Assembly: GCA_965153355.1 (NCBI GenBank)
Contig: OZ231126.1
Coordinates: 16,430,001 to 16,494,000 of the forward strand
Source: Flaccisagitta enflata
Lineage: Eukaryota
Direction of reading: 5' to 3'
DNA: 64,000 bases
Position 1 is the first letter of the stretch; every line of letters starts with the position of its first letter. Position numbers and translations under genes: made by a program. The notes below the pieces were generated by a model. The model was given only the letters and a program-made list of their open reading frames with translations. It was not told the origin of the DNA and made no database searches. Of this stretch, positions 1 to 64,000 are shown piece by piece.

Positions 1-281
1 GGTGTATATAATTGAGTCTCTTTTCTCTTCCCCCCCCCCCTGCCTTTGATTTTCTTTCCCGCAATGAATTGCATCATGTTTTCAAATCTATGATTTTCTT
101 ACCCATAAAGTAATGTAACAGTGTAGTTAAGGTTTAGATAGTGTTAAATTGCGTTTTACTAATCAGTCCTTATGATTTGGTAATCCCGAAAGTTATGTTT
201 TCCCCAACTTTTCTTTTTTTCTCTTTTTTCCCCTAAGATTTCCTTCCCCATCTCCAAACCCTTTGATTATATACAGGCCTG
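1..281 (+). mobile_element. hAT-like MITE (family D), left end cut by the window edge
   Basis: Starts GGTGTATATAATTGAGT and ends ATATACAGGCCTG; body similar to copies at 3547-3843 and 42573-43065. Confidence 0.6.
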
Positions 282-389
282 ATAAAACTATGTATGGTTG
301 TTGGTCCATCTTTCTGTCCATCCATTTGTCTGTCCCTTTCCTGTTTAAATTTTTGACTTTTTTTGGGTATTTTAAGGATGGAAGGTACT

Positions 390-1400
390 TATGGATGGAA
401 GACAGGAAGGAAAGAAGGAAGAAATGGAAGGAGGGAAGCAAGGAAGGGAAAGTAGGAGGAAGGAAATGGAGGGAGGAAAGAAATGGAGGGAGGAAAGAAA
501 GAAAGGCAGAAATAGAAGAGCAGGAAGAATGGAAGAAAAGAAAGAGAAGAAGGAAGGAAGGGAGTGAAGGGAGGGAGGAAAGAAAGGAAGAAAGGGATGG
601 GAGTAAAGGAAGGGAGAAAAGAAGGAAGGAAGGAACTTTTTTTTCAATTCAGACTATTTTCAATACTTTTTAAGTTGTTTCGAATTATCACTGTGATAGC
701 GTGTAATTTTGTTGTTTTGTAGTAGCAATAAGTAACAATAAGTCAAACAATAACAAGAAGTACCAAACAGTAATAAGTTTGGATGATGTGTATTTGAAAA
801 ATGGAGCACACAATCGTTGCCCTGTTGGGCTTGTGCTATTTCTTTCTTCCTTCTTTCAGTTCTTTGCTTTCTTCTCTACTGCCCTTTCAATGCCTGTTCT
901 TTCCTTTTTCCTTCCTTCCTTCCTTCCTTCCTTGCTTTTTTTGGTTCTTCCTTTCCTTCTTTCTTCCTTCCTTTCTTCCATCTATCCTAGCTACTTTTCT
1001 TTTTTCAAGACTCTCTTTCCTTCCTTACTGCTTTTTCGTTCAATACTGCCTTTCTCTTCCTTTAAATCTTCACCCAATTTTTTTGCTTCTTTTCTTCATT
1101 CCTTCCTTTTCTCCCTTTCTTCATCCCCTCCTGCCTTCCTACCTTACTTTCTTCCTACCTTCCTTTCTTCCGTCCATTCCTTCCTACCTTTCCTTCATTC
1201 CTTCCTGCTTTTTTGACAACCATTCTTTTACTTCCTGCCAATGTTCTATTTCCCCCTGTTTTCTTTTTATTGGCATTGGTTTCTCTCTTTTTTCTTTCTT
1301 TTTTCTTCCTTTTTCCTTTTTTTTTTTCTTTTTTTTTTTTTTCTTTTTTTCTTTTTCTTTCCTTTTTTCTTTTTCTTTCTCTTCCTTCCTTCCCTTCCTG
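390..1400. repeat. Low-complexity purine (GGAA-like) then pyrimidine (TTCC-like) tracts
   Basis: Degenerate GGAA/AAGG runs at ~390-635 and CTTC/TTCT runs at ~840-1400. Confidence 0.8.
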
Positions 1401-1405
1401 CTGGC

Positions 1406-1634
1406 CTAGCTAGCTTCCTGCGAGCGCCGCTCGCGCGCTCGGCTACTTTGCCGAGCCCTGCACCCCGCTATGTCGGTCCGTCGGTCCGTCGGTCGGTTGG
1501 TCCCCTTTTTACTTTTTTGGCGTTTTTGAGCTTTTTGAGCACACAGCTCCTGCCCAGACGCCCAAGTGACCTTCTCCAGCACTGCTCCTGCCCATCCGCA
1601 CGCGACTAGGGTAGCCGTGTATCCGGCCTTGTTT
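1406..1634 (+). mobile_element. HINE/DINE-1-like element, family A, with a variant 5' end
   Basis: (GTCG/GTCC)n microsatellite and the family 3' end GCACGCGACT..GGGTAGCCGTGTATCCGGCCTTGTTT. The 5' end carries two different GC hairpins. Confidence 0.6.
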
Positions 1635-1682
1635 GAAAAAAATCCACAACTGACTATGATTTTTTTTTCTTGTGTTAAGGAT

Positions 1683-3289
1683 TTTTAGTTGCGTGTTACG
1701 CGACTCTACACCCCGCTATGTCGGTCCGTTGATTGGTCAGTTGGTCGGTCGGTCGGTCGGTCCCTTTTATCGGGAAAAAAGTCGAAGTCAGTCTTCGACT
1801 TTTTGACATATTCGAGAGAAACAGGGTTTTCATTTTCTTATTGGGAAGTTGTGCATCTCATCCGGCTGATTGAGGCCTCCAATGAAATTTATAGGGTAAG
1901 TAAATTTGATTATTCTCTTTCATTTGGCACCAAGCAGAATTCTCTACGACAAATATTTTTCGCGCTATGATTTTTTAAAGATTTATTTACGAAAAATTTA
2001 AATTGATTTTTTTAAAATTTTTTATGATTTTATCTAGGATCAATAAAAAAGTGTATCCATATTTGTTTGAACATGCAAATACAAGAAAACATGTTTATGA
2101 GCATAGCTGCTCCTCTGTGAGGGTGTTTTCTAGTATTCCAGCTCATCTAGCTCATTTAGCCCAGTCTTTTTTTTCTCATTTTAAATGCAAAGAATAAAAA
2201 AAAATGATGGATTTATTTCTGAGCATGCAAATACAGAAAGCATGTCCTCAAGCATAGCTGGTCATCTGTGTAAGTGATTTGGAGTATTTCAGCTCATTTA
2301 GCTCATTTAGCTCACGCTTATTTTTCTTTTATCGGGAAAAAAGTCGAAGTCAGTCTTCGACTTTTTGACATATTCGAGAGAAACAGGGTTTTCATTTTCT
2401 TATGCAGAAGTTGGGGATCTCCACCGACCGATTGAGGCCTCCAATGAAATTGATAGGGTAAGTAAATTTGATAATTCTCTTTCATTTGGCACCAAGCAGA
2501 ATGCTCTACGACAAATATTTTTCGTGCTATGATTTTTTAAAGATTTATTTATGAAAAATTTGATTGAAATTTTTTTTTATTTTTTATGATTTTGTGTAGG
2601 ATCAATAAAAGAGTGTATCTATGTTTGTTTGAGCATGCAAATACAAGAAAACATGTTTATGAGCACAGCTGCTTATCTATGAGGGCGTTTTTGAGCATTT
2701 CAGCTCATTTAGCTCATTTAGCTCATTTTGCTCCCTCTTTTTTTCTGATTTCAAATGCAATAAATGAATGAATATTTCGATATATGTTTAAGAAAGCAGA
2801 TACAAAAAAGCATGTCAGTGAGCTCAGTTTGTGAGGGTGTTTTTATGTATTTTAGCTCACTTAGCTCATTTAGCTCAGTATTTTTTTCTGATCTTTAATG
2901 GGATAAATACATAAATGCAAGTAAAAAAAAGCATGTCAATGAGCATAGCTGGTTGTGTGGTTGAGTGATTTCGAGCATTTTAGCTCATCTAGCTCATTTG
3001 ACTCAGACCTACATTTCTCTGATTAACAGTGCAACCAATACATGCAAGTGCTTTTGATTTGATCTAACAAGTAGAAAGATTTGCAGTGACTGAAAACAAA
3101 AGCTTGGTGAAAAGTGACCAATGCTTACGACTTTTTTCCTCACGGCGACAGCCGCCATTACTGGTACTTTTTTGGCGTTTTTGAGCTTTTTGAGCCAACT
3201 GCTCCTGTCCAAATGCTCAAGTGACCTTCTCCAGCACTGCTCCTGCCCACCCGCACGCGACTGGGGTAGCCGTGTATCCGCCCTTGTTT
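1683..3289 (+). mobile_element. Family A HINE-like element split by a nested ~1.4-kb insertion
   Basis: 5' half 1683-1764 (TTTTAGTTGCGTGTTACGCGACTCTACACCCCGCT + GGTC repeats). The 3' half resumes at 3165 and ends TAGCCGTGTATCCGCCCTTGTTT. Confidence 0.7.
1765..3164 (+). mobile_element. Nested HINE-like element with its 5' ~560 bp duplicated
   Basis: 5' GGAAAAAAGTCGAAG..CTTCGACTTTTT hairpin occurs at 1772 and again at ~2335. 3' subterminal CGACTTTTTTCC plus a GGCG..CGCC hairpin. Internal ~110-bp repeats containing TTAGCTCATTTAGCTC. Confidence 0.6.
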
Positions 3290-3446
3290 ATTGGAATATC
3301 CTGAGCTCTTATTTGTCATCAGATTTGTAACCCAACCTGAATTTCTTTTCATTTGATAGATTTAACAGTGTAGTTTGCCATGATTTGGTTCCATTGTTAT
3401 TTCCAGTGTTAGTTATCATTTTGTTTTTGAAAAAGCACTTAGTGCG

Positions 3447-4340
3447 CACTACTGTCTCACATGAGGTTTGAGACAAGAATGATATTACTATGCAGTTTTT
3501 TGCATTTTTGCAGAGTTCATGAGTATAGAAACCAAAAACCATCAAGCAGGGGTGTATATAGTTGAGTCGCTTTTGATTTCATTCCCCGCGACGCGTCGCG
3601 TTGCATTTTAAAATCTATGGTTTTCTTCCCCATAAAGCAATAAAACAGTGTAGTTAAGGTTCGAATAGTGTTAAATTGTGATTTACTAGCTTTATGATTT
3701 AGTACTGTCAATAGTTTTATTTTCCCCAAATTTTCTTTTTTTCTCTTTTTCCCCCCTTAGATTTCCTTCCCCATCTCCAGACCCTTTGATTTCCCTCCTC
3801 CCCTCCGGGGGGGGGGGGGGAAACTCAATGATATACAGGCTTGCCATCTAGTAGAAAATCTTTTCTGAGGCGCTTTTTGAAATAAAAAGAACAAATCAAG
3901 GTTTTTAGCATTATTCTGCAAAGAAAATTTTCTAGGTTGGTTTGACCTATTTTTTGACAGCATAATTTTAATCCTGATAAAATTCCAATTCATTTGATTG
4001 GTCGCACTGTATAGTTTTCATAAGAAATGAAAAATTTACAAAACTACAACGGTGGCTTTAAGAATGAAAATTTTATTTTTTGTGAAAACTATATAGTAAA
4101 TGAAAGGGAATTTCATCAGGATTAACATTATGCTGTCAATTGACAGGTCAAACCAATCTGAAAAAAAATCTATGCAAAATGAATCTAAAAATCTTGAATT
4201 TTTCATTTTTTTCAAAAAGCGCCTTAGGAAAGATTTTCTACTTGACAGTCCTTGGTTTTTATACTCATGAACTCCGCGAAAATGCAAAAAAACGCATAGT
4301 AATATCATTCTTGTCTCAAACCTTATGTGAGACAGCAGTG
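3447..4340. mobile_element. Fold-back MITE, CAC...GTG termini, 4-bp TSD (Chapaev-like)
   Basis: Long inverted arms CACTACTGTCTCACA / TGTGAGACAGCAGTG, flanked by TGCG on both sides. Left arm is interrupted by the element at 3547-3843. Confidence 0.75.
3547..3843 (+). mobile_element. hAT-like MITE (family D) nested in a fold-back MITE
   Basis: Imperfect TIRs CAGGGGTGTATAT..TTGAGT / ACTCAATGATATACAGGCTTG; 8-bp flanks CCATCAAG / CCATCTAG (7/8 identical). Confidence 0.75.
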
Positions 4341-4680
4341 TGCGACGTTTGAAATTGAAGAAAAATCTATGCAGAAAAAAATGACCATTTTGTTTTTCCC
4401 CCTAAAGAAAATCGATTTTTGTCGTAACAAGTATCACAACCACTGTCAAGATGTCACTGACCTCGATCACGGCGTCACCAATCCCTATCACCAAGCAGGC
4501 GCAGTGATCAATCGATGGGTCCAAAATGCGCCGAATACCTACAGGAGTGAGTCCTCACCCGGCCAAATGCATGACGTCCTTACCCGGTCAAATGCAGGAG
4601 TGAGTCCTTACCTGGCGAAATGCCTGAAGCAGTTTCTTTGGGGGGGGGGGTGTCTTTATTGTCAGCCTGACAATGTCAGG

Positions 4681-4772
4681 TAAAAACGGTGATGGTAAAA
4701 AAGGTGTTGGTAAAAACGTTGTTGGTAAAAAAAGTGTTGGTAAAAAAGGTGTTGATAAAAAAGGTGTTGGTG
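4681..4772. repeat. 15-bp tandem repeat (GTTGGTAAAAAAGGT-like), about 6 copies
   Basis: Directly visible tandem units. Confidence 0.75.
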
Positions 4773-5785
4773 GAGGCGGCTAGAGGTAAATTCATTTTTA
4801 TTGTAACATAAAGAATACCAATCGCAATAATCGAAGAACCACCGCGGACATAGAAGGACAAATCTATAGAAATAGCCATGCGGTAACGTCGAATGAATGG
4901 GCTGATGTTTTCCTTTTTTTTTCTTTTTTTTTGTTAAATAGATGTGGGCCGAGATGAATGTTCAATCGAAAATCAATTGTCGGTAATCCAGTTTTCCAAT
5001 TTCTTATAAAACGTTGACAACCTGTATTCTTTTTTTTTATTAGAACAAGTACAAGGAATTACGTTTATCTCTTCCGGTAGACGAGATTCTATTAACAAGA
5101 AAATGCTCGCGCCGTGTCAACGCCCGACGCAATGCCACCGTCATCGTCATCGTTATCGTCGTCGTCATCGTCATCATCGTTCTTGTCGTCGTCGCCGTTA
5201 TCGTCAACTCCGCCATCGTTTTCGCCGTCGTCATCACCATCCCAAAATGGTCATCATCGTCGTCATTTTCACTTTAGCTTAGTCATTGTCGTAGTCGTCA
5301 TTCGTATAGAGGTTGTTGAATACATTTGCTGGTGATATTGTCGCCATTGTCGACGTTGAAGTTTAACATCAACTTCGTTGTCATCGTCGTTGTAATCGTC
5401 GCTGTAATCGTCGTTGTCGTCGTCGTCTACGTCGTCGTCGTTTTCATCGTCATCGTCCCATTCGTCATCATCGCCTTCGTCATCAGTGACTGGTGAGTCA
5501 CTGACCACGGTAAGTATCTTTTTTTTTTCTACGCGGTTCCAAGAAAAAGGCGACCCAATGTAGGACAGTTTTCCGACGCCGAAAATAGGTTAAGTATCCT
5601 AAACAAACCGAATTTCGCCAAGATGCAAATCCCAACTTTTAAAAGTCATCACAGCCAATCTTTTCCTTTTTTCTTTTTTTTTTCTGTCTTTGATCGCCCG
5701 GTTTCTTTCTTCTTTCCCAACTCATTTGTAGTAGCCTTTTCTGTCACAGTTATTTCTCTGACGATAAAGCAACATTCGTCTATCC

Positions 5786-5985
5786 TTTTTAATCGCGTGC
5801 ACGCGACTCTACAACCCGCTCTGTCCGTCGGTCGATCGGTCCGTCCGTCCATCACACTTTGCTTTTTTGGCGTTTACGGGCGGTTTTGGGGTCACTGCTC
5901 CTGCCCAACTGCTTGGTTGGTCTATTATATCACTGCCTCTGCCCACCCGGACGCGACTTGGGTAGCCGTGTATCCGGCCTTGTTT
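5786..5985 (+). mobile_element. Family A HINE-like element (complete)
   Basis: TTTTTAATCGCGTGCACGCGACTCT 5' palindrome, GTCC microsatellite, 3' ACGCGACT subterminal repeat and GCCG..CGGC hairpin, T-rich flanks, no TSD. Confidence 0.75.
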
Positions 5986-6135
5986 AATCTCTATCTTTCT
6001 TTCCCTTTCTTGACAATACATGTGTCATTCTATTTCTTTTTATCACACATTCGCTGTATGCTAATCTGAATATCTGCTTTTCTATGCTTTTAAACATTTC
6101 TTATTTTCTCTCTTTCTTCCTCTTTCTCTTCCTCT

Positions 6136-6181
<46 letters not shown>

Positions 6182-7014
6182 ATCGCAACTTTCTTCAAAG
6201 ACCAGTCCATCTGGGAGAGGGTCTCCAAAAATAAGGAAACTCAAGTCATGATAAACATTCAAAATATGTTTGGCAAGATTTTGGCGTGAAGGAAAGTGAA
6301 GACTAGGGGACCAAAAAAAACAACTGCCCAAAATTACTCTCTTTTTTCTTTTTTCTTCTCTCTCTTTTTTTTTTTTTTTTTTTTTTTTCCTTTTTTGCTT
6401 GAGATTGGTTTCCTTCCGACAGTCACTCTTTGAAAAACTTTTGCCACTGATGGGTCAGGCTTCTAGTTCTATTCTAGCTTCATATGACCAATTTTGACCA
6501 TGTACATATCAAAGGTATTTCATAAAGATGTATTTTGATTTCCAGGGAATTGGGAATGACTCAATAGATTTCTATGTAATTACTAGAAAGACATAACGAA
6601 TTCATTCAAGATTTGTTGACCGAACCACCAAGGGTAAATTGGACAAAGTGACTATTTGTTCCCCATTGTAGATTGAAAACATCACAAAGAGTAACGCCCG
6701 GTTCTTAGGGGTCATAAAGCATTTAATTTTAAGCATCTTATTTTTCTTTCTTGCTTATCAGTACCGCGCTAGCGCTCTCTTATCGAACGGCTTCGAAAAC
6801 AATCGTTCACTTTAAGTTTTGTCCGATAAAACCGATTTAAGGAGAATGTATTACATCTGGACAAAAAACCTGTACCGTTGGGTTGACTTAATTTTTTTTT
6901 TCTATTTTGCAAATTTGTGTCACTGATCTAGGTAGAAAAATAAGATCAGCATTATCAGTAATAACCCATTTTGTCTTCATGAGCAATCTATTATCTAAAT
7001 CATATTGACGTAAG

Positions 7015-7625
7015 CACGCCACGGGGGAGGCTTTCATAGGTCAAGAAAAATTCTCGGTCATAATAGAGATTGGTTTGGGCCTCAGGAAGGTTTACTTTAT
7101 CATGTTATACCAAAACAAAAATTTTTTTACTTCAAAATTTTTTTAAAATGCCGTAAAAAGCCGTAAAAGTGGTATTTTTGACAGTTTTTTTTGTCTGAAA
7201 CCGCCGCTAAGGTAAAAAAAATAGGCAAACAATGATTATCTGGCACTAAGTCACATTCATGCATAAATACAGGCCAACCCGTCATCATATAGTATCATTT
7301 TGTGCCGTAAAATGCCATAAAAAACCGTAAAAATGGCATTTTTTGATGACGAGTTTGCATGTATTTATGCATGAATATATTTTAGTGCCAGATAATTATT
7401 GTTTGCCCATTTTTTGACCTAAGTGGCGGTTTTGGACCCAAAAAACTGTCAAAAATGCCAATTTTACGGCTTTTTATGGCATTTTATGGCATTTAAAACA
7501 ATTTTTGAAGTAAAAAAATTTTCGTTTTGGTTTGAAGTGATAAAGTACCCCTTCCTAAGGCCAAAACCACTCTCCATTATGACCGAGAATTTTTCTTGAC
7601 CTATGAAAGCCTCCCCCGTGGCTTG
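7015..7625. mobile_element. Fold-back MITE with 4-bp TSD (Chapaev-like)
   Basis: ~300-bp inverted arms beginning CACGCCACGGGGGAGGCTTTCATAGG and ending CCTATGAAAGCCTCCCCCGTGGCTTG; TAAG on both flanks. Confidence 0.75.
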
Positions 7626-7906
7626 TAAGGTGTCCCAATAAAGTTTAAAAAAAACAAGGCCAAGTAGGCCAATAGGTGCGACGTGTTGATCGTCGAACAA
7701 ATGCGTTACCGACCAACCAACCAACTGACCAACCGACAGACCAACGGACACAGCCAGTTGTAGAGGTGCTTTGTCGCACCTAAAAAAAAATCATGCAATG
7801 CGTTTTTCTAGATGAATAGCCAGGAGACAGGCGGTTAGATAGAAGGTCCATTCATCCCATAAAGAAAGCAAAAATTATTATGTCAGAGTTTCTCTCCACT
7901 TTGTAA

Positions 7907-8020
7907 TTTTTAGTCGCGGACACGCGACTCTACACCTTGTCGTGTCGGTCGGTCGGTCGGTAGGTTGGTCCGTCCGTCCGTCACATTTTTGACTGGATTG
8001 CCGTGCATCCGGCCTTGTTT
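7907..8020 (+). mobile_element. Short internally deleted family A HINE-like element
   Basis: TAGTCGCGGACACGCGACTCT ... GCCGTGCATCCGGCCTTGTTT. Confidence 0.65.
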
Positions 8021-8484
8021 CTACAACAGTATAGTTCCCTTTTTGATTTACTTTCTCGGTAGATACCGTAGATGATCTGAATAATCCAGGTAGATTAATT
8101 CATTATTCCCCGAGAATTTTTTTTCTTTTTTTTTTTTTTTTTTTTGTTAAAACCCGTTTTGCGCGGCGTCGGCGTCGGTGATTGATGAAGTGTCGAAGTG
8201 GCGTCGGAATTTTACCAAAATTTTTGTAGACTTGAAAAAGTATTTTTTCTCTCTTTATTTTCTTTTTCATTTTTTTCAAAGACTTTCTTCTCCCAATTTT
8301 GTGTCATGATAGCATCAGTATGAGTCTGAGTCCAAGTCTGAGTAGAATTGTTTCGATACTTTTTCTTTTCATTAGAGAATCCTTCAGTATTGAAATTACG
8401 CCTGTAATGAAAAAAAGGAAGAAAAAAAGGTTGTTGATTATCAATTGAATAACGCAGTTGGTGGATTTACATTGTTGCCAATAA

Positions 8485-8683
8485 AAACAAGGCCGGATTC
8501 ACGGCTACCCCAGTCGCGTGCGGGTGGGCAGGGGCCGTAATTGAGGTCACCAGATCATTTGGGCCGGAGCAGTGGGGCCAAAAACCGCAAAAACAAAAAA
8601 AGTAAAGTGTTACCGACGGATGGACCGACCGACCGACCGACCGACGAAGCGGGGTGTAGAGTCGCGTAGCACGCGACTGAAAA
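8485..8683 (-). mobile_element. Family A HINE-like element
   Basis: Reverse complement of the family A ends: AAACAAGGCCGG..CGGCTACCCCAGTCGCGTGC ... AGAGTCGCGTAGCACGCGACT. Confidence 0.75.
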
Positions 8684-8770
8684 TGACCAGCCAGGGTCTT
8701 CTGTTGTTCGGCTGAGGTATTGATGCAGAAAACAGCTCTCAAACACTCGAAAAAGTTGTGTTACCGACTA

Positions 8771-9176
8771 CTACGCGAATCAATAAAAAAGCCGCACTTT
8801 TAAATGGCAATTTGTCACATTGAATTTCAAAATAATTAAGTAAAGTCTTGGACCATTTTGAAGCTCTCGAAGAGAACTTTCATTTGGCTCCAATCTGATA
8901 TTTCTAGCTTTATTTGTTTAAAAAGAGCATATAAATTGTAAAAACAGTGCCGTTTTCAGTTTTGCAAACCTGTTGAAAAATGAGCATTTTTCTAAAATAG
9001 AGGTTCACTTTGACATGCTGTAACTTCAAAACGGTTTGAGATACAGACCAAAGATTGGTCTAGAATGAAAGAAAATTCAAAAATCTTTAAAATCAGTTAT
9101 AAAATTTTTCAAATAGTTTTTTTTCTGTCTCTTCCACTCACCTACAAAAGGGTGCGGCTTTTTTTTATTCGCGTAG
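8771..9176. mobile_element. Tc1/mariner-type MITE
   Basis: TIRs CTACGCGAAT..AAAAAAGCCGCAC / GTGCGGCTTTTTTTTATTCGCGTAG with TA on both sides. Confidence 0.7.
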
Positions 9177-9322
9177 TAACAGACCAACAGACCGACAGCA
9201 GATTTTTAGTAAGAATGGAATGACTCTGTGGGGCCGTTTTATGCAGATTTTTCTTACAGGTTATTTACAATCGATCCGCCTCATCCGAGTGAAACTGTAT
9301 AACAAGTTTGTCTTTGTCGGCT

Positions 9323-9821
9323 TGTAGGAGGTGGAAAGATGGACAATGAGACGAGCGTGGATTGGAGAGCGAGGTATCATGGACCATCGGAAGAAGCCAT
9401 CGATAAAGTGTTATATCGCGATTCGTTATATCCGTTATCATGATTATGATTATCATTTGCTTATTTACATTGCTGTTTCGTTATGTTTTGGATATGTATA
9501 CATGCTGTTTCAGTTCAGGTCCTTACGTGGGGTTTCGATAAGCAGTCACGGGCTGCATCATTCGTTCTTGGATTAAGCGCTAACCTGAAGTGTATCTATG
9601 TCTTTTCCAGGCCATTACCCAGTGCACAACGCCTGAGATGGAGCGTTGGACACGTCCGACATTATCGTAGACACTATCATAGACATTATCATAGACATTG
9701 GAGAGATATAAGTGATAAACATTGTAGACGCTCTTTCCTGGAATGTGCTTCATCCATAGGCGTTTATACATCCACGCACCGCGCTGGGAGATGGACTGAA
9801 GGTGAGGATTTCCTCCTTACA
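9323..9821 (+). repeat. 5' LTR (499 bp)
   Basis: TGTAGGAGG...CCTCCTTACA; no difference from 24800-25298 found by eye, and the ORF-track translations over both LTRs match. Confidence 0.97.
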
Positions 9822-9822
9822 T

Positions 9823-9835
9823 TGGTGCATCTGCC
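9823..9835 (+). promoter_or_regulatory. Primer-binding site, probably tRNA-Gly(GCC)
   Basis: TGGTGCATCTGCC 1 nt after the LTR, versus TGGTGCATCGGCC expected from a typical invertebrate tRNA-Gly(GCC) 3' end (12/13). Confidence 0.7.
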
Positions 9836-10467
9836 AGCCGAACCATAATCCACTGCATCCACCCCCAAGACGGACCCCCTGTGGAGGCTCTTGCTAGGGG
9901 CACATAGAGTAAACTGTGTGCGGCGGACTCTAACCGTCAACGTCCGCGACTTTCAAGCCGTAGGTGGAGATTTGACGCTCTGGTTTTTTCTGGCGCACAC
10001 TAACCTCCCTATGCTACAAGTGCTAGGAAGATCCGTCTTAACCATCTTTCTCTTGGTACCGATACTCTTGTCGCGCGTAACCGCGGCAAGAGTGTTTCGT
10101 GGCAGGGTACCCAGTTTACGCCGCTGATTCTGCCAGCGACACGGAGCTGTCCTTCTTTAAATCCAGCTGGTAAAATTCTTCGTCTTTTCCTAAGGACCAA
10201 CGCTTGCTGCGGAAGCAGTTTCCCGTGTAGGAGCCCTTTGTCTGCAGACGTGAGGTAATTGGGCTGACGGGATTGTGGAGAAGCAAAAGGAAGTCCTTCT
10301 TTCTTCGGACGCAGTGCCTTGTGGGTGGATTTCGAAGCCCCACCGGGGTCAGCCTCCTACTTCATTTTATTTTGGTGATTTTAGCTTCCCTCATTTGTAT
10401 ATATCACCGCTTTCACATCAACGTGTAATTACCTTGCTCTCATTTTGCTTTCACCTGGAAACGTCCG

Positions 10468-11739
10468 ATGGACTATTCCCTCCCAAGGCCTCATAGCCGG
10501 GAGGCTTCGCGCAACCGTGTGAGATCACGACGCTGCGCAAACGACGAGGTTGTTGTAAGCCATTCAAACACGGAGACTAGAACAGACCAAAAACGCGAAA
10601 GTTCTGTCGACTCCGAAAGTGCAGTAGGTGCAGCTGGTGGAGCCCCAAAACCCAAAGCGGAAAGTAACGTCCGCGAAATCAACTTCCACCACCACCACCA
10701 CCACTACCACCACTACGGTGACTTTAACCAACAACAACAAGAATTCAGGCCTAGCCTCCAAAGCAGCCGTAACCGCAGCCAGGAGCAAGACTCCGGTGCG
10801 GGACTTGAAGGCCTACCATCTTACGAAGAAGCAGTGTCGCAAAGCAACACTTACCTGCAGCACGGAGCAAGTCCCCCGTCCCAGCAACAAGTCTACGCCG
10901 ACAACGGAGTTGTCCGACCCCTGTACAGAAGGTATAACAGGGACAATTCACCGGGTCCAACTGTGCGCGACCAGCGCTACAACAGAGGCGACAGGACAAG
11001 GTCTATCTCTCGGGACAGCTGCGAGAGATACCGAATCATTGGCCGTGAGTTCTTGAGAAGCAGACAGAACAACCCAAGACACTCAACACCCAGAGGACGG
11101 TACCCAAATTACCGCACGCCAATAAGCAGGCCGTCGAGAAGTGAGGAGTCGAGAGGGGAACAACCACCCAGAGTCGAGACCGCAGAGTCCTCTGCTGAAT
11201 CTGACGCCGCCGAGCCTGACGCTGCAGTAGCCGCCGTCGCCGCCGTCGCCAACGCCGCTAACAACGCAGCTGCACCCAGGGCGACTGCGGTGGGCCCAGA
11301 AGATATCTTGGCGGACACGCTCCACATCTTCAGCGATCTGGGAAACACCGACAGTGATACTGACTCCTCATCGCTCAGTATCCCAGACCTCGAAACGGCT
11401 TCCGGTACTGACATCGACATCGGCGAACATCAAATCAGCATCTTGATCAGGACTTCAAGGAAATCCCTCAGGACTGCATTCCTTACTGCAGTCCTGCGAG
11501 TCCTGGGAGAAACCCCGGACCGTAGCAGAGGGTTTGAACACCGTGCTTGGGAAAGCCTCAGAAGCTCCGTCTCAGAGGGTTCTGACATCTATGGCAGAGA
11601 CCTCCGCGAAGCCTGGGAATACGCCTTCAGCGTCGGAAATTATTTCCGTCATTTCTCGCGGATCATCAACCGCCCGGTTTACGAAATCATCCTCCTCCTC
11701 CACCCACCGGAAACAACTCCGGCCACAAGAGCAGATTAG
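10468..11739 (+). CDS. Extra ORF upstream of gag (423 aa), unknown function
   Basis: Uninterrupted ATG-initiated ORF inside the element; His tract, LPSYEEAV motif, Arg-rich and Ala-rich segments, predicted folded C-terminal ~100 aa. Confidence 0.75.
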   Translation: MDYSLPRPHSREASRNRVRSRRCANDEVVVSHSNTETRTDQKRESSVDSESAVGAAGGAPKPKAESNVREINFHHHHHHYHHYGDFNQQQQEFRPSLQSSRNRSQEQDSGAGLEGLPSYEEAVSQSNTYLQHGASPPSQQQVYADNGVVRPLYRRYNRDNSPGPTVRDQRYNRGDRTRSISRDSCERYRIIGREFLRSRQNNPRHSTPRGRYPNYRTPISRPSRSEESRGEQPPRVETAESSAESDAAEPDAAVAAVAAVANAANNAAAPRATAVGPEDILADTLHIFSDLGNTDSDTDSSSLSIPDLETASGTDIDIGEHQISILIRTSRKSLRTAFLTAVLRVLGETPDRSRGFEHRAWESLRSSVSEGSDIYGRDLREAWEYAFSVGNYFRHFSRIINRPVYEIILLLHPPETTPATRAD

Positions 11740-11923
11740 CGCCAACTGCGCTCTCTGCGACCGCTTTCTTATTTTACGGGTAGTATAGTCTATTCTTACC
11801 TCTTGCCTTGTTACTTATATGTACATTTGTTGAACTTGCCCATTGTATAAAGCGCGCTGCTCCGTGTAACAGAAGCTTAGCGCACACCTTAACGGCTGTA
11901 TCTTATCAAAGACCCGCTCCAAA

Positions 11924-13351
11924 ATGGCGACGGAACGGGCAACCCACTCTCTCCCCATCGAAAAGTTCAGACTGGGTTTCCACAATCTGGACAAGTACAT
12001 CCCATTGTTCGAGGATGCGGTTGAACTAAGCTGTAACCCCGCAACAGATGAGCGAAAGAAAGATCTGTGCAAGAAATGGTTCCCTCTCATGCTCGACGAC
12101 GCCGCTAGGACAGTTTATGAAAACATCACCAAGACAACTTGGGATGCAATCAAGGTGGAACTCAAAACCCTGATGATAGACCCGCAGGCACAATACAACT
12201 GGAAAGCGGGCTATGTTACGGTAATCTGGGACGAAAAAGAAAGTTTTCATGAACTTGCCGCTCGTGTCAAACGCTGCGTCGACCTGTACGACCCCACTGC
12301 AGACAAGAAAACCCAATACTTCTTTCGCTTTAGGCTGGCCCTGCCGCCCGAATTCCGCTACGCCATCGACACGAGCGCAGCAGGAGAATCAGGCACCATC
12401 GAAGATGCCAAGGGTGCCGCCTACAGGTTTCAAATGGCGTTGAACGAGATGGGCCTCACATTCACCTCGCAAAAGTCGGTCTCCTTCGACAACGGCATGG
12501 GTAAACCAATGATGGGCGCGGCGAAAAACACTGGACAAACTGCGGGCCACGCCATGGCAGGCCTGGCAATGGGCCAAGGGACGTCCTTCCAAGCCGCGTC
12601 AATGGACCCAGACCGCGTGAAGACCCTCGAAATGGGACTTCAGAAGCTCAGCATTGAAGTTGGCAACCTCAAAGAAGAGAAGGCTACCCAAAGCCGCCAC
12701 TCTTCGACAAACCGCGAGGAACGGAGACCACACTACGAGAACTCCTCCAGCCGACAACCATCCAGGGACCGCGGCGACAGCTATGAAAGGAGGAGATATG
12801 ACAGCCGCGACAGAGGCCGTTATGACAGCCGCGAGAGAGGCCGTTACGATAGCCGCGAGAGAGGCCGTTACGACAGCCGCGACAGAGGCCGTTACGACAG
12901 CCGCGACAGAGGCCGTTACGACAGCCGCGACAGAGGCCGGTATGACAGCCGCGACAGAAGTCGCTACGACAGCCGCGACAGAGGCCGCTACAATAGCCGC
13001 GACAGGGGCCGCTACGATAGCCGCGACAGGGGCCGTTACGACAGCCGAGACCGTGGACGAAGTCGTAGAGACAGCTTCGATTATGATCGAGACAACCGCA
13101 ATCAACGCGGCCGGGACAACCGTAACCGCCGAGACAGTAGAGACAATCGGGATCGCCGGGACGGCCGGGATCGCCGCGATGGGTCGAGAAGACGTGATTC
13201 TGACGACAGGCGCGACAATCGTCGCGACGATGACCGTTCCCGCGACAGGCGTGGCAATGACCGCCCCAGCCTGAATGCGGCAGAGGTGGAGAGACTCCAA
13301 GCCTTCTGCCAAATGCTCGCGGGCGACGGCGATGCTCAACAGGAAAACTAA
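11924..13351 (+). CDS. gag: Gag (capsid-like N-half; R/D-rich repeat C-half; no CCHC knuckle)
   Basis: CAAAATGG start context; retrotransposon capsid-like pattern ([12 protein letters not shown]...[10 protein letters not shown]); directly upstream of pol and ends QEN-stop at a frameshift site. Confidence 0.9.
12794..13057 (+). repeat. 11 x 24-bp coding repeat (RYDSRDRG) in gag
   Basis: Counted 11 units with mostly synonymous differences. Confidence 0.95.
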
Positions 13352-13399
13352 AAACCGGCGCAGCTAGCGGGCAAGCTGGCGCCGGTGAGATGAATGCCC
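13342..13399 (+). promoter_or_regulatory. -1 ribosomal frameshift signal with predicted H-type pseudoknot
   Basis: G GAA AAC heptamer before the gag stop, 5-nt spacer, stem ACCGGCGC-AGCT / AGCT-G-GCGCCGGT, loop GGGCA complementary to downstream TGCCC. The -1 frame is open into pol. Confidence 0.85.
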
Positions 13400-16300
13400 C
13401 TAATGATGCGAGTAATAGTGACAAACACAGTGAAAGAGATCAACCCCAAACCAACACGGAAACAACCACCAAGTGGAGATCAATGTTTGACGTCGTAGTA
13501 GGAACGCAGCGTTTCCCTGTTCTGGGAGACTCGGGCTGCACAAAGTCATGCATGTCGATCGATTATTTTAAGAGAAACCCCAAACTGAAGAAATCATTTG
13601 TTAAGGCCAAAACAACAGGAAGAGCAATCAATGGCTCGGATGTAACATCGATCGGAGAAACAACCCTCAAATTCTCCATCCAAGGGACACCTATGAAGTG
13701 GACCTTCAGAATCATCAAAGGACTGATTGACCCCATAGTCCTTGGCTGGGACTGGATGCTCGAATACAAGGTGAAAATGGATGCCGCAAATGGACTGCTG
13801 CACTTCCTGAATGGCAAAACCGCACCCCTCATTGAAGACCTACCCCCTATGTGTGTCTACAGGGCATGCGAAAACATCATCCTCCCACCTAACTCCCTCG
13901 TTCACGCAGAAGTGGAACTCTATGGAAAGGTTCCCTCACTTGGTGACGGACCCATGGCGGTCATCACCGAACCATTCGTCTCAAATGGAACCTTCTATGC
14001 AGCAAGAACCTGCTCAAATCTGGTCGAAAACAGGTTCATGACAGAGTTTATCAACACAAGCAAAAAGGCAGTGCGATTACAAGCTGGCCAAGCCATCGGA
14101 TTTGCTGAGAAAGTAAGTTCCGATCATGTCGATGAATCCATACACACAACGGAAATGTTTTGCGCATTCAAAAGCAGCAACTCAAAACCAACCGAGCCAG
14201 AGCTGAAGAAAGAACCTGAGTCCGACGAAGACATCACAACACTCAAGCACAAACACAAAGATGTCCCTGAGGACATACCAGAGGGGGCTAAACCACTCAG
14301 CATTGACTACACCAAAATGGCGGAAGACGCGAAACCGTTCCTTCCGCGACTTCAACATCTTCTGGAAGTTAAACACAAGGAAGCTTTCTCCCGCCATGAT
14401 CGCGATTATGGACTGACCAACTTGATCCAATATCGCGCCCACATGAAAGACCCAGATGAAAACCCTACGGCGCAGAAGCCGTACCGCACAAATCCGGAGA
14501 TGCGGGCAATCATCGACAAACAAGCCTACGAGATGATCGCTGATGGCCTCGTTGGGCCATCCAAAAGCCCGTTTGCGGCGCCAATTCTCCTGAACAAGAA
14601 GAAGTGCGGAGGATGGCGCTTCCTGACAGACTTCCGCAAGGTCAACGAGCGATGTGAAAAAGTGGTTTACCCACTCCCTAGGATAGAGGACTCAATCCAA
14701 CGCCTCGAAAACCCAAGATACTTCACATCGCTCGACCTTACGAAGGGCTTTTGGCAAATTCCTGTCCACCCCGCGGACAGGAAATATTTTGCCTTTAGCA
14801 CCGAGAGCATGCACTTAGAGTATCTTGTGGCCCCAATGGGCGCAAAGAACTCTCCTGCCTACCTCAGTGCCTTGATGCAATTGATCTTGCGCGGCTTGCC
14901 CATTCAGAATGTGGTGAGCTACTTAGACGACATACTTATCGCCGACACCGACATGGAGACACACTTGGTCCACCTCGACAAAGTGCTCTCGGCAATCAAG
15001 AAGGCGGGTCTCAAACTGAACCCTGCCAAATCGTCGATAGCGGGAGAGTCTGTTGTCTGCCTCGGTCACCACTTGTCCAGGGAAGGAATCTCCCCTGACC
15101 CCGCCAACGTGAAGAAGATCAAGACTTGGAAAGCTCCCGACAACCAGAAAAAGCTACGCGCTTTCCTCGGTTTGACGGGATACTACCGTCAGTTTGTCCA
15201 AGGCTACAGCAAGATAGCGGGCTGTCTGACCGACCTCACCCGCGACGGAGTTAAGTGGCACTGGGACAAGGAACACCAAGACGCCTTCGAAAAGCTCCGG
15301 GACATACTGATCTCAGATCTAGTGATGTGCTATCCTAACTTCAAGGAGCCCTTTATCGTCAAAACCGACGCGTCGCTCACGGCGATCGGTTACGTCCTGA
15401 CCCAAATGATCAGCAACAAGGAGAGAGTAATCTCTTATGGGTCGAAAAAGCTCAGTCTACCTCAGCAAAGATGGTCAACATATGACCGTGAGTTCTTTGC
15501 TTTGGTCACTGGCATTCGAGCTAACGCCCACTACCTTCGCTACGCAAAGTTCACCGTCGTAACGGATCATCGACCGCTGCTCGCTTGGAGACGCGTAGAC
15601 AGCAGAAAGGACCCGACGGGAAGACGAACCAGGTGGGCCATTGAGCTCGATAATTATGAATTCCAAATGGTTTACAAGAAAGGTAAAACTCACCTGGATG
15701 CCGACGCCATGAGCAGACGTGGCGATGACGACGATGAGGAAGCCGTCGACGACGAAGACTTCTGCTTGGCGACACTCGAAGACCTGTTCGAGGAGCAGCA
15801 GGATGTCGAATATACTTACCATTTCTTGGGCATGGACGATGACAGAGAGTATCTGTTTGCGAGGCTAAGCGCGGAGGAAGATGCTATCGACAAACTCCGC
15901 ACGGAACAAATGGCAGACCCAATCATCCCCGAAGTAATGGAGTTTGTCCGAACACGAAAGAAACCCCCAAAGAAATTCCCATCCGAATGGTACCGCAGAC
16001 ACTTCAAGGCACTTGCGATACGCGACGGCATCCTCTACAGGAAGTCATATGCAAAAGCTGCTGACCGCCATGTCCTGCAAGCGGTCATCCCCGACACCAT
16101 GATTGGGGAAGTCCTAGACGACATCCATGGATCGACCTGGTCGGGTCATCCGGGACTTGAAAAAATGCTCCTCGTGGTCAAGCGATATGCCATTTGGCCT
16201 TCGCTGCGTCAAGACCTCCAGGAAAAAGCTCAAAACTGCCTCATTTGCGACCAAATGCGGGAACAAGTACCTGGACCCGCGACGCCACTACAGCCAATTG

Positions 16301-18678
16301 TCGCTAGAGCAGTTTTTGACCACGTCATGTGTGACCTTGTGTCATTCGACGAACCCAGCTTTGGATTCAAACACGTTCTCGTTTTCAAAGATGTCTTCTC
16401 TGGCTTCATAAAATGCTACAAACTCCGCGACAAAACAACCAATGGAGTTGTCAAGGCCTTTGAGGACTTGGTGTGCACCCTTGGACCGCCTAAGCGCCTG
16501 ACTTCCGATAACGGTGGCGAGTTCGTCTCTAACTCACTAAAGGACGCATGCGCAACTATCGGAGTCAAGAAACGCACCAGCGTCGCGTACAGGCCACAGT
16601 CGCAGGGAAATGTGGAACGCCAGAACCGCACAATCATCAAGGAATTGCAAAAACGACTAGCGCAATATGGCAAGTCATGGGCACAGCACCTGCCGTACAT
16701 CGAGTATGCGCATAATACAACGCCTTACTCAAGAACAGAGACGTCTCCATATCTGGTTTTCTTCGGTCACGAACCATACCTCCCACCTTACGCGGAACCG
16801 GAGAAAAAGGAAGTTAGAGACGTGAAGTGCTCCCAATTCCTGCAAGACTTGAGGGACAAAGCGAAAAAGACCCTCGACGAAATCAACAGGAGAGCCGACG
16901 AAAAGCGCGAGAAAGAAGCGGCCACATACAACAAGAAGGCGAAACACACCCCCTTCGAAGAAGGCGACCATGTGTGGGAGCGCAGAGAAATTAGAACCAA
17001 AGAAAAGCCGCGATGGACCGGTCCGATACGGGTGAGATCCCGCAATCGGAGCCCTACCGGCGAGCCAGGTACAACGTACATCTGCGAACGCCGCGACGGT
17101 TCCATCTGCCGCAAGAATTACGAACAACTGAAGAAAGTGAATGCGCGTTACGAGGAGAACATGGCTAAACCGCTCGAGGACGCCAAGAAACTCAAGCCAA
17201 AAATGCTACAGGCCATACTTCTAGCCGCTGCCGGAGGTAAACCAACCAACCAACCACCGGACGAGCAAGCTGCAACCGCACCAAGCGGCGGTGCTCTGGG
17301 CCAACCTAACACCGCCAATGGCAATGACGACGACAACACCAGCGCCGAAAATAGTGCAGCCAACATAGGCACCACAAGCGCTGATGCTACCAATAACAAC
17401 AGCAACAGCACAAATACAGGTGCGGAAATGGGCGATACGATCGCCGACGCAAACGCCGGCCCTGTGAGCGCGACCGCCGTTGTCGACGCAACGAGTGGTG
17501 CAAACATTGAAACTGCAATTGTCAATGCCGGAGCGAACATCGAAGCGACAAACGTTGTCGCAAACAATGACGTCGAAGGGGCCGAAGTAAACGCCGGCGA
17601 GGGAACCAAAACGCTACCAAGCATTCATGCAGAAGAAGCGGAAGCAAACTCTGACGCTAGAGGAAGTGATGAGCCCCAAGACGACCTTGCATCAGACGAT
17701 GGCTCAGATAATACCATCGCCAACATCGCTGATGTTGCTGATGTGGCAGACATGGCCGAAAGTGCAGAACCGTCTGCGCAAGTAACATCCAGCAGAAACC
17801 AAGGAAACAACACAGAGGACTCTGAATCAGAAGAGGAAGAGTCAAGCCCGGACGAAGAAGATTATGAGACTTGCGCAACAAAATCCCAGGATGAGAGCGA
17901 CCTCGAAATTGACACAACGCCAACAAACGCACGGACTGGGGAAGTTGCAGCTTTACTTGCAGGTACGGAAGACGCTGTTGCGTCAACATCCGCTGCCGCA
18001 ACAAGCCTACCACAACCTCTATATGCCCTCAGAGGTCCAAGCCGTCCTGGTCAGTTACCGTTGCCGGAGAATCAACCCTCCGGGATCCCACGCCATCCAA
18101 TTTTCGACGGTGACTTGGAAGATTATCCGGAAGAAAACCTGACCCCAACATCTTCAACCGCAGCCCAACCAATTTGCGGGAACGACGCATCACTGACCCT
18201 GAAAAGAGGAAAAGCGCCGGCCAACACTGTCAATGTAACGGCGCAAATGATTAACCAAAGTCACGGGAGTGGGGAAGTTACCGGACCAGCCGCGGAACCA
18301 ACAGCCTGTCCAGCGCTACAGATTTTCTCTGGTCACGGTAATGCCTATTATGCTAAATCCCCAGCAGGTCACGTTCCCATTTCCAGGGTGCAACAACACA
18401 TCCAACCGTCGGTGACGCAAGAAGCTGCCCCATTGGAGAAAGCAGGAGCAGAAGCCACTCTAGTTCCAGAAACACTACCCAAGTCAAGTGCTGACCAACA
18501 CGACGTCAAAGGGAAGAGACGCCCCAAAGACGACAAAGTCCGCCCAAGCGAGGGACCAGTACAACTCAACTCTACAGGAACGATCAATTACCGAACAAGC
18601 AGCGAAGTCGGGCCCAACGTCCAAACAAGATCAACGAGAGTGTTCAACAGAGACGCCAACGGAAGATTCAGGAAATAG
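13342..18678 (+). CDS. pol: Pol polyprotein: protease, RT, RNase H, integrase, long C-terminal tail (first ATG at 13390)
   Basis: LGDSG (D at 13528) and ILGWD-like [18 protein letters not shown] and YLDD (14920); RNase H TDAS (D at 15367), DHRPL, ADAMSR; integrase HHCC, D..D35E (MCD 16333, SDNG 16507, VER 16615) and a GPY/F-like WTGPI. Confidence 0.98.
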
Positions 18679-20566
18679 CGTAACCTATCATACCTGAGAT
18701 ACATTCCATCGTCATTTGCTTGTTTATTCCTCGTTGTATCATTCGCATGTTGCTAATTAGATCTTACTAGACCATTCTATTATACTTTTCAACTAACGCA
18801 TAAATGTGAAATCATTTTTTTTGCGTGCCTATATATCGATCATTGCATGACTATCAACTGTATCGTTTATGCAATATAACGCAATAATGTGTAACCATCT
18901 ATGTGCGTTAATCTCATCTTTATCTCATTGCATGAAACTAACATTGATCATTTATCCGCATGGGTGATAACCATCTTGGTGCGGGATACTGAATCCTCTC
19001 ACTGCATGAAAAACTTCATGTTTCCAGTATAATAGTCTATAGTCTAGATCGCGGAATTAGACCGCCAAAAGAAAAAAAAAAAAGGAAAAAAAAAATAACC
19101 TCCCATCATTAGGATAATCCATCTCAACTACTTCATCTACTACTTCATTCTCATTCCATTAAAATCTCCTCATCTACCTCGTGTCCTTTCATCGACGTTT
19201 CCATGACCTTGTACATAGTTGTTAGTTAGTTGGTAATTCTAGAAGTCCGGCTAATCCCAAAACTTGCGCAAATAATAATGATCATTACCCACTAACAATT
19301 TAACCATTCCTCCCCTTCTCCAAAGGTCTGAACCCACAATTCGGACGGGACACTTACTCATGTAACAGAGCCCTAGTGTCACTTTCATTGTTTGACGAAA
19401 AGGAGCTCCATCAACCAAAACGGAAGGTAAACACTGACCATGTTGAAGCTGGACCAGCGACGATCCTTGAAGAATTCTGAGCTGAATGATGATGAATGAA
19501 TGAGCAAAGGCCACGAAATCGAGTGATTGAGATATGCAAAATGAATTATTCAGTGAAAGTTGTTATTGTTGATAGTCTGTAGTAACAACAGTTACTGTCA
19601 ATTTGGCCATGAGTCAATTAACGTCATTAGTTACCACTCTTGTTATAGGTCATGGAGGCTTACTTTCGTTATCACTGACGGGACGCGTAAACCGCGAAAC
19701 CCGCCACTTGTTCTTGCTGTAGAATAGCAACTTAGCTACGGGAATCCTTACCACGGCGCCGTGTGAAACCACGACGACGCCGCGACCTTGTTATTAGATA
19801 GACTGGAAAACAGAATGCGCAACAGGAATACGAACCCAAGAAGAAGAATGAAACATCAAGCAACCACCAGTTCTGAGAATTACGATTCTGAGAGACGCAT
19901 ATTCGTTAATTCCCGCTCAAATCCCCCAGACTAGCTAGACTTGAAATGTGAAGTTTGTAAAATAAAACAGTTGGTCGAATATCTTTTCATTTTCTCATCA
20001 AACTGAAGACAGGGAATTGTAAAACAGGCCAGATTTCTTTCCTCCGTGTATGGACAGATTAGCCAAGGAAATGACCCCTATCCCAAACGTAAAAGAGAGA
20101 GAAAAAAAAAACGCGACATGGACTGAAATCGATACTTTTTTTTTCCTCTTTAGTCTTCTCTAACTTCCATCCACTACTTGCGCAATTTCCGCTTTAACTT
20201 GATTCTGTTTCCTCATTACAAATTCAATCTTTCTTTACTCCTCCTTTTTACTTTTAGAGAATCAGGTAAGAATCTTTAAAGTGAAAGCCTTGATACAAAA
20301 TCGATTTACTTACGGACACGCGCGTAAACGCGGTTCGGTCCGCAACGAAATTCATGTAATTTGCCCAGAATAACAAACTCGATAGTGCATTCAAAGATTC
20401 TTTCGGCCCCAGGGCCGCGATAGCGCATTCGGGTAAGTAAGTAGTTCTGTAGTAACACAATTTAGACGGAAACACATGTGATAGTCGTTCTCCGTAATTG
20501 ACATCCCCCCTTCCATACAACGGAGCCGACGACACACGTGTAACAGTGTGCATCGTCACTCGCAAA

Positions 20567-23500
20567 ATGGCTCATCAATTTAGAATCCCAAAAGAGAATG
20601 ACGCCAAGGCAGACATCGTCATCAACGTGCCAGAGGATGTCCTCGACTGCGAGCGCACAGACTTACCCACACTTATCCCTGACATGAGTCTGCTGCCATC
20701 ATGGGGTAAAGGCGTTAAAAAGCCCAACAAAAACACTGACAAACGCCAGATTAACGAGCTTGAGGCCGTGGTTGAAGCAAGACTCTCAAGGCGCATCACT
20801 ATGGATCAGAAAGATATCCTTTATATCAACACATGTGATAGTGCAGATCAGATGGGAAAAGAAATCAATGACGCAATTGAGAGATTTGAAGGTGAGTACG
20901 TGAAGATGGGCGTAGACAACGAAAAAGATGGAAGCACCGTCCAACTGTCCATCAATCTCCCTAACCTCGATGGCCCAAACAAACACTTTGTAAGACATGT
21001 CATCTTCCAAACCAAGGCAACCCCAGAACACGAGTCTTACATTTTCAAAGATGGCGCATTCCCTCACAACCTCAGTGATATGTGGCATAACATGAAGCTT
21101 GTGATTGAGGGTGTTGAAATTCGGAAGGAAATCCCTATCCTCGCGAAATTGTTCAGAATCAACAATGAAACGGTAAATCGACTCAACTACATTGAAATCA
21201 GTGAAATCTTTGATTTTGTCTACTGCCTCACCAAGGAACCCGGTGAAGCACGGCGCTTCCTTGAATGCGACATGGCAGACGAAAAAAAAGTCAGACCATT
21301 CCGTTCGGTCCTCGACAAAGTAGGTCTGAAAACCTTTTGCAGACTGGCATGGCCGGACAGCGCATTGTTGAAGGTAACAGTTGCGCGCGATGACAGGGCT
21401 AACTACGATTTGAAAAAAGGTAAGTTGAGTGAATTCCTTAAAGAATATTGCTCTCTTGACGCAAAAGTAGGAAATGAGGCGCCGGAAGAGGTCTGCAATA
21501 AATATTTAGGAATAGACCCAATCCTTTTCGCGCGCCGATATGGTGGAGAAGACGCCGTCCTTGACTCTCTCAAAAGTAGAACCCTCAAAAGAGCTCTTGA
21601 AATCTTGGAGGGCCACCGTGATTCGCTCGATGCAAGCGAACCCGAGATGAGGGTTGTCAGAGCCTTAGAGGAAAAATTGAAAAACAACCTAGCAAGGAAG
21701 TTCTTCCCGCCTTTCCAAACCGTTCGTCACTACCTACATTTTCGCGCCATCGGAGTAGGAATGATGCGCGGAAAACGAGAGAACAAAAGAGTAGGCTTAG
21801 GCAGAACGCCAGTTGACGCAAAAACGCGCGAGTTGTATGAGGCCATGGAACGCGTTTACATAAGTCGCGTGAGATATGGAGAGTCCATTGAGCAAATGGA
21901 AGAAAGGATTGCAAAGTTGGGTAATGGTGAAACACATTCACCCGACATAACACCGCAATCTTCTCCGGTAAGAGTAGTTGAGTATGACGCGACTGAAACG
22001 GAGATAACGGAGAATGACGCAACAGACGCCGAAAACGCGGAATCTGAAGCGACGGCCACAGATGCGTCTGAGAACGCTGCCGCTGCCGGCGCTGCCGCCG
22101 TTGCTGCAGCGGAATCGCCAGTTGTAAGACCGAAAGAACGCGAATTGGACGACGAAATCCTAAGGAAACGCAAGTGGAGACGTGAAAGAGACGCTCAGCC
22201 GACTTCAGGTGAAGATGACGATGACGATGATGTTGATATTACAAATCAAAATGATCTGTCTCAATCTTCTGCCGATTCACCTATAAAAACCAACTCATTT
22301 TCTCCCAACCCAGATTCGTTACCGCGTATTTCGAGAGTAACCACTGTTTCCATTAGGGAACCAGAGAAAGAGTCATTACGTAGATCTAGCCCGGATCATT
22401 CTCAAGGTAAACACAGGCCAACTGTTGGAGCAAAGAGGAATTCGTTTGTAAATGATGAATATTTGGAGATGGATTTGGTGACGCCAACAAGAGATGGGGC
22501 TAAATCAACGTTAAAAAGGCGCAGAGATGACCCAGATGCAGAATCGAAAAATGCGTCATCCTCTACTGTCCTTTCTGAGGAATCCATGGATAAGATGATT
22601 ACGTGGTTCAAAAATAAATTGAGAGATGGGATGAACGGGATACCTTCTAATTTCAATATTTCCGCTAATTTTTCCACTAACCCAACAGACACGGAAACCG
22701 TTGTAACTGTTACACCTTTACCCTCATCTTCTCTTTCTTTTCCCTCCTCTTCAGGTCCAAACCGTTCGACAAAACATAACGCCGTCACGACGGCGAAATG
22801 TCGAGCAGTTACACTGAAGAGGAATTTTACCGCCTTGAAAAATGGCACAGGCACAAGAGATAGGAACGACCCAAATGATCAGCGGTCAGAGATGGAAGTG
22901 AAGATTGACGAGGCCGTGCAGATGATTGTAGAAAAGCCCTCACAGTCACTTAGAAATGCAGTTGACCGCATCTTTGTGCCTGACGACAAAAAGTTCGTTG
23001 ATAATTGCATCACGCTTGTCAAAAGATACATGGCAATTGAAACCAACCGAAGTAACAAAGCACGTATGTACACGGAGGTTCATAACGAATTGGGAGAGCG
23101 CCTCCAGAAAGCCTTTGTTTATCGCCTTTTGAATGAAAGCGTCATTCAGAGCCGCATCGCCATCATTACGAGGCTCAAATTTGATGCGGTCCCGGCCGAA
23201 ATTTTGCTGGACTACTTTGTCAACCAAACGGATTTGAATGGATTTAAGGAAGCTCTCTTGATGTTTTCTGAACCGGAGGTGAATCGTGTCGTGCGGAAGT
23301 TGGCCAAAAATTTCCGCGATCACGATGAAATTGCAAATTGGATGAACCGGTTCACTTATTTCCGGCCAATCGACACCGACAAAGTTGGTGAGCGGTTCAC
23401 GTTGAAACACGTGCACAAATTTGTCACTACCGCGTGCAGCCATGTCGGAATTCCGGTGCCTGAGGAAGCAAAATTCATATTTCTAGAAAAGTTCCTCTCC

Positions 23501-24406
23501 TTTTCTCTCAAAACCTACGGACGTCAGGAAATCGAGCCTCGCGATTTTTACGTCATGTTGAAGGAGTTTACCGGCGAGAGTGAAGAACTATTTGATCTTG
23601 CAGTTGAACAGATAAAAAGTCAGAACAGCGATCTCGCCTTTTTCCTAGAGATGCGAGAGAAAGGCCAGTCTGACATTCAGTCGACAGGGCGTGAACCGGA
23701 TTGCCAAACGCCGTTGAATCACGTCTTGCACGGTTTACCGCCTGAACGGGAAATGATGCTCAGTAACAACGACAGCGTCACTAGCTTCCGTTCATATTTG
23801 CGGGAAAGCAACATCTTTGCCATGGATGTGCAAAATGTGTTTGTGAACGGACGAACCTGTATCGGTCTTATCACCTTCAGGTTCAAAAGAAAGGTATTCT
23901 TTTTTCAGCCTCGTGTGAACGGCAATCTTTGCTTTGAGATTGCGGATTTGCTAAAAAGCTGCAATCGTAAGTGCATTGCTTACGATTTTAAGAAGCACCA
24001 AGATATGCTTTACGACATGTTTGATGAGTGGGACCCGGAGGTGGTCATTGACGCAAAGGTCGTCGCCGAAAGTAAAGGCATTGAGTCCAACATGGAAGGG
24101 CTGTCCCAAGATGTCACAGGAGGGAGCTTCTGTTCACGCGCCTCCGATTGCCCTTCCTTGACGACGCCAAGCAGACAAGCTCTGCGACATCGGGGAATTA
24201 GAGCGAGCCTCTTCTACAGCTTTGTTCTAAAACACATCGACCTGGATGATCGTGTTAGACGTCAACGTGACGACAGTGAGCACCGCGATTGGTCTAGAGG
24301 AAGGAGGCGTGCTCATTCAGGAAGCGAGAGAGAGAGATGCTCGGGAAGCGATCGGGAGCTGATGTCGCCGGACGGACGTGTGCCGCGGAAAAGATACCGC
24401 CGTTAA
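20567..24406 (+). CDS. Env-position ORF (~1279 aa): DEDDy 3'-5' exonuclease domain, disordered linker, helical region, degenerate second exonuclease domain
   Basis: CAAAATGG start. ExoI MGVDNE, VQLS, GVEIRKE, GLKTFC..LLK, ExoIII LSEFLKEYCSLDA. C-terminal copy IFAMDVQ..IADLLK..KCIAYDF..VIDAKVVA..EGLSQDVTG..PSRQALRH. No signal peptide or TM segment seen. Confidence 0.85.
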   Translation: MAHQFRIPKENDAKADIVINVPEDVLDCERTDLPTLIPDMSLLPSWGKGVKKPNKNTDKRQINELEAVVEARLSRRITMDQKDILYINTCDSADQMGKEINDAIERFEGEYVKMGVDNEKDGSTVQLSINLPNLDGPNKHFVRHVIFQTKATPEHESYIFKDGAFPHNLSDMWHNMKLVIEGVEIRKEIPILAKLFRINNETVNRLNYIEISEIFDFVYCLTKEPGEARRFLECDMADEKKVRPFRSVLDKVGLKTFCRLAWPDSALLKVTVARDDRANYDLKKGKLSEFLKEYCSLDAKVGNEAPEEVCNKYLGIDPILFARRYGGEDAVLDSLKSRTLKRALEILEGHRDSLDASEPEMRVVRALEEKLKNNLARKFFPPFQTVRHYLHFRAIGVGMMRGKRENKRVGLGRTPVDAKTRELYEAMERVYISRVRYGESIEQMEERIAKLGNGETHSPDITPQSSPVRVVEYDATETEITENDATDAENAESEATATDASENAAAAGAAAVAAAESPVVRPKERELDDEILRKRKWRRERDAQPTSGEDDDDDDVDITNQNDLSQSSADSPIKTNSFSPNPDSLPRISRVTTVSIREPEKESLRRSSPDHSQGKHRPTVGAKRNSFVNDEYLEMDLVTPTRDGAKSTLKRRRDDPDAESKNASSSTVLSEESMDKMITWFKNKLRDGMNGIPSNFNISANFSTNPTDTETVVTVTPLPSSSLSFPSSSGPNRSTKHNAVTTAKCRAVTLKRNFTALKNGTGTRDRNDPNDQRSEMEVKIDEAVQMIVEKPSQSLRNAVDRIFVPDDKKFVDNCITLVKRYMAIETNRSNKARMYTEVHNELGERLQKAFVYRLLNESVIQSRIAIITRLKFDAVPAEILLDYFVNQTDLNGFKEALLMFSEPEVNRVVRKLAKNFRDHDEIANWMNRFTYFRPIDTDKVGERFTLKHVHKFVTTACSHVGIPVPEEAKFIFLEKFLSFSLKTYGRQEIEPRDFYVMLKEFTGESEELFDLAVEQIKSQNSDLAFFLEMREKGQSDIQSTGREPDCQTPLNHVLHGLPPEREMMLSNNDSVTSFRSYLRESNIFAMDVQNVFVNGRTCIGLITFRFKRKVFFFQPRVNGNLCFEIADLLKSCNRKCIAYDFKKHQDMLYDMFDEWDPEVVIDAKVVAESKGIESNMEGLSQDVTGGSFCSRASDCPSLTTPSRQALRHRGIRASLFYSFVLKHIDLDDRVRRQRDDSEHRDWSRGRRRAHSGSERERCSGSDRELMSPDGRVPRKRYRR

Positions 24407-24788
24407 GAGTCGTGTTTTTTTTGTCTGTCCATCATGGTGAAATACATGTTTTTGGGCGCTAATGACATAAACCGTCTCTCCTCTTTCAGTGATTCTAATT
24501 ACATGGCGATCGTTTAATAACATTGACATTCTTCGATGATATGCGAGAATCGTGGATTAACTCTCTTGTATCTATGGTTATTGGAAGATGCTCGTGATTC
24601 ATGGAAGTGGTGCGACTACTTTGATCGTTAGTAGGGAATGTTAGGAAGTGGTGAAAAACTGTCGTTTTTTGGGACCTTTGAGTGAGGGTGAATGAAAGAG
24701 AGAGGCCTTCCCCGCAGATACACGTAAAATCATGTTTTTTTTTCTGCATTATTTCGACATTTTCCCTACGAGGCCGTACGGGAGTGTC

Positions 24789-24799
24789 GAGGGGAAGTA
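24789..24799 (+). promoter_or_regulatory. Polypurine tract
   Basis: GAGGGGAAGTA directly before the 3' LTR. Confidence 0.8.
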
Positions 24800-25298
24800 T
24801 GTAGGAGGTGGAAAGATGGACAATGAGACGAGCGTGGATTGGAGAGCGAGGTATCATGGACCATCGGAAGAAGCCATCGATAAAGTGTTATATCGCGATT
24901 CGTTATATCCGTTATCATGATTATGATTATCATTTGCTTATTTACATTGCTGTTTCGTTATGTTTTGGATATGTATACATGCTGTTTCAGTTCAGGTCCT
25001 TACGTGGGGTTTCGATAAGCAGTCACGGGCTGCATCATTCGTTCTTGGATTAAGCGCTAACCTGAAGTGTATCTATGTCTTTTCCAGGCCATTACCCAGT
25101 GCACAACGCCTGAGATGGAGCGTTGGACACGTCCGACATTATCGTAGACACTATCATAGACATTATCATAGACATTGGAGAGATATAAGTGATAAACATT
25201 GTAGACGCTCTTTCCTGGAATGTGCTTCATCCATAGGCGTTTATACATCCACGCACCGCGCTGGGAGATGGACTGAAGGTGAGGATTTCCTCCTTACA
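24800..25298 (+). repeat. 3' LTR (499 bp)
   Basis: Direct repeat of 9323-9821, followed by the GGCT TSD. Confidence 0.97.
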
Positions 25299-25804
25299 GG
25301 CTATGATGGATGTCGAAGATCTCAGTCTCAGCCTCCAAGGCACGACCTGGTTGAGTGGTTGTCTAAAAGTCTGTGAATTCTTTTTTTACGGGTTGTTAGC
25401 TACTCTGCCGTGTCATGCTTTGTCATTTATCGTCACGTGTCATGTCATGTCATGTCGTTTCATGCTTTTGTCATTTATCGTCACGTGTCGCTTTTCGTCG
25501 GTAAAATAGTATGACGAATAAAATTTTCGTGTAATTGTCTGGGAATTGCTTCCTCTAGACGAAACTGATAACGGGAATTGATTTTTCCATCTTGGAGTAA
25601 ACCTGCTTACTAAATCGCGTGCACGGGCTCGCGATTTTTTAAGTTCAATTTGCCATTTTTCTGTGAGTAAATCCGTCCGTCGGTCGGCTGCTTTTTTGTT
25701 CTTCCCGAGCACTTAATCCCTGCCCAGTGCCCAATGACTGGAATAGCCTCTACTAATCCACAAAAGATTTGTTACCATGAATAACTTTGATGTTTTGTAA
25801 TCTT

Positions 25805-26280
25805 CAGTCAGTAGACAAAACAAAATAGGTAGAGACCTCACTCTGTTGGCTTTGATCCAACCTACTGTTAATAAACAAAATGATGTAAACAGCAACTGGT
25901 TGTAAAATTTACAGCCGGCTGTTGTGCTACTACGTTTGCAAAAATCCAACTTAGATAGAATAAAATGTGACTAGCGTATTCATAATTCTGATGAAAATCT
26001 GAGAAGTTTGACATATCACACTTAACACTTTTTGCAAGAAATTTTTTTTTTAACATTGCATTATGATTAAATTGACATATCAAACTTCTCAGAATTTCAT
26101 CAGGATTGTGAATCTGCAGGTCTCATTTTATTTGGTGAAAGTTTTGCCAACTCTGTAACTTAACAGCCGGCTGTAATTTCAACAACCAGATATTGTTTAC
26201 AGGATTCCGTTCATCATCAGTGGGTTGGATCAAAGCCAACAGACTGAGTTCTCTACCTATTGTGTTTTGTCCACTGACTG
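25805..26280. mobile_element. Fold-back MITE
   Basis: Arms CAGTCAGTAGACAAAAC..GTTGGCTTTGATCCAACC / GGTTGGATCAAAGCCAAC..GTTTTGTCCACTGACTG; TSD unclear. Confidence 0.7.
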
Positions 26281-26610
26281 TGTAGTGAGACGGACACACA
26301 GATAAGATTATGAGCGCGCGTGAATCTCAGAAATGGCGGTGTTCATCAAGAAGGAACAAATTACATGATTCAAAATCAACAACGAGCAACATTCTTAAAT
26401 CCCATTCTAGGGTCGATTATTTCAATTTGTCCCAATTTTTTTCCTCTAGGAATGAGCTAGAAATGGTCAATTAGGGACCAATTGGGACTCTGGCAGGTTT
26501 CTGGGCAGAATTTCAAACTTCGCCTCAATAGAAATGTCTGCATTTACCTCCCGCAAACTCTATGTCTCCATGAGCACTTGTACAGCGTCTCTTTTGTTTT
26601 GTCCATAAAA

Positions 26611-26688
<78 letters not shown>

Positions 26689-26759
26689 TGTGTGTGTTTC
26701 TGTCTGTTTGCCTGACTGTCTCTGTCTCCGTCACTCTCCGTCTCTCTCCGTCTCTCTCC

Positions 26760-26824
<65 letters not shown>

Positions 26825-27095
26825 TTTCTCTTTGTCTCTCTTCGGTGTCTCAATCCTTCATAAGGTCATGCTGACTTTGGTTAGACGTCTCTCTTTCTCT
26901 TTCCCTCTCTGTCTCTGCTTCCACAATAGTAAGGATCCATAGAAGGGGTAGAGAAAAGGAAACAGAGAGAGAGAGCTAAGCTAAAGAAGGAAACGGGAGG
27001 TCTCCGTTTTTGTACACGCCAACGTGCAACCGCACTCTGGAGTTAGGACCTTTGATTTCTTTTCTGCTTTGTCTTCATCTTGTTTCTCTCGTTTT

Positions 27096-27553
27096 CTTTT
27101 TAGTCGTGGACACGCAACTCTATGAGAGGCTTTGTCCGTCCGTCCGTCCGTCCGTCCGTCCGTCAGTTGGTCGGTCCGTGGACACAAGTCGAAAAGTGCG
27201 AAAATGAGCATTTTAGATGGTTTTTTGTGCATGTGAGAGGGGCATGGGGTATAGTTGGGGGTAGGATGCACCTGCCCACCCGTCCGCAACGATATCGTGA
27301 CCCCTCGTCTCTTGTTAGTTGCGAACACGCATCTCCATAAGAGACCTCGTCCGACCGTTCATCCGTCCGTCCGTCCGTTCATCCATCAGTCCATAGTGAT
27401 CGAGTCGAAAAATGTGAAAACGCGCATTTGACATACGGCGGTTGTGATTATCTGTGAAAGTGAGTGTGTAAGGGATGGGGGAGAGAGTGGACGGGGGTGG
27501 TGCGCCCCCTCCCACCTGTTCGCAACGATATTGTGACCCCACGTCACTTGTTT
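27096..27553 (+). mobile_element. Two head-to-tail HINE-like elements (family C)
   Basis: Each has a TAGT(C/T)G..ACACGCA 5' end, a GTCC microsatellite and a 3' CGCAACGATAT(C/T)GTGACCCC..CTTGTT. Relatives at ~48950-49200, ~51020-51245 and ~55820-56045 (-). Confidence 0.6.
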
Positions 27554-27789
27554 TGTTTGTTTGTTTTTTTCAGTTGGTTGCGCAAGCTTGGTTTGTTCGT
27601 CCATCTACCGACTGGTTGGTTTTACTGTCAGCGTGTCAGTTTGTAATAATTTGCTTCCTTTTTTGGCGGTCTTTGTATCACAGCTCCTGCCCAAATTTTT
27701 TTCAATTGTCCTACCTGCCTGCGCGCAACTAGGGTAGTTGTTTATCCGGCCCTTATTTTTTTGTGTATTTGTCTTTGTCTATGATCAAA

Positions 27790-27797
<8 letters not shown>

Positions 27798-27870
<73 letters not shown>

Positions 27871-27942
27871 GGAGAGAGATGGAGAGAGACGGAGAGTGAC
27901 GGAGACAGAGACAGTCAGACAAACAGACAGAAACACACACAG

Positions 27943-27995
<53 letters not shown>

Positions 27996-28484
27996 TTTTA
28001 TGGACAAAACAAAAGAGACGCTGTACAAGTGCTTATGGAGACATAGAGTTTGCGGGAGGTAAATGCAGACATTTCCATTGAGGCGAAGTTTGAAATTCTG
28101 CCCAGAACCCTGCCAGAGTCCCAATTGGTCCCTAATTGGCCATTTCTAGCTCATTCCTAGAGGAAAAAAATTGGGACAAATTGAAATAATCGACCCTAGA
28201 ATGGGATTTAAGAATGTTGCTCGTTGTTGATTTTGAATCATGTAATTTGTTCCTTCTTGATGAACACCGCCATTTCTGAGATTCATGCGCGCTCATAATC
28301 TTATCTGTGTGTCCGTCTCACTACACAGTCAGTGGACAAAACACAATAGGTAGAGAACTCAGTCTGTTGGCTTTGATCCAACCCACTGATGATGAACGGA
28401 ATCCTGTAAACAATATCTGGTTGTTGAAATTACAGCCGGCTGTTAAGTTACAGAGTTGGCAAAACTTTCACCAAATAAAATGAG
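27798..28484 (-). repeat. Inverted duplicate of 26123-26820
   Basis: Near-identical reverse complement, including unique sequence and the (GT)n/(CT)n arrays. Confidence 0.9.
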
Positions 28485-28566
28485 TCCTACCTGCCTGCGC
28501 GCAACTAGGGTAGTTGTTTATCCGGCCCTTTTTTTTTTTGTGTATTTGTCTTTGTCTATGATCAAA

Positions 28567-28658
<92 letters not shown>

Positions 28659-28880
28659 TGAACGACCGGACGAGAACGGGAGTAAACGTGCTCACACGCG
28701 CCCGCGCCCTTTACACTTTCTCTCTCACACAGACACACACAAAGGCATCGGAAGACAAAGTGAAAGAACCTCTTCCTTATCAGTACAATGACCGATAACG
28801 AGAACGAAAAAATATGCATGAACGTTGAATGAATAAATGTTTATATTCACCGGGATACATCCTTTCACGTTCGTGTCTCA

Positions 28881-29501
28881 TTTTTGGGCAGCGGCCCCGA
28901 AGGGGACGAAGTCCTGTAGAACACAGGGGGAATCTGTCCGTCCGTCCGTATGTCCGTCCGTCCGTCCCCCCCTGCCCCATCCTCAGGGCTTTGTCTCCTT
29001 CGGGGCCTTTTCTGACCCTAATTCTGCCAAATAGCCCAAATCCAAGCAATATGGCCCAAATCTAAGCAAAATGGCCCAATTCCAAGCATAGTGGCCCAAA
29101 TCCAAGCAAAATGGCCCAAATCTTGCCAGAAAAGTCTAAATCTGGCCTTGGGCTTATCATTGTGGCCTCCAATACCTAGATTCGGACCAGATTTGGGCCA
29201 TTTTGCTTGGATTTGGGCCATTATGCTTGGATTTGGGTCATTTTGCTTAGATTTGGGCCATATTGATTGGATTTGGGCTATTTGGCAGAATTAGGGTCAG
29301 AAAAGGCCCCAAAGGAGACAAAGCCCTGAGGATGCTGCAGGGGGGGGGGCGAACAAACGGACGGGCGGACAGATTCCCCTTGTGTTCTACAGGACTTCGT
29401 CCCCTTCGGGGCCGCTGCCCTGCTCCCCCTCAACTTAAATCACACACTACTCAAGCAGGGCACGGGTACTGCTGACCACTTACCGCCTTTGGGCTGCTAT
29501 T
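28881..29501 (+). mobile_element. HINE-like element family B with a palindromic interior
   Basis: TTTTTGGGCAGCGGCCCCGAAGGGG ... CCCCTTCGGGGCCGCTGCCC, 3' GGGTACTGCTGACCA..CTATT; internal ~20-bp GGCCCAAATCCAAGCA repeats in both orientations. Confidence 0.65.
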
Positions 29502-29503
29502 CA

Positions 29504-30037
29504 TTTTTGGGCAGCGGCCCCGAAGGGGCCGATGACCTATGCTTTCACACAGGAGAAATTTCTCCTCCTTCTCCTCCTTCTTCTCCATACCCCCTCCCCC
29601 CCGCTTCCAGCCTCGAGGCCCAAATCCTAGCCTCGAAACCCAAATCCAAACCTTGTTGCCCAAATCTCAGCCTCGAGGCCCAAATCCCAGCCTTGAGGCC
29701 CAAATCCCAGCCTCAAGGCCCAAATCCAAGCCTTAAGGCCCAAATCCCAGCCCCAAGGCCCAAATCCCAGTCTCAAGGCCCAAATCCCAGCCTTGAGGCT
29801 CAAATTCCAACCTTGAGGCTTAAATTTGAGTCTCGAGGCTCAAATCTCAGCCAAGAGACTCAAATCCCTGCCTCTAAACTCAAATCCCAGCTTCAAGGCC
29901 CCGATTCCAGCCTCAAATAAAAACAGCATAGGTCATCAGCTCCTTCAGGGCTGCTGCCCCTCTCACCATCTCACACCCTCATACACTCACTTAGGGGCAA
30001 CGGGTACCGCTGACCATCTAACGCTTTTGCGACTATT
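29504..30037 (+). mobile_element. HINE-like element family B with a 21-bp tandem array
   Basis: Same termini as 28881-29501; internal (GGCCCAAATCCCAGCCTTGA-like)n. Confidence 0.65.
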
Positions 30038-30201
30038 CATTTTTCATTCTCGGTATACAGCGCGGTTATGGACAAGGGATCAACTGCATTACAGTGAAGC
30101 TGTTTTATTGCCAATATAGAAATAACAACAAAATCGTTCATGGGATAGTAGGTTATCAGCCTCACAGGGGGGCATGCCTTATTAGCGGGTACGCTCCAGC
30201 G

Positions 30202-30834
30202 CACTACCAGCCAAAACACGGAATGAGTCGAGGTAGAATGATCGTCTCTCATTTTGATGTTTTTTGGGTCATTGTAGTGTGAACAATATAAATCTAAAGG
30301 AAACTAAATCACTTTTGGGGCCGTTTTTAAAATATATGCAAACATGGTGTAAATTTAGTATATTTTTCATGATAACTCTTTGTGGTGATGTTTTCTGGTA
30401 TTCTTGACTAAAGATTCGGATTCAGCGAGTGCTTTGCGGTTTGTTTGATATGTCACACTATACAGTTTTGAAAAAGAAATAAAAAGTTAATTTTTTCAGA
30501 ATATTGCTATAAAATACATTTATTTTTAATGATTTTATAAAAAAAGCAAGCTTTTACTTCTTTTTCAAAAGTATATAGTGTGAAACATCAAACGAACCGC
30601 AAGCCACCCACTGAGTCCAAATCTGCGGTCAAAAATACTAAAAAAAATCATCACAAAGAGTTATGATGAAAAATGTACTAAATTTGTACTATTTTTGTAT
30701 ATATTTCAAAAAGCGCCCCAAAAATGATTTAGTTCTTTTCAGGTTTGTATTATACACACCACAAGGACTCAAAACCTATCAGAGTTGTAGACGATCATTT
30801 CAAGTCAACTCATTCCGTGTTCTGGCGGACAGTG
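30202..30834. mobile_element. Diverged fold-back MITE, CAC...GTG termini, 4-bp TSD (Chapaev-like)
   Basis: CACTACCAGCCAAAACACGGAATGAGT / ACTCATTCCGTGTTCTGGCGGACAGTG; AGCG on both flanks. Confidence 0.75.
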
Positions 30835-31397
30835 AGCGGTGCTCCACTGTATCTTGATCTGTAAAAGTGCAAATATTGTTGGTCCATTCACTTTTTCTAT
30901 GTATTCGAATTGAGATGATGGGGGGGGGGGAGAATCTCCATGTCAGTATCCAACATGAAATGGATTATTGGCGTTCAATAGAAATAAGAATCAAATAACT
31001 GTCAAATATGCACGAGGGTTTGACAGACACGTAATTTAGTTTTTTACGTTTCGACATTTAGTCTTTGATATGCTTTTGTTTTCATGACGGAGTGCGGAAG
31101 AAAATGATAGAAATATCGTATCGCGGGGCCGAATGGCGCGTTCTCGCACTTTTTGACTCGTGCATACAGACGTACCGACGGACCAACGGATGTATAGGCA
31201 AAGCCTCTTACAGAATTGAGTGTCCTTAAATTAAAAAGACATTGTTTTCTCAAGATTAGATTGGAATGACGCCAGATAAACGCCAGACGGGGCAGACGGG
31301 GCAAACGTTTGAAACCATCTATTCTCTGCATGTGCGCGCGCGCGGTCTACAGAAACCGGTAAAGGACACACATTAGACTTCTTAAATTGTAGAGGAG

Positions 31398-31531
<134 letters not shown>

Positions 31532-31959
31532 AAAAAAAGAAAAATTAACAGAATCGGATCGTAGTCGCATGTGAGACATCGCAAAAACATTCAATTGCAA
31601 TGCTAAGATCTCTAAGAGTTACATACCAGACTGCCAGCACCCTCACATGCCACAGAAAATGTACAGAAAGGATTTTTGCCTACAACCTTTCCTTTGTTTT
31701 AAAATGGGAAAAGGGGTGGGTGGCGGCCATGAGTAAAATCAGTCATAAAATTATGGTCATAAAAGTTGGCAAATCTTAATGTTATCATGAATGAAGCCAG
31801 TCCCTGCTGTTGGCAGCCATTCTGGCTTTATAAGGTTTCCACGGCTTAGTCTGTTACATACATATTGTTCCACTTGTCATGCTACTCAGTTTCTTGGATT
31901 AGAATATCCGGTGATCGCATTAGGCTTGACCTCGATTCTATCCTTTATGGGTATGGTTT

Positions 31960-32180
31960 CTTAACAATGTTGCCCTCCGATGATTTGTTAAGTTTTGTTT
32001 AAGTAGGTAACAATCATTTGCCCTTATCTATTTCTGGTAAGTATTTGTGTTTCGTGTTGGACTCAGAATGGATGTTTGCTAAATAAGTTTTGCTGGATGG
32101 AGTGATGGAGTGATGCGCGTAGTAACTAGTCAGCGAGGGCTCAAAAGGCCCTCTTCCGTTTTTCAGTGTGGGTATAAAAA
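31960..32180 (+). repeat. Dispersed repeat, similar to ~56367-56580
   Basis: Shared CTTAACAATGTTGCCCT..ACAATCATTTGCCCTTA..GTCAG(C/T)GAGGGCTCA..GGCCCTCTTC. Confidence 0.6.
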
Positions 32181-32401
32181 GGGATATTGTCATACATATT
32201 TACCCTTTCCAAATAAGTTTTTTAGGTTTTTTTTTTAGGAAAACAGAATATCTTTGACGCTTTTTAAGCCAATTTCAGAATTTTCGTCGAGTTTTGCCAT
32301 AATATTTTCCTCTTCAAAAACCGAGTGTAAACAAAAAAAAAATAGATGAATCCTGAGAGAAAATTTGACATTTTCAAGTTGGCACAATTGACTGAGACTT
32401 C

Positions 32402-33510
32402 CTCATGCCGCCTTCATGCCGCCTTCATGCCACTCTCATGCCGCCTTCGTGCCGTCTTCATGCCACTCTCATGTTGCCTTTATGCCACTCTCATGCCGCC
32501 TTCGTGCCGCCTTGATGCCACTCTCATGTCGCCTTTATGCCACTGTCATGCCGCCCTCGTACCGCCTTCATGCCACTCTCATGTCGCCTTTATGCCACTC
32601 TCATGCCGCCTTCGCGCCGCCTTCATGCCACTCTCATGCCGCCTTCATGCCACTCTCATGCCAATCTCATGTCGCCTTCGTGCTGCCTTTATGCCACTCT
32701 CATGCCGCCTTCATGCCGCCTTCATGCCACTCTCATGCCGCCTTCATGCCGCCTTCATGCCACTCTCATGCCGCCTTCATGCCACTCTCATGCCACTCTC
32801 ATGCCACTCTCATGCCACTCTCATGTCGCCTTAGTGCTGCCTTTATGCCACTCTCATGCCGCCTTCGTGCCGCCTTCATGCCACTCTCATGCCGCCTTCA
32901 TGCCGCCTTCATGCCACTCTCATGCCGCCTTCATGCCACTCTCATGCCACTCTCATGCCACTCTCATGCCACTCTCATGTCGCCTTAGTGCTGCCTTTAT
33001 GCCACTCTCATGCCGCCTTCGTGCCGCCTTCATGCCACTCTCATGCCGCCTTCATGCCACTCTCATGTCACTCTCTTGTCGCCTTCATGCCACTCTCATG
33101 CCACTCTCGTGCCGCCTTTGTGCCGCCTTCGTGCCACTCTCATGCCGCCTTTGTGCCGCCTTCATGCTACTCTCATGCCGCTTTCGTGCCGCCTTCATGC
33201 TACTCTCATGCCACTTTCGTGCCGCCTTTGTGCCGCCTTCATGCTACTCTCATGCCGCTTTCATGCCGCCTTCATGCTACTCTCATGCCGCTTTCGTGCC
33301 GCCTTCATGCTACTCTCATGCCACTCTCATGCCGCCTTTGTGCCGCCTTCATGCTACTCTCATGCCGCTTTCGTGCCGCCTTCATGCCACTCTCATGCCA
33401 CCTTTGTGCCGCCTTCGTGCCACTCTCATGCCGCCTTCGTGCCGCCTTCATGCTACTCTCATGCCACTTTCGTGCCGCCTTCATGCCACTCTCATGCCGC
33501 TCTCTTGTCG
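32402..33510. repeat. 11-bp minisatellite (GCCGCCTTCAT / GCCACTCTCAT), ~1.1 kb
   Basis: Directly visible interleaving of two unit types. Confidence 0.95.
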
Positions 33511-35140
33511 CTCTCGATTGCCAGTCCCAATGTTCCACGATACAATCTTCTTTCTATCATGATATCGCCATCACCATTCTCAATCATGCAGTTAATACGG
33601 CGAAGCTACCACTCATTTATCATTACTATCGTTACGCCATTACTCTTAACCTTTTGCATCAATTACCATTTATGTCTAAATTGCATACGACCCATCGTCC
33701 ACCTTCTTAGGTCGAGGTGCAAACGAAGACAAAGTTTGATTTTCAGTCACAATGAATTGTTATATTTACCTATCCTAGTAAGTTTTAAGGTTTGAAATCA
33801 AAATTTTCATACTCCAGATTTCTTTAGGAATATTAGGAAATAATCACCAAACAATAAGTTTCTATTGTCTGTTCATAAAAACCAAAGTTAGTAAATTAAA
33901 CAAGAAAATTTCTCCTGAAAATGAGAGGAAAAGTTCATAAAGTTATTGGGTAAAATTATAATTCTGTTTTTAAATGCAAAATTTTGCATTTCTAAATACA
34001 TGGCCCTCATCTTTTAAATTTTGAGATAAACGTTATGTTTTTGAAAATGGTGATTTTTAAATCTCTATGCAAAGTTATAATTTTACCCAGAACATATAAG
34101 ATTGTGAAAGAAGATTTTTCTTAAAAATCCCTTTTTTCTGACCTTTATCATTACATTTCACAATTACTTTGGACACAGATATGGTTTTTAATGCAAAAAT
34201 AGTTTAAACATAAACTGATTATCATTTTTCATCAATAAAATATGCAAATTAACAATGTCTGTGATATTGCAAAAAATTGTGTTGACTGATCAAATTTTGT
34301 CTTCGATTGCACCCCGACTTAGCCATACATAGCCGAAAAGCTCTATTCCCCGCTTGTCCACCATCTAAGCCATTCATAGCTTAAAAGCTCCAATTCCCAC
34401 TGGTCCACCTTCTTAGCCATGCATACATAGCAAAAATGCTCCAGCCTCAAACCTTGTTGAATTACCCAACCTCCTCTTCCCTTTCAATTCCTTATCAGCT
34501 TTCTACAGCCGCGAACTTGTGTTTTGTTTGCTCAGTTTTGGCGCCCTGATGCGCGGATATGAAAAATGGTTATTGTCTCTTTAATGCCTTATTGGTTAAT
34601 GGTTGGATCTTCCGGGTTTTTTGTTCTTTTTTGTTAAAATTTGGTTTGGGGCTATTGCATTTCATGACTGAAGAGCTGTGGAAAAAGTGAGAGAGAGAGC
34701 TGTCAAAGTCAAAGTGAAAGGTGGTGTTTGCACGGAGATGAAATGCTGCTTCAGCAAAATTGCACTCGTTTACACGTTGGATTACAACATCACGCACGAT
34801 TTTCTTTTTCCAAGAAATTAGAATGACCTTCTAGCGTCAGATCAACAGCTGTATAGTTGAAGCACGCCATAACGGATGTAAAAAAAAACAAAACAAATTT
34901 TATCAACTTTCGATGGAAAAAGTTAAAGCATCAAATTTAGATTTTAAGTTTATTGATTATCTGCTTGAGGTTTTCGGTTGTTATAAATGTTTGGTATGAA
35001 GTATCCCATCGCAGTGCGGTCTAGGAGGCGTTGACAGAAGTATCTGGCATCAACATAAAGAACGGGAAAAGGTTCGCGAGCCACACGACGGTTGAGCCAC
35101 GAGGCAAAAGTTATTCAGTCATTGCATGATTATGTCCTTT

Positions 35141-35232
<92 letters not shown>

Positions 35233-35354
35233 TCTCTCTCTCTCTCATTTTCCATCAGGTTTTTTTTCTTTTCGTATTTTATCCGCTTCTGGCAAAATCT
35301 CCAGCAACTGAAGGATGGTAATGAGGTTTCTGAACGGTCAGCAATAACACAAGC

Positions 35355-35455
<101 letters not shown>

Positions 35456-35573
35456 TCGAAAAGGGAAACATAGAAAGGATAGAAAGAATGGTTGTCAAAG
35501 TTCGTTTCTCGACTGCAACAACAAACACAAACTTGCGCATACAAAAAATGTCAAAAACAGTCTCAGTCTCAGA

Positions 35574-35640
<67 letters not shown>

Positions 35641-35756
35641 CTGTCTCGTTTTGTACCCAGAGAACGGCACAAAAAAAATGAAAAAAAAAAAAACAATCCC
35701 CAAGGATAGGAAAGATGGCGGCCTGAGAGCGAAAGTCTCTCTCTGTCTTTCTTTCA

Positions 35757-35846
<90 letters not shown>

Positions 35847-36214
35847 ATGGAAGATTGGATTCGAGCGGCTCAAAAAAAAGAAAAAAAGAAAAAAAAAGAG
35901 CCAAATAAAAGAGGGCGGAACGCCATCATCATGTAAATGAGAACTTGAACTAAAACTCTCATTTGTCATCATATTTCCTTTTACTTTTGAACCGCACATG
36001 TGCCGGCATGTGTCGGCATGAGTCTTTGACATTCATTTGTCATCATTGTATCGAGGGAAAATTAATTTGTACCGGATCGTCGCACATCAGTTATGATTGA
36101 GGAAAGGTACAAACACGGACGGATAGACTAGCAAGAAAAATCCAGATTCTGATGACGCAGGGAGATAAAGAGACGGCGCTGACGAGTCAAGCAGGGATAA
36201 GAGAAGATCAACCT

Positions 36215-36401
<187 letters not shown>

Positions 36402-36699
36402 AAACACACAAACACACAAACATTGGCCTGAGGGTCAATTGGAGTTAATACAATATGTAAGAGAGAGAACAAGCGCCTCATTAGTTCAAAACAGTGGGGC
36501 AACGGCCTCAATGCTGAGTTGGACATTTTTTTGCTTGACGGAACAAGGGCGGGTACACGACTTGGGTCAGTCGCGTGTGTTTGGGCAGGGACTTTTATAC
36601 TCAATCCAGTCGCGGACGGTTGGGCAGAAGCAGTAATGCAGCGACTTTTATACTTAAAAGACAACTTTTTGACGATTTTCTCCTCGTCAAGTCTTAATG

Positions 36700-36915
36700 A
36701 AACAAGGCCGGGTACACGGCTACCCCAGTTGCGTGCGGGTGGGCAGGGGCTGAATTTGATGTCACTTGACATTTGGGCAGCAGCAGTGAGGCAAAGACCG
36801 CAAAAACCAAAGAAAAAATAAAGAGAGATGGACCGATGGACGGACGGACGGACCAACAGACGGACGAACGGACCGACAAAACAGGGTGTAGAGTCGCGTA
36901 GCACGCGACTAAAAA
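36700..36915 (-). mobile_element. Family A HINE-like element
   Basis: Both family A ends present in reverse orientation. Confidence 0.75.
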
Positions 36916-36955
36916 GACGCGCTGCATGGATGAAACCATCTACCTTCTCACCAAA

Positions 36956-37244
36956 AACAAGCCCGACCGGGCAACGATGCGTCCGGGCAGTGTTTCTGTG
37001 TGTATTGATCATGTGACATATATGGAGAAACAGATAGACGAACAGACAGGTGAAACGACTAAGTAGTAAAAGAGGCTCTCAAAACATGTTGGTTGATCGT
37101 TTGTTTCATTCTAGGATCTGGCAAAAAAACAGCTGAGAAACGCGGTATTTTGCACTTGCGTAACGGACATACCGACGGACGGACGGACAGACGGACAGAC
37201 AAACCCTCTTATAGAGATGCATTCCTGACGGACGCATCTAAAAA
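36956..37244 (-). mobile_element. HINE-like element family E
   Basis: AAACAAGCCCGACCGGGCAACGATGCGTCC ... AGAGATGC..GACGCATCTAAAA; reverse of the ends at 37651-38190. Confidence 0.6.
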
Positions 37245-37650
37245 TTAGAGAAAAGCAGATCGAATGTTACGCGATTGATTCAAAATTAGAGAAAAACAGA
37301 TTGAATGTGACGTGATTGTTGAGCTAGAGCAATTCTACCTACATTTGAGATGAAGCATCATTTCATTCTTTTACTCCTAATTGAATCAGTCTATAGTTAA
37401 AAGTTAAGTTCCATTTTGAAACAATTTCTTTAGGGTCAACACTAAAGTTAATGCCTATTGGTGTGAATGTAGTTAAAACCTACACACACAGACCGACAGC
37501 CTTCCTAAGCGCACAATGCAACGGCGAGACAGACTAGCTTAGCAAAAGCAGCGTTAAGCTTAGTGCACTGCTGACTAGACACATGATTGGTCGTGAATTT
37601 CAGAGCGTTAACGTAAGGGCCTGACTTAAAGTACTTGGCTCTTGTCCTTG

Positions 37651-38190
37651 TTAGATGCGTCCTCGCATCTCTATAAGAGGGTCTGTCCGTCCGTCCGTCC
37701 GTCCGTCCGTCCGTCCGTCCGTCCGTCCGTCCGTCCGTCTGTCCGTCTGTCCGTCCGTCCGTCCGTCCGTCCGTCGTCCGTCCGTCCGTCTGTCCGTCTG
37801 TCCGTCCGTCCGTCCGTCCGTCCGTCCGTCCGTCCGTCCGTCCGTCCGTCCATCCGTCCGTCCATCCGACCGTCCGTCCGCCCGTCCGTCCGTCCATCCG
37901 TCCGTCCGCCCGTCCGTCCGTCCGTCCGTCCGTCCGTCCGTCCGTCCGTCCGTCCGTTACGACTATTGAAAAATCGCGTTTCTCAGTTTTTGGCCACGGC
38001 GAGATCATATACTGAATTAAACGATCGATATACGTGCTTTGAGAGACTTCTTTGACTCTTATGTCAGACATTCCAGCAGTTTGTCTATCTGTTAAGTCTG
38101 TTCATCCATCTGTCTAACACAATCAGCGCGAATTTCGCTCCACGTAAGGAGACAATCAGGACGCATCGTTGCCCTGTCGGGCTGGTTTTT
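37651..38190 (+). mobile_element. HINE-like element family E with an expanded (GTCC)n array
   Basis: TTAGATGCGTCCTCGCATCT hairpin, ~275 bp (GTCC)n, 3' GGACGCATC plus GCCC..GGGC hairpin, T-rich end. Confidence 0.7.
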
Positions 38191-38317
38191 AACACCAAAA
38201 CAGTGGACAATCGATGCAAATACAGGAAAAAACGCCAAACAGACGGCCGAAAATGTTGTTCTCACACAGAAGATAAGAAGGAAAACACCATCGTGGCCTC
38301 GTGAACAAATAAGACAT

Positions 38318-38729
<412 letters not shown>

Positions 38730-39116
38730 AATGAGGTTTTACTGCACAAAAGTTTTGACAACTAATGGAAATCGCTCAATTTGCATGATTCATGTTTCAT
38801 GTTTCATTTTGGCTTTGAGCGTGGGCGCCGCGGTTCTTCCCGATCCGAAAGGTCGCCCATGGGTGTAGAGTTGTGAAATTGAAGTAACAGGAACATTGTA
38901 AGATAAAAATTCCATTTGGTATTGGAGATTCAACAGCTGCAGGCAATCGGCATGGAGGGAGCCATAGCGGCACATCCAGGTGTTTGACATTCATTTTTAC
39001 ATTAGACCAGCCGTATTGGTAAATCCATTGGTAGGCATTAAACATATCAATATTCAACAAAGGGGATATTAAACAGGTGGTCCACATATTCAGGTATAAT
39101 CGGGCCAGCATTCATT

Positions 39117-41058
<1,942 letters not shown>

Positions 41059-41112
41059 CTGAAAGAGAGAGTGAAAGAGTGAAAGAGAGACAGACAGACA
41101 GACAGAGACAGT

Positions 41113-41234
<122 letters not shown>

Positions 41235-41770
41235 CAGACAGACAGACAGACAGACAGAAAGACAGACAGACAGTGAGACAGACAGAGACAGACAGAGACA
41301 GACAGACACAAACAGTGGAAGTGATATTCAGATAGACAGACGGACAGACACAGACAGAAAGAAAGGGTGAAAGAGAAATTGAGAGCAGTATGCAGTATAG
41401 AGACGGAAATCGGAAACCGGATATTCTCTGAAGAGCGGAGGAAACTTTTCTTGTCCGTCACATTGCAGTGAATCGTGAATAAGCATTAAGCCACTCGGAT
41501 GGTTGTGGCAGTAGTAGAGTGATGGTGGCGTCGTTTGGGGGTCGGTAGAGGCGATGGTACTGGTGATGGTAGTGGCAGTGGTGAAGTGATGGTAGATGGT
41601 AATGGTGGGGTTGATGATGGTGGTGATAGTAGCGAAGGTGCAGTGGAGAATGCAAAAGTGATGCCACCGTTGATAGTAATGGATGCGGGGCTGATGGTAG
41701 AGTTCGATTGGACCCGAAGTAGTTTTGAAATTAAATAGTTATTAGTTAACTACCTTTCACCTGAGTGGTA

Positions 41771-42380
41771 CTATCTAGGAAATAAATATACGGACACCTA
41801 ACCATGATTATAGCAGCTAAACTTTAATATCCAATAAAACAATAAAAGCAGATCCATTAACTATGACAAAAAATCTTCCATTAAAGAACGAGCAGAGTTT
41901 GGTAGCTCAATCCGTTTCCAAATTAAGGCGTTTTGAAGAAAAACCGTCATTTTATCAAAATCTAATTTTGAGGTTTTCAGTTCAAATCTTCAAAGGACAA
42001 TTTACATTGAAATAGCTCTCAAATCTAAATGGGTCGAGCAAAATCATTCTGCTTGTTCTCAATAGATCACATTTTCGACAATTTTTTTATTGTTTAAAAA
42101 ATTGAGGACTGCAGTCAATCATAATGCTCTAGAATTATCTAGTAATAAAAGAAAATAAAACTGATTCTTCAATTTTTTCGTTGCTTTTTAAGAGGCAAAG
42201 GATACACTGATTCAAGTTGAAAAATCATAGGCCAATCCCGTAATAAATCAGAACAGAAGCTCTTGATAGATCAAAATACCAGATAATGACTAAAAATTTA
42301 ATCATTTGGGCATATACTTCATTCAGTGATTGAAAAGGCTAACTCTTCTCCTGCTGTCCGTATATTCATTTCCTAGGTAG
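41771..42380. mobile_element. MITE with ~26-bp TIRs
   Basis: CTATCTAGGAAATAAATATACGGACA / TGTCCGTATATTCATTTCCTAGGTAG. Confidence 0.55.
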
Positions 42381-42572
42381 GGGTGTATCTCCCCACAGCT
42401 AAAGCGCCCAATAGCTAAAATTTTTTCTTTACAGATTGACCCCAGAGCTAAAATATTTTTTTAGCTTTGCAGCCAATTTTAAAAGATTTTATGTCTAAAG
42501 ATATTGTCAGAAAAAGTGGTCTAACTTCTAAAATTTTTTATCAGTGATTGGCCTAAGTTCTAAAAAAAAAAA

Positions 42573-43065
42573 GAGGCCTGTATATTATTGAGTTTCCCCT
42601 CCCCATGGTAGGGGGGAAAAATCAAAGGGTCTGCACACTCAACAGATCCACAAAGTTAAATAAGAGGCCGAAAGAAATCTAGCAAAGGAAATCTACCTAA
42701 ATTTTGCATAAATCGAAGTAAAAAAGGCTTAGGTAAAACAGAACACCAAAACCTTTCCGTCATTGGAGTATTATGCGCTTAAAAAACTACTTCGCCAAAA
42801 CAGCCAAAAAGATCAAGTGTGTCTGGAGATAGGGAAGGAAATCAAAGGGGGAAAAAAGAGAGAAAAAAGGAATTTTTGGGAAAATATAACAGTACCAAAT
42901 CATAAAACACAATTTAACACTATTTAAACCCTAACTACATTGTTTTATTGCTATATGGGAAAGAAAATCATAGATATAAAAATGCGACGCGACACATCGC
43001 AGGGAAGAAAATTAATGCCATTGGGGGGGGAAAAATCAAAAGTGACTCAATGATATACACCCCTG
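42573..43065 (-). mobile_element. Family D hAT-like MITE
   Basis: AGGCCTGTATATTATTGAGT ... ACTCAATGATATACACCCCTG. Confidence 0.65.
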
Positions 43066-45030
43066 GATAAAGATAAAAGGGAACAAATTAGGTGTAAAGC
43101 CACATTTAAAACAATGCACAAATCAATTCTCATCCTTTTACACATGTTTTATTTGCTGATATTATACTTCAAATATATGGTACAGTTGGACTTCACTACA
43201 TGACTATGCAAATTCATGCCTTTTAGTGAAGCTGCTCTACAAGGCCGTATATGGGCTACCAAAGTCGCGTGCAGGTTGGCAGGGGCAGTGGTAAAAAGGT
43301 TATTTAAGCAATTTGGCAGGAGCAATAACGCAAAAACCGTCTATAAACGCCAAAAAAAATTAATGCAAACGGACCGACCAATCAACCAACAGACCAGCCG
43401 ACCAACTGACATAGGGGGTCATAGATTTGTTTAGCACATGCCTTAGAATTTAAAAAAACTCATAAAGAACAGCAACTAGTATACCTTGTAGGTGGGCAAG
43501 CCTTGATAGCAGGTGCACAACAGTTCTCAAATGTATCAATAAACAATAATTTGCAAATGAACTTTATTTAAATCTACTATTGCTTGTGCATGCTTTACCA
43601 TCTACTGCCCTTTCTGATTTCATATGTGTTTTTATTGCGCACCAGTGACTATCAAAGGCTTTGTCCTCTTGTTTGTCTGTTGCTCCCTTGGTTGATCAAT
43701 CGATCCATCTCTGTTCCTCATATCTGTTTCTCATATCTGTTTCTGTTATCTGTTTTTCAAATGTTTCTCAATGCCTTCCTCTTTAAACATTAGGCGCTTA
43801 CTTTTTAGATGTTAGGTGCACTTAGATTTTCAAACCATGCCAATACTTTTAGTTCTAAATTGGCCTCATGTCTAAACATTTTTTTTAGAAGTCAGGTCAT
43901 TTATCTCTGTTTCTTATAACTGTTTTTTATATCTGTTTCTCAATGCCTTCCTGTTTTTTAGACATCAGGCGCTTACTTTTTAGCTGTTGGGCGCATTTAG
44001 ATTTTCAAAACATGCCAATGCTTTTAGTTTCAAATTAGCCTCAAGTCTAAAATTTTTTTTAGCTCTCAGGCCAAAATCATTTTTAGACATCAGGCCACTG
44101 GAAAAATTTAGCTTTCAGGCGCTTACCCCACCACCAATACTACCTAGGGGGGGAAGCGCCTGAAAGCTAAATCATTCCAGTGGCCTGATGTCTTAAAATG
44201 ATTTTGGCCTGACTTCTAAAAAAAATGTTTAGACATGAGGCCAATTTAAAACTAAAAGCATTGGCATGTTTTGAAAATCTAAATGCGCCCAACAGCTAAA
44301 AAGTAAGCGCCTGATGTCTAAAAAACAGGAAGGCATTGAGAAACAGATATAAAAAAACAGTTATAAGAAACAGAGATAAATGGATTGATAGACCAATGGA
44401 GCAACAGACCAATAAAAGGACAAAGTGTCTGATGATCATTAGTCTGCAATAAAAACATAACAAATCATAAAGTGCAGTGGATGGTAGAGCATGCATGAGC
44501 AATACTAAATTAAGATAAAGTCACATTGCAAATGGAATATATAATTGATTACTGTTTATTGATATACAGTATGTTTTTGTAATGCAACATATCTCTGCTT
44601 CTAAGCATCATAGCAAAATACAGATTGCACCATTGGATAGAGCATGATTGACTTTTTTTTTTCTTTTTTTTTGCTATTAAAATGCATCATATTATATCTC
44701 TACTACAATGCCAGTAAATACCTTGATGTCTGCAACATCTTGAAAATAGCTGTCTGATTCTCCCTCTTTAGAAAATGAAAAGATTCAAATAATTGAATGA
44801 TAAATGTTCAAAGGGCTTTCCTGTGATTTTCTGCCATAAAAACATGCCAGTCTATAATGTATACTAGTTGCTGTTCTTAAAGAGACTTTGTAATCTTTTT
44901 TTTAAATTAAAACAGAGGCAGCTTCACTAAAACGCATAAAATTGCAGAGTCCCTTGAAATACCCTCTAGTTAAGCCCAACTGTACTGTATATTTAAACAA
45001 AAGTATCAGCAAAAAAAAATATGTGTATAA

Positions 45031-46483
45031 CAGACGTTCTTTTATGCCCCCATATTCATGGCAGTGGCCGGGTTCGCGATCAAATTGGTACTTTGTGGTA
45101 TTAAAAAGCAATTTCAGGTCTTGTTGAGGATTTTCTACCTTCCCTGGAGTAACGGTTTTAGTTTTACTACCATGGGTAATAAGTGGTTGTTGGGAAAATG
45201 TTCAATTTTGGTCACTTTGGCCTCAAATTTAGGCCACTTTGCCTTTGAAATCGAACCTAAAATCCATGAGATTATTAAACTAAAGCTCAAGAGCTAACCA
45301 GTGGTGCAATCCACATATTTTTATCTTTTTTCGTTTAGATTTGAGAGGGTTTTAAAGATGGGGCTTGAGAGGTTTTTTTTTGCAGCATGAAATCTGGGGG
45401 TAGTTTGGACATTTTTCACGTTTTTCACTATACTGCAGCTTTGGATTGACAAATCTCTAAAAAATTGGTGACCAAATTGAAGAGTTTTTGATGCTCTAAC
45501 TGATTCTGGAAAAAATTTTGATCGATATGGATGCAGAAAAAATTCATTTACTCTCAAAGATGGTGAAAAAAGTCAAATTTTATTGTCATTTAGGCTATTT
45601 CTCTTTGAAAAATTAGGCCACTTCCAAACTGAAAACTGATTGAAAATTCATGAGCAAATCAAACTACTGCTCAAAAGCAATTCAGGGGTGCAATCAGCAT
45701 GTTTAGATGTTGCTGCGCATAGATTTTACAGAACTTCAGAGATACAAGAGTATAGTCAAATGATGATTTTTCATACCCCTGTATCTTTGTAGTTCTGTAA
45801 AAATTGAATGCAGCAACATCTGAACATGCCAATTGCACCACTGATTAGCTCTTGAGCAGCAGTTTGATTTGCTCATGAATTTTAAGTCAATTTTCAGTTT
45901 GGAAGTGGCCTAATTTTTCAAAAAGAAGTAGCCTAAATGACGTTAAGATTTGACTTTTTTCACCTGCTTTGAGAGTTAATAAAATTTTTCTGAGGCCATA
46001 TCGATCAAAAATCTTTCCGGAATCAGTTGGAGCATCAAAAACTCTTCAATTTGGTCACCAATTTTTTAAAGATTTGTTAATCCAATGCTGCGATATCGTG
46101 AAAAACGTGAAAATTGTCAAATTTTCCCCTAAATTTCATGATGCAAAAAAACGCTCACAAGCCCCATCTTTAAAACCCTTTAAAATCTAAACGAAAAAAG
46201 ATAAAAACATGTGGATTGCACCACTGGTTAGCTCTCGAGCTCTAGTTTATTAATCTCATGGATTTTAGGTTCGATTTCAAAGGCAATATGGCCTAAATTT
46301 GAGGCCAAAGTGACCAAAATTGGACATTTTCCCAACACCCATGGTAGTATAACCAAAACCGCTACTCCAGGGAAGGTAGAAAATCCTCAACAAGACCTGA
46401 AATTGCTTTTTAATACCACAAAGTACCAATTTGATCGCGAACAAAGCCACTGCCATGAATATGGGGGCATAACAGAACGTCTG
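45031..46483. mobile_element. 1453-bp almost wholly palindromic non-autonomous element with 8-bp TSD (hAT-like)
   Basis: CAGACGTTCT..ATGCCCCCATATTCATGGCAGTGGC / reverse complement; perfect GTGTATAA duplication at 45023-45030 and 46484-46491. Confidence 0.88.
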
Positions 46484-47518
46484 GTGTATAAGGATGAGAC
46501 CTGATTTGTGTATGGTTTCAAATGGGGCCTTAAACCTTTTCCATTCCCTTTTATCATTCTCTTCCTTACTCTTTTTTTAGAACTTGGGCCAATCACTGAT
46601 AAAATTTTAGAAGTTAGGCCACTTTTTCTGACAAAATCTTTAAATATAAAATGCTTCAAAATTGGCTGCAGAGCTAAAAAAATATTTTAGCTCTCAGGCC
46701 AATCTGTCATGAAAAAATTTTAGCTGTTGGGCGCTTTAGCTGTGGGGAGATACACCCTTGGTGGTGATGTTGGTTGCGTCGGTGATAGCCGAGGAGGTCG
46801 CAGTAGTGTTTACTGATACGTAGAGTGGAGCTGATGGTGGCTGGGACGGTGCCGGATAATAATGCTCAGTTGATTATGCTGTCTGTCACGAGAAAAAGTT
46901 ATGGCAGCTGTCAGTTGTAAACATGGCCAAGCATTGTCAAAATGCTCGATTATAAACTAGAATAAAAAGTGCCTTCAATGATGACACTCCAGCGTCTCCA
47001 TTATCGACTTGGTGAACAAAAGCGAATTCATATGTTCTGACAATTTCGTCTATTGACTATTATTTTGTTCCTCGGTCAGTCGGTCCGTCTCTAGAGAGTC
47101 TCTAGTAGAGACGTCTGCTACCAATTTCGTTTGTAGGCATGCCAACCGCATGAGTGGGTCTTTCTACCACGGTTTCATGTCATTGTTGCTCGTGCAAGAA
47201 TCATTTTTGCACTTCAACTCTCTGGTGGGGCGAACTAACCGAATCCCCGTCTATGTCTTTGTCATTGTGACAGACGCAGAGACAGTCAGATCAGGTTCTG
47301 ACCGCATAGATGAGAGAATCTATCTGAAAACGAAACAGAGCGAGTTTTTTTAAAGCTAGGAAAAACCTAGGATATTGCTTGACAATTCTCAATAAGATGC
47401 CAATCATTCTCTTGAATAGATGGGTATGGGATAGTTCAATTTTCTCCAGCCTCGTTCGTGAGCGTCCTACAGAACAGTGGAAAGTTTTTCCCATTCTTTT
47501 CCACACATGTCCATGTCG

Positions 47519-47708
<190 letters not shown>

Positions 47709-48166
47709 GACAGACAGAGACAGATGGAGACAGCCAGATAGTGAGGCAAAAAGACAAAAACAATAGCAAAAAAAAACAAAAGAAAAAAAAAAAGAACAAA
47801 GCCGGATACACAGGCTAAAAAAGTGTGCCTGGCATTATCGATTCTGACTTATCCGTAGCTTTATGCCACTTGCCCTATCCCGAGCTCTATGAGACCTATT
47901 TCAAAGATCAATGTGATGATGGTGATGATGGTGATGGTGATGAACAAAATTGAAGAGCAAGATGAGATTTAAGTGATTTCAAACATTTTTATGCGAGTTT
48001 TTATTAAAGCATGACTGACCGACGGACAGACGGATGGACGGGCCGATGGATGGTTGGAAAGAACCTCTATTAGAGGTGCGTTGGCGCACCTAAGAAGGAA
48101 AAGAGAAAAATAACAAGAAAGATTGGAACTGGAAGAATCGAGGCGCGAGGAACAACGTTCAGAGGC

Positions 48167-48370
48167 AACAAGGCCAGATACACGGCTACCGAAGTCGCGT
48201 GCGGGTGGGCAGGGCCCATATTTGAGGTCACCAGATCATTTGGGCAGGAGCAGTGAGGTCAAACAAATAAAATCATAAAAAAAGGTAAAGTGTGACAGAC
48301 CAACCGACCGACCGACCGACCGACCGACGGACAAAGCGGGTTGTAGAGTCGCGTGCACGCGACTAAAAAA
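48167..48370 (-). mobile_element. Family A HINE-like element
   Basis: Both ends present; very similar to 60246-60430. Confidence 0.75.
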
Positions 48371-49659
48371 AAAGCACTTTCAACAACAAAGAAACAATTT
48401 CGGTGGTACTGAGAGACAAGCAAAGTTATTGGTATTGGTTTAGAAACGAGGAGTTGAAATAGTGTCGATATTCAAACAAATGCAAAAAGAAGGAATGAAG
48501 ATGGCTCTCGCGTAAAAAGTCGTCAAAAAAGCAGACCGACAGAAGCGGGATAGAGGACTAGAGCAATTTGAGACTGAAAGGCGCATCAAAACCGAAAGTG
48601 GACAAAAATAACTTTCTATAACGGCCTCTCAGGATCTCCACCAGGGCTTCACCCATCTCGCACTCAGATATTCATAGGCCATCCAAAAGTCCTGAGGCTC
48701 GTGAAGTGCGGTGGATGGACCGGCGCGGTTTTAAGTTTCACTAACGCATTATGTTAGTCGGAACAAAACACGAAACTCTTCCATTCTACCACTCAAAGGA
48801 AATCAAGACCCGGCCGAGGCCATGATATGGAAACTAGTTTTACTCACTGAATTGAGATGGGTTCCAGATCCCAAAACCTCATCTTTCTTTTCTCTCTCTT
48901 TCACTATCGTTGCAGACCAATTTGTACTCCATCAGGTTCTCTCTCTCTCTTTTTAGTAGCGGACACGTAACTCTTTAAGATAAAGAGCCTTTGTCTGTCC
49001 GTCGGTCCGTCCATCCATCTGTTCATCCATCCCTCCGTCGGTCACGCTAGAGTCGAAAGTGCGAAAACGCGCATTCATGTAGTTGCAGTTGTGATTGTCT
49101 GTGTGGTTGTTTGAGGGGGCGGTAGGGGGTGTGGATTGGGGATGTATGCCCCTGCCCACCCGTCTACAACGAAATTGTGACCCCGCTATACATGTTCTTT
49201 ATCAAACTGCGAAAGGATGGTAAGAGAGGGAATTTGATATCTGCTTGGAATTGGTTTGTGAGGCATAAGAATAGGCATATAGGCACAGGCACAGGCATAG
49301 GCTTAGGCCTAGGCATCAGCTGAAATCCAACTCAAAACGACCCTCAAGTAATGATAATCTGATGAGAACAAGTATGTCAACATCTGCGCCCAATGAATCG
49401 TCTGTCCAATTGTTACCATTGACTTACTAAACCACAGGCGGATGGAAGGAGGGACAGATGGACTATACTTCTATCTCTGATTTTCTTTCATTATGTCATT
49501 TTCTTTTTTGTTTTCGGCCCCTCATTCCAGTTTATCTCAATTCTTTCTTTCATTCATTTTCTCTTTCTTTTTTTCTTTCGTTCTTTCATTCTTTCTTTCT
49601 TTCTTTCTTTTTCTTTCTCCATTATGCCTTACACTGTGTGTGAGCGTGTGTCTGTGTTT

Positions 49660-49734
<75 letters not shown>

Positions 49735-49768
49735 CTCTTTCTTTCTCTTTTATTCTCTCTTCCTGATG

Positions 49769-49829
<61 letters not shown>

Positions 49830-50151
49830 GCTGCCAGCCAAATTTCTCCACTGAACTTAGTTTTTATGGTCGTCTGGCATCAACTATGAATCCGCTTGGC
49901 CAACAAAAAAAGCTATCGCAGAAAGAGGCGCATAATAATAATCTGCCTCTCTCTCTCTCTCTCTGTTGCCATTTCTTTTTTATTCTTTTTTTTTCTACTT
50001 TTCCTCTTTGATAACTTTTTCCACATTTTTTTTTATTTCTATGTCGTTCATCCCATATTTATTCTGGTCATCACTCTTAAATCGCCTTCACTTCGGCCTC
50101 CCGCTTGCACGCGACTGTATTGACGTGTCCATCGGTTGGTCCGTTATGCAA

Positions 50152-50528
50152 TTTTTTAGTCGCGTGCACGCGACTCTACACCCCGCTTTGTCGGTCCGTC
50201 GGTCCGTCCGTCACACTTTACTTTTTTGTAATATAACGTCGATTCTTAGGTCATTTTAAGTCCTTTTTAGTCATTAATAGTTATTCTAAGTCATTTTGAG
50301 TCATTCTAAGTTATTTTAAGTCATTCTAAGTCATTTTAAGTTATTTTAAGTCATTTTTGGTCATTAGGTTTTTTAGGCATTTTAAGTCCTTTTTGGACAT
50401 TTTAAGACATTCTAAGTCATTCTAAGTCACTCTAAGTTATTCTAAGTCATTCTAAGTCATACTAAGTTATTCTAAGTCATTCTTACCCTGTAAATCTTGC
50501 ACGCGACTTATAGGTGTTGGCCTTGTTT
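50152..50528 (+). mobile_element. Family A-related HINE with an internal 10-bp array (TAAGTCATTC)n
   Basis: TAGTCGCGTGCACGCGACTCT 5' end, array at ~50247-50483, GCACGCGACT..GGCCTTGTTT 3' end. Confidence 0.75.
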
Positions 50529-52306
50529 TATTAGCATTGAATTGGGCCCCCAAAAAATTTACATGCTCGGAGCATTTCTCTACCTGGTCAATCAATAGCG
50601 GTGCAGAGTCAACGATTTCTCTCATTTCTCTCTCATTTAAGTTTGATTCTAGAATCTCCATAGATATATAGGTAGATACTATCTTGCTAAAAAGTAAATC
50701 GACAAGATGGAATACAATCCATTTATTTATCAATAATTGCATTAAATATTTGTAAAATACTAGTATCTTGTGCGACCTCTCTGGACATTGACTGGCTTTT
50801 TAGTCGCTGCCTAAGCGACTCCATATCGATGAAAATGTAATAAGTTTACCGGCCCCCGAAAAAAACAAACCTGAATGCTAAAATTGTTTACCGTATTCTT
50901 TTCATCTGATTTTGTGTCCTCAGCATCTTATGAATTCCTGTTACTAAAATAACATTGAGCAACTTAGCGCGTCAAGTCTGACCCAGACTGCTTAATAATT
51001 CAAATTTTCACCATTACTATTTTAAGTCGCGGACTAGCCATTCTATACGAAGTTTTGTCTGTTGGGTCGTCCGTTGGTCCATCTATCAGTCTGTCTCGCT
51101 CGTGTTGAAAACGCAAAAAACGCGCATTCATGATGCTGCAGTTGTTATTGTGTGTGGGGGGGAGGGGGGGGTTGGAAGGTGAGGGGGTGAGATTGGGGGT
51201 TAGATGCCCCTGCCCACCTGTCCGCGACCCTACGTCACTTGTATGATTAGCAGAACTCGTAAGATAAGTAAAATAAGTTTCAGTCTGAAGAAAGCCCAAC
51301 CAACTAAGCCGCCTGTGCGGAAAAAAATCAAGCTACCTGTCAATATCTGTTCTGGTCCATAAAGCGTATAATTTATACACAACAAAAAACAACGAAGTTT
51401 GGTTTTTCTCCCTTGTGTTAGTCATTTATTTCATAAATTTTGATTAAAAAAATGTTTTAGTTGGCTAATTTCCCCCAGCTCAAACACGGTAAAGCAATCT
51501 GATAGCCTGAGCTAGTATACGTCTCTTTCGCCCATATGCTATAACAGGGTGTGTCCCTGGGTCTGTCTGTCTGTCACGCGAAAATTTTGTTGACGCGAAA
51601 TCGACTGAAAAACGGATTTCTGACCATCACCGCTCCTGCTTTGCATCAATACAGCCCCCGCCCACTCATATACTGCCCCTGCCCAATTGCATTACTGCCC
51701 AAGCCAACCAGCAGCGACTACAGATTGGCCGCGTATCCGGCCTTGTTTTAGCTTCGGCATGCTACCATAAAGTGATTGAAGGTTAGGTGATGTTATGTTC
51801 TTCCACACCATGAGAATGATTCTCTTGAGCCTGGAATGCAGCCCTGATTGTAGTTTCTTCATCTGAATCTAAGATAATTTGATCGGATTGAGGTCTGGAC
51901 TATTTCCAGGCCAACTTGACACCAACTGGACACCAGCTTTCCATCATGGTCTGAACAAAAAGGCGCATTTGCCTCTGATTAACCGGAACTCTTAGCATCA
52001 TAAAATTCTAAAATGTTATTTTTTTAGCTATTTCCTACTTGAGGTAGCAGTTTTGTTTTGCTTGTCATTTCTTAGCGACTTGACTTAAAGCGATGCGGTT
52101 TGCGCCTTTAGCTTGGAAATTCACCAATTTTCTCATGTTTGCACCCTTTATTTGGTAGTTATGGCCCATAATGCTTGTCGATATTTATATAAGCAAGATA
52201 GTAGATCTAGGTAGGTTCAGTTTTGTGGGTTAGAGGCTCAAGAGCGTGTTTTTGGACATCTTTAGTGTTGTCCCAGCTTGACTAGCCATTGACCATCTTT
52301 ATTTAC

Positions 52307-53055
52307 AAAACAAGGCCGGATACACGGCTACCCTAGTCGCGTGCGGGTGGGCAGGAGCAGTGCTGGAGAAGGTCACTAGGGCATCTGGGCAGGAGCCGTA
52401 TGCTCAAAAAGCTCAAAAACGCTGAAAAAGTAATAGTCGCAAAAGCGTTAGATGGTCAGCGGTACCCGTGCCCTGCTTAAGTGGGTTGTGGGTGAAGCTG
52501 AGGGGGAGCAGGGCAGCGGCCCCAAAGGGGTCGATGACCTATGCTTTCACACATATGGGGAATTTTCTCCTCCTCCTTCTCCTCCTCCTTCTCCTCCTCT
52601 GCACCCCTCCCCCCCTCCCCTCAGCCTCCAGGCCCAAATCCCAGTCTTGAGGCCCAAATCCCACCCTCGAGGCCCAAATCCCAGTCTTGAGGCCCAAATC
52701 CCTAGAGACTGGAATCTGGGCCTTGGGGTTGGGATTTGGGCCTTGAGGGTGGGATTTGGGCCTCAAGACTGGGATTTGGGGCTCAAGACTGGGTTACGGG
52801 CCTCCAGGCTGAGATATGGGCCCGGAGGCTGGGGGGGAGGGGGGGGTACGAAGGAGGAGAAGAAGGGGGAGGAGGAGAAGGAGGAGGAGAAAATTCCCCA
52901 TATGTATGAAAGCATAGGTCATCGACCCCTTCGGGGCCGCTGCCCAAAAAGGGTACCAACCGACCAACCGACCAACCGACCAACCGACCAACCGACCGAC
53001 CAACCGACCGACGGACCAACATAGCGGGGTGTAGAGTCGCGTAGCACGCGACTAA
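52307..53055 (-). mobile_element. Family A HINE with a nested family B element (~52433-52950)
   Basis: Family A ends flank a complete reverse-oriented family B copy. Confidence 0.75.
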
Positions 53056-53096
53056 GAATAAGAGACGTGGCATTTACGACTGAACTTTATTGGGAA

Positions 53097-53159
<63 letters not shown>

Positions 53160-54389
53160 CACTTGCCTTTTCCTCTCTTGCTCTTTCTCTATCGCTCTAT
53201 ACTCCTGCCCTTTCCGACTTGTCAATGTACAAAGTCATAAACTTTCCCTCTTGGTGCCCGGCCCGACATTTACTCTCTGCGTCTAGAGCGGGAAGGAAGA
53301 ACGAAACAAACAATCCAAAGCAAAAAGAGTGGAACAACACGAAATCATACAATAAATGGAAGGAAAGAAATTTACATTTGTGCTGTAAAATTGTCTTTCA
53401 TAAAACATGTGTTTTTTCGTTCGTTATGTTAGATTGCTGTGTTATCGCTGTATATCAATTGTAACTAAAAAAAAACATACTGTCCAAGAAATTGAAAAAA
53501 AAAATCAGATTATGATAACAACTAAATATATAAATGTCCAGCCCGTGCCCACCCCCAAACGACTGCTATATCTTCCAAGGTGACTTCGGTTTTTTTTTTG
53601 TTTTTTTTTTTTTTTGAACCATTGCAATTACAGCGCAGTTAAATCCCACTCCAACGGATTTCAAGGGACCGACCATTTTCATTTGTTGTTAGAGCCAATA
53701 TATGCAATAAAGAAAATGGACTGAAAGGACCAAGAATTACCATATGTTATAGGCGGAATTCCGTTAATAGCGTGTCCGTTAGATGGGGGTTCAACTGAAG
53801 TTACAGTAACAAATAACAAAAACGAGCTAACATCAGTCCCACAATTAGGTGGAAAACACGCAAGCATGAAAAGAATGAAAATCATACTTCTGGATGGCCC
53901 AGTAAGATAAGTTTATAACAAAACTGTCCCAATAACTTTGGGCTACCCAATTCCATATAACAAGGCCGATTAAAAGTATGCTTTTCATACCCTCATTGAT
54001 TACCGTATGTGTTTTTCGCCCAATTGTGGGACATGTGTTAAATGACAAGACCGACGTAGAAATAATCTGAGGGAGAGGGAAGTGCAGTAGGAGAGGCAGA
54101 TATGGAAATGAACAAGAACAAGAGGGAGGTGGGGTAAGAACGAAGGTGCAAAAATCATGTTATTCTCGGTCTCAGGCTCGTTTCATTAATGGGAATTTCT
54201 CATGAAAATTTGCCAAAATTCGAAAAGAAATTGGCAGTGAAAAAAAGAAAGGAAGGCTCGTCCAACCAGGAGCGGCACTTGTCGGGTAATTGTTACTGAT
54301 AAACGAGAAAGAGTAGAGTCAGTAGAGGGACTCGGAGGTATGCCTGTCTGTCTCCATCCGTGTGTATGACTGTCTGTAAGAATTGGGCC

Positions 54390-54420
<31 letters not shown>

Positions 54421-54779
54421 ACCAATTCCTCCATCCGATTCCCACCCACATGCCACACTCGCACCATCTCAATTTTTCTTCTCTCCTCGGTCGGCTGCCT
54501 TAGCTTAAGAGTCCGTCTAGACTAGATCGATTTCTTTTTGCCTTCCTGTTTGAATTTTGTAAATGAGAGATTTCCCCCGATAGTCATAGTAAATGAAAAT
54601 GTTATGAAGGCATCTTAGATACTTAACCTCTCCTCAATGACATAATTCAACCATTTTTAGTGCTATGCGACTCTATGCCGCTTTGTCCGTCCATTGGTCC
54701 GCTTACCATTTATGAACTTTTTGGCTTTTCCCTGCCCCACACAACTCTACGCACGCACACACACACACACACGCGTGCA

Positions 54780-54871
<92 letters not shown>

Positions 54872-55279
54872 CACACACACACACAGTCACACACACACAC
54901 AGTCACACACATATACACACATGTTTGTTTTGAACCGAATGACCGACCAACGGACAGGCCGCAAAGCGGACACAACCTCCTATGGACCAGCGTGACCAAA
55001 AACTTCTATGAAATAACCGTTTTTCACGACTTGATATCGATTTCACTCGAATTCATTCATGAGTGGGGTCAGGGAGTCTTTGCAATTGCAACCGCGGCCG
55101 AAATCATAAATCGAAATGCGGACCGCAAAATCCATTATTTCCATTAGAGCTCTCGCAGAATTGTGATGCGAAAGCAGTTTGGCACGACCGCCAATAAAAC
55201 CCCATCGAAAACAGAAACATGGACGGCGGCATGGCACCCGACACTCGCAGGCACTACGCACTCAGTGCATACACAAAAC

Positions 55280-55338
<59 letters not shown>

Positions 55339-57649
55339 ACAGCCGGACAGAAAAACAGAGAACGAAAGAAACACTGTCACAGACGGGCCAACAGACAGAC
55401 AGAGAACCACTCACCCAATCACATACAGACAGACAAAAAGAGAAAAACACAAACACACAGTCACTCACACGGAAAGTAAGCGACAGACAAGGCAGAAAGC
55501 GGCGCCTGTTTATAAGTAGATATTCCCCCACTCAGCAAATTCTCCGCTTATGAAGTTCCTAATGCTTTTCCTGGCCTCGATTTTCCTCGCAGTTCACCCT
55601 TCATCCATAAATTGCACCAACTCCACTTGTGAGACAACTCAAGCCGATTACCAGCGAGAAAAAGGACAAACAAAACGTCCCACTTCTCTGAGTCTTAACT
55701 AGGCGATCTACTCAACAAGGCCGGATATACGGATACATGTCAACTTTTGTCGCGGGTGGGCAAGGGCAGTGATGTAGGAGACTAGTCAAGCACTTTTGCA
55801 GGAGCGATAAAATAACTAGTACCCCGGGGTTACAATATCGTCGCGGACGGGTGGGCAGGGGCATACAACCCCCCTCCACACCCTATCCGACCCCCAAACA
55901 CACACATGGCATTTCATTTGCGCGTTTTCACAATGTCCGACTTAATCATTATAGACCAACGGATGGACAAACCGATGGACCAACCGACAGACCGATCGAC
56001 GGACGGGTGGACAAAGCCTCTCATAGAGTCGCTAGTCCGCAAGTAAAAACAGCGTCAAATGAATTCGGAGAACTCCCAAAAAAGCACCTTACGGTAGTCT
56101 GAACGGATGATGGGGTGGTCGGTGGTGGGAGAACATGGAGGTGCTCGGTCGATCTGGTTGATGTTTCTCCAGTTTAATACAGCGATGCATTTGATACTGT
56201 GAAAAAGCGCACTTATGATGCTACAATTATGATTGTCTTTGTGAGTAAGCATATGATGGGGGTTATATGCCCCTGCCCACCCGTCCGCAACAACATTGTG
56301 ACCCCGCGTCACTTGTTCAGAGGCGTGAGGGAAAGACGGTCGAACCGACGAACATACCAGGATATTGCTTAACAATGTTGCCCTTGGGTGATGTGTTGAA
56401 TTTTGGTTGTACAGGTGACAATCATTTGCCCTTAGTGATTTGGTAAACGTTATTACTTCTATAATGTTTTGGATGTTTTTCAGTTTACTTTTGCTAAATG
56501 GATAACTGGCTGGTAACTGGTCAGTGAGGGCTCATGAAGTCATTAGGCCCTCTTCAATATTTTTCAGTTTGGGTGTAGTGACTAAGTGAGAAATATTGGT
56601 AATATTGGTAATATTGGTAATATTGGTAATTTGGTACAAACACATCAAGAATTACAACTGCCAATAATCAAACTTCTTACCTATTACATCTGCTATGAAA
56701 TACAGGTACAATACCGGAAAATCATGTATTATCTATGCATTTGCAGAGGCATGTGATCCTCAATGAAAGAATCATAAACAAAAATTGATTGGGCCAACCC
56801 GTGTTTTAATCTGTCATAGCCTATGAGTCATCGGAGGGGTTTCACTGCACTCACTTTTGAAAATGTTCACAGTTAGATCGAGTTTACGCGACAGAAACCG
56901 TTTTAAAGCGTCATTCAGAGGCGAAGAACCTGTGAGTGTGAGTGACTTTTTTCCTGACATCTTTCCATAAGAACGCACTATTTATTTGAATGAACTCTTC
57001 GTGCGAATAAACCCTGATTATTCAATTTTTGAAATAGTCCGTGATGGACGGAAGGACGATTTCCAGTAAAAAGAGAATAATGATAATGTAATGAAGTTCG
57101 ACGCGAAATTAGTCGTTCTTTAGATTAAAAGATTCAAATGTTGAAAGTGATGAAGGAGAAAAGGAATGCAATGATTCAAGTTTTTTGTTTTTTGTTGTTT
57201 TGTTTTGTGTTTGTTTTGTTTTTTCTTCGTGCTTTTTTTTGTGTGTTTTTTTTTCTTAAATCCGCTCGGTTGCATTGGATGCATCGGCAAAACGCAAGGT
57301 CGTACCCATTTATCCACAGCTATCAATCAACCAAAAATGTTTGTTCAAATCAATAATTTGCAAAAGACATCCTTTTATCGCGATTAATTAGCCATCATAT
57401 TTCCTATCCATTTTTGATACTCCGCAAAATTGTCTCGTTGGCGAAGTCCGCTTTGATCGAGATGCAAACAACGGCTACGTCGTGACGTCCTCGTCATCAC
57501 CGTCGTCATCCTCATCGTCGTCGCTGCCACCTTTTTCCTCTTTTTTGAATAAAAAAAACTCCATTGCATTTTTTACAACGTTATTATGAGCGTCGTCGTC
57601 GATGTCATCGTTTCAATCTCTCTCTCTTTCTTTCTCTCTCTCTCTCTGC

Positions 57650-57840
<191 letters not shown>

Positions 57841-57984
57841 GGTTTTGTTTCAACTCTCGCTCCACTTTTGCAGACTGCGTCCATGGTCTGTCGTCTCGTC
57901 GTCGACTTCGTCATCGTTTTCGTTGTTTCCATCATACACGAAGGTGGGGGAATAGACGAAGGACGACGCCGCGTCTAAGCCATG

Positions 57985-58079
<95 letters not shown>

Positions 58080-58106
58080 CTCTCTCTCCTTTTCTCTCTC
58101 TCCTTT

Positions 58107-58295
<189 letters not shown>

Positions 58296-58593
58296 ATGTT
58301 CCGGGTGGCACAGGGAAATCGAATTATGTGTTTTTCCTTGTCTGACTTAAAAACCGCCACTGCCATCTGGTTTGGACGTTTTTAATGAAACAGCCAGCGT
58401 AATATATTTTTAGTCATGAGGACCCGGAATTCCATGGACCATTGCAGTCACTGAGACGAATCATTAGTCAATCAAATTGACGTTTTTCAATTTGAATTTA
58501 TCTCAACCCGGTTTGAAGAATATGTTGCCAGACGAATTCCATACAGTCAATACTTGCACAAGGGATTCGGCCCGAGGTGATCTAATGTATAGA

Positions 58594-59200
58594 TGAATGA
58601 ATGAATGAATGAATGAATTTTGAATGAATGAATTTTATTTACGAAACAAGATAATTACAAAAGGGATTGTTAAGCTGCTTGCCTCGAGGGATAGCCTGTG
58701 AAAGTCGTAATCAATTTTTTTTCCAACAGGGTCCCTTAACACAGTCTTAAGTATCGACAAAAAGCGGTCATGGTCTTGAATTGGCGTTTCGACATGATTC
58801 TATAGCACGCATCACGTTTGAGGATCTTGGTAATGTTCGTATACTGCTCGATATCGCCGACGAAACGTGCGAGCCGCAGCTTGCCAACGGCGGTCAAAAT
58901 TACTGGTTTCAAAAGCTAGGATGTTTTTAGATAGAAAGGACAAAAAAACTGAGAAGAGATCAGAGAAAGTAAGAGATACAGAGAGCGATACAATAGTCAA
59001 TACAGAGTATCCAAAAATAGAGCAGCGGAAAGACGCGGAAATGCACTCTATTCGCCTGCTTTCTAGATGGCAATCGATATTTCGATAAAGCCCTTCATAA
59101 ATGTCTCTTTTTGACGGACCGCTCGACCGCCTTAACGACCTTCTATAAAACCTCCAGGCCTCTGGCTTTGCCTTTGAGCATTGGCGGGCTTTAGCAATCA
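58594..59200 (-). mobile_element. Possible 3' end of a LINE
   Basis: Minus strand ends AATAAA followed by (TTCA)n, preceded by higher-complexity sequence. No diagnostic protein motif recognised. Confidence 0.3.
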
Positions 59201-59258
59201 TCTCTTCGTATCAGCTCTTTCACCCCCATCTCCTCCCAGCCCCTACCCCGCTCTCTTT

Positions 59259-59351
<93 letters not shown>

Positions 59352-59809
59352 ATTCACTCTATGCCACGTCATATGGTGCATCCATCGTCTTTTGCTTTTG
59401 CCGGTGCTCATGCTGTGTGCTTTGTCCCTGCCGCGGCTGCCGACATAACCACCAGAGCTGCTGCGCAGTGAGAAGTTGCCAGTTGATTCTCTGTCTCTCT
59501 TTATTTCATTTCCTCCGTTTTCCTTCTGAATTAAGCTTTTTTAATACCTCATATTGATCTTTCTCTGTTTTCCTTTGATCTTTTTTTTCTTTCCACTATC
59601 GCATGTCGAATTGTCGATAGAAAAGACCTCTTCCATACCAACATATACCAAAGTAGAGCTCTCTCCTTAGTCCACCCCTCGATTCCCATACTTCTCTGTC
59701 TCTAAAAATTGCTTGCACACACGCCTACCTGTAAAATGTACATACTGCATAGATTCTTTCGTTAGCAATTTCAATTCCAATTCCGTCATAGCCCCCTCTT
59801 CCACCGCGG

Positions 59810-59924
<115 letters not shown>

Positions 59925-60245
59925 ATTAGGCAGAGGTAGTAATGCAAAAAATGCAAGGAAATCACAAAAAATTCCGACGGCCTGACGGACGGATTGACTA
60001 ACAAACCTGTGCATGAAACCAAAAATTCATCTTAGTGGGTGAACTAAACGTAGCAAACGTAAGCTTTTCATTTTTTACGATTCTCTGTGTACATAACAAG
60101 TGTTATTTTCATATGTGTTTAAAAGGGATGTACATATACAATTGAAAAATGAGTTTCGATATGGGGGAAGGGGAGAGAGGGGGGGAAGTAAAGAGAAAAA
60201 AAAATTTAAAAAAGATTTTTCACTTTAAGTAGTACCAAAATATAA

Positions 60246-60430
60246 AAACAAGGCCATATACACGGCTACCGAAGTCGCGTGCGGGAGGGCAGGGGCCACA
60301 TTTGAGGTCACTAGACCATTTGGGCAGGAGCAGTGAGGTCAAAGAAATAAAATCATAAAAAAAGTAAAACGTGACCAACCCACCGACCGACTGACAAAGC
60401 GGGTTGTAAAGTTGCGTGCAACTGACTAAA
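60246..60430 (-). mobile_element. Family A HINE-like element
   Basis: AAACAAGGCCATATACACGGCTACCGAAGTCGCGTGC ... degenerate 5' palindrome. Confidence 0.7.
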
Positions 60431-61138
60431 GATTTGTACAACACACCATTGGTACCAGTTTTAATGCCCTATGAGAAGGAAAATCTTAGTTTTGTGAAGC
60501 TATGAGATGCGTCGAGGGGAATGAAAATGAGGAAGGGGGGGCATCAAACGCGACCCAATTTTACTACCTAGGAAAAAAGTCTTCATTCACTTGATGAGAA
60601 CGTTCATTTACTGAACAAATATTAAGTTGGTTAGAGTTTTCTCCTTTTCAGTACCTCAACTGATGTCCCGCCTAGGCTATGACTGCTTCTATTTGGCTTA
60701 GTAACGGTTTTCTCTGTTCTAAAATGAGTTATGGGTAATTTTGTAGATGAGGTATCGCACTTGAATTTCCCGAAAATTCCGGCAGAGCAAACTTTCAATC
60801 GGTAAATAGATATTAAGCCCTAAAACACCCCTTCCCCTAACATTAGCCCTAACCCCTACCCTAACCTTACCCCTAAGACTATCCCAGACCGTATCCCTAA
60901 CCCTAACTCTGCCCCTAACCCTAACTCGTTACCCGCTTTCGAGTGGTTGACCACTAAAAACAAAAGACAAAAAAGGGCGAAGTCTCGGTAAACGCGACCC
61001 CTCCGGTTTTGGAGGCTTAATTTTAGGCAAAATGTTTTCAACTGTTGTGAAATCGGGACTTGTTGGGAAATTCATATGGTGGTTGATAAAAAATTCCATA
61101 ATGATTTACTAAATCAGCTAAAACAATGTTATGACAGG

Positions 61139-62368
61139 CAGAGGTGTCACGAACTAATCGACTGGTAGATTAATCGGGTCGATTTTTAGCATTTCTGAAC
61201 AATCTTCCTGAGTCACCAAAACAAAAACAAATTGGGTCGATTTTTTGTCTTTTTTAGTTGCAAGCTACGCGACTCTATGAGCCACTTTTTGGTCCGTTTT
61301 TGTCTGTCTGTCCATCACAAAGTCGTTTTAAAGGCTTATCATTGTGTATTTTATGTCTCTGAACAGTAGAAGTGGATAGCAAACACGACCATTTCAATTT
61401 AAAAAAAAAATTGTTTGTCTCTCTGTCTGTCTGTCTGATTTTCTTTAAATTGCCGTTGCAAGCGACTTAGGTCTAATGACCTCGTTTTCTCTGGCTAGCA
61501 TAGATTCGATTCGACGATGAGACTGATTTAAATTTGAGTTAGAAGTAAGAAATATTGAAAACGGAATACTAAAAAATGGAAAATTGTTGATAAAATGCAT
61601 TGCATATTATGCATAACTATGAAAATACATAGAACCCACGCTCTGAAACAAAGTTCATCTTCAAAAGCTTGCTTGCACTCTGACGCGAATTTAAAAAAAG
61701 GACGCAATTTTGAAAGGCTGATTATGCCATTGAAACTCATGAAAACCATATCTAAATTCTAGGTCGTTAAAAGGCTCTTGGGAAAATACTTTCATTTAGC
61801 GCCAATCTGGTATTTCTATCTTTTTTCATTTGGAAATGGCATTAGTTTGATTAAATACTTTGCTTATTTCATTTTTGCAGTTGCATAGAAAAAAAAATGC
61901 ATTTTTGCAAAATGGTCTTTCACTTTGACTGAGTCTAGCATGTAAATGGTTAAAGATACAGGCCTGAGATTGGTCTAGATTGACAGATTTTTTTGAATAT
62001 CTTCAAAATCTGTTTGTCTAATAAATATTTGTGGAGCTTATTGAACCGGTTTAATTGACAAATACAAAGGAGCGTCTTTTTTTTCCAATTCGCGTAGTAA
62101 ATGAAAAACGCAGTTGTCTCTACTGTTAAGTTGGCTCTTACTTCTTTTTTCATTAATGAATGACTACAACGTGGATTACTTATCTTGTGATATTGAGTAG
62201 CTTCTAAAACATGTTGCTGTGACTACAAATAATATCTTTACTTGGTAAAAGGGCTAACTGGCAAAACAATCGACCCAGGGTCGATTCTTGGTCGATTTTT
62301 TGGGGGGGTTCGACCATGATTCGTTCGACCTGGTCAATTTTTAAAATCAATAGTTCGTGACAACTATG
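61139..62368. mobile_element. Non-autonomous hAT-like element (1230 bp)
   Basis: TIRs CAGAGGTGTCACGAACTA / TAGTTCGTGACAACTATG; perfect 8-bp TSD ATGACAGG; subterminal GGGTCGATT repeats. Confidence 0.85.
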
Positions 62369-64000
62369 ATGACAGGTATATTGATAAATGCACATTCCAA
62401 AACAGATTCATCTCTGATTTCTCTGCATTTTCAAAAAAGACTAGTGATCTTCAAATTACTCTCATTTCTGCTTTGCTTTGAGCCATAAGAATGCGATTGG
62501 TGCCAAATGGTAGAACTTTTGAAGCAGTTACTGAATCCCACCGATTTTCCCTACTTATCATTACTAGAAATGTATTTCTTTCTACCTATAGGTGAACAAA
62601 GGCTTATTTCCTTGGTAGTATACACCCTGGCTCAAAGATTATGATGCATTATTCTTAAACCCAACAGATAAAAGGGGAAGCGAATCTACATCAGTCCATA
62701 ATGATGGGTAGCCAAGGAGGATAATGGGCGCCATCTTTTGTTTCGGTACTTTATAGGCGGCGCGATTCCTGGAGAACCTTCAACAACCGAGAATAAAAGA
62801 TTGGACTCAAAGTGCAACTGCCAATTGGGTTTACGAAAAAACAGCCCGAGGGTCTTTTTAAACCTTTACTTTAAACTTCCTATCATTTAGCAACTTATTG
62901 AAGCATGAAGAGTTTGTTTTCAACATTAGTTTGTATTTTGTAGCTGCAATGATTTTCGATGAAGAGTCACTAGATCGACGCTTCCAATGGCAGATGAGGG
63001 AAACACGGAAATAATGAAAAATAGTCATAAAAAAAAAAATTGTTTATTGAAATTGCAAGGCATGCTAACATTTTTAACAAGTTGTGAAAAAATCACTTCA
63101 GATCATTCAGTCCAACGGTCATTCGGATTCTATGTCACAAGTTAACAGCAGAGTCGGATGTGTCAAAATGCATAAGGTTTTTTGACCAGAACATCATCAA
63201 GGAGTATAAAAACATTGATTTTAATTTATCATTTTATTTAAATTGCTTATTTATTCTAATAATAGCAAATATATTTAAAAATTTTTTTTTAATTTAGTTA
63301 AATGACGATCTCTTTGTTTTACTTCATAGAGGTGAAATTGAAATGCGTTTTGAAAAAAGCTTGCCCCCTAAAATGTCTACAGTGCTTGTGGGTTCAAATC
63401 GTAACTAATTTTGACGTTCTTGGTCTTGGTCAAAAGAGTTTTGTTTTCTGACGCCACTCTTGCTCATTAAAATTGTTGTTTGTTTGTTTATAATAGATAA
63501 GAATTATAAATAAAAAACAATTGATGACTGAAAAACACAACTTTATGTTCAGCTGATCAGAGTTAGAGTCCAGGGACTAAAAGGTCAACTTCAGAGCATT
63601 CAATCAAAATTGTTTTTAAGCATAAGCATTTCGTCCATGTTATGGTTAAAACAAGTTTTGTTCTCGACAACCTTAAGCTTTACAGGTTATTTCATTTTTT
63701 TACGCGATCTACTTCACAGCTAGTGTGAACACTCTTTGTAACGCATCTTTTAAAGAGGCTTTTTTTGTGTCACTCTGCGTGTCTCGCTCTGCTAAGGTAA
63801 GTTGCACAGGTGTATTATAAAAAACTGAGGACGTTTTTTTTTCATAACTAAATTGCATTTCCTCTGCGGGTACATGCAGTCAGACTTGAATTACAAAGCG
63901 CTCTACTGCTGGACTATCCCCAAAAATTGTTTTATCTGTGATTTTCTTCATTTTCTCAAAGAAAAATGATGCGAAATGATACATATCAAGTGGAACTTTG

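What the first reader, a model, noticed from the sequence alone, without database searches (positions are those of the whole stretch)
9323..25298. Very large, apparently very recent four-ORF Gypsy element
Seen: 15,976 bp, LTRs with no difference detectable by eye, a perfect GGCT TSD, and four uninterrupted ORFs. It has no HINE, MITE or long (GA)n insertion, although the flanks are full of them. Established: typical animal Ty3/Gypsy elements are much shorter, with 1-3 ORFs. Extra ORFs on both sides of gag-pol recall plant Ogre/Tat elements. Inference: a currently active lineage whose accessory ORFs are probably functional.
Basis: partly seen in the sequence, partly recalled or inferred. Interest (0 to 1): 0.72.

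Follow-up and report, generated by a model that had tools for sequence, protein, structure and literature searches.

The report
Young Gypsy retrotransposon with exonuclease gene
This is an intact, very recently inserted 16-kb Gypsy-type jumping gene of a marine organism that carries, besides gag and pol, two extra conserved genes, one of which is a two-part relative of RNA/DNA-trimming exonucleases and not an envelope gene.

Summary
Window 9323-25298 is a 15,976-bp LTR element with 499-bp LTRs identical at 499 of 499 positions, TG..CA ends, a GGCT target-site duplication and four open frames. Contigs of two DNA runs of the same coded organism join 9318 directly to 25299 with one GGCT. That is the empty site, so the insertion is polymorphic.

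- ORF3 is a Ty3/Gypsy pol (PR-RT-RNaseH-IN).
- ORF2 is gag. Pol lies in the -1 frame behind a conserved GGAAAAC-stop and a stem-loop.
- ORF1 is a mostly disordered protein with five relatives.
- ORF4 (1,279 aa) has no Pfam hit and no membrane segment. It has 98 relatives in the representative library.
  - Its N-terminal domain folds like the WRN exonuclease (Z 17.6) and keeps the DEDDy-type residues.
  - Its C-terminal half folds like Nibbler/Mut-7 but lacks the catalytic residues.

The closest published precedent is the DEDDy ORF3 of bdelloid-rotifer Juno/Vesta elements (PMC5408684).

Activity is not shown: no RNA reads lay on the element. ORF4 coverage is far lower than gag-pol coverage in two of three DNA runs.

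Verdict: a new variant of a known kind, of moderate interest.

The parts
9319..9322 (+). Target-site duplication, left copy (GGCT)
   Evidence: The empty-site joint 9318->25299 keeps one GGCT.
9323..9821 (+). 5' LTR, 499 bp, TG..CA
   Evidence: Identical to 24800-25298 at 499 of 499 positions.
9823..9840 (+). Primer-binding-site-like stretch starting TGG, 1 nt after the LTR
   Evidence: Read from the sequence. The matching tRNA is not identified: no tRNA gene lies in the window and no genome is held.
10468..11739 (+). ORF1, 423 aa. Accessory protein, mostly low-complexity, with an invariant His run, an invariant LPSYEEAV motif and a conserved C-terminal region.
   Evidence: No Pfam family. Five relatives at 31-64% identity; alignment. 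Three of the 4 listed differences are synonymous.
11924..13351 (+). ORF2 = gag, 475 aa. Conserved N-terminal 250 aa and an Arg/Asp/Ser/Gly-rich tail that contains about 10 copies of a 24-nt (8-aa) repeat at 12715-13074. No CCHC knuckle.
   Evidence: Residues 4-249 match the ORF directly upstream of pol in L001 and L003 at 31% identity. The Atlas feature search gives gag, PNMA and DUF7041 clusters at 0.89-0.90, which is a lead only. Repeat. No CCHC.
13342..13386 (+). Putative -1 frameshift signal: GGAAAAC (13342-13348), the gag stop (13349-13351), and a stem-loop at 13354-13386
   Evidence: AGGAAAACT followed by a stop codon (TAA, TGA or TAG) is invariant in the window, L003 and L001. The consensus stem has 3 of 11 pairs kept through changes on both sides. 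Pol is in the -1 frame in all three. The stretch of L003's pol frame that was read (2086-2170) has no ATG.
13390..18678 (+). ORF3 = pol, 1762 aa (frame open from 13261). Protease with DSG (about aa 37-134), RT (aa 403-562), RNase H (aa 625-756), integrase zinc finger and core (aa 900-1069), then a roughly 500-aa low-complexity tail that ends in a conserved GRF motif.
   Evidence: Pfam RVT_1 6e-30, RT_RNaseH 1e-26, rve 2e-13, Integrase_H2C2 5e-12. RVP_2 is weak at 0.097. 234 relatives, the best at 71% identity. 20 synonymous against 5 non-synonymous listed differences. Tail motif.
18679..20566 (+). 1.9-kb non-coding spacer, 40% G+C, with A-rich tracts at 19067-19095 and 20091-20111
   Evidence: No + strand frame of 70 aa or more. 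Composition. A-rich runs. Sequence. Depth is like the rest of the element, so it is not a high-copy insertion.
20567..24406 (+). ORF4, 1279 aa. Accessory protein with two exonuclease-fold modules joined by a low-complexity linker (about aa 431-778).
   Evidence: No Pfam family. 98 relatives at E<=1e-3. Start Met nearly invariant. No hydrophobic segment (maximum 19-residue hydropathy 1.08).
20783..21547 (+). ORF4 N-terminal DEDDy-type 3'-5' exonuclease domain (aa 73-327): ExoI D117-x-E119, ExoII E188, ExoIII Y294-x3-D298
   Evidence: AF2 model with pLDDT 90.3. WRN exonuclease Z 17.6, rmsd 2.3, 179 aligned. Foldseek 2fbx E 8e-6. Motif columns.
22901..24166 (+). ORF4 C-terminal half (aa 779-1200): helical domain plus a degenerate exonuclease-like domain (aa about 1050-1200) without the catalytic acidic residues. 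Invariant residues include C1046, H1055 and C1189.
   Evidence: AF2 model with pLDDT 89.1. Nibbler EXO domain Z 13.0, rmsd 2.6, 149 aligned. Nibbler N-terminal domain Z 7.8 on model residues 1-188. Foldseek 7jw2 E 1.7e-4. Columns.
24789..24799 (+). Polypurine tract (GAGGGGAAGTA) abutting the 3' LTR
24800..25298 (+). 3' LTR, 499 bp
25299..25302 (+). Target-site duplication, right copy (GGCT)

Best explanation
Window 9323-25298 is one complete, recently integrated and insertionally polymorphic Ty3/Gypsy-type LTR retrotransposon of a marine eukaryote. It belongs to a large, unnamed lineage that is known so far almost only from marine metagenome assemblies.

Shown:
- The LTRs, target-site duplication, primer-binding-like stretch and polypurine tract.
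- A gag ORF (ORF2).
- A PR-RT-RNaseH-IN pol (ORF3) in the -1 frame.
- Two extra conserved genes, ORF1 and ORF4.

Inferred, fairly strongly: pol is made as a Gag-Pol fusion. The ribosome slips back one base at the conserved GGAAAAC just before the gag stop, helped by a stem-loop 5 nt downstream of the stop.

ORF4 is not an envelope gene.
- Its first domain is a WRN/RNase D/Nibbler-type DEDDy 3'-5' exonuclease. All motif residues are present, with Glu in place of the ExoII Asp, so it is probably catalytically active.
- Its last 420 residues copy the helical-domain-plus-exonuclease plan of Nibbler/Mut-7. They have lost the metal-binding acids, so this part is probably a nucleic-acid- or protein-binding pseudo-enzyme.

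My preferred mechanism for ORF4 is inference only, at about 0.3. ORF4 is made from a subgenomic or internally initiated mRNA and acts on RNA 3' ends in the element's RNP. It either trims or destroys host small silencing RNAs, or competes with the host Nibbler/Mut-7-type machinery, and so helps the element escape silencing. The next most likely role, at about 0.3, is 3'-end processing of the element's own RNA or cDNA.

ORF1 is a mostly disordered, His-rich protein with an invariant LPSY motif. I read it as an accessory Gag-like adaptor, with low confidence.

The confidence of 0.7 applies to the identity and anatomy of the element and to the fold assignments of ORF4, not to the proposed role of ORF4.
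For: Structure and youth:
- Identical 499-bp LTRs, TG..CA ends and a GGCT duplication.
- An exact empty-site joint 9318->25299. It skips 15,980 nt, which is the element plus one GGCT, and 4 letters fit both sides. It is present in X1 (shorter side 26 nt) and X2 (shorter side 48 nt).

Pol and its lineage:
- Pol domains.
- 234 pol relatives. The best 80 or so are 41-71% identical, are mostly 1500-1900 aa long and come almost all from ENA assemblies. The closest named protein is only 35% identical.
- Near-identical pieces of the element are in marine-metagenome runs.

Selection: 24 synonymous against 6 non-synonymous among the 30 listed differences that fall in ORFs. Only 40 of 255 differences were listed.

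Frameshift:
- AGGAAAACT plus a stop codon is invariant in 3 of 3 sequences.
- The stem has compensatory changes in 3 of 11 pairs.
- No ATG lies in the stretch of L003's pol frame that was read, 2086-2170.

ORF4:
- 98 relatives; those aligned are about 20-36% identical.
- At least 8 relatives are full length (1099-1398 aa), and the five aligned ones have both domains.
- The start Met is nearly invariant.
- N-terminal domain: WRN Z 17.6, Nibbler Z 16.7.
- ExoI D and E are present in 17 of 17 sequences. ExoIII Y and D are present in 16 of 16. The ExoII position is D in 14, E in 4 and N in 1 of 19.
- C-terminal half: Nibbler EXO domain Z 13.0 and Nibbler N-terminal domain Z 7.8. The ExoI-equivalent acids are not conserved, and there is no ExoIII.
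- No membrane segment in any ORF.
- A 98%-identical C-terminal fragment with the same stop is in an independent assembly.

ORF1: 5 relatives, with invariant His-run and LPSYEEAV motifs.
Against: - No transcription was seen: 0 reads on the element among about 12.16 million records, about 6% of the one polyA RNA run.
- In X2 and X3 the depth over most of ORF4 is roughly ten-fold below that over gag-pol. In X2 it is 3-46 against about 300-650, apart from one bin at 184. So many near-identical copies may lack ORF4 or carry a diverged one. Contig depths are a poor measure.
- No relative of ORF4 could be shown to lie inside an LTR element. 0 of 81 fetched loci hold an ORF4 relative. 0 of the 98 proteins scanned (97 ORF4 relatives from the search and one cluster member) carry RT or IN domains.
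- Full-length ORF4 relatives sit on contigs only about 0.3-0.9 kb longer than the ORF. That would also fit stand-alone genes.
- ORF4's best full-length relatives are only about 26% identical, while pol reaches 71% and ORF1 64%.
- ORF4 and the spacer are lower in G+C than ORF1-3: GC3 is 0.50 against 0.56-0.65, and the spacer is 0.40. This hints at a separate origin.
- Pfam does not recognise the exonuclease domain in the window's protein. Only 1 of 98 scanned proteins hits PF01612, and below its cut-off.
- The GGAAAAC heptamer is not a canonical X XXY YYZ site.
- The downstream hairpin is not more stable than shuffled sequence (z -1.1 to -1.4).
- Catalysis, substrate and any link to silencing are untested.
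Confidence: 0.7

Rival explanations
1. ORF4, perhaps together with the spacer, is a passenger. It would be a host or foreign gene module picked up by template switching and carried along, without any role in the element's replication. ORF1 could be the same.
For: - There is a composition break: ORF4 GC3 is 0.50 and the spacer G+C is 0.40, against GC3 of 0.56-0.65 in ORF1-3.
- A-rich tracts lie in the spacer upstream of ORF4.
- ORF4 relatives sit alone on contigs of about 4 kb, and none of them carries RT or IN domains.
- ORF4 depth is much lower than gag-pol depth in X2 and X3.
- Published precedent: ORF3 modules are exchanged between bdelloid retroelements, with no clear link to copy number (passages of PMC5408684).
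Against: - The ORF is intact over 1279 codons in a copy that moved as one unit.
- The family keeps its start, its two-domain plan and the N-terminal catalytic residues across relatives that are only about 20-36% identical.
- The 98 relatives include none above 36% identity, apart from one near-identical fragment.
- In X1, ORF4 is as deep as pol.
Confidence: 0.2
2. ORF4 is an RNA-localisation or RNP adaptor, not a nuclease. It would resemble Drosophila Egalitarian, an exonuclease-fold protein that ties localising mRNAs to the BicD-dynein motor, and would carry the element's RNA towards the germline.
For: - Egalitarian-BicD-RNA complexes are among the fold matches of both halves. For the N-terminal domain: Z 13.6, 203 aligned. 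For the C-terminal half: Z 10.2, and Foldseek E about 1e-3 with the longest alignments.
- One of these solved entries holds a signal from I-factor retrotransposon mRNA, according to the entry title.
- The C-terminal exonuclease fold has lost its catalytic residues.
Against: - The N-terminal domain keeps a full DEDDy-type set of residues. That argues for catalysis.
- WRN, Nibbler and RNase D score higher than Egalitarian.
- The long Egalitarian alignments have rmsd of 13-26 Angstrom.
- No BicD-binding region was tested.
Confidence: 0.1
3. ORF4 or ORF1 replaces an envelope or egress function, so the element is an infectious, errantivirus-like agent.
For: - ORF4 sits where env lies in retrovirus-like Gypsy elements.
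- ORF1 has an invariant LPSY motif, which resembles PPxY-type budding motifs. The resemblance is recalled, not tested.
Against: - No hydrophobic segment reaches transmembrane range in any of the four ORFs (maximum 19-residue hydropathy 1.16).
- ORF4's two folded parts are exonuclease folds.
- No fusion-protein family appears among the Pfam hits.
Confidence: 0.03
4. The perfect LTR identity or the four-ORF layout is an assembly artefact, such as collapsed LTRs or a chimera of two elements.
For: - No read-level data for the source assembly were available.
- The contigs of X1, X2 and X3 differ from the window copy by about 0-3%, so the exact copy was not re-observed.
Against: - The structure is exactly bounded by a 4-nt duplication, and that duplication is single in the empty-site contigs of two runs.
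- All parts of the element are covered by independent contigs at 97-100% identity in X1 (table 8).
- The primer-binding-like stretch and the polypurine tract sit where they should.
Confidence: 0.04

Closest known systems
Juno and Vesta LTR retrotransposons of bdelloid rotifers with a DEDDy-exonuclease ORF3 (Rodriguez, Kenefick and Arkhipova 2017, PMC5408684; abstract and DEDDy passages read)
   Same: - A Gypsy-like LTR element with an extra ORF after pol that encodes an RNase D/WRN/Mut-7-type DEDDy exonuclease and not env.
- No transmembrane or coiled-coil segment in that ORF.
- The paper reports DEDD changed to DEED. The window's copy also has Glu at the ExoII position.
- The paper notes a Cys-His-Cys motif in some of these ORFs. 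ORF4's C-terminal half has invariant C1046, H1055 and C1189.
   Different: - The host is a marine organism and the genome region is repeat-rich, unlike the freshwater bdelloids.
- Pfam detects no dUTPase in pol, whereas three of the four bdelloid lineages encode one (abstract).
- ORF4 is a much larger two-module protein with a second, catalytically dead Nibbler-like half.
- There is also an extra ORF upstream of gag.
- Direct sequence homology to the Juno/Vesta ORF3 could not be tested, because no sequences were on hand.
Terminons / Athena Penelope-like giant retroelements of bdelloids (mentioned in PMC5408684 and PMC6431247; passages read)
   Same: Retroelements that carry DEDDy 3'-exonuclease genes as accessory ORFs.
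   Different: - They use a Penelope-like RT, have no LTRs or integrase, and are telomere-associated, reaching up to 40 kb.
- The element here is a canonical LTR-IN element.
Plant Ogre and Tat Ty3/Gypsy elements (recalled; cited in PMC6431247)
   Same: Large Gypsy elements (16-25 kb for Ogre, per the passage) with an extra ORF before gag (Ogre) or after pol (Tat).
   Different: - They belong to a plant lineage.
- Their extra ORFs have no reported exonuclease fold (recalled).
- No homology was tested here; the resemblance is in layout only.
Nibbler / Mut-7 (PDB 7jw2, 7jw6, 7jw3) and the WRN exonuclease (2e6l, 2fbx)
   Same: - Fold: the ORF4 N-terminal domain matches WRN at Z 17.6 and Nibbler at Z 16.7.
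- The ORF4 C-terminal half matches the Nibbler EXO domain at Z 13.0. Its helical part matches the Nibbler N-terminal domain at Z 7.8.
   Different: - Sequence identity is 9-19%, and there is no significant sequence-profile match to PDB chains.
- The C-terminal module lacks the catalytic acids.
- The gene is encoded inside a transposon.
Burro giant Gypsy elements of the planarian Schmidtea mediterranea (passage of PMC6431247)
   Same: Unusually large animal Gypsy-like elements with extra domains.
   Different: Burro is over 30 kb, present in thousands of copies, and has its extra domains (including env-like ones) in frame between gag and pol. No exonuclease is reported in the passage read.

Membership tests
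Ty3/Gypsy (Metaviridae) LTR retrotransposon | Direct LTRs ending TG..CA, flanked by a short (4-6 bp) target-site duplication | tested here: met
   The 499-bp LTRs are 100% identical, have TG..CA ends and are flanked by a GGCT duplication.
Ty3/Gypsy (Metaviridae) LTR retrotransposon | Pol domain order PR-RT-RNase H-IN, with integrase after RT | tested here: met
   RVT_1 at aa 403-562, RT_RNaseH at 650-756, Integrase_H2C2 at 900-957, rve at 977-1069. The protease has a DSG motif and only a weak RVP_2 match at E 0.097.
Ty3/Gypsy (Metaviridae) LTR retrotransposon | Primer-binding site after the 5' LTR and a polypurine tract before the 3' LTR | tested here: inconclusive
   A TGG-initiated stretch starts 1 nt after the LTR, and GAGGGGAAGTA abuts the 3' LTR. 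The complementary tRNA is not identified.
Ty3/Gypsy (Metaviridae) LTR retrotransposon | RT groups phylogenetically with a named Gypsy clade | not tested
   No reference clade sequences were on hand. Pfam finds no chromodomain. The closest named protein is a Branchiostoma protein at 35% identity.
DEDDy (DnaQ-like, RNase D/WRN/Mut-7) 3'-5' exonucleases: ORF4 N-terminal domain | ExoI D-x-E | tested here: met
   The window has GVDNE (D117, E119). D and E are present in 17 of 17 aligned sequences.
DEDDy (DnaQ-like, RNase D/WRN/Mut-7) 3'-5' exonucleases: ORF4 N-terminal domain | ExoII Asp | tested here: not met
   The window has Glu188. In the family the position is D in 14, E in 4 and N in 1 of 19 sequences. 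The same DEED variant is reported for the bdelloid ORF3s (PMC5408684 passage).
DEDDy (DnaQ-like, RNase D/WRN/Mut-7) 3'-5' exonucleases: ORF4 N-terminal domain | ExoIII Y-x3-D | tested here: met
   The window has YCSLD (Y294, D298). Y and D are present in 16 of 16 sequences.
DEDDy (DnaQ-like, RNase D/WRN/Mut-7) 3'-5' exonucleases: ORF4 N-terminal domain | DnaQ-like exonuclease fold | tested here: met
   The model has pLDDT 90.3. WRN exonuclease matches at Z 17.6, rmsd 2.3, with 179 of 186 residues aligned. Foldseek gives E 8e-6 and TM 0.71 on the target.
DEDDy (DnaQ-like, RNase D/WRN/Mut-7) 3'-5' exonucleases: ORF4 N-terminal domain | Match to Pfam PF01612 at the curated cut-off | tested here: not met
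   The window's protein has no hit, even at E 10. One of the 98 scanned proteins scores 21.1 bits against a cut-off of 23.6.
DEDDy (DnaQ-like, RNase D/WRN/Mut-7) 3'-5' exonucleases: ORF4 N-terminal domain | Exonuclease activity | not testable with these tools
   This needs an enzyme assay.
Nibbler / Mut-7: ORF4 C-terminal half | Helical N-terminal domain followed by an EXO domain | tested here: inconclusive
   EXO domain: Z 13.0, rmsd 2.6, 149 aligned. Nibbler N-terminal domain: Z 7.8, rmsd 5.1, 168 aligned, which is below the level the tool calls reliable for helical folds.
Nibbler / Mut-7: ORF4 C-terminal half | Catalytic DEDDy residues | tested here: not met
   The ExoI-equivalent position reads A-x-D-x-H/Q and the D is not conserved. 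There is no conserved ExoII acid. The domain ends before ExoIII.
Bdelloid Juno/Vesta-type elements with a DEDDy ORF3 | A DEDDy ORF downstream of pol in an LTR element | tested here: met
Bdelloid Juno/Vesta-type elements with a DEDDy ORF3 | A dUTPase domain in pol (three of the four bdelloid lineages, per the abstract) | tested here: not met
   Pfam finds no dUTPase in ORF3 at E<=0.01.
Bdelloid Juno/Vesta-type elements with a DEDDy ORF3 | Sequence relatedness of pol and ORF3 to Juno/Vesta | not testable with these tools
   No Juno or Vesta sequences could be fetched. None of the 44 cluster members listed for ORF4 and pol relatives carries a name.
Retroviral or errantiviral env | Signal peptide, transmembrane anchor or fusion-protein fold | tested here: not met
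   The maximum 19-residue hydropathy is 1.16 in any ORF. The folds are exonuclease-like.

The most novel reading that the evidence does not exclude
ORF4 is a transposon-encoded antagonist of the host's small-RNA silencing. An active WRN/Nibbler-type 3'-5' exonuclease would shorten or destroy piRNAs or siRNAs aimed at the element. It is fused to a catalytically dead mimic of the host Nibbler/Mut-7 protein, which would dock it onto, or block, the silencing machinery. That would be an LTR-retrotransposon counterpart of viral suppressors of RNA silencing. The fast divergence of ORF4 (about 26% identity where pol keeps up to 71%) would then reflect an arms race.
Probability: 0.15. Interest if true: 0.85.

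Novelty: new variant of a known kind. Interest (0 to 1): 0.55.

Why it matters
Accessory genes of retrotransposons are rare windows on how these elements deal with their hosts. In the papers I searched, exonuclease genes inside retroelements are reported only from bdelloid rotifers.

This element shows the same idea in an unrelated, marine, repeat-rich genome, and in a more elaborate form. An apparently active DEDDy domain is joined to a dead Nibbler/Mut-7-like module. About a hundred diverged relatives of the protein are found in environmental assemblies.

Because this copy is intact, young and polymorphic, the function of the extra genes could be tested directly. The conserved GGAAAAC-stop frameshift signal is a further small finding.

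If ORF4 does act on small RNAs, it would be a new type of transposon counter-defence.

Tried and rejected
- Whole-genome search: no genome is held. Copy number, solo LTRs and the tRNA complement of the primer-binding stretch were therefore out of reach.
- Word-based protein search with ORF4 at near lengths found nothing. The exhaustive search did find relatives.
- Pfam on ORF1, ORF2 and ORF4 gave nothing usable. One search failed on a frame error and was corrected.
- Profile searches of both ORF4 domains against PDB sequences gave only low-complexity or insignificant hits. The Mut-7 homologue 7jw2 scored E 0.18.
I used a pol alignment instead.
  - The metagenome scan gave 80 loci. Only L001-L003 are close (41-57% identity) and all three are under 5 kb.
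  - The viral-contig scan gave one distant locus.
  - None of the 81 loci holds an ORF1 or ORF4 relative.
- hhalign of A2 against A1 was meaningless, because both alignments held the same full-length rows. Repeated on trimmed exonuclease parts, it showed no similarity (probability 0.9%). The two modules are therefore not recognisable duplicates.
- Rfam and tRNA scans of the window found nothing.
- No RNA holder was listed for the element.
- Earlier findings of the scan: nothing by place, by sequence or by words.
- Pfam on 12 long frames outside the element gave only low-complexity artefacts, so there is no clue to the host taxon.
- The hairpins downstream of the slip site are not more stable than shuffled sequence (z -1.1 to -1.4). 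The support for the stem comes from conservation only.
- Paper searches:
  - 'LTR retrotransposon + Nibbler + suppressor' gave general piRNA reviews; only the listing was seen.
- An RT-RH-IN phylogeny against named Gypsy clades was not done, because no reference sequences were on hand.
- Env reading: rejected, because no ORF has a membrane segment.

Full report
**1. The observation**

A direct-repeat search and an exact extension show two 499-bp repeats, at 9323-9821 and 24800-25298. They agree at all 499 positions and stop matching exactly at both ends. They start TG and end CA. GGCT lies immediately outside on both sides. The element is 15,976 bp long.

Under the standard code there are four long + strand ORFs:

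| ORF | Coordinates | Length |
|---|---|---|
| ORF1 | 10468-11739 | 423 aa |
| ORF2 | 11924-13351 | 475 aa |
| ORF3 | 13390-18678 | 1762 aa |
| ORF4 | 20567-24406 | 1279 aa |

A stretch beginning TGG starts 1 nt after the 5' LTR, and the purine run GAGGGGAAGTA abuts the 3' LTR.

The only tandem repeat inside the element is an in-frame 24-nt unit in ORF2. Long (GA)n/(CT)n arrays lie elsewhere in the window. No second copy, fragment or other pol-like sequence is in the window.

**2. Recency and polymorphism**

No genome is held for this window. One search of public runs found two DNA runs of one coded organism (X1, X2), four marine-metagenome runs and one RNA run. I laid X1, X2, X3 and X7 on 8300-26300.

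- **Empty site.** Contigs of X1 and X2 join 9318 to 25299. They skip 15,980 nt, which is the element plus one GGCT, and four letters fit either side. That is the precise empty site. The shorter side is 26 nt in X1 and 48 nt in X2. The insertion is therefore absent from at least one haplotype in other samples of the same organism.
- **Other copies.** Contigs covering the element in X1 differ from the window by about 0-0.8% (for example 12 differences in 1515 nt, 0 in 545, 9 in 2119). Those in X2 differ by about 1-3%. Related copies exist, but the window's exact copy was not re-observed.
- **Selection.** Of the 40 differences listed (out of 255), 30 fall in ORFs, and 24 of those are synonymous. 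The split is 20:5 in ORF3, 3:1 in ORF1 and 1:0 in ORF2. The copies diverged under purifying selection, as expected for a replicating lineage.

Three results count against present-day activity or a universal four-ORF layout.
- None of about 12.16 million RNA records (about 6% of run X7) lay on the element.
- The depth over most of ORF4 is about ten-fold below gag-pol in X2 (3-46 against about 300-650) and lower in X3. In X1 the two are equal. Contig depths are crude, but near-identical copies without ORF4, or with a diverged ORF4, are a real possibility.
- In X1 the only contig over 18358 has an 11-nt deletion, which would shift the frame of the last 100 or so codons of pol.

**3. gag and pol**

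ORF3 carries RVT_1, RT_RNaseH, Integrase_H2C2 and rve in the Gypsy order. Upstream is a DSG protease with a weak RVP_2 match. Pfam finds no chromodomain and no dUTPase.

ORF3 has 234 relatives. The best 80 or so are 41-71% identical, nearly all come from ENA assemblies, and most are 1500-1900 aa long, so the long C-terminal tail is a family trait. The closest named protein, from Branchiostoma, is 35% identical. The tails are low-complexity, but many end in a conserved ..G(R/K)F.. motif.

ORF2 residues 4-249 match the ORF directly upstream of pol in two related metagenome contigs, L001 and L003, at 31% identity. A protein-language-model search places this part next to gag, PNMA and DUF7041 clusters at 0.89-0.90, which is a lead only. 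ORF2 has no CCHC knuckle. Its C-terminal part is Arg/Asp/Ser/Gly-rich and includes about ten RGRYDSRD repeats.

In the window, L003 and L001 alike, pol lies in the -1 frame relative to gag. The nine bases AGGAAAACT followed by a stop codon (TAA, TGA and TAG respectively) are invariant. A consensus stem-loop begins six to seven bases after the heptamer, and 3 of its 11 pairs are kept through changes on both sides. No ATG lies in the part of L003's pol frame that I read, 2086-2170.

I infer Gag-Pol synthesis by -1 slippage at GGAAAAC next to the stop. Two points weaken this. The heptamer is non-canonical, and the hairpins are not more stable than shuffled sequence.

**4. ORF1**

ORF1 has no Pfam family. 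It does have five relatives (64, 60, 44, 31 and 31% identity) on short ENA contigs. The alignment shows these invariant or conserved features:
- an invariant SES..GAAGG motif;
- an invariant His run (HHHHHHYHHYG);
- an invariant LPSYEEAV motif;
- a conserved C-terminal region.

The closest pol relative that has upstream sequence, L003, has no ORF1 homologue. Its gag instead carries an in-frame, roughly 330-aa disordered N-terminal extension. ORF1 is thus a real gene of one sub-lineage. Its role is unknown. The LPSY motif resembles PPxY-type adaptor motifs, but that resemblance is recalled and was not tested.

**5. ORF4**

Pfam finds nothing, and the word-based search found nothing. An exhaustive HMMER search of 1.84 billion representatives found 98 relatives at E<=1e-3, 56 of them at E<=1e-10.

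The relatives cover two separate conserved regions, aa about 7-420 and aa about 780-1195. Several full-length relatives of 1099-1398 aa have both regions. The start Met is nearly invariant. A 161-aa fragment from another assembly is 150/153 identical and ends at the same stop.

*N-terminal domain.* AlphaFold models built with these alignments are confident, at pLDDT 90.3 for this domain and 89.1 for the C-terminal half. The N-terminal domain (aa 73-327) superposes on the WRN exonuclease (Z 17.6, rmsd 2.3, 179 of 186 residues) and on the Nibbler EXO domain (Z 16.7). Foldseek gives E 8e-6. The DEDDy motifs are in place:

| Motif | Window | Aligned sequences |
|---|---|---|
| ExoI D-x-E | D117, E119 | D and E in 17 of 17 |
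| ExoII | E188 | D in 14, E in 4, N in 1 of 19 |
| ExoIII Y-x3-D | Y294, D298 | Y and D in 16 of 16 |

*C-terminal half.* This half consists of a helical domain and an alpha/beta domain. The alpha/beta domain matches the Nibbler EXO domain (Z 13.0, rmsd 2.6, 149 aligned) and RNase D, RRP6, Exd1 and WRN. The helical part's best match is the Nibbler N-terminal domain (Z 7.8), which on its own is inconclusive. The ExoI-equivalent acids are not conserved, there is no ExoII acid, and the domain ends before ExoIII. C1046, H1055 and C1189 are invariant. The two exonuclease-fold parts show no profile similarity to each other.

No ORF has a membrane-range hydrophobic segment, so ORF4 is not an env.

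*Is ORF4 part of such elements in general?* I could not decide this.
- 0 of 81 fetched loci hold an ORF4 relative.
- 0 of the 98 proteins scanned (97 ORF4 relatives from the search and one cluster member) carry RT or IN domains.
- Full-length relatives lie on contigs only about 0.3-0.9 kb longer than the ORF, with one exception of 7.6 kb. That fits either a separate mRNA or a stand-alone gene.
- ORF4 (GC3 0.50) and the 1.9-kb spacer (G+C 0.40) are poorer in G+C than ORF1-3 (GC3 0.56-0.65).
- ORF4's best full-length relatives are only about 26% identical, whereas pol reaches 71%.

Together these suggest a module that was acquired separately, or one that evolves fast.

**6. Comparison with what is known**

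Two full-text searches found one precedent. Rodriguez, Kenefick and Arkhipova 2017 (PMC5408684; abstract and all DEDDy passages read) report the following:
- bdelloid-rotifer Juno and Vesta LTR elements carry an ORF3 with a DEDDy exonuclease;
- the DEDD motif is changed to DEED;
- these ORFs lack transmembrane and coiled-coil segments;
- they are shared with Athena/Terminon elements;
- some of them carry a Cys-His-Cys motif.

The authors state that DEDDy exonucleases had not been reported in retrotransposons before, and that the function is unknown. A review (PMC6431247; passages read) repeats this and lists larger animal Gypsy elements, such as Burro at over 30 kb. The size of the present element is therefore unusual but not a record.

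The element here shares the principle and even the DEED detail. It differs from the bdelloid elements in these respects:
- its host is marine;
- it has no detectable dUTPase;
- its ORF4 has the second, dead Nibbler-like half;
- it has an extra ORF upstream of gag.

The resemblance to plant Ogre/Tat elements is one of layout only.

**7. Verdict**

This is a real, intact, very young and polymorphic Gypsy-type element. It has two accessory genes that are conserved gene families.

- The reading 'recent' is supported.
- 'Accessory ORFs probably functional' is supported by conservation, but ORF4 may not be universal among close copies.
- 'Currently active' is not shown.

The most likely role of ORF4 is action on RNA or DNA 3' ends in the element's RNP. 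My preferred reading, at about 0.3, is interference with small-RNA silencing. Processing of the element's own RNA or cDNA is about as likely, and a passenger gene stands at about 0.2.

It is a new variant of a known kind.

Noticed in passing
window 17140-18678 (pol aa about 1250-1762): The roughly 500-aa low-complexity tail of pol ends in NGRFRK. A similar ..G(R/K)F.. motif lies within the last 45 residues of many of the 36 pol proteins printed. It is a short linear motif at the end of an otherwise unconserved tail and could be a targeting or import signal.
   Followed up: partly
window 8300-8900 and 25729-26300: The flanks hold repeats with summed contig depth of about 2.0 million and 0.26 million in X1, against about 90-150 for the empty-site contig and the element. 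These are extremely abundant short repeats.
   Followed up: no
window 18358: The only X1 contig over this place lacks 11 nt (depth 153 of 153). This would shift the frame of the last 100 or so pol codons in that copy. X2 and X3 do not show it.
   Followed up: no
window 20921-24526: In X2 the depth over most of ORF4 is 3-46, against about 300-650 over gag-pol. X3 shows a similar drop, while in X1 the two are equal. Copies without ORF4, or with a diverged ORF4, may exist.
   Followed up: partly
window 9502-10703: The 3' part of the LTR and the 5' leader have 5-12 times the depth of the coding region in X1 and X2. This hints at solo LTRs or at non-autonomous relatives that share the leader.
   Followed up: no
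window 19067-19095 and 20091-20111: Two A-rich tracts lie in the spacer between pol and ORF4, with a partly complementary T-rich run at 20136-20161. They could be a trace of how the ORF4 module was acquired, or an internal polyadenylation or promoter region.
   Followed up: no
window 10687-10716 and 10813-10836 (ORF1 aa 74-83 and 116-123): An invariant His run (HHHHHHYHHY) and an invariant LPSYEEAV motif are present in all six aligned ORF1-family proteins.
   Followed up: partly
proteins P0125, P0137-P0139, P0146, P0226-P0229, P0240, P0242: Full-length ORF4 relatives sit on ENA contigs of 3.96-4.74 kb, only 0.3-0.9 kb longer than their ORFs. ORF1 relatives sit on contigs of 1.8-2.2 kb. The narrow size range looks like transcripts and not like random genomic breaks.
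   Followed up: no
window 32402-33511, 29607-29914, 39643-40090, 37681-37957: There are satellite-like arrays with units of 33/110/154 nt, 20 nt and 21/42/63 nt, and a (GTCC)n run of 277 nt. No recognisable host gene was found among the 12 long frames tested outside the element.
   Followed up: no
L003 2-2101: In this relative (57% identical to the window's pol in the best segment), gag carries an in-frame, roughly 330-aa Pro/Thr/Ser/Ala-rich N-terminal extension where the window has a separate ORF1.
   Followed up: partly
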